This document shows positions 1 to 64,000 of a stretch of 64,000 bases of DNA, piece by piece (within the stretch, counting starts at the first letter, position 1; each line of letters opens with the position of its first letter). Below the pieces are notes generated by a model that was given only the letters and a program-made list of their open reading frames with translations, ran no database searches and was not told where the DNA came from. A program made the translations under genes and the position numbers. The DNA comes from Eledone cirrhosa (taxonomy: Eukaryota), in NCBI GenBank assembly GCA_964016885.1, contig OZ024757.1, positions 9,424,001-9,488,000 on the forward strand. Reading direction: 5' to 3'.

Positions 1-1
1 C

Positions 2-2374
2 CGCTCGACCTTTCAGGGATAGCTTCCTCTCCGCCCATTTCTGGGTGAGAGAAGCCACCCTGCTCGTCACCTCGTCCCAGTTTTTGTCCGTCTGGAGGTC
101 CGGACCGAACCAGACCCCTAGCAATTTAACCGGTCCGTCCGTCCAGCGCCCGACGACGCTGTTGGACGGCATGGACCTGCCTCTCCAGGTGCCGAGCTGC
201 AGGCCCACTGACTTTTCCTGGTTGATCATTGCTCCTGTCACCGCTTCGTATTCTCTTAGTGTAGTGCCGATCGCCTCGATGTGTTTGGCGTTCGACACCA
301 CTACGGTGACATCGTCCGCATATGCTGACACGGATCTTCCGCATCCTAGTTCGCGCGGGACTCCCCTCAACGTCTCCAGTTTGTGCAGTAATGGCTCGAG
401 AGTCAATACGTACAAGAGGGACGAGAGGGGACATCCTTGGCGGACCGAGCGCATGATGTTGAACGGTTCCGACAGGTGACCGTTCACTCTCACCACAGAG
501 CAGATGTCGCTGTGCATGGCAGCGATCCAGCCTCTGAAGACGGGCCCAAAGCCAGCCGCCCTCAGGACTGCCGCTAGGTAACGATGGTCGACCCTATCGA
601 AAGCTTTCGACTGATCTAAATTGATCAAGGACCCACCCGTGCCAGGTTCCCTAGCTACCCTCTCTACGATGTATCGCATGAGGTGGAGGTTGTCGTGGAT
701 GGATCTGTCGGGAATGGCGCATGTCTGCGCCTCTCCCACCAGACCACCAACGACAAGCGCCAACCTCTTTGCTAGCACCTTGGCCAAAATCTTAAACTCT
801 GTGTTTAGCAGAGTTATGGGCCGGAAATTGTCTATGTTATCCCCCTTGTTCGGATCCTTTCTCAGCAGTGCCACCGCTCCTCGGCTCACAGAACTGGGAA
901 TTCTCCCGTTCTGTTGCCAGTTGCAGTAGACGTCCGCCAAGAGGCCTCCGAACAAGTCTGGCATCTGTACGTAAAGTTCATAGGGCAGACCATCCAAACC
1001 AGGCGATTTACCCCTTGTGCAGCCAGTCATTGCCTCCCGTACTTCAGCGGCTGTTATCGGCTTTTCGCAACACCTCGCCTCAGTGGCCGAGAGCCGCGGC
1101 AGCCCGTCGAGGTAGACACTAAAGTCCATCCCTCTACCCGGCCCCCCGCTGCCCCCGAACAGCTGAGCGAAGTGTCGCTGAAAAGTTTCACACATTTGCC
1201 CGGGATCGAGTAGCATGCGCCCGTCGTGGTCCACCAAAGACCGGATCGTGGCTTTGTTGCCACGACGCGCCTCCGCCACTCGGGCCCATTGAACGGCTTT
1301 CGTCCCCTCGTGTCTGAGAGCACGCACCCTAGCTCTGACAACGCAGCCTTCGTGCTTTGCATTGAAGAATTGGTCAAGGGCCAATTTCGCCGCAAGCACG
1401 TCGGTCGCAATGCCTTTGCTAAGCGCCTCGTCTAATTTTCTAACTAGTTCTCCCTCTGCTCTATTTTTCTCTATTGCTAAAGCCTTACTAAACCTAATCG
1501 ATTCTATTCTAATCGCTCTTTTCAGAGCAAACCACCACTTGTTGTTGACGATGGCCCCCGTCAACGCCCGCTTAACTAGTTCGCTAATCCGGTCTCTGTA
1601 GGCCTTGCGCGCTGGTAAGGACGCGTTTAGCTTCCAGTAGCCGGGTCCTCGTCTATGAAGCCTATCTAAGTCAAGCACACAGATCACGAATTTGTGGTCC
1701 GTGTAGCTGACTATCTTGAATTGTGGACAGCCTATGCTAGACCTATCTATTTCCCTACAAAATACTCTATCTAGATATGATCTGGATGACCCTATGCGGT
1801 TTGTCCAAGTCCACATTGGCACATTCGGGAAATCCAATCGGTACCTGTCAGACAGTTCAAAACGCCTGAGCAGGTTGGTGAGGCTCTTGCACCCTCCACC
1901 CCTATCCGCTAATCCCACACAGTCCCAGCGTGCATCTAAGATCCCGTTCCAGTCGCCCACTAACACTAAAGAGCGGGACGTTCCAAGAAAGGTCTCCAGA
2001 CGCCGGAAGAAATCAGGCCGCCCTGCTCCTGTCGGGGCATAGACGGCCACTAGCCTGAAGGCTTGCCCGTCTCCGCTGGTCACGTCCAGCACCACCAGCT
2101 TACCCTCTGGGTCCAGGAAGATGGCCCGTATGGCGAGATCCAAACCTCTCCGAAAAAGTACAGCAACTCCTCCACCGGATCCAGGACGGCTGGGAGATGC
2201 GTACACATCGTAGCCGCCGAAGATCGGTGCGAAGGCCCGTGCTTCGGAGATTCTGGTCTCGCTGATGGCCACTACATCTATGTTTAGTGACCTGAGGTCG
2301 TTGAGCAGGTGACCCTGCTTCCATGACGACCCCAAGCCACGCGCATTTATGCTGCCTATTCTGAGTGAGGTCAT
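2..2374 (-). CDS. Tx1 ORF2 (APE endonuclease + reverse transcriptase), 3'-partial
   Basis: ATG at 2374 reads MTSLRIGSINARGL...DVVAISET (APE). RT motif AYADD at 325-311 is in the same frame. The ORF track lists no stop-terminated ORF in this frame, consistent with it staying open to the window edge. Confidence 0.88.
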   Translation of the reverse strand, partial: MTSLRIGSINARGLGSSWKQGHLLNDLRSLNIDVVAISETRISEARAFAPIFGGYDVYASPSRPGSGGGVAVLFRRGLDLAIRAIFLDPEGKLVVLDVTSGDGQAFRLVAVYAPTGAGRPDFFRRLETFLGTSRSLVLVGDWNGILDARWDCVGLADRGGGCKSLTNLLRRFELSDRYRLDFPNVPMWTWTNRIGSSRSYLDRVFCREIDRSSIGCPQFKIVSYTDHKFVICVLDLDRLHRRGPGYWKLNASLPARKAYRDRISELVKRALTGAIVNNKWWFALKRAIRIESIRFSKALAIEKNRAEGELVRKLDEALSKGIATDVLAAKLALDQFFNAKHEGCVVRARVRALRHEGTKAVQWARVAEARRGNKATIRSLVDHDGRMLLDPGQMCETFQRHFAQLFGGSGGPGRGMDFSVYLDGLPRLSATEARCCEKPITAAEVREAMTGCTRGKSPGLDGLPYELYVQMPDLFGGLLADVYCNWQQNGRIPSSVSRGAVALLRKDPNKGDNIDNFRPITLLNTEFKILAKVLAKRLALVVGGLVGEAQTCAIPDRSIHDNLHLMRYIVERVAREPGTGGSLINLDQSKAFDRVDHRYLAAVLRAAGFGPVFRGWIAAMHSDICSVVRVNGHLSEPFNIMRSVRQGCPLSSLLYVLTLEPLLHKLETLRGVPRELGCGRSVSAYADDVTVVVSNAKHIEAIGTTLREYEAVTGAMINQEKSVGLQLGTWRGRSMPSNSVVGRWTDGPVKLLGVWFGPDLQTDKNWDEVTSRVASLTQKWAERKLSLKGRA

Positions 2375-2409
2375 GTTTAAAATAGAGTGGAAAAGATGGG
2401 AAAGACCAC

Positions 2410-4422
2410 TTACCGTATTTTTGGTAGAGGAGGGATGGTTTTTACATCCCTTTTCACTTGATCGTCTGGTGAAGGGACCGTTGAATCGTCCCTTCGGCTG
2501 GTCGTCGGCTCTTCTAAGAGAATGTCTGAATATACTCTTCGATTAATGGTTCCTCCTAGGTCCCTGAAATCACCAACTGCGTTGGGAAATTTCGTTTTAA
2601 TGTTTGTGTATTGTTTCTGTGCTATTTTTAGCAGTCTTATGTTAGTTGGCGTTTTGATTGGTGCTGGTATTATGTAGTCCTGTTGTGAAATGTCTGTGTG
2701 TTCAATTATGTAAGTCATTAGTTTCTTGTTGTGTGTGTTTATTGCCGTGCATTTGTTTTTCTGGGGGTGGGGTGTGGTTCTGCTATTTTCTTGTCGTTGT
2801 TGCTGGGTGTGTGTGTTTTGTTGTTGTGTTTGCGATGTTGGTGCTTGTGGTGGTGGTGTTGAAGGTGTTGTTGGCGGTGGGGTTGTCGCCGGTGGTGATG
2901 GTGGTGCTGGTGTGGGTGGTGATGGTGTTGGTGGTGTTGCTGCTGTGGGTCTCTTTGCAGTAGACTTTACCCTTTTCTCATTTCTTTCCTCCCTTTTCAA
3001 AGGCGACGATGCGCTGCTTCTGCGTTTGTGCCTTCTTGAGACCTTTTGCCATCCCTCTCCCACCTCACACTCCATGTCTGATTCTGTAAGGTCGGGGAGG
3101 GGTACCAGCTCCACTCTTTCACTTGTTGTTGTTGGTGATGTTTGCACTGGAGTCTCTGTTGCAGCTGCATTTGGTATTGCTGTTGTTGTTGTTAATATTT
3201 CCACTGCTGCTGCTGTCTTTGATTTCCGTGGAGTGGGTATGGGTGCCACGGACCTATCGTTCCTGGTTGCCGCTTGTCCTGTTGCTGGTAGCCGTGGAAC
3301 CGGATTCGGGAGGAGGGGGGTTTTCTCCTTTCTCAGGGTCTTCTCGTTGCAGAAGGCCCTGAGGTGAGTCTTCGATCCACAGCGAAAGCATTTCGGGCGT
3401 TTGCCCTCAACACTTATGGGCAGTTGAGTGCCGTTATCGAAGTCTATCACATCCGGGATAGCTTCGATGCACTCCTGGTTGGTTTGGATTAGCATCTCAA
3501 TGGAGGAGCCGACCCAATCTTCTCTTACTTTTTTCTGTACTTGCAGTACAGTTGTTTTGTCCTCGATTCCGACGAGGACAGACGCGGCCAGCCAAGAAGG
3601 GGTCATTCCGGGGGGGACGTGGGTCAGTTTGACCCTCACAATTTTTTGCCCGCAGTAGGAGGGCACCAACACCATTTCCTCGCTCCTTAGGGTCACTACT
3701 GATTGGGCCTTTGCCTCCTGGGGTGTGGCAAAAAGTACGTCTACGGTGGCGTATTTTTTGCCTCGGGTGATGTGCGTTTTCCTCTGCCACACAGACCCCA
3801 AGGCTTTTTGTATTTGGGCCTCTGTGGCTCTTTCCACCCTACGGGATTTTGTACTTACTGTACGGTACGTGACCGTACAGTGCTCTTGGGTTTCGAAAAA
3901 ATTTTTCGCTGCCTTGCAGATTGCTCGGTGTCCGTTCTTTGTCACCATCTTCTTCGCTTCCTCTAATTCCTCATTTGTTATGAGGATTGTTTCCAGGTTT
4001 TTCGCAATACCTGCAAATGAGATTGGTTTTTCTCTGCTGTTGTTGTTGTCGTCAGAGCTGCTGGTACTTTTGTTGTTGCTGCAGGTACTACGACTACTGC
4101 CTCCGCCGCTGTTGCTGTGGTTGTTGTTGGTGTTGCTGCTGCTAATGCTGTTGTTGTTTATGCTGCTGGTGATGCTGTTGCGGCTGCTACTGTTGTTTTC
4201 ATTGTCACTGTTGCTGTTGTTATTACGGCTGCTACTGCTATTATTCCTGACGTCAGACGAATGAACTGGGTTTTCGTATTTCCCGCACACCTGTTTCGTC
4301 GCTGTCGTCGTCGTCGTGGAGAAACCTTGCACGCTTTGCACGAGACTTTTCTTTTCTTTCGTCGCTTGCGAAAGAGAAGGTAGGGAGAGAGACACATTTA
4401 AAGAAGGGAGGGAGAGAGACAA
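2410..4422 (-). CDS. Tx1 ORF1 (gag-like nucleic-acid-binding protein); start codon uncertain
   Basis: 670-aa open frame with zinc knuckle CFRCGSKTHLRAFC and Pro/Thr-rich C-terminus; the track start is TTG and the first ATG is at 3948. Confidence 0.85.
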   Translation of the reverse strand: MSLSLPSLNVSLSLPSLSQATKEKKSLVQSVQGFSTTTTTATKQVCGKYENPVHSSDVRNNSSSSRNNNSNSDNENNSSSRNSITSSINNNSISSSNTNNNHSNSGGGSSRSTCSNNKSTSSSDDNNNSREKPISFAGIAKNLETILITNEELEEAKKMVTKNGHRAICKAAKNFFETQEHCTVTYRTVSTKSRRVERATEAQIQKALGSVWQRKTHITRGKKYATVDVLFATPQEAKAQSVVTLRSEEMVLVPSYCGQKIVRVKLTHVPPGMTPSWLAASVLVGIEDKTTVLQVQKKVREDWVGSSIEMLIQTNQECIEAIPDVIDFDNGTQLPISVEGKRPKCFRCGSKTHLRAFCNEKTLRKEKTPLLPNPVPRLPATGQAATRNDRSVAPIPTPRKSKTAAAVEILTTTTAIPNAAATETPVQTSPTTTSERVELVPLPDLTESDMECEVGEGWQKVSRRHKRRSSASSPLKREERNEKRVKSTAKRPTAATPPTPSPPTPAPPSPPATTPPPTTPSTPPPQAPTSQTQQQNTHTQQQRQENSRTTPHPQKNKCTAINTHNKKLMTYIIEHTDISQQDYIIPAPIKTPTNIRLLKIAQKQYTNIKTKFPNAVGDFRDLGGTINRRVYSDILLEEPTTSRRDDSTVPSPDDQVKRDVKTIPPLPKIR

Positions 4423-4724
4423 TCTTCTCTCTCCTGTAGTGATGATTGAGGAAGAAGAAGACGGAATGAGTGGGAGTGACGTATGAAATTTTTTTTTTTT
4501 TTGGTAGCCATGTTTTTTTGTTTAAAATGAAATTTTGGGTACAAAACCCCAATAACTGATTATTTAACCCCGAAGGGCCAAATAACGGACAGAAAGACCC
4601 CTCTCACGAGGAGGAGGGTGTCTTTATCAACAATTTGGTTCAAGTTTTAAACAATTTACAATTGTTTTAAGGGTTAAAAATTACTATACCTTACAGAGCC
4701 GAGCCTCCGTCAACCATGGCATTC

Positions 4725-4775
<51 letters not shown>
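4725..4775 (+). repeat. (AAT)n microsatellite, left edge of the Dong array
   Basis: Pure AAT run; similar runs separate every element up to 28659. Confidence 0.97.
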
Positions 4776-6813
4776 TGTCATAATAGATTGTCATAATAGA
4801 CACAAAAATCTATCGATTGCTTGGATAGATTATAAAAAAGCATTTGATAGTTTGCCACACAGTTGGATTGAAAAATGTTTAGAGATTTTCAAAATATCCC
4901 CCGTTATCAGGAGGTTTTTGTCATTCAGTATGAGGACATGGAGAACGACACTCCTTTTGAATAGTGAAACAAAATCACTGGAAGCTGGAGAAGTTAACAT
5001 TAATTGTGGAATTTTTCAGGGTGACTCTTTATCACCGCTTTTATTCTGCATCGCACTTATACCATTAAGTAAAATGCTCAATGAAACAAAACATGGATAT
5101 AGAGTCTATGACAAAACCATTAATCACCTGTTCTACATGGATGACCTGAAACTATTTGCAAAAAATGATGAACAATTGCAAGGGCTATTATCCACTGTAA
5201 AGCAGTTCAGTGATGACATTAAAATGGAGTTTGGACTGGATAAATGCGCCAAAGCAACGTTCACCAGAGGAAAGCTGCTGAAGAGTTCAGACATTAATCT
5301 TGATCGGGGGAACGTGATAAGAGAGCTTGATCAAGAACAAACTTACAAATATCTAGGTGTTTGTGAAGGAGACGGAATCAAGCACTCGACAATGAGGGAA
5401 AGGATAAGGAAGGAATGTTACCGCAGAGTCAGAGCAATCTTAAGAACGGAATTGAATGCAAGGAATAGGATCGATGCCATAAACACGCTTGCCATACCAG
5501 TAGTAACTTACAGTTACAATGTCATCAACTGGTCAAGCACAGAGATCCGTAGGCTCGATACAAAAATCCGAAAATTCTTAACCATGCACAGAATGCATCA
5601 CCCTAAGGCAGACATAGATAGAATATATCTCCCTAGGAAAGAAGGAGGACGTGGGTTAATCCAGTTAGACATTGCGTTGAAAACTGCAACAATTGGATTA
5701 TCCACATATCTAAGGGAATCACATGATTGGATGATCAAACTCGTTTTGAAACACGAAAGCACCAAAAGATCATATTCCATTACAAAAGATGCACAAAGAT
5801 ACAGTAATGGACTACAAATTTCAGGAGTCCCATTTACTGCTGAAATGGAAAACACAGAAAAAGCAAAGCAGGTAAAAGTAACTGCAAAGAAAGAACTGCT
5901 ACAGAAACTGGCTAAGAAATGGCAAGAAAAGCCTCTGTATGGAAAATACCCAGAGCGAGCTAACAATCCTGATGTTGACAAAACTTTAACCCATCAGTGG
6001 TTGGCATCCTCTGGACTGAAATCGGAGACTGAAGGACTGATTATATCCGCACAAGATCAGTGTCTGCCAACAAAAAATTACCAAGCCAACATAATAAAAA
6101 ATGGGTGCAGCCCATTATGCCGTGTATGCAAAAAACAACCAGAGACCATTGACCATATAATTTCAATGTGCAGTCCTATAGCTCCAACCGAATACCTAAA
6201 CAGGCATGACAGAGCTGCACAATACATACATTGGATAATGTGTAAGCATTTTGACCTGCCCCATCAAAAGAATTGGTGGGAGCATCAACCACCTCCCATA
6301 CTTGAAAAAGATCACATCTCAATCTTGTGGAACTTTAGCATCCAAACAGACCGAAAAATAGATGCAAATAGACCTGATATAATATTGAAGGACTTTCAAA
6401 GAGGGTATGCCTGCTAATTGATATGTCTGTTCCAATAGACAAGAATGTATCTATAAAAACATTTGAAAAATTGAGCAAGTATAAGGACCTGGAGATAGAA
6501 ATTGGAAAAATGTGGAAATTGAGAACTAAAACAATACCAGTGGATGTAGGCGCTCTGGGAATGATACCTAAGGGGTCTAACGACTACTTATCGCAAATCC
6601 CAGGAAACCCGCGTATAGGAGAAATACAAAAGATAGTACTAATGGGAACTGCCCATATACTAAGGAAGATCCTGTACATCACAAGTCTAAACACTAAGGA
6701 TGCATGTGTGAATATGTGTGTTCTTTCTTGAACATGGCGGACCTTGTTGTCTCTTGAGGTCACTGGTTGTGACTTGGTGATAACTCGTATAAACATAAAG
6801 CAAGATAAATGCA
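4774..6813 (+). mobile_element. R4/Dong-clade retrotransposon family A, copy A1 (5'-truncated, frameshifted)
   Basis: RT motifs FQGDSLSP and YMDD, CCHC (CRVC..H....C), RHD, RLE motif RPD..D; 1-bp deletion near 6400; 10-bp deletion removes the stop; ends in (AAT)n. Confidence 0.92.
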
Positions 6814-6841
6814 AATAATAATAATAATAATAATAATAATT

Positions 6842-7036
6842 TATCTCCAAAAGTTTCCGGGGATGGTTAAAGAAAATCGGCCCCTTCACGCTTTTTGGAA
6901 CGCTTCAAAAGGCATGCTTGCTTGGAACAGCAAGAACCCTCCGATACGTCCTGAATATCTGAGGCTGCAGGTAGTGGCTTGATATTCAATCCAACGGACT
7001 TTCCAGTTAACCAACATCAATGACTGAGATTCAAGG
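6842..7036 (+). mobile_element. R4/Dong family B, 3'-terminal fragment
   Basis: Matches the last ~195 bp of B1/B2 (ORF end + 3' UTR); (AAT)n on both sides. Confidence 0.9.
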
Positions 7037-7048
7037 AATAACAATAAC

Positions 7049-7128
<80 letters not shown>

Positions 7129-7155
7129 GAAGAAGAAGAAGAAGAAGAAGAAGAA
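7037..7155 (+). repeat. Compound (AAT)n(AAG)n microsatellite
   Basis: Read directly. Confidence 0.95.
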
Positions 7156-7880
7156 AGAACAATAAGAAAGAACTATTCTTAGCACAAATGTTGCATAAAG
7201 GTCCCATAAAGTTTCGGATCCATATTATATTGTTGTATCGCTCAAATATTCAATTTTGTATTATATATTTTGTATTCAAAAAAGAAAATGGTTATAAATG
7301 GAACAAAACACCCTCTGTCTACACTATATAGAACAGCGGCAATTTCAATTTCACCAACACCAGAAACTTGATACACTTGATACACTACCTATCCCATCAC
7401 ACTAAATATAATTTCACCAGCATCATAATAATAATTACTAGTATTATTGTCTCAAATTTTAAAAAATGTTTAATTCAAATTTTACGGGAATATGTCAACA
7501 CAAAATATAATGAAAATATATATTAAACATAGGAACACAAACTCATAGATACTATATCAGTAACCACAACACCACCGCTGCCACCACCCCACCACATCCA
7601 TCATCGCCGCCACCACTCATTCAATGCTACTGACACTATTCCCCTGTTAACTTGAGAGAGAAAAGGGAAGGTGACGGTAGCACTAGACAAGAGAGAGGCT
7701 AGCAAAAGATATAAATAGATTGACTTGGTGACCTTGCCACGGCCAAACGTCTACATCAACAATTATGGGACTGCTGGCTCACCCCTTCCTCACCAACAAT
7801 ATAAAAAGCCCCGGCACCACCACCGACATAGCCAACAACAATAACAGCCAACTACAACAAAAAGTATATTATATTATTGT

Positions 7881-8066
7881 AATTGTTTCTACTTTAGGCA
7901 CAAGGCCAGCAATTACCCAGTGCATTACTGGTACTTTATTTTATCTACCCCGTAAGGATGAAAGGCAAAGTCAACCTCGGCGGGATTTGAACTCAGATCG
8001 TAAAGGGACGTAACTATGCTGGAAAGCATGGCGTCCGACCCTCTACCAATACTGCCAATCCACCGC
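7881..8066 (-). mobile_element. tRNA-derived SINE (ATT-tailed family) in the A2 upstream region
   Basis: B-box-like GAGTTCAAATCC, body GCCTTTCATCCTTACGGGGT, tail ...GTAGAAACAATT; absent at the equivalent A3 position (20040). Confidence 0.85.
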
Positions 8067-8378
8067 AATGCACTGGGTGATTGCTGGCCTTGTGCCTGGA
8101 GTGGAGACAATTATTAATAATTTCATTCTTAAGCCACGCAATGCTCACATTAAGGAACCACTCATGATAATAACAATTTAATTAAAAAAAAAAAAAAAAC
8201 AAAAAAAAAAAAAGAAAACCCCGTGACCAAGAAATACCGGGATGGCGGCCGGCGGGGAATAGCCATGTCTCTAGGGGAGAACGACCCCTCTAGTCTTGGT
8301 TGACACTCGTTCTAGAAGTGGTAACACGAAATGATTACCCCTTGGCGGATAAGGATAAAACGCGACAAAATAAAGTAA

Positions 8379-11300
8379 ATGTCTAATGATAAAATCTCAT
8401 ACCGGATCGGCCGTCACCCGGGTAAAAAAGGGCCGCGTCCCTCAGAGAGGAACCAGACTGGGGTCGAAAAATCAGCTAATGGTTCAAACCTTCCCATCAC
8501 TTCGGAGCTGGAGACCTCCCATAACCGGAATACTCCTACTGTTGGCCCTCCATGCTCACCACCAAGAAATCCAAAGAAAAAGAGAGAAAAATGGTCAAGG
8601 GAAGATAATAAAGAAGTCCTTGAGGCTTTCTACACTGCCATGTACTACCCATCAAATACATCGAATACAGAACAAACATATATCAACTGGAAAAAGAAAC
8701 ATCCCGAAAACAGAGGCTATAGTGACAGTAACAAACTAGCCAATATACGAAGAAATATTGTAAGAAAAAAGTTACTAACTGATATAGAAATTGATCAGAT
8801 CAAGCTAGTAGCACAAAGTCAGCGAAGGGAAAATGAAGCATGTGTCAGTGAAAACGAGGTAAACTGTAACACTTCGAATCCCAGGGTTGGGGCGGAATCA
8901 CTGGCAACAGAACAAATTAAAGAAAGGAGCGAAAAAGTGGAGGGAGTGCGTGCTCAGGATGATACTCCAAATGAAAATAATGAGATCGTAAAAGATAAAG
9001 AGATGAATGAGAATGAACTTGCCAACTTGAAGGATGAAATTATGATCGAATGGATGAAAATGAAAGAATCTGACATGGGGGAACGAGACACCCTCCCTAA
9101 GATCCAGAACTCCAAACAGAACCAAAAGATAATACACAAGACTAACATAATTCTCAAAAACATTATCATCACAAACAAACTAAACATTACTGACTTAAAT
9201 CATCTCTATTATGCATCGGCTAAAGTCACCACTCACTTATGTGGAGTGAAGATGAAAAAACAAAGGAATTCCCACAAGAAATCTACTTGGCAAGATAATA
9301 TCAATCGCCAAATAAACCTTCTCCGATCTGACATAGAAATTTTAACAAACTATAAAGTAGGTGAACATGTTAAACAAACTAAACTTAGAAAATTGAAAAA
9401 AAAGTACAGTATAAGATCAACATGTGACATAGACATGCTGATAGAAACAATCAAGCAAAAAGTGTCGGCCAAAGCTGCTCGTATAAGGCGCTTTGAAAAA
9501 CGATCTAGATTCTATAAGGACAATAATATGTTCAAAAACAACCAAAGAAACTTCTACAGAAAAATTGGTAAGTCAACAATAACTGCTAAATCAATACCAC
9601 CCAAGGAGGAAGTGCAAGAATTATGGGAAAAGATCTGGGCCGAAGAAAAAGTTCATAACATACATGCCCCATGGATAGACAGACAAATGAACGAAACAGC
9701 TCACCTTGAAGAACAAACATGGGAAAATATAACAGTTGAACAGCTGCGCTTGACTCTAAGAAAAACCAGCAAATGGAAATCCCCAGGAAAAGACAAAATA
9801 CAAAACTTTTGGATAAATGCCTTCACAGAGTTTCATGAGCTGTTAGCCCAATTTTACAATGAAATAGTTAAGGAGCCAGAAAAGATACCATCATGGCTAG
9901 TTAACGGCATTACATTCCTGCTACCGAAGAATGATGAGACAAACAATCCCCAAAATTACAGACCGATAACCTGCTTGACCACAATGTATAAAATGTTAAC
10001 ATCAGTCCTAACTGAATGCACATATGACCACCTGATAACAAATGACCTATTTCCCATTGAGCAGAAAGGGTGTAAACGAGGCTCATATGGCTGTAAGGAT
10101 CAGCTTCTGGTTAACAAAATGATACTGGAAGATTGTCATAATAGACACAAAAATCTATCGATTGCTTGGATAGATTATAAAAAAGCATTCGATAGTTTGC
10201 CATACAGTTGGATTGAAAAATGTTTAGCGATTTTCAAAATATCCCCCGTTGTCAGGAGGGATTTGTCATTCAGTATGAGGACATGGAGAACGACACTCCT
10301 TTTGAATAGTGAAACAAAATCACTGGAAGCTGGAGAAGTTAACAGTAATTGTAGAATTTTTCAGGGTGACTCTTTATCACCGCTTTTATTCTGCATCGCA
10401 CTTATACCATTAAGTAAAATGCTCAATGAAACAAAACATGGATATAGAGTCTATGACAAAACGATTAATCACCTGTTCTACATGGATGACCTGAAACTAA
10501 TTGCAAAAAATGATGAACAATTGCAAGGGCTATTATCCACTGTGAAGCAGTTCAGTGATGACATTAAAATGGAGTTTGGACTGGATAAATGCGCCAAAGC
10601 AACGTTCACCAGAGGAAAGCTGCTGAAGAGTTCAGACATTAATCTTGATCGGGGGAACGTGATAAGAGAGCTTGGTCAAGAAAAATCTTACAAATATTTA
10701 GGTGTTTGTGAAGGAGACGGAATCAAGCACTCGACAATGAGGGAAATGATAAGGAAGGTATGTTACCGCAGAGTCAGAGCAATCTTAAGAACGGAATTTG
10801 AATGCAAGGAATAGGATCGATGCTATAAACACGCTTGCCATACCAGTAGTAACCTACAGTTACAATGTCATCAACTGGTCAAGCACAGAGATCCGTAGGC
10901 TCGATACAAAAATCCGAAAATTCTTAACCATGCACAGAATGCATCACCCTAAGGCAGACATAGATAGAATATATCTCCCTAGGAAAGAAGGAGGACGTGG
11001 GTTAATCCAGTTAGACATTGCGTTGAAAACTGCAACAATTGGATTATCCACATATCTCAGGGAATCACATGATTGGATGAACAAACTCGTTTTGAAACAC
11101 GAAAGCACCAAAAGATCATATTCCATTACAAACGATGCACAAAGATACAGTAATGGACTACAAATTTCAGAAGTCCCATTTACTGCTGAAATGGAAAACA
11201 CAGAAAAAGCAAAGCAGGTAAAAGTAACTGCAAAGAAAGAATTGCTACAGAAACTGGCTAAGAAATGGCAAGAAAAGCCTCTGTATGGAAAATACCCAGA

Positions 11301-12031
11301 GCGAGCTAACAATCCTGATGTTGACAAAACTTTAACCCATCAGTGGTTGGCATCCTCTGGACTGGAATCGGAGACTGAAGGACTGATTATATCGGCACAA
11401 GATCAGTGTCTGCCAACAAAAAATTACCAAGCCAACATAAAAAAAAAATGGGTGCAGCCCATTATGCCGTGTATGCAAAAAACAACCAGAGACCATTGAC
11501 CATATAATTTCAATGTGCAGTCCTATAGCTCCAACCGAATACCTAAACAGGCATGACAGAGCTGCACAATACATACATTGGATAACGTGTAAGCAGTTTG
11601 ACCTGCCCCATCAAAAGAATTGGTGGGAGCATCAACCACCTCCCATACTTGAAAAAGATCACATCTCAATCTTGTGGAACTTTAGCATCCAAACAGACCA
11701 AAAAATAGATGCAAATAAACCTGATATAATATTGAAGGACTTTCAAAGGAGGGTATGCCTGCTAATTGATATGTCTGTTCGAATAGACAAGAATGTATCT
11801 ATAAAAACATTTGAAAAATTGAGCAAGTATAAGGACCTGGAGATAGAAATTGGAAAAATGTGGAAATTGAGAACTAAAATAATACCAGTGGTTGTAGGCG
11901 CTCTGGGAATGATACCTAAGGGGTCTAACGACTACTTATCGCAAATCCCAGGAAACCAGCGTATAGGAGAAATACAAAAGATAGTACTAATGGGAACTGC
12001 CCATATACTAAGGAAGATCCTGTCAATATAA
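8379..12031 (+). pseudogene. Family A RT-RLE ORF broken by two frameshifts (~10798, ~11445)
   Basis: ORFs 8379-10814, 10798-11499 and 11513-12031 join into the same protein as A3. Confidence 0.9.
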
Positions 12032-12171
12032 GTACATCACAAGTCTAAACACTAAGGATGCATGTGTGAATATGTATGTTCTTTCTTGAACATGGCGGAC
12101 CTTGTTGTCTCTTGAGGTCACTGGTTGTGACTTGGTGATAACTCGTATGAACATAAAGCAAGATAAATGCA

Positions 12172-12202
<31 letters not shown>

Positions 12203-12230
12203 TTAATAATAATAATAATAATAATAATAA

Positions 12231-15200
12231 CAATCCTCGATAAGAGTGTTTAAATAGTCGAACATAAACAGTTCGAATAACGGTGAAATGGAGACTAGAA
12301 CGTCATGTGACAGACTCTCACCCAACAGGTGCCCCCTGGCTCAGCAGCAGGAACCTGACTGTCAACCAAATACTGCTGATGTTGGAGGAAGGAGAAGAAG
12401 GAAAGGGGCCAGAACCAACTGGACGAAAGAATTGAATAGAACTGTTATGCAATGCTACCTGAAAAGTAACCCCAAGGAGAGGGGCTACAGGAGACGGATG
12501 CATAACATCTGGAACGAGATTGGTTTATTTAAATTAGATGAACAAAAATTGGCCGGGCAGGCTCGGGTAATAAGAACTAATGGGTGGATAAGCGAGCTGG
12601 AACTGGAGGAACTGAGCAGAGAGAATGGCTTGGAGATGGCGGGTGTAGTATGCCAGACAGGCGAGCCGGTGGGAAATGAAGGTGAGGAGGTCCTGAGAAC
12701 GGAGGAACCACCCGAAGCAGACAATGATCTGAGTACTGAGATAAATAATACCTGGAACAGAGATACGGCCACTGAGGAGATGAATGCTGACGGGCTAGGA
12801 CAAGATTCGGTTGACATCCTAAATTTAGTGGTAGATGAATTGAACAATGATAGTGGGAGACCTATGAACCTAAGATTTGTAGACAGGAAAAAGATAAAAG
12901 AAACAACAGCTAAGGTAAACAAAGTCATCCCATACCTTGAGGCGAGGAGCCTTCACCAGTGCAACAATATCCTCAGAGCAACAGCAAATACGGTGAGGAA
13001 ACTACTTGGTATAAAAGCGAGAGGAAACAACAGACAAGAAAGAGCAGAGCCGTGGTGGAAGAAGCGACTGAGTGGGCAAATCGGGGAAATGGGAAATGAC
13101 ATAGGAAAGCTTGAGTCACTACTGAATGGGACACTAAAAAACATAGGCACTAAAAATAGACTGGAAATAAAATGCAAAACTAGGAGTAAAAAGCTAAATA
13201 TTATCATAGAGGAATTGAAGCAACGCATTGTAGCAAAGAGTGCAAAAATCAGGCGATACAAGAACAGAGTCAGCTAGTATAAACAGAACCGCATGTTCGA
13301 CAACAACCAGAAGATGCTGTTTGGACAGCTTGAGGGCAAAGAAAGAGGCAACGACTTGATCCCTGGGGCGGAGCAAACTAAAACATTCTGGAGAGGAATA
13401 TGGGAGCAGGATGTTAGACACAATGCCCAGGCAGGGTGGATTGAGACAGTACAGAGGGAGATCGGTGAGCAGGCACAGCAACAGACTGATTTGAGTATCA
13501 CAGTTGAAACTCTTAAGGGGCAGGCCAAAAAACTAACCAACTGGAAATCACCAGGCCCAGATGGTGTGCAGGGGTATTGGATTAAACATCTAACATCCCT
13601 CCACCCGAAGCTGACGGCCATGTTCAATGACTGCTTGGTGTCGGGTGAGGTGCCAGAGTGGTTGACAAAAGGTACCACAGTTCTGATAATGAAAGACCGA
13701 ATCAAGGGTAATGATGCTACCAACTATAGACCTATCACATGTCTGCCCGTAATGTGGAAACTGTTGACGAGCATTGTGTCTGAGGAAATCTACCATCACC
13801 TCCACACAAACAACTTGTTACCGGACGAACAGAAAGGATGCCGAAAGAAGTCACGTGGTACAAAGGACCAGTTGCTTATTGATAAGATGGTAATGGGGAA
13901 TTGCAGGAGGAGACACACTGATCTTGCCATGGGATGGATAGACTACAGAAAGGCATTTGACATGGTGCCTCATTCCTGGATCACCAAAAGCCTGGAGATC
14001 TTCAGGGTGGCAGATAACATCAGACAGTTGCTAGGCAGGAGTATGGGGTCCTGGGAGACAGAGTTGACATCAACTGGAGTATCCTTGGGAAGCGTGAAGA
14101 TCAAGAGAGGTATCTTCCAGGGAGATAGCCTGTCCCCTCTGTTGTTTGTCCTTGCCCTGATGCCCTTGACCATTATGCTGCGAAAAGTGAGAGCAGGATA
14201 CAAGTTGGGAAGGGGAGAGCTTACCATCAATCACCTCCTCTTCATGGACGATCTTAAGCTCTTCGGGAAAAGTGAGAAGGAGTTGGATGTGCTTGTTGAC
14301 ACTGTCCGTATTTTCAGCAGTGATATATGTATGCAGTTTGGTATTGGTAAATGTGGAGTCATTGTGATGAAGAGGGGTAGGTTGAGCATAAGTAACGGGA
14401 TCCAGATACCAACAGGTGAGATGATAAAGGAAATTGACTCTGATGAAGGATACAAGTATTTGGGCGTGCTGGAGGCTAATGGCATAAAGAACAAAAAAAT
14501 GAAGGAATTGTTAAGAACTGAATACATTCGGAGAGTAAGGAGCGTATTGAAGTCACATCTGAACAGCAGAAATGCCATAAGCGCAGTAAATTCCCGAGCT
14601 GTGTCTATTATTAGGTACAGTGCGGGAATTCTGAGATGGAATGTTGCTGAACAGAAAGAAATGGATAGGAAGACTAGGAAGCTATTGACTATCTACAACA
14701 TGTTCCACAAGAGGAGTGATGTCGATAGACTCTACCTAAGGAGATCTGAGGGTGGAAGAGGTCTTATCAGCATAGAGGAATGTGTTCAGATGGAGAAAAA
14801 CAACCTATACAAATACGTGACCTATAGTAAGGAGCCAATGCTCAGAGCTGTACTGAAGGAGGGGACAGTAGGCCAGGGGATATCCAAGGAGGAAATAACA
14901 TCAAGGAGGAAGAGCAGCCTTAAGGGAAAATCCCTTCATAGTACCTTCTTTGAGAAAACTGAATTCAGAGATCCACAGACATGGAACTGGTTGAAAAGAG
15001 GAGACCTTAAAAAGGCTACAGAAGGAATCTTAATGGCTGCCTAGGAGCAGGCCTAAAAACGAAGTGGTTGAAACACCATATTTACAAGGAGGATGCTAGC
15101 CCACTGTGCAGGATCTGTGGAGAGAGAGAGAAGACTGTGGCTCACATTGTATCCGAGTGTAAACACCTAGCCCAGACCCACTATAAGGGCTGGAGACACG

Positions 15201-15753
15201 ATGTGATGGGCAGGGTGATCCACTGGCACCTGTGCAAAGTAAACAATCTACCACATTCTGAGAAATGGTATGAGCATAGGCCAGAGGCGGTGATGGAGAA
15301 CAGTCAGGTGAAGGTGCTGTGGGATTTTAGGATACAGACGGACAAAAAACTGGAACACAATAGACCTGACCTGGTGGTTGTGGACAAAGAAAAAAGATCG
15401 TGCCTGATTGTGGATGTGGCCTGCCCGTTCGACACGAGAGTGCAAGAGAAGGAGAGGGAGAAAATTAACCGATACCAGGACCTAAAGTGGGAGGTGAAAA
15501 GGATTTGGAACTGCCATGAAGTCAAAGTGATCCCGATTGTCATAGGCGCACTGGGGACTATCTCCAAAGGTTTCCAGGGATGGTTAAAGAAAATCGGCCC
15601 CTTCACGCTTTTTGGAACGCTTCAAAAGGCATGCTTGCTTGGAACAGCAAGAACCCTCCGATACGTCCTGAATATCTGAGGCTGCAGGTAGTGGCTTGAT
15701 ATTCAATCCAACGGACTTTCCAGTTAACCAACATCAATGACTGAGATTCAAGG
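12231..15753 (+). mobile_element. R4/Dong family B, copy B1 (complete ORF region, leader truncated)
   Basis: RT motifs FQGDSLSP and FMDD, CCHC CRICGERE.TVAHIVSEC, RLE motif NRPDLVVVD..DVACP; (AAT)n on both sides. Confidence 0.92.
12288..15679 (+). pseudogene. Family B RT-RLE ORF with stops at 13275 and 15042 plus a frameshift
   Basis: ORF track pieces 12288-13277, 13293-15044 and 15068-15679. Confidence 0.9.
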
Positions 15754-15785
15754 AATAACAATAACAATAATAATAATAATAATAA

Positions 15786-18484
15786 TGGAAGAAGCGACTG
15801 AGTGGGCAAATCGGGGAAATGAGAAATGACATAGGAAAGCTTGAGTCACTACTGAATGGGACACTAAAAAACATAGGCACTAAAAATAGGCTGGAAATAA
15901 AATACGAAACTAGGAGGAAAAAGCTAAATATTATCATAGAGGAACTGAAGCAACGCATTGTAGCAAAGAGTGCAAACATCAGGCGATACGAGAACAGAGT
16001 CAGTCAGTATAAACAGAACCGCATGTTCGACAACAACCAGAAGATGCTGTTTGGACAGCTTGAGGGGAAAGAAAGAGGCAACGACTTGATCCCTGGGGCG
16101 GAGCAAACTAAAACATTCTGGAGAGGAATATGGGAGCAGGATGTTAGACACAATGCCCAGGCAGGGTGGATTGAGACAGTACAGAGGGAGATCGGTGAGC
16201 AGGCACAACAACAAACTGATTTGAGTATCACAGTTGAAACTCTTAAGGGGCAGGCCAAAAAACTAACCAACTGGAAATCACCAGGCCCAGATGGTGTGCA
16301 GGGGTATTGGATTAAACATTTAACATCCCTCCACCCGAAGCTGACGGCCATGTTCAATGACTGCTTGGTGTCGGGTGAGGTGCCAGAGTGGTTGACAAAA
16401 GGTACCACAGTTCTGATAATGAAAGACCGAATCAAGGGTAATGATGTTACCAACTATAGACCTATCACATGTCTGTCCGTAATGTGGAAACTGTTGACGA
16501 GCATTGATTCTGAGGAAATCTACCATCACCTCCACACAAACAACTTGTTACCGGACGAACAGAAAGGATGCCGAAAGAAGTAACGTGGTACAAAGGACCA
16601 GTTACTTATTGATAAGATGGTAATGGGGAATTGCAGGAGGAGACACACTGATCTTGCCATGGGATGGATAGACTACAGAAAGGCATTTGACATGGTGCCT
16701 CATTCCTGGATCACCAAAAGCCTGGAGATCTTCAGGGTGGCAGATAACATCAGACAGTTGCTAGGCAGGAGTATGGGGTCCTGGGAGACAGAGTTGACAT
16801 CAACTGGAGTATCCTTGGGAAGCGTGAAGATCAAGAGAGGTATCTTCCAGGGAGATAGCCTGTCCCCTCTGTTGTTTGTCCATGCCCTGATGCCCTTGAC
16901 CATTATGCTGCGAAAAGTGAGAGCAGGATACAAGTTGGGAAGGGGAGAGCTTACCATCAATCACCTCCTCTTCATGGACGATCTTAAGCTCTTCGGGAAA
17001 AGTGAGAAGGAGTTGGATGTGCTTGTTGACACTGTCCGTATTTTCAGCAGTGATATATGTATGCAGTTCGGTATTGGTAAATGTGGAGTCATTGTGATGA
17101 AGAGGGGTAGGTTGAGCAGAAGTAACGGGATCCAGATACCAACAGGTGAGATGATAAAGGAAATTGACTCTGAGGAAGGATACAAGTATTTGGGCGTTCT
17201 GGAGGCTGATGGCATAAAGAACAAAAACATGAAGGAATTGTTGAGAACTGAATACATTCGGAGAGTAAGGAGCGTATTGAAGTCACATCTGAACAGCAGA
17301 AATGCCATAAGCGCAGTAAATTCCCGAGCTGTGTCTATTATTAGGTACAGTGCGGGAATTCTGAGATGGAATGTTGCTGAACAAAAAGAAATGGATAGGA
17401 AGACTAGGAAGCTATTGACTATCTACAACATGTTCCACAGGAGGAGTGATGTCGATAGATTCTACCTAAGGAGATCTGAGGGTGGAAGAGGTCTTATCAG
17501 CATAGAGGACTGTGTTCAGATGGAGAAAAACAACCTATACAAATACGTGACCTATAGTAAGGAGCCAATGCTCAGAACTGTACTGAAGGAGGGGACAGTA
17601 GGCCAGGGGATGTCCAAGGAGGAAATAACATCAAGGAGGAAGAGCAGCCTTATGGGAAAATCCCTTCATAGTACCTTCTTTGAGAAAACTGAATTTAGAG
17701 ATCCACAGACATGGAACTGGTTGAGAAGAGGAGACCTCAAAAAGGCTACAGAAGGAATGCTAATGGCTGCGCAGGAGCAGGCCCTCAAAACGAAGTGGTT
17801 GAAGCACCATATCTACAAGGAGGAGGCTAGCCCACTGTGCAGGATCTGTGGAGAGAGAGAGGAGACTGTGGCTCACATTGTGTCCGAGTGTAAACACCTA
17901 GCCCAGACCCACTATAAGGGCTGGAGACACGATGTGATGGGCAGGGTGATCCACTGGCACCTGTGCAAAGTAAACAATTTACCACATTCTGAGAAATGGT
18001 ATGAGCATAGGCCAAAGGCGGTGATGGAGAACAATCAGGTGAAGGTGCTGTGGGATTTTAGGATACAGACGGACAAAAAACTGGAACACAATAGACCTGA
18101 CCTGGTGGTTGTGGACAAAGAAAAAAGATCGTGTCTGATTGTGGATGTGGCCTGCCCGTTCGACACGAGAGTGCAAGAGAAGGAGAGGGAGAAAATTAAC
18201 CGATACCAGGACCTAAAGTGGGAGGTGAAAATGATTTGGAACTGCCATGAAGTCAAAGTGATCCCGATTGTCATAGGCGCACTGGGGACTATCTCCAAAC
18301 GTTTCCAGGGATGGTTAAAGAAAATCGGCCCCTTCACGCTTTTTGGAACGCTTCAAAAGGCATGCTTGCTTGGAACAGCAAGAACCCTCCGATACATCCT
18401 GAATATCTGAGGCTGCAGGTAGTGGCTTGATATTCAATCCAACGGACTTTCCAGTTAACCAACATCAATGACTGAGATTCAAGG
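15786..18484 (+). mobile_element. R4/Dong family B, copy B2 (5'-truncated, one nonsense codon at 16581)
   Basis: ORFs 15819-16583 and 16617-18410 are in frame; TAA here versus TCA in B1 and B3. Confidence 0.92.
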
Positions 18485-18493
18485 AATAACAAC

Positions 18494-18537
<44 letters not shown>

Positions 18538-18538
<1 letters not shown>

Positions 18539-18706
18539 TATACTAAGGAAGATCCTATCAATATAAGTACATCACAAGTCTAAACACTAAGGATGCATGT
18601 TTAAAAATGTATGTTCTTTCTTGAACATTGCGGACCTTGTTGTCTCTTGAGGTCACTGGTTGTGACTTGGTGATAACTCGTATGAACATAAAGCAAGATA
18701 AATGCA
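18538..18706 (+). mobile_element. R4/Dong family A, 3'-terminal fragment
   Basis: ORF end + 3' UTR of family A between (AAT)n runs. Confidence 0.9.
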
Positions 18707-18724
18707 AATAATAATAATAATAAT

Positions 18725-19141
18725 CAGACGGACAAGAAACTGGAACACAATAGACCTGACCTGGTGGTTGTGGACAAAGAAAAAAGATCGTGTCTGATTG
18801 TGGATGTGGCCTGCCCGTTCGACACGAGAGTGCAAGAGAAGGAGAGGGAGAAAATTAACCGATACCAGGATTAAAGTGGGAGGTAAAAAGGATTTGGAAC
18901 TGCCATGAAGTCAAAGTGATCCCCATTGTCATAGGCGTACTGGGGACTATCTCCAAAAGTTTCCAGGGATGGTTAAAGAAAATCGGCCCCTTCACGCTTT
19001 TTGGAACGCTTCAAAAGGCATGCTTGCTGGGAACAGCAAGAACCCTCCGATACGTCCTGAATATCTGAGGCTGCAGGTAGTGGCTTGATATTCATTCCAA
19101 CGGACTTTCCAGTTAACTAACATCAATGACTGAGATTCAAG

Positions 19142-19142
<1 letters not shown>
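18725..19142 (+). mobile_element. R4/Dong family B, 3' fragment (RLE part + UTR)
   Basis: Matches the 3' ~420 bp of family B; lies between (AAT)n runs. Confidence 0.9.
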
Positions 19143-19228
<86 letters not shown>

Positions 19229-22200
19229 GATAGGGAAGAAGACGCACGAGGTGGTAGAACGTCACGAAATTGCTCCCGTAAGTTTTTTGATTTTTAACAT
19301 ATTTAAATCAATTGTGAAAGAACAATTCTTAGCACAAATGTTGCATAAAGGCACCGAATGAGGTCCCATAAAGTTTCGGATCCATATTATATTGTTGTAT
19401 CGCGCAAATATTCAATTTTGAATTATATATTTTGTATTCAAAAAAAGAAAATGGTTATAAATGGAACAAAACACCCTCTGTCTACACTATATAGAACAGC
19501 GGCAATTTCAATTTCACCAACACCAGAAACTTGATACACTACCTATCCCATCACACTAAATATAACGGCAACTTCACCGGCATCATAATAATAATTACTA
19601 TTATTATTGTCTCAAATTTTAAAAAATGTTTAATTCAAATTTTACGGGAATATGTCAACACAAAATATAATGAAAATATATATTAAACATACGAACACAA
19701 ACTCATAGATACTATATCAGTAACCACAACACCACCGCTGCCACCACCCCACCACATCCATCATCGCCGCCACCACTCATTCAATGCTACTGACACTATT
19801 CCCCTGTTAACTTGAGAGAGAAAAGGGAAGGTGGTGGTAGCACTAGACAAGAGAGAGGCTAGCAAAAGATATAAATAGATTGACTTGGTGACCTTGCCAC
19901 GGACAAACGTCTACATCAACAATTATGGGACTGCTGGCTCACCCCTTCCTCACCAACAATATAAAAAGCCCCGGCACCACCACCGACATAGCCAGCAGCA
20001 ATAACAGCCAACTACAACAAAAAGTATATTATATTATTGTAATGCACTGGGTGATTGCTGGCCTGGAGTGGAGACAATTATTAATAATTTCATTCTTAAG
20101 CCACGCAATGCTCACATTAAGGAACCACTCATGATAATAACAATTTAAAAAAAACAACAAAAAGAAAACCCCGTGACCAAGAAATACCGGGATGGCGGCC
20201 GGCGGGGAATAGCCATGTCTCTAGGGGAGAACGACCCCTCTAGTCTTGGTTGACACTCGTTCTAGAAGTGGTAACACGAAAAGATTACCCCTTGGCGGAT
20301 AAGGATAAATCGCGACAAAATAAAGTAGATGTCTAATGATGAAATCTCATACCGGATCGGCCGTCACCCGGGTAAAAAAGGGCCGCGTCCCTCAGAGAGG
20401 AACCAGACTGGGGTCGAAAAATCAGCTAATGGTTCAAACCTTCCCATCACTTCGGAGCTGGAGACCTCCCATAACCGGAATACTCCTACTGTCGTCCCTC
20501 CATGCTCACCACCAAGAAATCCAAAGAAAAAGAGAGAAAAATGGTCAAGGGAAGATAATAAAGAAGTCCTTGAGGCTTTCTACACTGCCATGTACTACCC
20601 ATCAAATACATCGAATACAGAGCAAACATATATCAACTGTAAAAAGAAACACCCCGAAAACAGAGGCTATATTGACAGTAACAAACTAGCCAATATACGA
20701 AGAAATATTGTAAGAAAAAAGTTACTAACTGATATAGAAATTGATCAGATCAAGCTAGTAGCACAAAGTCAGCGAAGGGAAAATGAAGCATGTGTCAGTG
20801 AAAACGAGGTAAACTGTAACACTTCGAATCCCAGAGTTGGGGCGGAATCACTGGCAACAGAACAAATTAAAGAAAGGAGCGAAAAAGTGGAGGGAGTGCA
20901 TGCTCAGGATGAAACTCCAAATGAAAATAATGAGATCGTAAATGATAAAGAAATGAATGAGAATGAACTTGCCAACTTGAAGGATGAAATTATGATCGAA
21001 TGGATGAAAATGAAAGAATCTGACATGGGGGAACGAGACACCCTCCCTAAGATCCAGAACTCCAAACAGAACCAAAAGATAATACACAAGACTAACATAA
21101 TTCTCAAAAACATTATCATCACAAACAAACTAAGCATTACTGACTTAAATCATCTCTATTATGCATCGGCTAAAGTCACCACTCACTTATGTGGAGTGAA
21201 GATGAAAAAACAAAGGAATTCCCACAAGAAATCTACTTGGCAAGATAACATCAATCGCCAAATAAACCTTCTCCGATCTGACATAGAAATTTTAACAAAC
21301 TATAAAGTAGGTGAACATGTTAAACAAACTAAACTTAGAAAATTGAAAAAAAAGTACAGTATAAGATCAACATGTGACATAGACATGCTGATAGAAACAA
21401 TCAAGCAAAAAGTGTCGGCCAAAGCTGCTCGTATAAGGCGCTTTGGAAAACGATCTAGATTCTATAAGGACAATAATATGTTCAAAAACAACCAAAGAAA
21501 CTTCTACAGAAAAATTGGTAAGTCAACAATAACTGCTAAATCAATACCACCCAAGGAGGAAGTGCAAGAATTCTGGGAAAAGATCTAGGCCGAAGAAAAA
21601 GTTCATAACATACATGCCCCATGGATAGACAGACAAATGAAAGAAACAGCTCACCTTGAAGAACAAACATGGGAAAATATAACAGTTGAACAGCTGCGCT
21701 TGGATCTAAGAAAAACCAGCAAGTGGAAATCCCCAGGAAAAGACAAAATACAAAACTTTTGGATAAATGCCTTCACAGAGTCTCATGAGCTGTTAGCCCA
21801 ACTTTACAATGAAATAGTTAAGGAGCCAGAAAAGATACCATCATGGCTAGTTAACGGCATTACATTCCTGCTACCGAAGAATGATGAGACAAACAATCCC
21901 AAAAATTACAGACCGATAACCTGCTTGACCACAATGTATAAAATTTTAACATCAGTCCTAACTCAATACACATATGACCACCTGATAACAAATGACCTAT
22001 TTCCCATTGAGCAGAAAGGGTGTAAACGAGGCTCATATGGCTGTAAGGATCAGCTTCTGGTTAACAAAATGGTACTGGAAGATTGTCATAATAGACACAA
22101 AAATCTATCGATTGCTTGGATAGATTATAAAAAAGCATTTGATAGTTTGCCACACAGTTGGATTGACAAATGTTTAGAGATTTTCAAAATATCCCCCGTT

Positions 22201-24119
22201 ATCAGGAGGTTTTTGTCATTCAGTATGAGGACATGGAGAACGACACTCCTTTTGAATAGTGAAACAAAATCACTGGAAGCTGGAGAAGTTAACATTAATT
22301 GTGGAATTTTTCAGGGTGACTCTTTATCACCGCTTTTATTCTGCATCGCACTTATACCATTAAGTAAAATGCTCAATGAAACAAAACATGGATATAGAGT
22401 CTATGACAAAACCATTAATCACCTGTTCTACATGGATGACCTGAAACTATTTGCAAAAAATGATGAACAATTGCAAGGGCTATTATCCACTGTAAAGCAG
22501 TTCAGTGATGACATTAAAATGGAGTTTGGACTGGATAAATGCGCCAAAGCAACGTTCACCAGAAGAAAGCTGCTGAAGAGTTCAGACATTAATCTTGATC
22601 GGGGGAACGTGATAAGAGAGCTTGATCAAGAACAAACTTACAAATATCTAGGTGTTTGTGAAGGAGACGGAATCAAGCACTCGACAATGAGGGAAAGGAT
22701 AAGGAAGGAATGTTACCGCAGAGTCAGAGCAATCTTAAGAACGGAATTGAATGCAAGGAATAGGATCGATGCCATAAACACGCTTGCCATACCAGTAGTA
22801 ACTTACAGTTACAATGTCATCAACTGGTCAAGCACAGAGATCCGTAGGCTCGATACAAAAATCCGAAAATTCTTAACCATGCACAGAATGCATCACCCTA
22901 AGGCAGACATAGATAGAATATATCTCCCTAGGAAAGAAGGAGGACGTGGGTTAATCCAGTTAGACATTGCGTTGAAAACTGCAACAATTGGATTATCCAC
23001 ATATCTAAGGGAATCACATGATTGGATGATCAAACTCGTTTTGAAACACGAAAGCACCAAAAGATCATATTCCATTACAAAAGATGCACAAAGATACAGT
23101 AATGGACTACAAATTTCAGGAGTCCCATTTACTGCTGAAATGGAAAACACAGAAAAAGCAAAGCAGGTAAAAGTAACTGCAAAGAAAGAACTGCTACAGA
23201 AACTGGCTAAGAAATGGCAAGAAAAGCCTCTGTATGGAAAATACCCAGAGCGAGCTAACAATCCTGATGTTGACAAAACTTTAACCCATCAGTGGTTGGC
23301 ATCCTCTGGACTGAAATCGGAGACTGAAGGACTGATTATATCGGCACAAGATCAGTGTCCGCCAACAAAAAATTACCAAGCCAACATAATAAAAAATGGG
23401 TGCAGCCCATTATGCCGTGTATGCAAAAAACAACCAGAGACCATTGACCATATAATTTCAATCTGCAGTCCTATAGCTCCAACCGAATACCTAAACAGGC
23501 ATGACAGAGCTGCACAATACATACATTGGATAATGTGTAAGCATTTTGACCTGCCCCATCAAAAGAATTGGTGGGAGCATCAACCCCCTCCCATACTTGA
23601 AAAAGATCACATCTCAATCTTGTTGAACTTTAGCATCCAAACAGACCGAAAAATAGATGCAAATAGACCTGATATAATATTGAAGGACTTTCAAAGGAGG
23701 GTATGCCTGCTAATTGATATGTCTGTTCCAATAGACAAGAATGTATCTATAAAAACATTTGAAAAATTGAGCAAGTATAAGGACCTGGAGATAGAAATTG
23801 GAAAAATGTGGAAATTGAGAACTAAAACAATACCAGTGGTTGTAGGCGCTCTGGGAATGATACCTAAGGGGTCTAACGACTACTTATCGCAAATCCCAGG
23901 AAACCCGCGTATAGGAGAAATACAAAAGATAGTACTAATGGGAACTGCCCATATACTAAGGAAGATCCTGTCAATATAAGTACATCACAAGTCTAAACAC
24001 TAAGGATGCATGTGTGAATATGTGTGTTCTTTCTTGAACATGGCGGACCTTGTTGTCTCTTGAGGTCACTGGTTGTGACTTGGTGATAACTCGTATAAAC
24101 ATAAAGCAAGATAAATGCA
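19229..24119 (+). mobile_element. R4/Dong family A, copy A3 (longest copy)
   Basis: Begins right after (AAT)n; 1.1 kb leader, full ORF, 3' UTR, (AAT)n tail. Confidence 0.92.
20329..23979 (+). pseudogene. Family A RT-RLE ORF (~1216 codons) with a single nonsense codon (TGG>TAG at 21586)
   Basis: 20329-21588 and 21637-23979 share a frame; A2 has TGG at this codon. Confidence 0.92.
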
Positions 24120-24147
<28 letters not shown>

Positions 24148-24150
<3 letters not shown>

Positions 24151-24587
24151 TTTCAGGGTGACTCTTTATCACCGCTTTTATTCTGCATCGCACTTATACC
24201 ATTAAGTAAAATGCTCAATGAAACAAAACATGGATATAGAGTCTATGACAAAACCATTAATCACCTGTTCTACATGGATGACCGGAAACTATTTGCAAAA
24301 AATGATGAACAATTGCAAGGGCTATTATCCACTGTGAAGCAGTTCAGTGATGACATTAAAATGGAGTTTGGACTGGATAAATGCGCCAAAGCAACGTTCA
24401 CCAGAGGAAAGCTGCTGAAGAGTTCAGACATTAATCTTCATCGGGGGAACGTGATAAGAGAGCTTGATCAAGGATGCATGTTTAAAAATGTATGTTCTTT
24501 CTTGAACATGGCGGACCTTGTTGTCTCTTGAGGTCACTGGTTGTGACTTGGTGATAACTCGTATGAACATAAAGCAAGATAAATGCA
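24148..24587 (+). mobile_element. R4/Dong family A internally deleted derivative (RT core fused to 3' UTR)
   Basis: FQGDSLSP...ELDQ joined at AAG (24470-24472) to GATGCATG of the 3' UTR. Confidence 0.88.
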
Positions 24588-24642
<55 letters not shown>

Positions 24643-24643
<1 letters not shown>

Positions 24644-27600
24644 CCCCTGCTACATCGTAGAACCCCCACTAAAAGAGGAAGGCATCAAAATATATAAATA
24701 GACTGAATTGATGACCCGGTCAAAATCAAAAAAAAAAAAATCAAAATCAAAGCAGCACAGCAACAACGAAAAACGTAAAGAAAATATGAATGAAGAGAAA
24801 AACAAACAGACGGACAGAGAAGGGAAGGGAAAAACCAAGTCAGACATTCAAACACTACATTACAATGAAACATATGCTTATTCATTTTGGGGGGGTTTTT
24901 TGCTTGTTTGTTTGTTTGTTTATTTATGTTCGTCTACAGCGTGATAATGCCACACAAAAATCACGTGGAGTGACGGAACCACCGGAGACGATGAATTCAC
25001 CGGTGGTTATGTAACCATACATTCGCCAATCCTCGATAAGAGTGTTTAAATGTCGAACCTAAACAGTTCGAATAACGAATAACGGTGAAATGGAGACTAG
25101 AATGTCATGTGACAGACTCTCACCCAACAGGTGCTCCCTGGCTCAGCAGCAGGGACCTGGCTGTCAACCAAATACTGCTGGTGTCGGAGGAAGAAGAAGA
25201 AGGAAAGGGACCAGAACCAAGTGGACGAAAGAATTGAATAGAACTGTTATGCAATGTTACCTGAAGAGTAACCCCAAGGAGAAAGGCTATAGGAAACGGA
25301 TGCATAACATCTGGAACGAGATTGGTCTATTTAAATTAGGTGAACAAAAATTGGCCAGGCAGGCTCGGGTAATAAGAACTAATGGGTGGATAAGCGAGCT
25401 GGAACTGGAGGAACTGAGCAGAGAGATTAGCTTGGAGATGGAGAGTGGAGTATGCCAGGCAAACGAGCCAGTGGGAAATGAAGGGGAAGAGGTCCTGAGA
25501 ACGGAGGAACCACCCGAAACAGACAATGATTTGAATGCTGAGATAAATAATACCTGGAACAGAGATACGGCCAACTGAGGAGAAGAATGCTGATGGGCTA
25601 GGACAAGATTTGGTTGATATACTAAACTTAGTGGTAGATGAATTGAACAATGATAGTGGGAGACCTATGAACCTAAGATTTGTAGACAGGAAAAATTAAA
25701 AGAAACAACGGCTAAGGTAAACAAAGTCATCCCATACCTTGAGGCGAGGGGCCTTCACCAGTGCAACAATATCCTCAAAGCAACAGCAAATACGGTGAGG
25801 AAACTACTTGGTATAAAAGCGAGAGGAAACAACAGACAAGAAAGAGCAGAGCCTTGGTGGAAGAAACGACTGAGTAGTCAAATCAGGGAAATGAGAAATG
25901 ACATTGGAAAGCTTGAGTCCCTACTGAATGGGACATTAAAAAACATAGATACTAAAAATAGACTGGAAATAAAGTACAAAACTAGGAGGAAAAAGCTAAA
26001 TATTATCATAGAGGTACTGAAGCAACGCATTGTAGCCAAGAGTGCAAAAATCAGGCGATACGAGAACAGAGTCAGCCAGTATAGACAGAACCGCATGTTC
26101 GACAACAACCAGAAGATGCTGTTTGGACAGCTTGAAGGGAAAGAAATAGGCAACGACTTGATCCCTGAGGCGGAACAAACTAAAACATTCTGGAGAGGAA
26201 TATGGGAGCAGGATGTTAAACATAATGACCAGGCAGTGTGGATTGAGACAGTACAGAAGGAGATCAGTGAACAGGCACACCAACAAACTGATTTGACTAT
26301 CACAGTTGAAATTCCTAAGGGGCAGGCCAAAAGAATAACCAACTGGAAATCACCAGGCCCAGATGGTGTGCAGGGGTATTGGATTAAAAATATAACATCT
26401 CCCCACCCGAAACTGACAACCATGTTCAATGACTGCTTGATGTCGGGTGAGGTACCAGAATGGTTGACAAAAGGTACCACAGTTCTGATAATTAAAGACC
26501 GAATCAAGGGTAATGATGTTACCAACTATAGACCTATCACATGTCTGCCCGTAATGTGGAAACTGTTGACAAGCATTATGTCTGAGGAAATCAACCATCA
26601 CCTCCACACAAATAACTTGTTACCGGACGAACAGAAAGGATGCCAAAAGAAGTCACGTGGTACAAAGGACCAGTTACTTATTGATAAGATGATAATGAGG
26701 AATTGCAAGAGGAGACACACTGGTCTTGCCATGGGATGGATAGACTACAAAAAGGCATTTGACATGGTGCCTTATTCTTGGATCACCAAAAGCCTGGAGA
26801 TCTTCAAGGTGGCAGATAACATCAGACAGTTGTTGGGCAAAAGTATGAAATCCTGGGAAACAGAGTTAACATCAGCTGGAGAATTTTGGGAGGCGTGAAG
26901 ATCAAGAGAGGTATCTTCCAGGGAGATAGTCTGTCCCCTCTGTTGTTTGTCCTGGCCCTGATGCCCTTGACCATTGTGCTGCAAAAAGTGAGAGCAGGAT
27001 ACAGGTTGGGAAAGGAAGGGCTTACCATCAATCACCTCCTCTTCATGGACGATCTTAAGCTCTTCGGGAAGAGTGAGAAGGAGTTGGATGTGCTTGTTGA
27101 CACTGTCCGTATTTTCAGCAATGATATATGTATGTAATTTGGTATTAGTAAGTGTGGAGTCCTTGTGATGAAGAGGGTAAATTGAGCAGAAGTAACGGAA
27201 TACAGGTACCAACAGGTGAGATGATGAAGGAAATTGACAATGAAGACGGATACAAGTATTTGAGTGTTCTGGAGGTTGATGACATCAAGAACAAAAAAAT
27301 AAAGGAATTGATAAGAACTGAATACCTTCAGAGAGTAAGGAGCGTATTAAAGTCACATCTGAACAGTAGGAATGCCATAAGTGCAGTAAATTCCCGAGCT
27401 GTGTCTATTATTAGGTACAGTGCGGGAATTCTGAGATGGAATGTTGCTGAACAAAAAGAAATGGATAGGAAGACTAGAAAACTATTGACTATCTACAACA
27501 TGTTCCACAAGAGGAGTGATGTCGATAGACTCTACTTAAGGAGATCTGAAGGTGGAAGAGGTCTTATCAGCATAGAGGACTGTGTTCAGATGGAGAAAAC

Positions 27601-28552
27601 AACCTACACAAATACGTGACTGATAGTAAGGAGCCAATTCTCAGAACTGTACTGAATGAGAAGTCAATAGACCAGGGGTTGTCCAAGGAGGAAATAACAT
27701 CAAGGAGAAGGAGCAGCCTTCAGGAAAAATCCCTTCATAGTACCTTCTTTGAGAAAACTGAATTCAGAGATCCACAGACATGGAACTGGTTGAAAAGAGG
27801 AGACCTTAAAAAGGCTACAGAAGGAATCTTAATGGCTGCCTAGGAGCAGGCCTAAAAACGAAGTGGTTGAAACACCATATTTACAAGGAGGATGCTAGCC
27901 CACTGTGCAGGATCTGTGGAGAGAGAGAGAAGACTGTGGCTCACATTGTATCCGAGTGTAAACACCTAGCCCAGACTCACTATAAGGGCTGGAGACATGA
28001 TGTGATGGGCAGGGTGATCCACTGGCACCTATGCAAAGTAAACAATTTACCACATTCTGAGAAGTGGTATGAGCATAAGCCAGAGGCGGTGATAGAAAAC
28101 GATGAGGTGAAGGTGCTGTGGGATTTTAGGATACAGACGGACAAGAAACTGGAACACAATAGACCTGACCTGGTGGTTGTGTACAAAGAAAAAAGATCGT
28201 GCCTGATTGTGGATGTGGCCTGCCCATTCGACACGAGAGTGCAAGAGAAGGAGAGGGAGAAAATTAACCGATACCAGGACTTAAAGTGGGAGGTAAAAAG
28301 GATTTGGAACTGCCATGAAGTCAAAGTGGTCCCGATTGTCATAGGCGCACTAGGTACTATCTCAAAAGGTTTCCAGGGATGGTTAAAGAAAATTGGCCCC
28401 TTCACGCTTTTTGGAACGCTTCAAAAGGCATGCTTGCTGGGAACAGCAAGAACCTTCCGATACGTCCTGAATATCTGAGGCTGCAAGTAGTGGCTTGCTA
28501 TTCATTTCAACAAACTTTCCAGTTAACTAACATCAATGACTGAGACTCAAAG
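24643..28552 (+). mobile_element. R4/Dong family B, copy B3 (longest leader, most decayed ORF, 25090-28478)
   Basis: Colinear with B1; multiple frameshifts and stops; (AAT)n flanks. Confidence 0.9.
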
Positions 28553-28573
28553 AATAATAATAATAGTAATAAT

Positions 28574-28626
28574 AATTGTTTCTACTTTAGGCACAAGGCC
28601 AGCAACTACCCAGCGCATTACTGGTA
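28574..28626 (-). mobile_element. 3' tail fragment of the ATT-tailed SINE within (AAT)n
   Basis: Matches 7881-7933. Confidence 0.8.
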
Positions 28627-28630
28627 GTTT

Positions 28631-28659
<29 letters not shown>

Positions 28660-28661
<2 letters not shown>

Positions 28662-30251
28662 TTTATTTATTGGCCACAAGTGCAGACATCAAGAAAAACT
28701 TTTCAGAGGGCACAGGACGATATAGGACGGTACGATGTGTGTTTTGTGCATGTAAAGATTTTTTTATTATTTATAAAAGAAAAGAAAAAAAGACATAGAA
28801 ACATATATATATATAAAGAATAAAAATGAAAATTGAAACAATGAAAAATTCCCCAATAGGGGGAAACCTCCAAGCGTTAATCGAGGCGAAAACCACACAA
28901 AAACCACGGCCACCCTGACCACCAGGGCAAGCGCCCTCTCTCAATTTTTCCATTCCTCAAACTACAAGCGTATATTCAGAGCGTTCCCATTCACTCTGAC
29001 CATTCTCGCTCCATTCACCCACCTTTCAACAAACTTGTTAGAAGACAGCACTTGCCTCTCCACCCTGATTTTCCTCTTCAAGTGAAACTTGAAGAGGTTA
29101 ATCAGGGATTCGCCGAAGAGGAAAGCGTCTGTCTTTAACCCTTTCAACCTTGTCCACCACACGATCTCTTTCGCCATGGCCACCAGGCAGATCAAAACCG
29201 CCCGCCCTTCCACCTTGAAGGAAGACGGCGAGACCATCTGCACAATGGCCTCAGTCGATAACCGGATCGGTCCTTCACGCGACAGCAACTGTTCGACATA
29301 GCTCCACAAGTCAGCAATGCTCGGGCACTGAGCGAGTGCGTGCGCGACGGTTTCGTCGCTCAGCGCGCATCTCGGACAGGCTCGGCTGATGGCACTTCCG
29401 TACTTGTAGAGCTTATCTTGAACCGGCAACGCTCCCCGGTAGCACTGCCAGGCCAGGGATTTCTGGAAGTTATCCATAGGCGCTGGGCTGAAAGTTCTCC
29501 AGAAGAGAGCAAACAGCTGATCTTCTTCGACGCCCAGGATCTATACGAGAACATCGTCGCTCTTCACCTCCACTAGTCCTCTATAGAACGCCGAAGTGGA
29601 TGTCCCACCGATACTGGTTCCCAGCTTGCAGAGGGCAGTGAGCGCCTCTAGACATTCCAGTTTCCAAACGCTATCCCTCCGTCTTTTCTTGACCCAGGAC
29701 TGCAGCTCCGTCAAGGAGACGAGCTGTGGGAAAACGTGCCTGGCGAACGGCGACCACACCTATTCACCGTCAAGGAAGCACCGGAGATGTCGCAGCCTCA
29801 GCGCATGTTTGCGCATCATCAGCCATGGCTTGCCCAGTCCTCCACGCAACGGGTGTTGACAGCAGATGGATCGTCTGACCATGGGAGCGCGTCCCTTCTA
29901 CAAAAAGCGGTAGAGGAGGCGCTCCATTTTGGTGAGAATTGGGTCGGAGCAAGGGACGATGGTGAGGCGGTAGCAGATAACGAATGCGATGTACGCTTTC
30001 GCCAACTCCGCCTGGCCTTTCAAATACAGCTTCCTTTCGGCCCTTTTCTAGGTGAGGGAGGCCACCCTGCTCGTCACCTCGCTCCAGTTTTTCTCCATCT
30101 GGAAGTCCGGACCGAACCAGACCCCGAGCAATTTAACCGGTCTGTCCGTCCAACGCCCCACGACGCTGTCGGACAGCATGGACTTGCCTTTACAAGTACC
30201 GAACTGAAAGCCCACCGACTTTTCCTTGTTTATCTTTGATACTTCGTATTC
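28660..30251 (-). mobile_element. Tx1-type LINE copy 2 (5'-truncated; RT C-terminus, zinc finger, 3' UTR, (ATT)n tail)
   Basis: 30060-30250 aligns with 53-251 of copy 1; CPRC..DETVAHALAQC finger; ends ...CCAATAAATAAATC(ATT)n on minus. Confidence 0.9.
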
Positions 30252-30260
30252 GTGTGTGTA

Positions 30261-30292
<32 letters not shown>

Positions 30293-30392
30293 TATATGTG
30301 TATGTGCGCGTGTATGTGTATATATATATATATATATATATGTATGAGTTACTATATGTGTATATATATATATATGTATATATGTATATATG

Positions 30393-30426
<34 letters not shown>
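30252..30426. repeat. (TA)n/(TG)n compound microsatellite
   Basis: Read directly. Confidence 0.95.
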
Positions 30427-30531
30427 TGAATGTATATATAGTGTATTTTGCAATACACTGTATGCTTAATTAAAAGCATTTCGAAGACCTTATGCTATTG
30501 TTTTAGAGTAGTGACATACTCACTTACTTTA

Positions 30532-30625
30532 ATTTCAGCAAACAGGGGGAGATAAAGCTGACAAGGCCTTGTTTCGCATTTATTGATGCTTATCAAAGCC
30601 AATTACCCCTCCTGTTTGCTGAAAT
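30532..30625 (-). ncRNA. Type I hammerhead ribozyme motif (U3-A8 core variant)
   Basis: Minus strand: ggct TTGATAA gcat-caataa-atgc GAAAC aaggcctt GTC agct; stem I extended by ATTTCAGCAAACAGG/CCTGTTTGCTGAAAT. Confidence 0.8.
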
Positions 30626-30855
30626 CGTGGATGTTTGGTTCTTATAGAATTCTAGTAAATAATCAGGAACTGATTATACAGAGCGGTTGCCGGTCAAGCA
30701 CAAATTGAAAATTAGAATTGGTGCTCTAAAATAGCTCTATATATATGAATGTATATATAGTGTATTTTGCAATACACTGTATCCTTAATTAATAGCATTT
30801 AGAAGACCTTATGCTATTGTTTTAGAGTAGTGACAGACTCACTGATAAGCATCAA

Positions 30856-30920
30856 TTGATAAGCATCAATAAATGCGAAACAAGGCCTTGTCAGCTTTAT
30901 CTCCCCCTGTTTGCTGAAAT
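30856..30920 (+). ncRNA. Inverted partial copy of the same hammerhead (5' arm of stem I missing)
   Basis: TTGATAAGCATCAATAAATGCGAAACAAGGCCTTGTCAGCT. Confidence 0.6.
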
Positions 30921-31147
30921 TAAAGTAAGTGAGTATTTCAAATTAAAGTAAGATTGGTATTCCAAATTTGAATTTGTTTACAGTATTCTTTCTGCCTTTA
31001 TTAATATTATAGCTTTAAAGAATTTGCTTTTAATGAACTCCCTTTTCTTTAAATCCTTCAACCAATGACCTCCAGCCATCTCAATCCCCACCCTCTCCTA
31101 CCACCAGGAAAGAAAAGATATAAATACCACCACCCACTTAGACAGCC

Positions 31148-31198
31148 AGCTTCCTGATGATTTCTCACGAATGAAACAGTTCTAGTCCTTTAGAAGCT
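31148..31198 (+). ncRNA. Degenerate type I hammerhead motif
   Basis: agcttc CTGATGA tttctcacgaat GAAA cag..ctt TA gaagct; mismatch in stem III. Confidence 0.5.
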
Positions 31199-31199
31199 C

Positions 31200-31235
<36 letters not shown>

Positions 31236-31256
31236 TTATTTTTATTTTATAGAAGG

Positions 31257-31307
31257 AGCTTCTACAGGACTAGTACTGTTTCATTCAGATGAAATCTTCA
31301 GGAAGCT
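31257..31307 (-). ncRNA. Type I hammerhead motif
   Basis: Minus strand: agcttc CTGAAGA tttc-atct-gaat GAAA cag-tactagtc-ctg TA gaagct; the first position of stem II is U-U. Confidence 0.62.
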
Positions 31308-31523
31308 GGGTGTCATATTAAGTTCTGGTATTTATACATTTAGGTAGTGGTAAGGGAGGGGTGGCGGAAGGGGGGGGGGGGGGGGTATTTAGATACACAG
31401 GACCACTTCATGGCACAGGCCGTTTTTTCTTTGGGGAGTGGTCAATTAGCCAGAGTGCTTTTTTGAAATAAATAAATAAGTAAATAAATAAATGTATAAA
31501 TACCAGAACTTAATATGACACCC

Positions 31524-31574
31524 AGCTTCCTGAAGATTTCATCTAAATGAAACAGTACTAGTCCTGTAGAAGTT
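31524..31574 (+). ncRNA. Type I hammerhead motif (inverted partner of 31257-31307)
   Basis: agcttc CTGAAGA tttcatctaaat GAAA cag..ctg TA gaagtt; stem II weakened. Confidence 0.52.
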
Positions 31575-31660
31575 CCTTCTATAAAATAAAAACATTTTAC
31601 TCTGCCATGTATTGAGTACCTTACTTACTGTGGTTATCCCCGACTCAACCCGGGACCTAC

Positions 31661-31723
<63 letters not shown>

Positions 31724-31827
31724 TATTGAAATTTCCGTTGAAAACAGAAAAGGTCATTGAAGTGAAGAGTGCTCTATGTAAGTATCAGAGCAAAATTTAA
31801 TGTATAAAAATCAATACAATATAATTT

Positions 31828-31897
31828 CCTCATTACCAGAGGTTTCCCGAATGAGACGAATACGAAAGAAATGTCTTCATTCGTTCGTCAGACGAGG
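31828..31897 (-). ncRNA. Type I hammerhead motif
   Basis: Minus strand: cctcgt CTGACGA a-cgaatg-a-agac..gtct-cattcg-g GAAAC ctctg GTA atgagg; 6-bp stem I. Confidence 0.72.
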
Positions 31898-32607
31898 CAA
31901 TATAAAACATGGGTAAATACTTGGAAAGTCTCATCAAGAAAAGCAAAAAAACAAAAAAACAAAAAAGATATAGACAAATGAATTAGAATATGAAATATAT
32001 AATAATCTTTCAAGAAAAATAGTTAGGTGTGTGTATATGTATGTATATACGCTCACAGATGTGCATATATGTGTATGCACATATGTATACGTATAGTGAA
32101 AAAGTGTGCGTAAATATATAATTTAGGGCAAATGTATCTGTATGTCTGTAATCTACAGACAGAATAGATACATCATAAGAATATGAAGGCACGCACATAA
32201 ACACACCTACACACACGTACACTTGGATGCGGAAGTAAAAGAGGTAAGGGAGTGTAATAATTAAAGGAAAGTATCAATCTCGATATATTTATAAAAATGG
32301 AACAATAATTTAGAAAGAAAAAATTAAAGAAAAGAAGACAAAAAAGATACATACATATACACACACGTATATCTCACATAAGAAACGCAAAAATATACGT
32401 GCTTATATATACACGCACACTTACACATCCATACGTTCGATACGTACACACACACGCACACACACATACTTACACTCACGCATATTGACCTGTTTGCATG
32501 CACACGCATAAAAATGAGTAAGTAAAAAAAGGGGGGAAGAAAAAAGGAACAAGACATAAAACCTAGATGTAAAAACACGGATATAAAGACACATACACAT
32601 ACGCATG

Positions 32608-35990
<3,383 letters not shown>

Positions 35991-36158
35991 ATATAACTGC
36001 TCTGAAGAACAACTGATTTTATTACACTGAGCTATTTATCTTACTGATAATAAGGTAGTAATAAATTACTGACCTTCACTGTTTAGGGTTTAAAATATAC
36101 ATAACTAAATATACATAACTAAAAAGTTTTAATATATACATAACCATAAATAGTATCC

Positions 36159-36210
<52 letters not shown>

Positions 36211-36602
36211 ATATATATATAAAGATTTACATATACATAAAGTCATAGATATATATGTGGCAACCGGTCACGTTGTAGCTCAATGGAGAATTAAAAAATT
36301 AAATAATCAGAGCAATATATCGTAAATCATGTTCTTAGAATTATTATATAAAATATTTACCATTTCCTCTCCCAATTAGCATAATTAACCGTATAAAAAA
36401 TCAATTAGACCAAGCCATAAGAATAAAGGCTCCTCTGAATAAATATTTGACAAATAACCGAAAGCGGCCTCTTCGCAGTGACCCCCAACAGAGTATTTAT
36501 CCAACATTTCAACAGCATGTAGAAACTGACTAAATATACCGTCAACCATACACAATTAGGTGTAAATTTAAACTTAGAAGAAACGTGTACATACCGTAAT
36601 TA

Positions 36603-36677
36603 CATCTCTACCATGGTTTCGTCCGTATTTTCTAGATATCCTATTGTTGGGATGAACCTAGAGTGACAGACTCTTCA

Positions 36678-36680
<3 letters not shown>
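36603..36680 (-). ncRNA. Type I hammerhead motif, stem I truncated by (TA)n
   Basis: Minus strand: CTGAAGA gtctgt..tctag..ctaga..acggac GAAAC catg GTA; palindromic stem III ACCATGGT. Confidence 0.68.
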
Positions 36681-36723
<43 letters not shown>

Positions 36724-37415
36724 CAAGGAGACATCAAACAGAGGTACAAAAGTCTTTATTTTGAAAAGAGGAAAGCAAGTTCGACGTGTAGGTGTATATG
36801 CATGTGTTAGTGGACATGTATGTGTGAGTGAATGTAAGTTAGAATGTGTGTACTGTTTATATGCATTGAAGTAATGTTGTGTGTATGTATAAAGTATCGG
36901 AGTGTAGTGTATGTCCGTGAAATTTGTGGATTAGTATGCGTGAGTATATAATAAATTTTAACGTGTGTATGTATTTGAAGTTTATAACGTGTATGTGATT
37001 CCCCGAAGCTGAGAATCATTCGGTTTCTTAAATAGAATATTAGTCTAATGACTCCATTTATACCATAAACGTGGTTTTTGACTTTGCGTGTAATTTTTCT
37101 CATCGCTCCACATAACGACGTATTATCTTCGCTTTTTTTCGTTCATTGCCAGGGAACGTCTTCACGAACCAAAATATCGTCTTCCTGTTTTCCTTCGGTT
37201 GCAACGTCTTTCTAAATATTTACTTCTGCATCCACAGATGGATTCTTTTAGTTTCAGAAGATCCCGTTAAGGGTGAAAGCAGCGATTATTTGCTTAAACT
37301 TTAATCTGTTATTTTAATAAATATTTGCTCAATGGTTTTTATATATTTCATATATATATTATCCTTATCGAGCCCTCTTCAGATTTTAGTCTTAACATTT
37401 ATTATTATTATTACT

Positions 37416-37475
<60 letters not shown>

Positions 37476-37519
37476 AGGTATATATATATATATATCAGGA
37501 AATTATTATTCATATCGTA

Positions 37520-39102
37520 AATAACTTCTCCAATCCAATCTCTTCTATAGATAACACTAGGTCACTTGTTAATAACTCTGTTAATCTCTCTAATCGCACT
37601 TACAATTGCCCTTTTAAAAATAAATGTCCTCTCAACAAAAATTGTCTTGAAGAAAACTTAATCTACGAATGTAAAGTTATAACTGACACCAATTCCTTTA
37701 CCTATTTTGGCTCCACTTCCACCTCCTTTAAACCTCGTTTTTATAATCATCATTCGTCTTTTAAATACCAACTTAAAAGAACCAACACAGCACTCTCAGA
37801 ACTCATATGGTCCTTGAAAGACAAAAATATTAACTATAACATCTCTTGGAAAAAGGTTTCTTCTGCTTCTCCATACTTGAACAGTTCTCTATCCAAGACA
37901 TTCAATCTCTGTTTATGTGAAAAATTTACCATTATATCTAATTTAGATTCTATAATAAATAGACGCACTGACTTATTCTCTCTCTGCTTGCATAAATTCC
38001 ACAGAACATTCCATACAGTATACAGCTAATATCTAATAATTTACCAATTTAAAATCCTTTTCTCAAAGGTACATGTATATATATACATATATATATTTTT
38101 TTAAATATACCCATCTTTCTACCTTATTTCAATGTTATTTATTATACATTATATAATACTAGTTACTCATTCTATTTCACTCCTGTTTATCACTTCCCTT
38201 TCTTTCTTTTCCCATTTTCTTTTCTTTTCTCTTTCTTTTAATTTCTAGCCCCTAATTTGTACCTTTTCTTCCTAGACACTTCTCAATTAACATTGTACCT
38301 AACGTAGAAACAATTATTACACAGCACAATATATTCTTACTCTATATCACCTTAAAAAAATCCTTCGTAAACATAAACATTTTTTTGACGTTAGATTATT
38401 CATTCTCAAATCATTATTTTTTTCTCCCTTTCATGCTCATCTAACTTATACATATTACACTTATTCATCCTCTCTTCTACTTCTTTCACAATATATCCTT
38501 AATTACATTACTATTGCTATATTTTTATATTTTTTAATAATACATATCAACAATTTCTTTCCATCGCACATATTATTAAACCCTTAAATATTATTCTTAA
38601 TACATATTAACAATTTCTTTTCATCGCACATATTATTAAACCCTTAAATATACAAACCTTAATTTAACATTATTCTAAATTTTTCTCTTCGTTAATTTTC
38701 AAATTCCTTTAATTTATATATTATCTTCCAACGGTTTTTCAACCTCTCTATGTAAAACAATATATTTTTCTCAGTTATAAAAGCTATCTCTCTCTATCAC
38801 CCATCTCTCCTCCTATCTCATCCTTCCTCATTATACTCCTCCCCCTCCACTTTTTACTCTCATCTCCTCCACTTTTTCATCCTTTCCACCCCCTTCAATT
38901 TTTTTCACAATATCACACATCAATCTAAAACTACTTTTCATATGTTGATTTACAACTGCACTATTCACAAGTGTGTTTTAACCTTCATATCATGTCTCCC
39001 TATTTTATCTGATGAAAACGCAAATGTTATTGTAAGATGATATTTGTTTTTGAAATGCGCATAATAAAATACATGGAACTCTTTTAACCATCTTTTGATC
39101 TT
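37520..39102 (+). mobile_element. Penelope-like element 3' fragment (GIY-YIG, 3' UTR, hammerhead) ending at (TA)n
   Basis: NCPFKNKCPLNKNCL..LIYECKV..YFGSTST..LCLCEKFTII..CLH in 37600-38029. Confidence 0.78.
39001..39071 (+). ncRNA. Type I hammerhead motif
   Basis: tattttat CTGATGA [stem II gcaaatgt/atatttgt] GAAA tgcgca TA ataaaata; perfect 8-bp stem I and palindromic stem III. Confidence 0.75.
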
Positions 39103-39129
39103 ATATATATATATATATATATAACATAC

Positions 39130-39682
39130 AAGACCAAAAGATGGCCAAAGGAGTTCCATGTATTTTACTACGCGCATTTCAAAAACAAACACCACCATGC
39201 AACAGCATCTGTGTCTTCATCAGACAAAACCCTAGGCTAATTTCTGTAAACCCAAATACAACGTCAAACACAACTTCGCTAAATGTTCATAATACAAATC
39301 TAAATCAAGAAACTATTATTCCTATCGCAAACAACTTCTCCAATCCAATTCCTTCTATAGATAACACTAGGTCACTCATTAATAATCTCTCTAATTGCAA
39401 CTGCCGCATTAAAAATAAATGTCCTCTCAACAACCATTGTCTTGATAAAAACTTAATTTATGAATGTAAAGTTATAACTAGCACCAATTCCTTCACCTAT
39501 TTTGGCTCCACTTCCACCTCTTTTAAAGCTCGTCTCTATAATCATCATTCATCTTTTAAATACAAACTTAAAAGAACCAACACGGCTCTCTCAGAACTCA
39601 TATGGTCCTTGAAAGACAAAAACATTAAATATACCATCTTTTGGAAGAAGGTTTCTTCTTCCAAAAGATGGTATATTTAATG
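39130..39682 (+). mobile_element. Penelope-like GIY-YIG fragment with an inverted pseudo-LTR at its 5' side
   Basis: CNCRIKNKCPLNNHCLDKNLIYECKV..YFGSTSTSFKARLYNH; same family as 37520. Confidence 0.78.
39161..39230 (-). ncRNA. Type I hammerhead motif, inverted partner of 39001-39071
   Basis: Minus strand: gttttgt CTGATGA agacacagatgc..gtgtttgttttt GAAA tgcgcg TA gtaaaat. Confidence 0.68.
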
Positions 39683-40367
39683 GTATATACAATGGTATAT
39701 ACAATGAAAAATATACTGTACAGGCGCCCACTATATATAGCTTTGTTAAAGGTATATGTTTTTTGAAAAAATATATTTCTTAGCACTTTTGAGCACTTCT
39801 GACCAATTTCAATGTAACCTGATCCCACCGCTAGCCTTTGTCCATGACGGGGTGGTAGTAGTACACTACAATCTTACGCCCTTTCACCAGAAAGACATAA
39901 CAAGACTTAGTAGTTCTCACTTGATGGCGGCCGACCGGACTAGAAACTACTAAATGTTTGGCAGCCTTCTTGTCTCTCTGCCTTTTCAGCCCCATGGATT
40001 ATGTCCTTTGTTATATTTCGAATACCTGATGATGTCACCGGGTTCATACTTAACCCGGCTATTGATATGTTCATAGTATAATAAACCTTTAAGGAATTAC
40101 ACCAGTCCAGCCTCCTGTTATTTTATAATAATTAACTCCGTACTCGCACCATCAACTACACAAGGTTGACCATACGGAATGACTAGTTCTATCCAGTGCT
40201 GAACCAACAAACCTAAATGAATATATATATAATATATATATATAACGAAGGAGGTGTGGTAAGGAACCATGTGGATCATAGCGCACCAGAGTACTCAATA
40301 CTTAGGGTAGTAGAGTGGGAAATAGGAAAAAGTTTAACCCCGACGGCAGAGCTCAAGCCGTTTCGAC

Positions 40368-40667
40368 GTCACGGACATTTCAACGCATTAGAGACAATAT
40401 GTCTAACTCCAGTGCGCCAATAACTTGTGAAAATTATTGGGGAAGGAAAAAAGGAGAGAGAAAAAAATTAAATAGAAAGAAAAAAAAAACAAAGGCAGAA
40501 AGGAGAGACCCCCACCCCCTTTCAGTATATTCTCTGCATTTTTATTCTTTTTTTCCCTTCTGTTTAATTTTTTTCTCTCTCTTTCTTTCCTTCCCCAATA
40601 ACTTTCACTGGTTTTTGGCGCACTAGAGTTAGACATATTGTTTTTAATGCGTTGAAATGTCCGTGAC
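40368..40667. repeat. ~300-bp imperfect foldback (MITE-like or pLTR-derived)
   Basis: GTCACGGACATTTCAACGCATT... is mirrored by ...AATGCGTTGAAATGTCCGTGAC. Confidence 0.8.
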
Positions 40668-40786
40668 TTCCAGCAGACAACTGAAGAAGGAACTCTCCCC
40701 CGTTTGTGCGTTCCTTTTATTTTTAAATACACTTTATCAAGTAACCACACAGCCCCTTTGTTCTTATATATATATATGTGTGTGTA

Positions 40787-42680
40787 TATGATGGCTGCAA
40801 ACTCGTGTTCGAGCATTGCCATCGCCTGATAAGATGCACAAAAATGTGGGGCATGAATGTGGCTCTTTAAACCAGCCAAAGACTTGCACCCTCTGGCATA
40901 CACATGGCAACTGTAGCCTCCTCCGGGACTTTCCATTGCTTCGTTCTGGCTGTGTGTTCTCATGTGTCTTATGAGACCTCCCATGCTAACACATTCCTTA
41001 CACCTTTTCAGATCATAATCAACATGAGGTCTACTGATATGACTTTCTTTGTGTCTAGTAAAACCAGCTTTACTCAGGCAGACTTGACCACAGTGCTGGC
41101 AAGCCAGATGATGTTCAACAGCAGGCAGTTCAGAACAGTACCTTTTCCTTATATTCCTTTTCAGTGTTAGGTGTTCTCTTCGATGAGTTTCAAAGTGTTC
41201 ACTACCTGACTTGATCAACATCTCCACTTCACTCGCTCCTCAGTCATTTTTCCCATTTGTCAGATGAAATTCCAGCACAAGCCAAGGTGCCCCTGACAGT
41301 CCCGGTACCGCATGTTTGGTTTGTGTAGTGGTCGCCTTCCTTCACACAGTTCTCTGTAGAGAAGTTGTTTTTGAATGCGATCATCAGATATCCGAACCAC
41401 GTGTCCATACCACCTCAACCGGTGCTGAAAGATCATGCTCTCTATAGTCACACACCTGCTCCTTTCGAGAATTTCCAAATCACTGACGAACATTTTCCAT
41501 CTCACCCCAAGTAACTTACGAAGAGATTGTTGGTAAAATCTGTCCAGTTCCTTGGGGTGCTTTCTGTATGTGATCCACGTTTCACAAGCAAAGAGGAGAC
41601 GGCACAAGTCAGATAAACTTTCGCCATAGTTTCGATAGTAATACCTCGTCGGGATCATAAACGTTCATGCAGCCGTCCAAAAGCATCACTGACTTTCTTG
41701 AATCTTAAGGATATTTCATCATCCAGCGTACTACCAAGATACACACACTTCTCAGATACTTTTAGCCTCTTTCCGTACATGTACACACTTAGTGAGTTTA
41801 CTCTTTCCAGGTGCTGGCTGATACATCACAGCAGTCTTTTCCAAGCTTATTATCAAGCCCAAAGCGCTGTAAGTTTAAGAAAAAGAGTTCATAATATGCT
41901 GGATGTCACTTTGTGTGTGCAAAAACATCGCAGTCATCTGCATACAAAAACTCTCGTATTATAGATGTTAATACCTTTATTTGCATCAAAGCGCCTGATG
42001 TTGAACCACCTTCCCGAAGTGTGATACCTGATGTAAACCCCATGCGAACAGTTCTTCCTGAATGCCATGAGAAACACTATTGTAAAATACTGGAGCCGGA
42101 ATGTCCCCTGCTTCACGCCACTTTCAACTGATATTGGTTCAGAGATGTTACCACCAATACTGACCCAAACCTTCATGTCATCCTGAAAAAGACGCAGAAT
42201 CTTCACTAACTTTGGAGGGCGGAAAAGCTTTTCCAAAATGTTCCACAATGCAGTTCGACTGACGGTGTCAAATGCCTTTGTCAAGTCAACAAAGACCTGG
42301 TAAAGGTCCATACATTGTTCAATACACTTTTCTTGCAGCTGCCGAACAGAAACGATCATATCCACTGTTCCTCTTTCGTTTCTGAACCCACACTGCGACT
42401 CAGGCAACACATTCAGAGAAACCCCTCATACCAAACTATCCATCAAAATTTGACAAATGACTTTACCAACTACTGAAAGAAGTGATATGCCACGATAATT
42501 GCCACATTTGTCCTTCCCACCCTTTCCTTTATGGAGAGTCACCATGAGTGCATCCTTCCGATCTTGTGGGACATTCTCATCTTCCCGCACCTTTCTCATG
42601 AGGTCAGTCAAGCGTTGCGTGATGTTTTCACCACCGCACTTCAAAGGGCGGAGAAACTCAATAGAGTCAACGGCCATCCG
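40787..42680 (-). mobile_element. RTE-clade LINE, 5'-truncated and decayed
   Basis: NYRGISLLSVVGK, LPESQCGFR..RGTVDM..RQLQEKC..FVDLTKAFDTV, LRWYGHVVR..KQLLY.EL; C-terminal C2H2-like fingers. Confidence 0.9.
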
Positions 42681-43699
42681 AATACTGTGTACATGTGTGT
42701 GTGAGTGTGTGAGTACTCATTCTGTATATGCTTATGTATATGCATTTTTGAATATATATATATATACATACATAAAAATAATAAAATAAGATGCTGAGGT
42801 TACATATATCGTTTAATCATAATAATTATTTCTACGGTTCTCCATGCAATCGAGATTTCTTCATGCATTTGCTGTTGATTATGAGAACGGTTTCCTCAGA
42901 TGAAGATCGATATATTTGATATGCCGCTGGCAGGAAAACACACATCCTAATGCCTGTGCTCCCATCATACATATGAGTTCCTTGAAGGGTTTGCCAGCCG
43001 TCGCGTTTGTTAGAAAAAGCTATCACCGAAAAAAGACGAAAAGAACGAAGAACCGTGTGTAACCAAAACCCAGTAGACAGTTGACGACCACCTACAGACA
43101 ATAACAACAACGACATCGACAACTACAACAACAACAACAATGACAATAACATCAAACCGCCGACCAAAGTTATCCACACTGGTCGCAATAGTCGTGCTGA
43201 TACCATCACCCTATTGACAACAACAACTAAAACAACAGCTACAGTAAACACACTTACAACGACAAATGCAACAAACGACAACAACAGCAAAAACACAGAC
43301 CAGCGTCGTGTATACAGGTCGTAGTCGTCATAGTGACGGTACCACCCTGTTGACTGTAAACAGCGATAACGCCAAAGCAATAAAAAGGAGTTTAGAGGTA
43401 GGTGGGTACACAGAGTTGGTGGTATCAGTCACCATGACCATAAACAGTAACAACAACAATGACAGCGACAACAAACACCAACACCGCCCATCACCCATCC
43501 CGTTCGTTGCAGTAGTGGTGGTATCAACTATGTCAGTATTAAGCCATTGGTAACACCAATAACAACAACAAAACCAGCGATGACCCCCACCACGGCGACG
43601 GCGGCAACAGGAAAACAGCCACGTTTCCATGAAAATTAAACTAACCACAATAGTAGTCCGTTGAAACAAGGAGGTGAAAATGGGATAGAAAACATAGAT

Positions 43700-44478
43700 G
43701 GGTATTTATATATATAAAAAACATTCCCAGTTAATACAATCCTCCTCTATCATTGGAAGGGACAAGGCCAGCAATGATCATAGCATTCAGTCCCAACCAC
43801 AGTGGCAACAATACTATCAAAAGGGCTGTTAGGCCATGGAAGAGAGTTACGGGAAGCGAAAGTAGGAACAGGAACAAATAGAAGAAATGAGAACACATAT
43901 AAAGAACACAATAATAAAGGAACGGGACAAAATACATAAAACAAAAGAGCAGTAGGTATATAAACAGAGGAATAGGGAACAAAGGACAAGAAACAAGTAC
44001 ACATAGAGACTTCAAGTGTGCAAACAGGATATCCAAGGTTCGCCTGACGCTGGGGTTGCCGCGAGGCTATGCCCGGCTTCTATGGACAAGATTGCAAAAG
44101 TGTTCAACTAGCACCACTACTTTGCTAGTCCGTACAGTTTGAGGAAGGTTCCAGAAAATATGTGGAGGCAGATGCCGAAGAGGTTACTCCTTTTATTGAT
44201 AACTCGAGCTCCCCTCTTGATTATTTCCATAATCTCGGTGACACACAAATCGCACGAGTCATGTCCACCCCCTCTGTAGGGTTGAGCCGATGCTACCTTG
44301 GACCACAACATGGTGAATTCTACGTTATCCCGTTTGAGACGCCACACTAGTTCCGAGAGGGCGGTGCTGTGCTTCTTATCCGCCCTCCTAAAGGTGTGGC
44401 AGTGATTGTACCAGCGTTCCTTAAACTTATTAGCCGTGGCTCCGATATAGGTGAAGGCATGGTTGCTGGTATTGTAAT
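43700..44478 (-). mobile_element. Penelope-like GIY-YIG 3' fragment with 3' UTR (a third family)
   Basis: TYIGATANKFKERWYNHCHTF..STALSELVWRLK..CDLCVTEIMEI..CLH; left boundary approximate. Confidence 0.75.
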
Positions 44479-44576
44479 ACATATACATACATATAAAGAA
44501 ATTCCTTCTCAAATATAAAACCTGGTAAGGTGTAGGTGAAAACGTTATATCAGCTCAAAATTCGGTAATATATTAT

Positions 44577-44760
44577 AATTGTTTCTACGTTTGGCACAAC
44601 GCCAGCAATTAAACCAGTACATTACTGGTACTTTATTTCATCGACCCCGTAAGGATGAAAGGCAAAGTTAACCTCGGCGGGATTTGAAATCAGAATGGTA
44701 AGGGCCGTAACTCTATACGTCAAGGCATGACGTCCGACCCTCTACCGATACTGCCAATCC
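44577..44760 (-). mobile_element. tRNA-derived SINE (ATT-tailed family)
   Basis: Aligns with 7881-8066. Confidence 0.85.
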
Positions 44761-45278
44761 AAATAAACTGTAGTCATGGCTACATATAATATTTCTTTAA
44801 AAACAATTTTTCAAAAAAATATGTTTATGAATTCCTATTGTGTTAAATTATTTACACATGGAGCAAATTATTCATTAAATCAATGATTATAAGACGTAAG
44901 TCAAACGAGGATGAAACATTTGTAAATCAAATTATGATGTGTATAATTGTTTGGTAGTATATTTTAATGAATGTATATATATATATATATATATATATAG
45001 TACAATTAAAAAAAATATGATCAACACTAATGTGTTTTTTTTTTGTTTTTTTTTCAAAATGAGAATAATTTTTTAGCCAGATAGAAATACCTTAATTAAT
45101 GTACATATAGTCCGCCTGTATCGATCTAGAAAATATTAAATATTAAATCTATACTTACAGACGTAAAATGGCAACTATATATATATATATATATATATAT
45201 CCCCGATCACTGACCACTCCCCGAAAAATAGAATTTACAGATTTCTTTATGCACACAGTCTGCCCATATATGGACTTT

Positions 45279-45374
45279 AACCCCTGAGGAAACAACCTAG
45301 ATTCCCGCCGCCCGAATGCCGGCGCTTCAGTTCGGGTCTAGTTGTTGAAACGGCCCGAGCTCAGCTATCGGGGT
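45279..45374 (+). ncRNA. Type I hammerhead motif, slightly degenerate
   Basis: accc CTGAGGA aacaac-ctaga..tctag-ttgtt GAAAC ggc-ccgagctca-gct ATC gggg; a related half-motif GAAACGGC..GCCGTC lies on minus at 40333-40367. Confidence 0.6.
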
Positions 45375-45407
45375 CCCGAATTTTTCATATATATATATGT
45401 GTGTGTG

Positions 45408-45509
<102 letters not shown>

Positions 45510-45921
45510 GGAGAGAGAGAGAGAGAGCGAGAGACGGGAAGAGAAGAAGAGGAAGAGAAATATGGAGCAAGAGAAAGAGAAAGAGGTATTCTGGTGTCGT
45601 TGACGGTGATCTATTACTCCGTAGACTTGACACTGGTGAGTGGCACGGTTGACATCCACTTATTTTATGCTGCTACTGCTGGTACTTCTTTCTCCCAATT
45701 GTATGGACTGAAGCAACAAGAAATAAAGTGTCTTGTTCAAGGACACAACCTGATGCTCGGTGGCATGCTGTCGCGTAAGAGAAAAAAAGTCCTTCATACC
45801 TGTCAATGCTTAATCAGGTCAGAGGTTCTCAAACTTTTTGAACCACCGCTCCCGTCACGGCCACATAATACCCTCAGTGCACCCCATTTCCAGAGAGACC
45901 TTCCTACACTGAAATTGTAGA

Positions 45922-46567
45922 TCTAAACTATAATAAAGTAAGGAGTGCGGGACGGCGTACGGTTTATTTCTTTTAATCCAGTTAGTAAAATAAGTTGGAT
46001 TACTTTGAATAAATAATTGTTTCTTCTTTTGGCACAAGGCCAGCAATTAACCAGTGCATTACTGGTACTTTATTTTATCGACCCCGTGAGGATGAAAGGC
46101 AAAGCTAACCTCGGCGGAATTTGAATTCAGAATAGCAAGAGCCGTAACTCTATGCGTGAAAGCATGCGTCCGACCCACTAGAATGAATATTACATAATTT
46201 ATCTACTGAATTTCGTAGCTGTTGATTGAATATATTTTGTTGCTTATTTTAAGATTAACTTCTTTAAAATTTCTAAATGTCAACACTTCCGGTTAGCGAT
46301 CGCTTAAATAAACATTCATATATTTCCGTCAATAATTTTCTCCTAATGCAGTTTATATATAATATCGTCTTTTTTTAATGTATCATAGATTACGTTACTG
46401 ATTACATAAAAGACTGTAACACAGTCTTCGTTCAATTTCTGTGTAAATTGCCAATTACAGTTTTATTTGATGTATCATATCTACATGCATGTATACTTGC
46501 GTATAATATCAATATGCACACTACACATGCTAGCAGAAAACCACCCGAGGGATGGTTTTTCTGCTAG
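45922..46567 (+). mobile_element. Non-autonomous Helitron-like element
   Basis: A|TCTAAACTATAATAAA start; terminal hairpin CTAGCAGAAAACCA..TGGTTTTTCTGCTAG|T; no TSD; second copy at 48625-49319. Confidence 0.72.
46015..46180 (-). mobile_element. ATT-tailed SINE inside the Helitron (5' part missing)
   Basis: Aligns with 44577-44745. Confidence 0.82.
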
Positions 46568-47639
46568 TAATATATAATAAATAGAACCGTTAATTTATAT
46601 ATAATAAATAATTTAATATATACTATGTACAAATAAATATATATTTTTTTATCTTACTATATTTATATATAATATGTATCATTTGATATTTAATATACTA
46701 TATCATTTCTACCGCCACCTCACCCCTTATGTCACAGCGCCTCCTGGACCTTCTGAACGCCCCCGGGGAGTGGTTGCGCCCACTTTGAGAAACTTTGATT
46801 TAGGTCAACGTTAATTGAGCTGACATGTGATAAAAGGTATTCTAGTCGACACTTTATTTAGTGTATATAGAACTACACTAAGACGGGACAGTGAGAATGG
46901 AGAGGATTTAGCTTCTATTTTTAGTAGGTCAGACAACCTGGTGGTGGAGTTTGGGATAATATTTTCTCTCTGGTTCCACTTACTTTGTTTACAGCACAGT
47001 TATGGTAAATTTCCCTCAATATCTCAATATCTCAATATCTATAGCTCTCCGTATTTCTTATATATAATGTATGTACATTTATCTTTGTTCCAGTTCCAAC
47101 CCGACATAAGCCAATAATTCTCTTCTGAAATTCACTTCTTTCTCAGTATTACAGATAACTTCTGGAGTTTTTTTGTTTTTTTCGATGTAGACAAATCGAA
47201 AATAGAGAAATTTCATTGCTGCTTCTAGTTGTTGTTGATCCTAGTAAATAACAACTGGTCGATAAAAAAAAGTACCAGTCAAATATGAATGCCGATTCTT
47301 CCTCTATATATGTTTCTCACTTCCTCTCTTTCACTCTCTATGCTTCTCTGGGAGAAATTTGATGTAATCAGACCTGAAGATGAAGTGGGCTCCGTCAGGC
47401 TTAAAAGTGCCATAGAAAAGCCGTATGTCAATATGGCGCCCCTATGATCCTTCGGGAATAACGGGATCATTCATGCAAACTACAACAGAATTGTTGTAAA
47501 AGAAATGAGAGTGGATTTAGTGACGAAATAAACAGAAATAGATAGAACTTGTCTCTTTGGAATATTCCCAACTTATAATGTTTCACACAATGTTATAATT
47601 TTGAACCTTTCAATATCATTCTAGAGAATAAGTGCAACA

Positions 47640-48600
47640 TGGCCTTGGACAGACAAGCGACCAACACCACTTCGCACGTTTTCGCTCGGCCTCGCGACTT
47701 CACAGTGGTGCCTAGTTCAATGTCTTACCCTCCTTTTCAACTGGCACGCATCTGGATAATAGCCTATGCATCGGGGCTTCCCTGAGGCCTCCGGATCTGC
47801 AAGCCACACAAGTGTCGCTGCGGATCCACTGTATACTTTTTCGGCCTCCATCCGCTCTACTGTCGATACGCCATGCTGCTTTCAACAACGTCATAAAACA
47901 TGGTTTGGATGCTGCAGGCTTCCCATCTCAGCTCCAGCCAGTGGGTTTGGACCGAGGGGACGGCAAAAGGCCAGACGGCATTACCAGCTTCCTATTCCGT
48001 GGTGGTAAACAATTATTTATTCAAAGTAATCCAACTTATTTTACAAACGGGATAAAAAAATATATTCTGGACGCAGTCCCGCACTTCTTACTTTATTATA
48101 GTTTAGATTACTATAACAATAACCGTGTCTGGGATGCCACATTCAGCGACATATTCTCCACAGGCAACCTGGTACATGCTGCGACGAACCCAGGCTCTGC
48201 TACGTTGCGGCTGAGAAGGATAAACTCTCCAATTATCAGTCGCTCTCTGGCAGATTTGCAATCGAGCCCCTAGCAGTGGAGACTTCTGGTGTCCTTGGCC
48301 CTAGGGCTACCTCCCTACTCACCACCATAGGCACTGAGCTGGCCAACCACAGGTGTGAGCTTCGCGAGATGGAATGGCTCTTCCAGCGCATCTCCCTCAC
48401 CATCCTCCGAGGAAATTCCCTTTCTATTCTGTCCACCGGGACCGCGGGTGGTTAGCGTGTGGGACCCCAATAGCTTATAATAGTGAGAGATGGGGAGGGT
48501 GGGAGTGACGGAGGTAATGACAGCGGGAGTTTGGTTCCTCTCTGTTCCGACCTGGTACAAATGTGTGTGTAATTTTACACTCATTTTCGGCTTTTAATAA
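47640..48600 (+). mobile_element. CRE-like RLE non-LTR retrotransposon 3' fragment
   Basis: CRCGS..H..C, RHAAFN, GLDRGDGKRPDGIT, VWDAT, PLAVETSGVLGP, LFQRISLTILRGN; further 3' UTR copies at ~50295-50530 and ~51490-51580. Confidence 0.78.
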
Positions 48601-48624
48601 GAAATTTGTTTTTCATTACTAGTA

Positions 48625-49319
48625 CTAGCAGAAAACGACCCTCGGGTGGTATCTGCTAGCATGTGTAGTGTGCATATTGATATTATATGCAAGTATATAT
48701 GCATGTAGATATGATACATCAAATAAAATTGTAATTGACAATATACACAGAAATTGAACGAAGTCTACGTTACACTGTCTTATGTAATCAGTAACGTAAT
48801 CCATGATACATTAAAAAAGACGATATTATATATAAACTGCATTAGGAGAAAATTAGTGACGGAAATATATGAATGTTTATTTAAGCGATCGCTAACCGGA
48901 AGTGTTGACATTTGAAAATTTTGAAGAAGTGAATCTTAAAATAAGCAACAAAGTTATTTATATTTAATGAACAGCCACGAAATTTAGTAGATAAATTAAG
49001 TAATATTCATTCATTATTTATTCAAAGTAATGGCAGTAGATAGGTGGATTGGCAGTGTCGGTAGAGGGTCGGACGCCATGCTTTCCAGCATAGTTACGTC
49101 CCTTTATGATCTGAGTTCAAATCCCGCCGAGGTTGACTTTGCCTTTCATCCTTACGGGGTCGATAAAATAAAGTACCAGTAATGCACTGGGTAATTGCTG
49201 GCCTTGTGCCTAAAGTAGAAACAATTATTTATTCAAAGTAATCCAACTTATTTTACAAACGGGATAAAAAAATATATTCTGGACGCAGTCCCGCACTTCT
49301 TACTTTATTATAGTTTAGA
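48625..49319 (-). mobile_element. Second copy of the Helitron-like element, inverted relative to the first
   Basis: Same TC start and hairpin-CTAG end; colinear with 45922-46567. Confidence 0.72.
49032..49226 (+). mobile_element. Full-length ATT-tailed SINE with 19-bp TSD
   Basis: TSD ATTATTTATTCAAAGTAAT at 49013-49031 and 49224-49242; B-box-like GAGTTCAAATCC. Confidence 0.9.
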
Positions 49320-49487
49320 TTACTATAACAATAACCGTGTGTTATATGCGGTTTAAAGATTTATAAGTGTCAACTTTCTTTCTTATCAATCACAACGTCA
49401 CAAAGATTCTGTGGATATTTTCTTCTTTTTATTTTAACATCAACCGACAGAGATTTTATTTATTAAATATTAATCGGTACATCGATT

Positions 49488-49640
49488 GATGGTGAAATAC
49501 AGAGTCTTAGAACATCAGATATAATGCTTTATGGTATTAGTTCAGACTCTCTACTCTCTGAGTTCAAATCCCGCTGAGGTCAACTTTGCCTTTCATCCTT
49601 TCCAAGTCGATAAAAAAAATGTACCAGTCAAGTACTGGGG
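49488..49640 (+). mobile_element. Related tRNA-derived SINE with the same body and a different 3' part (..GTACTGGGG)
   Basis: GAGTTCAAATCCCGCTGAGGTCAACTTTGCCTTTCATCC; other copies on minus at 54141-54288 and 60268-60422. Confidence 0.75.
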
Positions 49641-49899
49641 TTGATTCTTTTTCTATATTTCTTTCTCATACGCTCTCCCTGTTACTCTTTCTCATTCTCT
49701 AGAAGAAATCGGATGTGTTCAGACCGGGAGACAGGTCGGGCTCCGCCAGGTTTTAAAAAAGTGCCCAAGAAACGCCGTACGACTCCACCAAGAGTTACGG
49801 GTTCATACATACATACATACATACATGCATACATACATATACTCACGCCTTCTCATCTTCTCTACTCTCTTGTTCTTGGATTGAGATTAGAACAATTTA

Positions 49900-50265
49900 A
49901 TTAGGCAGCTTGTCTCGAATGGACCTCCGTCTGTCTCGACGACGAGTGTCCCAGTTGTTCGATCAACTGAATAGCCGGCTCCTGAAATGATTGTATCAAT
50001 CGTTGTGTATTCTACAGACACGGACACCTTTAACGTAATTCACAGGGAAATTTGGAGTGTCCTAGTGTGTGACAAGGCTGGCCGCTTCAGTTACAGTCAC
50101 AGTTCATCCGACGGGCTTCCAAACAGTTTCAGTCTACCCAGTATCACTCACAAGAATGAGGTATATCCAAAGCTGTGGTAAATAACACTTACCCAAGATA
50201 ACACACGATGGGATCAAACCCGAGACCTTATGATTGTGAAGCGAGTTTCTTAACCATTCAGCTAT
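49900..50265 (-). mobile_element. tRNA-derived SINE of a different family (CORE-like segment)
   Basis: Minus strand: TAGCTGAATGGTTAAG (A box) .. GGTTTGATCCC (B box) .. CTTGGGTAAGTGTT; 3' boundary approximate. Confidence 0.6.
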
Positions 50266-50714
50266 GATACATTCACAAGCTGATATAGAGTTTCTTCGGG
50301 AAAATGCCTTCTCTATTGTCCGCCGGGTCTCGCGGGGCGGCCAGCGCGTGGAACCCCATTCGCACATAATAGTGAGAGATGGGGAAAGCAGGAGTGACGG
50401 AGGTGATGGCAGTGGGAGTTTGGTTCCTCTGTATTCGGACCTAGTGTACATGAGAAATGGGGAGGGTGGGAGAGATGGAGGCGATGACAGTGGGAGTTTG
50501 GTTCGGACCTGGTGTACATTTGTGTGTGACTATTTAATAGTAATTTTGTTTCTTTTATATGTTGGATTATTAAACGTCACTTGTAATAAAACAAAGCTCT
50601 ACGTTTATAGACATAGTTTAACCAAACTGCTGACTTATAAGTTTCTGCTGAGTGGGTGTTTTCTTTCTTGGTTAAAAAAGGTTGTTCAAAATATGGCAAT
50701 AACCTAATTTTGAC

Positions 50715-51303
50715 AATCGTCTTTTTTAGATATATAGTTTGATGTCTTTTTAAACATACAGTTTGGTTTCTTTTTAAATATACAGCTTGATATCCTTTTA
50801 AACATACGGTTTGGTGTCTTTTAAAACATAGTTTGGTGTCTTTTAAAATATACTGTTTGATATATTTTTGGTGGTGGTTTGGTGTCTTTTTAGACATACA
50901 GTTTGATATCTTTTTAAACATAGTTTGATATCTTTCTAAACATACGGTTTGGTGTCTTTTAAAATATAGAACTTGATATCTTTTTAAACATAGTTTGGTG
51001 TCTTTTTAAATATACAGTTTGATATCTTTTTAAACATACAGTTTGGTGTCTTTTTAAACACATAGTTTGAAATACGCAGTTTGATATCTTTTTAAATATA
51101 CAGTTTGATATGTTTTTAAATTTAGAGTTTAGTATCTTTTTTTTTAATTTACGGTTTGGTGGTCCTTTTAAATATCGTTTTGATATCTTTTTAAACATAC
51201 AGATTGGTAACTTTTTTTTAATTTACAGTTTAGTATCTTTTTAAATACAGTTTGGAATCTTTTAAAATATACAGATTTTTTAAAATATAGAGTTTGGTAT
51301 CTT
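50715..51303. repeat. Degenerate ~24-bp AT-rich tandem repeat (TTTTTAAACATACAGTTTGGTGTC)
   Basis: Read directly; more than 20 imperfect units. Confidence 0.85.
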
Positions 51304-51642
51304 TTGTAGTTCAAATCCAGTACCAGAATTGAACTATTAAGACCCTTACCATTACACTTCAGTGAAAGTCTATGTTAGAGATACTTCCTTACTTGTATTC
51401 AACCATGAAAGGGATTGTTTTAAAATTCTTATCTTTATTTTAGCCTAAATTCCTGAGATGGAGCTTATTTAACAAACAGTGTTATCATTTGCTCATAATA
51501 GTGAGAGATGGAGAGGGCGAGAGAGACTGATGTGATGACAGTGAGAGTTCGGCTCCTCTGTATTCGGACCTGGTGAACGTGTCTGTATTTGCTTCTATTC
51601 ATTTGATATGACATATTCTAAACTTGTCATCAACAAACAACT

Positions 51643-53980
51643 TGTAGTGACCTACATTCCGCGGGCTCACATACATTCTCTGTGCGTGATTTGGCTCAGC
51701 TCAGCCAATCAGCGCCAGTAGAAGAGGATGTATCCCTACGCGTCCTGAGGGAGAAATTACCCGCGAAGATTTGAAGAATCTCTCTCTCGCACCAGGAACT
51801 TCGAACCAGCAACACGTACATGTGACGGTGAGATTTTGCACCTTAGCCTGCCGGCTTTCCGGCGCAATGGCACATTCCCTTTTGTAACCTCATTTTTATG
51901 TGTAACTTCAATCATACAAGTTAACCAACATTATTTGTGCTACAACAAAAATAAACATACATTTCATCTCTAATTTCTGCTGTTGACATCATTATTATGT
52001 TACTCGTGTCTCAATAACCTTTATACACCATGCTGCTAAAACTGGTGACCGACGTAAGAATTTTACGCAGCCTTTTTGTTCAGTTGAACTTCACTGTTAT
52101 TACCACGTTGCCAATCTTTTCGCAACTTACGAAAATACAAAATATTCCTTTTAAAATTTTTAAAAAATTAGCAGTATTTCAAAAACTTTTCGCTACAAGG
52201 AAATTTCAAAATGGCTACCGACAAGTCCTGTCTACAATCAACAACAACAACAGCAGCAGCAGCAGCAGCGACAACATTGTTTAACCACTAACCAACAACA
52301 GGGAATAGTGATATGGCAGCTTCATAGCCTTACCGACGCAACCACCACACATCATATTGTTTACTTCTATGATTTCACATGTATTTTCAAAATTATAGCC
52401 CGGAGACATTTTTTTTTCTTTCGATACGGCTTCCTGCAATACAAACAAGCAACACAACCCTTTGTCACACAAGGTGGCAGGACGGTAAAATGGCCACGAA
52501 AACTCTCAAAAACAATATACATCTAACCCCTAGTGGCATTAACAAACTTCTTTTTCACTTTTCAGATAGAACTAGTGTCAGAAAGTCTGTACACTGGTGA
52601 TGTGTGAACTATTTGACTTTGAAAAACTTTGAACTTATCATTGAGCATTAATTTCTCTGCTCCCTTATATTGACTTTGAATTATCGGTTTGTTACATTCA
52701 CATATTTCTTTGTAAAATGCATTTACTTGTTTTGTGCTCTTTTGCTATTTGCTTGCTCATGGTTTTTATTCATTCACATTCTTTCCTGTTTTACATGCCT
52801 GCATATGCACACATTTATTTGTCACCTACCAACATGTTGTTCTTAGTATATGTTCTTCAAACGTAATATTCCGCGAGATCCCTTTTCACCTGGTTGAGGT
52901 GATGTCACATGCTAGCAACTCATAGAGCTTAATTCACCTGAATTCAAACAGGCACCGCAACACGAGAATACTAATTGAAGCTGAACTCAAACAGTTTCGC
53001 ATCTCGTTGCACACTCATCGTCCATAACAACCTCCACCTTGTTATCTTACCCGACTCACTGGGAAAACAACAAATAGAACTGGACTTGTCGGCATTTCCA
53101 CCACTTCTGTGGACTCGCCCGAATTATGGAATTTGCACTGCAACCCACCTACAGATTCAGCTTGCTTTTTTTCTTTTCAAAGCAACCAGCCATTTTTTCC
53201 TGGCTCCCTAGCACATTCGGCAATACATCTGGGAGGTCAACATTTTCTCGCCTACCCATCATCTTCTTGCCAGCACTGGTAAACTACCATAATAGCTTCA
53301 TCCACAGCTACTGGTACAACACTTACCATTAACATTTAATGCAAGAACAGCAACTTCGCCCATGCCAGACTTTATCCTTTTTCTGTTAGACCTTTGGTGG
53401 TCACGTATAAACTACAAAACAGCTAGTCATTTGACACAGCGGCTCAACACGGCCCTTAGCGCCTCATATTTTTTCTTGCATGCATCCTTCTGCTCAATTA
53501 TTTTTTCACTGATGTGCTCTTTCAGCATTTGTTCTTGCTAATTCAATAATCTGTATCGACATCCGTCTAGGAGGGGAGTATTGTAGTGACCTACATTCCG
53601 CGGGCTCACATACATTCTCTGTGCGTGATTTGGCTCAGCTCAGCCAATCAGCGCCAGTAGAAGAGGATGTATCCCTACGCGTCCCGAGGGAAAAATTACC
53701 CGCGAAGATTTGAAGAATCTCTCTCTCGCACCAGGAACTTCGAACCAGCAACATGTACAATGTGACGGTGAGATTTTGCACCTTAGCCTGCCGGCTTTCC
53801 GGCGAAATGGCACATTCCCTTTTGTAACCTCATTTTTATGTGTAACTTCAACCATACAAGTTAACCAACATTATTTGTGCTACAACAAAAATAAACATAC
53901 ATTTCATCTCTAATTTCTGCTGTTGACATCATTATTATGTTACTCGTGTCTCAATAACATTTATATTCCATGCTGCTAAA
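51643..53980 (+). mobile_element. Non-autonomous Gypsy-type LTR retrotransposon (LTRs 51643-52040 and 53582-53980)
   Basis: ~398-bp direct repeats with about 9 differences; 4-bp TSD AACT; PBS TGGTGACCGACGT (tRNA-Trp-like); PPT AGGAGGGGAG; no long ORF. Confidence 0.9.
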
Positions 53981-55466
53981 AACTAAACATGGAAGAAAAC
54001 TATAGATATATACATATATATAGATGTATGTGTACAAAACATACTCACGCACATAGAAAGGCAAAGCTAACCTCGGCGGGATTTGTGAATTCTATGCACC
54101 AAAGTATGTTGTCCAACACTCTACCGGTACTACCAATCTACCCCAGTACTGGTACTTTTTTATCGACCTTAAATAGATGAAAGGTAAAGTTGACCTCGAT
54201 ACTATTTGAACTCAGAGAGTAGAGAGTCTGAACGAATACTGCAAATCATTTCATCTAACGTTATCATGATTCTGACAATTCGCCGCCTTAAGGAAGTATA
54301 CACAGTATTTTTATTTAAAAAACTAGATCCATATTCCGTATTTCTTAATTAATAGTATTTAACTGAGAAACTAATCCGTAGCTTCGTAGTATTTTGTTTT
54401 CTTTGTTTCCATTAGTCAAGGTCAAATTTTGAAGGGGAATGAAGTAATTGATTAAATCTTCCGGAGTACACATACAGACAAAACCATTTCGTCTATGAAT
54501 GTCATTAGGATTTTTATTTAATGACATTTTGTTATCATCAACAGAGGTATGAAAAGGCAAAGTCCACTCAGTGGAGTTTGAACCTAGCACACAGGGTGTA
54601 ATTAGATACAGGTACATTTGAACGTACCACACAGAAGGGTGTAATTAGATACAGGTAAGTTTGAACCTAGCACATAGAAGGACGTAACTATACACAGCTG
54701 CGGTTTTTATTAAAAAGAAAAATCATGAAATTATGTAAATGATATCGAAAATAAATCGATGAAAATTCAACCAAATAGAGAGCAAAAGAAAAATAGACTG
54801 AGAGAGAGGGGGGGGGGGTAGACAATACTTTAATTATTACCAAGTATATGGATTTTGTGTAATTGCTGGTCAACAAACAAACTTCTTATATAGTATAAGA
54901 TAAGATATTACAGATATATATATATTTGTTTTCTTTATGGAAACCCCTGTTGAGAGCTTCATGGCCCATTTTCATTTTTTTTTTTCAATTTGAATCTGTG
55001 CCATTGTGTTTCCTGCAAACTTCCAGGATTAGCTTACCTCCTCTTTGGTGGCAAGTCACATGCCACTGAAAGAGAGGGTTATTACTACAGTGGCAAATGT
55101 CCATCGGAGTAGTGTGGCGAATAGCTGATCTGAACTATCCGTTTCAGTGAGCCTAATCCCCGCTGAAGATGCGACTCAAGCCACTTACGTAATGATTACT
55201 AACATTACCTAATTTCTGCACACACCGTAGTTCCGCTGGGACTACCACAAGAAGATGAATTTGCAGAAACTAATGCATTGATCCAAAGCCGGAAAATCAA
55301 ATTTTCTACTTACGCAAACCGTTTTTCTTTCATTAATTAACGTATAATTGTGCATTCTAATATACTTGGGCTGCCGTCTTAATGATACTGATTTAATAAA
55401 ATTATTGGGTGAGTGAGAAAACGACCGAAGCTGTGTCGGTCCTATTCGATAGCTTCGTTTCTTTAT

Positions 55467-59937
<4,471 letters not shown>

Positions 59938-60928
59938 TTATTCCACAAAGCTTCAATCAAACTTCAACACTCTCTTATATATATATATATATATATTTAG
60001 AGATTTACTAGCAAGCAGGGCAGTGTTATTATTAAGTCCAACTAGGCAACCGACTGGGGTGCATACTTCTATGAGTCAAATTTTTAACCCATAATTCCTA
60101 AGGTAGTTGTAGGTAGGGACACCTTATTGAGATACGGCGTTTATATGACATTTTAAAACTGGTAGTGCCCATCTCCTATCCACGTCTGAATACAGCAGGT
60201 CTCTTCTAGAGAAGGATAGAGAGCGTGACAGAAAGGAAGTGAGAAAGAGATATAGAGGAAGAATCTACCCCAGTACTTGAATGGTACTTGATTTTACCGA
60301 CCTCAAATGGATGAAAGATAAAATTGACCTCGGTTGGATTTGAACTCAGAGAGCAGAACGCCGAAATGAATAGTGCAAAGCATTCTATCTGACGTTCTAA
60401 CGGCTCTGCTAATTCACCACCAAGTGAGACATGTTACTGAACCTAAAACTATCAAAGTTCTATACAAATTTGTATAATTAAATAAAATCTCTCTCTATAT
60501 AAAATTCTGTGTCGATCTGTCTTTCTGTCTTTTCCTTATGCATTCCTAAACGGCTCAACTAATTCAAATCAAATTTTACAAGATAATAGTATCAGACCCC
60601 ATGAGTGTCAACATACATTTTTTATTTTCTAATTTTATAACATCAACGAAGAAAAAGATGCCGGGTATGCTAACCAGGCTGACTGTTATTTATAGCAGAC
60701 TGGGATTAAACCATTTGTTGTCAATGATCGTGTTTCGAGGCCAGAGTCTCCAATTCCAACGCTGACACACACACACACACACACACACATACATGCACAT
60801 ACACACACATACACACACATACACAAATAGGCACATACACATGCACGCACATACACATACACATACAATTATCTATAACTATAACTCTAATGTAATAGCC
60901 TAGTGTATTTGTCTGTCACACACTAGAG

Positions 60929-63188
60929 ATGACTGAGGAAGGAAGGGGTGATTATGTCGCCTGATGAAGGAAGTGGTGATTATGTTGACTGAGGAAGGAA
61001 GGGGTGATTATGTCGCCTGATGAAGGAAGTGGTGATTATGTTGACTGAGGAAAGAAGGGGTGATTATGTTGACTGGGGAAGGAAGGGGTGATTATGTTGA
61101 CTGAGGAAGGAAGGGGTGATTATGTTGACTGAGGAAGGAAGGGGTGATTATGTTGACTGGGGAAGGAGGGGCTAATTATGTTGACTGGGGAAGGAATGGG
61201 TGATTATGTTGACTGGGGAAGGAAGTGGTGATTATATTGACTGAGGAAGGAAGGGGTGATTATGTTGACTGGGGAAGGAGGGGCTAATTATGTTGACTGG
61301 GGAAGAAAGGGGTGATTATGTTGACTGAGGAAGGAAGGGGTGATTATGTTGACTGGGGAAGGAAGGGGTGATTATGTTGACTGAGGAAGGAGGGGGTGAT
61401 TATGTTGACTGAGGAAGGAAGGGGTGATTATGTTGACTGGGGAAGGAAGGGGTGATTATGTTGACTGAGGAAGGAAGGGGTGATTATGTTGACTGAGGAA
61501 GGAAGGGGTGATTATGTTGACTGAGGAAGGAAGGGGTGATTATGTTGACTGGGGAAGGAGGGGCTAATTATGTTGACTGGGGAAGGAAGGGGTGATTATG
61601 TTGACTGGGGAAGGAAGGGGTGATTATGTTGACTGGGGAAGGAAGGGGTGATTATGTTGACTGAGGAAGGAAGGGGTGATTATGTTGACTGGGGAAGGAG
61701 GGGCTAATTATGTTGACTGGGGAAGGAGGGGGTAATTATGTTGACTGAGGAAGGAAGGGGTGATTATGTTGACTGAGGAAGGAAGGGGTGATCATGTTGA
61801 CTGGGGAAGGAGGGGCTAATTATGTTGACTGGGGAAGGAGGGGTTAATTATGTTGACTGAGGAAGGAAGGGGTGATTATGTTGACTGAGGAAGGAGGGGG
61901 TGATTATGTTGACTGGAGAAGGAAGGGATGATTATGTTGACTGAGGAAGGAAGGGGTGATTATGTTGACTGGGGAAGGAAGGGGTGATTATGTTGACTGG
62001 GGAAGGAAGGGGTGATTATGTTGACTGAGGAAGGAGGGGGTGATTATGTTGACTGAGGAAGGAAGGGGTGATTATGTTGACTGGGGAAGGAAGGGGTGAT
62101 TATGTTGACTGAGGAAGGAAGGGGTGATTATGTTGACTGAGGAAGGAAGGGGTGATTATGTTGACTGGGGAAGGAGGGGCTAATTATGTTGACTGGGGAA
62201 GGAGGGGGTAATTATGTTGACTGAGGAAGGAAGGGGTGATTATGTTGACTGAGGAAGGAACGGGTGATTATGTTGACTGGGGAAGGAGGGGCTAATTATG
62301 TTGACTGGGGAAGGAAGGGGTGATTATGTTGACTGAGGAAGGAGGGGGTGATTATGTTGACTGAGGAAGGAGGGGGTGATTATGTTGACTGGAGAAGGAA
62401 GGGGTGATTATGTTGACTGAGGAAGGAGGGGGTGATTATGTTGACTGGGGAAGGAAGGGGTGATTATGTTGACTGAGGAAGGAACGGGTGATTATGTTGA
62501 CGGAGGAAGGAAGGGGTGATTATGTTGACTGGGGAAGGAGGGGCTAATTATGTTGACTGGGGAAGGAAGGGGTGATTATGTTGACTGAGGAAGGAGGGGG
62601 TGATTATGTTGACTGGAGAAGGAAGGGGTGATTATGTTGACTGAGGAAGGAGGGGGTGATTATGTTGACTGGGGAAGGAAGGGGTGATTATGTTGACTGA
62701 GGAAGGAGGGGGTGATTATGTTGACTGAGGAAGGAAGGGGTGATTATGTTGACTGGGGAAGGAAGGGGTGATTATGTTGACTGAGGAAGGAAGGGGTGAT
62801 TATGTTGACTGAGGAAGGAAGGGGTGATTATGTTGACTGAGGAAGGAAGGGGTGATTATGTTGACTGGGGAAGGAGGGGCTAATTATGTTGACTGGGGAA
62901 GGAGGGGGTAATTATGTTGACTGAGGAAGGAAGGGGTGATTATGTTGACTGAGGAAGGAAGGGGTGATTATGTTGACTGAGGAAGGAAGGGGTGATTATG
63001 TTGACTGAGGAAGGAAGGGGTGATTATGTTGACTGGGGAAGGAGGGGGTAATTATGTTGACTGAGGAAGGAAGGGGTGATTATGTTGACTTTGGAAGGAA
63101 GGGGTGATTATGTTGACTGAGGAAGGAAGGGGTGATTATGTTGACTGAGGAAGGAGGGGTGATTATGTTGACTGAGGAAGGAAGGGGT
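60929..63188 (+). repeat. 28-bp purine-rich minisatellite (TGATTATGTTGACTGAGGAAGGAAGGGG), ~80 units
   Basis: The unit start recurs at 61201, 61621, 62041 and 62461 (420 = 15 x 28). Confidence 0.97.
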
Positions 63189-63426
63189 GTCTAATACACA
63201 CACATCTATGTGATGACTGAGGAATGGGTGTGAGAAACTAGGATTCCAGCGTTCTAATATTCATCCCATCTGTGTTTGTATGTTTGTATCACTTGTGTGA
63301 GTGAACGCGAAGGATCTAACCAACCAACCAACAAGCAAACAAACACCTCTCTTTTATATCATCTACAGATATTACAATCAGCCGCCAATTTTGACGCCAC
63401 GGGGACAGCTAGTCTATATATAATTA

Positions 63427-63971
63427 TCTATATCATTATATAAAAGATAATATAAAATATTGCGACTTCCATCATTCTTTTGAGAAACGTGGACCCTTTA
63501 CTTCTATGCAATGGCACACTTTACAGCTAAGAGGTTGATGAACCATCTTCTAGAGGTGAGCTTGGAAGCAATCATCAAAAAAATGTATTTATTCCCAAGA
63601 TTCCTCTTATCCCTTCCTTTACTGAGCTACCTTTCAAATTATCAAGACTTCAGTTCCCTGTTAGAGCCAGTTTTGCTATGACCATAAATAAAGTTCAGGC
63701 GCAGAATTTCAAAGTTGTAGAATTCAATACAAGAGAATCGCCTTGAACCCATGGACAGTTATATGTAGGTTGTTCATGAGGGGGAACCCCTAGAAATCTA
63801 CTGTTTTTTTTTGTTTGTTTGTTTGTTTTTTTTGTTTTTTTTTTGTAACACACACAGACACCACGGTCTCGCCCCATACTGTAAGATAGACAAACATCCA
63901 ATACAGTCATTTTCTCTTCTACCTGTCTTCTCTCATCTCTTTACCCGGGCGACGCTGGGTAGGTCAGCTAG
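63427..63971 (+). mobile_element. Non-autonomous Helitron-like element
   Basis: A|TCTATATCATTATATAAAA start; hairpin ACCCGGGCGACGCTGGGT then CAGCTAG|T; pairing of the two ends is inferred. Confidence 0.55.
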
Positions 63972-64000
63972 TATATTATACATTACTGAGATCAATAAAC

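Follow-up and report, generated by a model that had tools for sequence, protein, structure and literature searches.

Simple repeats and shared sites are established targets of several LINE groups. The passages cited here give (TAA)n as the target of Dong (PMC7998251, PMC3812793), and in Octopus vulgaris recent activity has been recorded for both Dong-R4 and L1-Tx1 (PMC13282606). The cited passage on Tx1 families assigns (TC)n to Kibi, (TTC)n to Koshi and (TTCC)n/(TTTC)n to crocodilian families, with a family regarded as microsatellite-specific when >20% of its flanks carry the repeat (PMC4494074). Convergence of an APE and an RLE element is described for Keno and Utopia, which have one common site in U2 snRNA genes (PMC4640811), and opposite-strand use of one repeat is described for TRAS1 and SART1, which insert in opposite directions into (TTAGG)n, with RNA-target annealing proposed for SART1 and R1 (PMC7265360). 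Both features have published precedents. Here we analyse a 64,000-nucleotide stretch of the Eledone cirrhosa genome (the window), which appears to hold a nested pile-up within one AAT/ATT tract, with Dong families on the AAT strand and Tx1-type LINEs flanking them on the ATT strand.

Layout of the Dong array and its borders

The array consists of 10 insertions from two R4/Dong families, every one on the plus strand (Table 1), as the original prediction had it. (AAT)n is present at every Dong 3' end (10 of 10) and at 8 of the 10 5' junctions, which bears out the anticipated, and previously known, use of this repeat by Dong. The two families, Dong A and Dong B, are 40% identical, and each has a single ORF with RT followed by RHD and a PD-(D/E)xK restriction-like endonuclease, without APE. 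Pfam gave RVT_1 only, RHD and PD..D..K motifs were present in both, and the sole PDB matches were R2 proteins. This domain order, together with sense-strand (TAA)n at the ends, points to the R4/Dong clade; the homologues identified bear no element names. As for an HDV-like ribozyme at the Dong 5' end, Rfam gave no match and a strict descriptor, run without a positive control, found none; Rfam gave no match anywhere in the window or in six loci. The nest is imperfect, with ~1-kb spacers upstream of both full Dong A copies, and spacer plus Dong A form a ~5-kb near-duplicate (1.7-1.8% divergence). The spacers may be either a long 5' extension of Dong A or a duplicated flank/segmental duplication.

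The borders can be read directly from the assembled letters, as can the strands and the relative divergence of the copies. At the left border, the 5' end of a young Tx1-type LINE on the minus strand (copy 1) adjoins (ATT)17. At the right border, also read on minus, the 3' end of an older Tx1 (copy 2) is followed by (ATT)9, a 60-bp SINE 3' piece and ~8 imperfect ATT units. This confirmed the predicted bracketing by the copy 1 5' end and the copy 2 (ATT)n, both on minus. The two had further been described as a head-to-tail pair; the orientation holds, whereas a single family is ruled out, as 36 mismatches in 231 common bases (84% identity) make them different subfamilies. Beyond the array, just 24 bases in 40,000 belong to AAT/ATT tracts of at least four units, so that two Tx1 ends meeting ATT is improbable by chance, an argument to be read with a window chosen after the fact and n = 2 junctions.

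Table 1 Features of the array, its borders and a further Tx1 copy, by position in the window
Feature	Positions	Strand	Remarks
Tx1-type LINE copy 1, young	1..4724	minus	5' end ~4719-4724; ORF1 ~2413-4510; ORF2 from 2374, runs off window
(AAT)17, left remnant of target tract	4725..4775		directly adjoins Tx1 copy 1
Dong A, 5'-truncated	4776..6840	+	(AAT)9
Dong B 3' piece, 196 bp	6841..7168	+	(AAT)n + (AAG)n
Spacer 1	7169..8215		upstream of full Dong A
Full SINE in spacer 1	7880..8064	minus	non-repeat site; 3-bp duplication; missing from spacer 2
SINE 3' pieces	8067..8115; 20039..20082	+	
Dong A, full ORF	8216..12230	+	(AAT)n
Dong B, near full length	12231..15786	+	with tail
Dong B, 5'-truncated	15787..18537	+	with tail
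Dong A 3' piece, 169 bp	18538..18724	+	(AAT)6
Dong B 3' piece, 418 bp	18725..19228	+	(AAT)28
Spacer 2	19229..20163		upstream of second full Dong A; 1.7% from spacer 1
Dong A, full ORF	20164..24148	+	(AAT)9
Dong A, internally deleted piece	24149..24642	+	(AAT)18
Dong B, most diverged copy	24643..28552	+	5-7% from other Dong B
60-bp SINE 3' piece (28632-28573) and imperfect ATT run	28553..28632	minus	ATT run common to Dong B tail
(ATT)9	28631..28659	minus	directly after Tx1 copy 2 3' end
Tx1-type LINE copy 2, older, 5'-truncated	28660..30251	minus	5' junction at CA/TA repeats
Third Tx1 copy, outside array	55708..59768	minus	5'-inverted Tx1 piece fused to SINE 3' end

The SINE had been proposed as a third user of the microsatellite, with its tail on the minus strand. 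The border piece does lie on minus, but SINE 3' pieces within the run are also on plus, as are 4 of the 9 SINE ends in the window. A single one of these nine ends carries at least three ATT units (about one in seven sites, as the nine include two pairs of duplicated loci), and the SINE target duplications of 3, 18 and 19 bp each lie at a non-repeat site. The SINE is thus no microsatellite specialist; a targeted SINE would have most of its copies in (ATT)n, and this part of the prediction fails. The piece in the right border shows 3 differences in 56 bases and is therefore older than copy 1. Comparison of the SINE 3' end with the window 3' ends of Tx1, Dong A and Dong B was non-significant (p 0.12, 0.27 and 0.57), and a 12-13-base word of the SINE end recurs in the 3' motif found in the sister group of the Tx1.

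The Tx1-type copies and their array-forming relatives

The domain test for the Tx1 clade/L1 group found a CCHC knuckle in ORF1 (CX2CX4HX4C in copy 1) and APE, RT and a C-terminal zinc-binding domain in ORF2, whose top PDB match was human L1 ORF2p (E 3e-43). 'Tx1' is used here as a putative label taken from this domain layout, as neither the 25 hits nor the rows of the ORF2 tree include a named reference. Copy 1 has APE and RT domains in an ORF2 frame that is open (0 stops in 791 codons). Read mapping covered 1-4760, with 4719-4760 masked as repeat; in four of eight listed public runs (X3, X6, X7 and X1), depth showed the copy 1 family to be high-copy and stayed high up to ~4718, which fits a 5' end at 4719-4724. 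Copy 1 differed from six well-covered X1 contigs at 33 of 3062 bases, two pieces of lower depth and greater difference being excluded. (AAT)n was absent from the 24 loose ends listed (4383 further ones lay beyond the list, and 4719-4760 was excluded). Large A/T-rich loose ends at 1371-1372 sit on a restriction site of the reduced-representation libraries and were taken for ligation products. The 5'-end motif had no match in metagenome contigs, and an ORF2 search of viral contigs gave none either; searching with an alignment of the ORF2 C terminus was likewise negative for metagenome, genome and viral contigs. Because copy 1 is young, and the SINE piece and the last Dong B are older, copy 1 likely arrived next to a pre-existing tract.

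Copy 2 is decayed (4 stops in 429 codons), and its 3' end at 28660 has a zf-RVT domain upstream and AATAAA, without poly(A). We rejected a decayed poly(A) as the source of the following (ATT)n, since ATT on the sense strand is the wrong strand composition, and also an insertion of copy 2 into the middle of a SINE, since the SINE 5' part is missing at the other end of copy 2. That truncated end (~30251) showed no ATT and no duplicate of the 3' flank. The third copy is a twin-primed chimera primed from the SINE end; its site is not a microsatellite, and a target duplication of 18 bp encloses it. Of the three Tx1 5' junctions in the window, one contacts ATT, as does the one true 3' end (1 of 1); the sole true 5' end and the sole true 3' end both meet it, on the same strand.

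The sister group of these elements comprises array-forming Tx1-type relatives (loci L001-L038 and L040) with 44% identical ORF2, placed by an ORF2 tree (SH-aLRT 100, quick tree). Like the window Tx1, they are head-to-tail and lack poly(A) (0 of 50 ends). In contrast to it, the joint between stacked units is a 15-18-base, array-specific, non-repetitive word 3' of AATAAA, and 0 of 50 ends carry ATT/AAT repeats or another microsatellite, indicating that the use of ATT was not inherited from a common ancestor. What follows AATAAA in these relatives resembles target DNA; in one array, the word also sits ahead of the first unit. Against seven sister-group ends, the window Tx1 3' end gave one comparison at p 0.03 and six non-significant ones.

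How the Tx1 ends may have come to meet ATT

The two junctions suggest a likely liking of Tx1 for the AAT repeat, and a preference is plausible given that both true ends lie at ATT without poly(A). We give a probability of roughly 0.5 to a loose ATT preference exerted through RNA-target annealing, without the strictness of Kibi or Koshi. This reading is favored by the Dong ends at (AAT)n, by the two Tx1 ends at ATT and the youth of copy 1, by the poly(A)-less head-to-tail sister group and by the annealing proposed for SART1/R1. It is weakened by resting on two junctions from two subfamilies, by the copy 2 5' junction, by the third Tx1 at its non-microsatellite site (though primed from a SINE end), and by the lack of the repeat in the 50 sister-group ends and the 24 listed loose ends. 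The AUU-ending RNA of a poly(A)-less Tx1 would pair with the nicked AAT strand and be primed there, and RNA reading through into the downstream flank could carry ATT to new sites and find ATT again; Dong and Tx1 would then nick opposite strands. We infer an order that may have begun with old copy 2 and its ATT run, into which the SINE 3' piece inserted, followed by the Dong B at 24643-28552, by younger Dong copies into existing tails and finally by young copy 1 into the left tract. It is possible that the Tx1 tail built the Dong landing pad, but the tract could also owe its origin or its length to the SINE insertion and its duplication.

It seems rather unlikely that Tx1 is instead an unspecific A/T-rich inserter, with a tract derived from a SINE end and duplication and amplified by Dong, and with coincidental contacts picked afterwards. 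The high copy number of the copy 1 family in a repeat-dense genome agrees with this, as do the copy 2 5' flank and the third-copy site, neither of which is an ATT tract. However, coincidence would have to strike twice, both times in one orientation, where tracts are so scarce; (ATT)9 is moreover on the 5' side of the SINE piece, and its start coincides precisely with the Tx1 3' end, past the AATAAA.

Strict (ATT)n targeting by a Kibi/Koshi-like endonuclease, which we hold to be unlikely, would make the ATT after copy 2 target DNA, its 5' duplication lost with truncation or later. Both true ends at ATT and the target-like bases in the sister group are in line with it, and the cited passage describes many Tx1 families as target-specific, some for microsatellites (PMC4494074); the copy 2 5' junction and the sister-group ends, devoid of microsatellite, argue against it. 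Equally doubtful is a two-enzyme relay, in which an ATT-specific octopod Tx1-type enzyme that also carries the SINE would seed ATT tracts and Dong would colonize the other strand; it draws on the word common to SINE and sister group and on the SINE-primed chimera. Later deletion, inter-tract recombination or mis-assembly, for which the near-duplicate and the internally deleted Dong A could speak, is very improbable, as both joins fall at element termini, an unlikely choice for random rearrangement.

Comparison with known systems

The Dong part alone is ordinary, as (TAA)n targeting is known, molluscs included. If the Tx1 preference is genome-wide, ATT would join the list of Tx1 microsatellite targets. 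The locus would then offer a natural pair of unrelated endonucleases on opposite strands of one repeat and a clean system for separating enzyme specificity from RNA-DNA annealing, and would help explain why octopod genomes have retrotransposon hot spots.

Dong A and Dong B resemble Dong of Bombyx mori and R4/Dong of insects, molluscs and cnidarians in their single ORF with RT and a PD-(D/E)xK-type endonuclease and in having both ends in sense-strand (TAA)n; they differ in that two families share one array and in the ~1-kb spacer that precedes each full Dong A. Kibi, Koshi and the crocodilian elements are, like the window Tx1, L1-group APE+RT LINEs with a gag-like ORF1 that end at a microsatellite, although the unit here would be ATT and the likeness is one of layout. 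TRAS1 and SART1 likewise are two LINE families running in opposite directions in one simple repeat; in their case, however, APE is the endonuclease of both, the repeat is telomeric and the specificity has been tested. Keno and Utopia match the window pair as APE and RLE elements converging on one target; theirs is a gene, with identical 3' flanks, while here it would be a microsatellite entered on opposite strands.

An array of RLE-type LINEs in (AAT)n

Self-comparison and junction tables revealed ten RLE-type LINE insertions, every one on the plus strand, belonging to two families, A and B, with 40% protein identity to each other. Both carry RT, RHD and PD-(D/E)xK motifs, their PDB matches are R2 proteins only, and we gave them the name Dong from their layout and target. 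(AAT)n was observed at 10/10 3' ends and at the start of eight of the ten 5' junctions; the remaining two belong to full Dong A copies, each preceded by a ~1-kb spacer, which may be a long 5' UTR, a 5' transduction or a duplication. The spacer copies differ by 1.7% and the Dong A copies themselves by 1.8%, i.e. they are equally far apart. The array is explained by Dong targeting, in agreement with (TAA)n, the target stated for Dong in insects, molluscs and cnidarians in sections of PMC7998251 and PMC3812793; this part of the original prediction holds and was already known. We infer the order of events in the array from divergence only.

Features of the window and their coordinates
Feature	Position	Strand	Remark
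Tx1 copy 1	1-4724	minus	left of array
5' junction of 5'-truncated Dong A	4768-4800		tandem duplication of 13 bp
Dong A/B array	4776-28552	plus	
Non-coding spacers of full Dong A	7129-8215; 19229-20163		start points differ; (AAT)n tail precedes each
SINE in spacer	7880-8064		filled and empty site supplied by spacer pair
Tx1 copy 2	28660-30251	minus	right of array
Inverted repeat pair	32709-33122; 35578-35990		414 bp, 95%; encloses ORF remnant
ORFs	33345-34001; 37478-38029; 39099-39680		resemble Penelope GIY-YIG ends
RT and zinc-finger remnants	40403-42500	ORF plus, tblastn match minus	resemble an RTE-type LINE; opposite strands suggest rearranged pieces
Degenerate tandem repeat	50723-51305		unit 22-24 bp
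Third Tx1 insertion	55708-59768	minus	outside array
28-bp satellite	60930-63189		~81 copies, 92% matches

Tx1 insertions beside and outside the array

Tx1 copy 1 is an L1-group LINE with a CCHC ORF1 and an APE+RT ORF2 that is free of stops over 791 codons and has an Argonauta hians protein (58%) as its closest named relative. On its own strand, (ATT)17 immediately precedes its start at ~4724. Coverage of the copy-1 family, taken from the reads and contigs in four public runs with 4719-4760 left out, stays deep up to ~4718, which fits a true 5' end. Because it shows only 33 differences in 3062 bases from six well-covered contigs of one run (X1), two lower-depth pieces (9/163 and 18/160 differences) being left out, copy 1 is young. 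Copy 2 is older, with 4 stops in 429 codons and 84% identity to copy 1 across 231 bases. Its 3' terminus, AATAAATAAATC, bears no poly(A) and is followed by (ATT)9, then by 60 bp from a SINE 3' end and by a run of imperfect ATT units that it shares with the tail of the last Dong B; its truncated 5' junction has neither ATT nor a duplication and adjoins CA/TA repeats.

The third copy is a single insertion bounded by an 18-bp target duplication; in it, Tx1 sequence runs inverted in one piece and sense in another, the latter picking up where the former stops, and a SINE 3' end is joined to them. This geometry matches that described for L1 as twin priming (in the part of PMC2912911 concerned), and the insertion looks like a twin-primed Tx1/SINE chimera. 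Its target site is not a microsatellite; contact with (ATT)n is thus seen at one of the window's three Tx1 5' junctions.

We favour, at a probability of about one half, a loose ATT preference of Tx1 via RNA-target annealing. A Tx1 RNA without poly(A), ending in read-through AUU, would pair with the nicked AAT strand, so that it would both deposit ATT (copy 2) and re-find it (copy 1); comparable annealing has been proposed for SART1 and R1 in a passage of PMC7265360.

Array-forming Tx1 relatives and the SINE family

A genome-contig scan gave 44 loci, 39 of them (L001-L038, L040) from a single record set, in our reading animal DNA that ended up in the same bin as a bacterial genome (MAG). The Tx1-type relatives found there share 44% ORF2 identity with the window lineage and fall in its sister group (SH-aLRT 100) in a quick ORF2 tree. 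They lie head-to-tail in arrays with a period of ~6.4-6.9 kb (e.g. L005 6931-8400, L026 around 1000). Neither poly(A) nor ATT/AAT repeats occurred in any of 50 distinct 3' ends located by a shared motif, which come from one host and few arrays and are thus not 50 independent events. An array-specific word of 15-18 bases follows AATAAA at each joint and in one array also stands ahead of the first unit, which suggests that the relatives repeatedly insert at their own duplicated target. These ends show that the wider Tx1 lineage habitually stacks head-to-tail without a tail, and that its ancestral target was something other than ATT.

The window holds nine SINE 3' ends (four plus, five minus; two pairs are duplicated loci) with 1-3 ATT units each, and only the one at 28576 ends in a long tract. 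Target duplications of 3, 18 and 19 bp open with ATT at ordinary A/T-rich sites; the SINE therefore relies on a brief match to ATT rather than on a microsatellite. The original prediction, that Tx1, SINE and Dong use one microsatellite on opposite strands, is largely right as an observation and was overstated for the SINE. The 3' end of the SINE (28577-28632) has a 12-13-base word, lying in a conserved 3' motif of the sister group, in common with the 3' UTRs of three of seven subfamilies (L001, L005, L034) and nothing in common with the other four; the word, noticed before testing, gave uncorrected p values of 0.002-0.006, and local alignment 0.04-0.08. This is a weak hint, from sequence, that the SINE may ride a Tx1-type enzyme, a possible partner LINE. 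We consider it unlikely that Tx1 inserts unspecifically and the tract derives from the SINE.

Relation to known systems

Published Tx1 microsatellite specificities include (TC)n, (TTC)n, (TTCC)n and (TTTC)n, with additional targets listed in the phylogeny figure and supplement of PMC4494074. A strict specificity of this Kibi/Koshi type is slightly less likely still, and an origin of the Tx1/ATT contacts by rearrangement is very improbable. For Tx1, the original proposal of ATT targeting makes a fair hypothesis, with two junctions as its basis; no ATT-targeting Tx1 was found in the literature searched, which did not extend to Repbase or the majority of subscription journals. A portion of PMC13282606 lists Dong-R4 and L1-Tx1 among the families recently active in Octopus vulgaris; this and the Argonauta hians match of the Tx1 ORF2 mark the window as animal DNA, probably octopod. 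Convergence of APE and RLE elements on one site has a precedent in Keno and Utopia (PMC4640811, in part), and the use of one repeat from opposite strands in TRAS1 and SART1 (PMC7265360, same passage).
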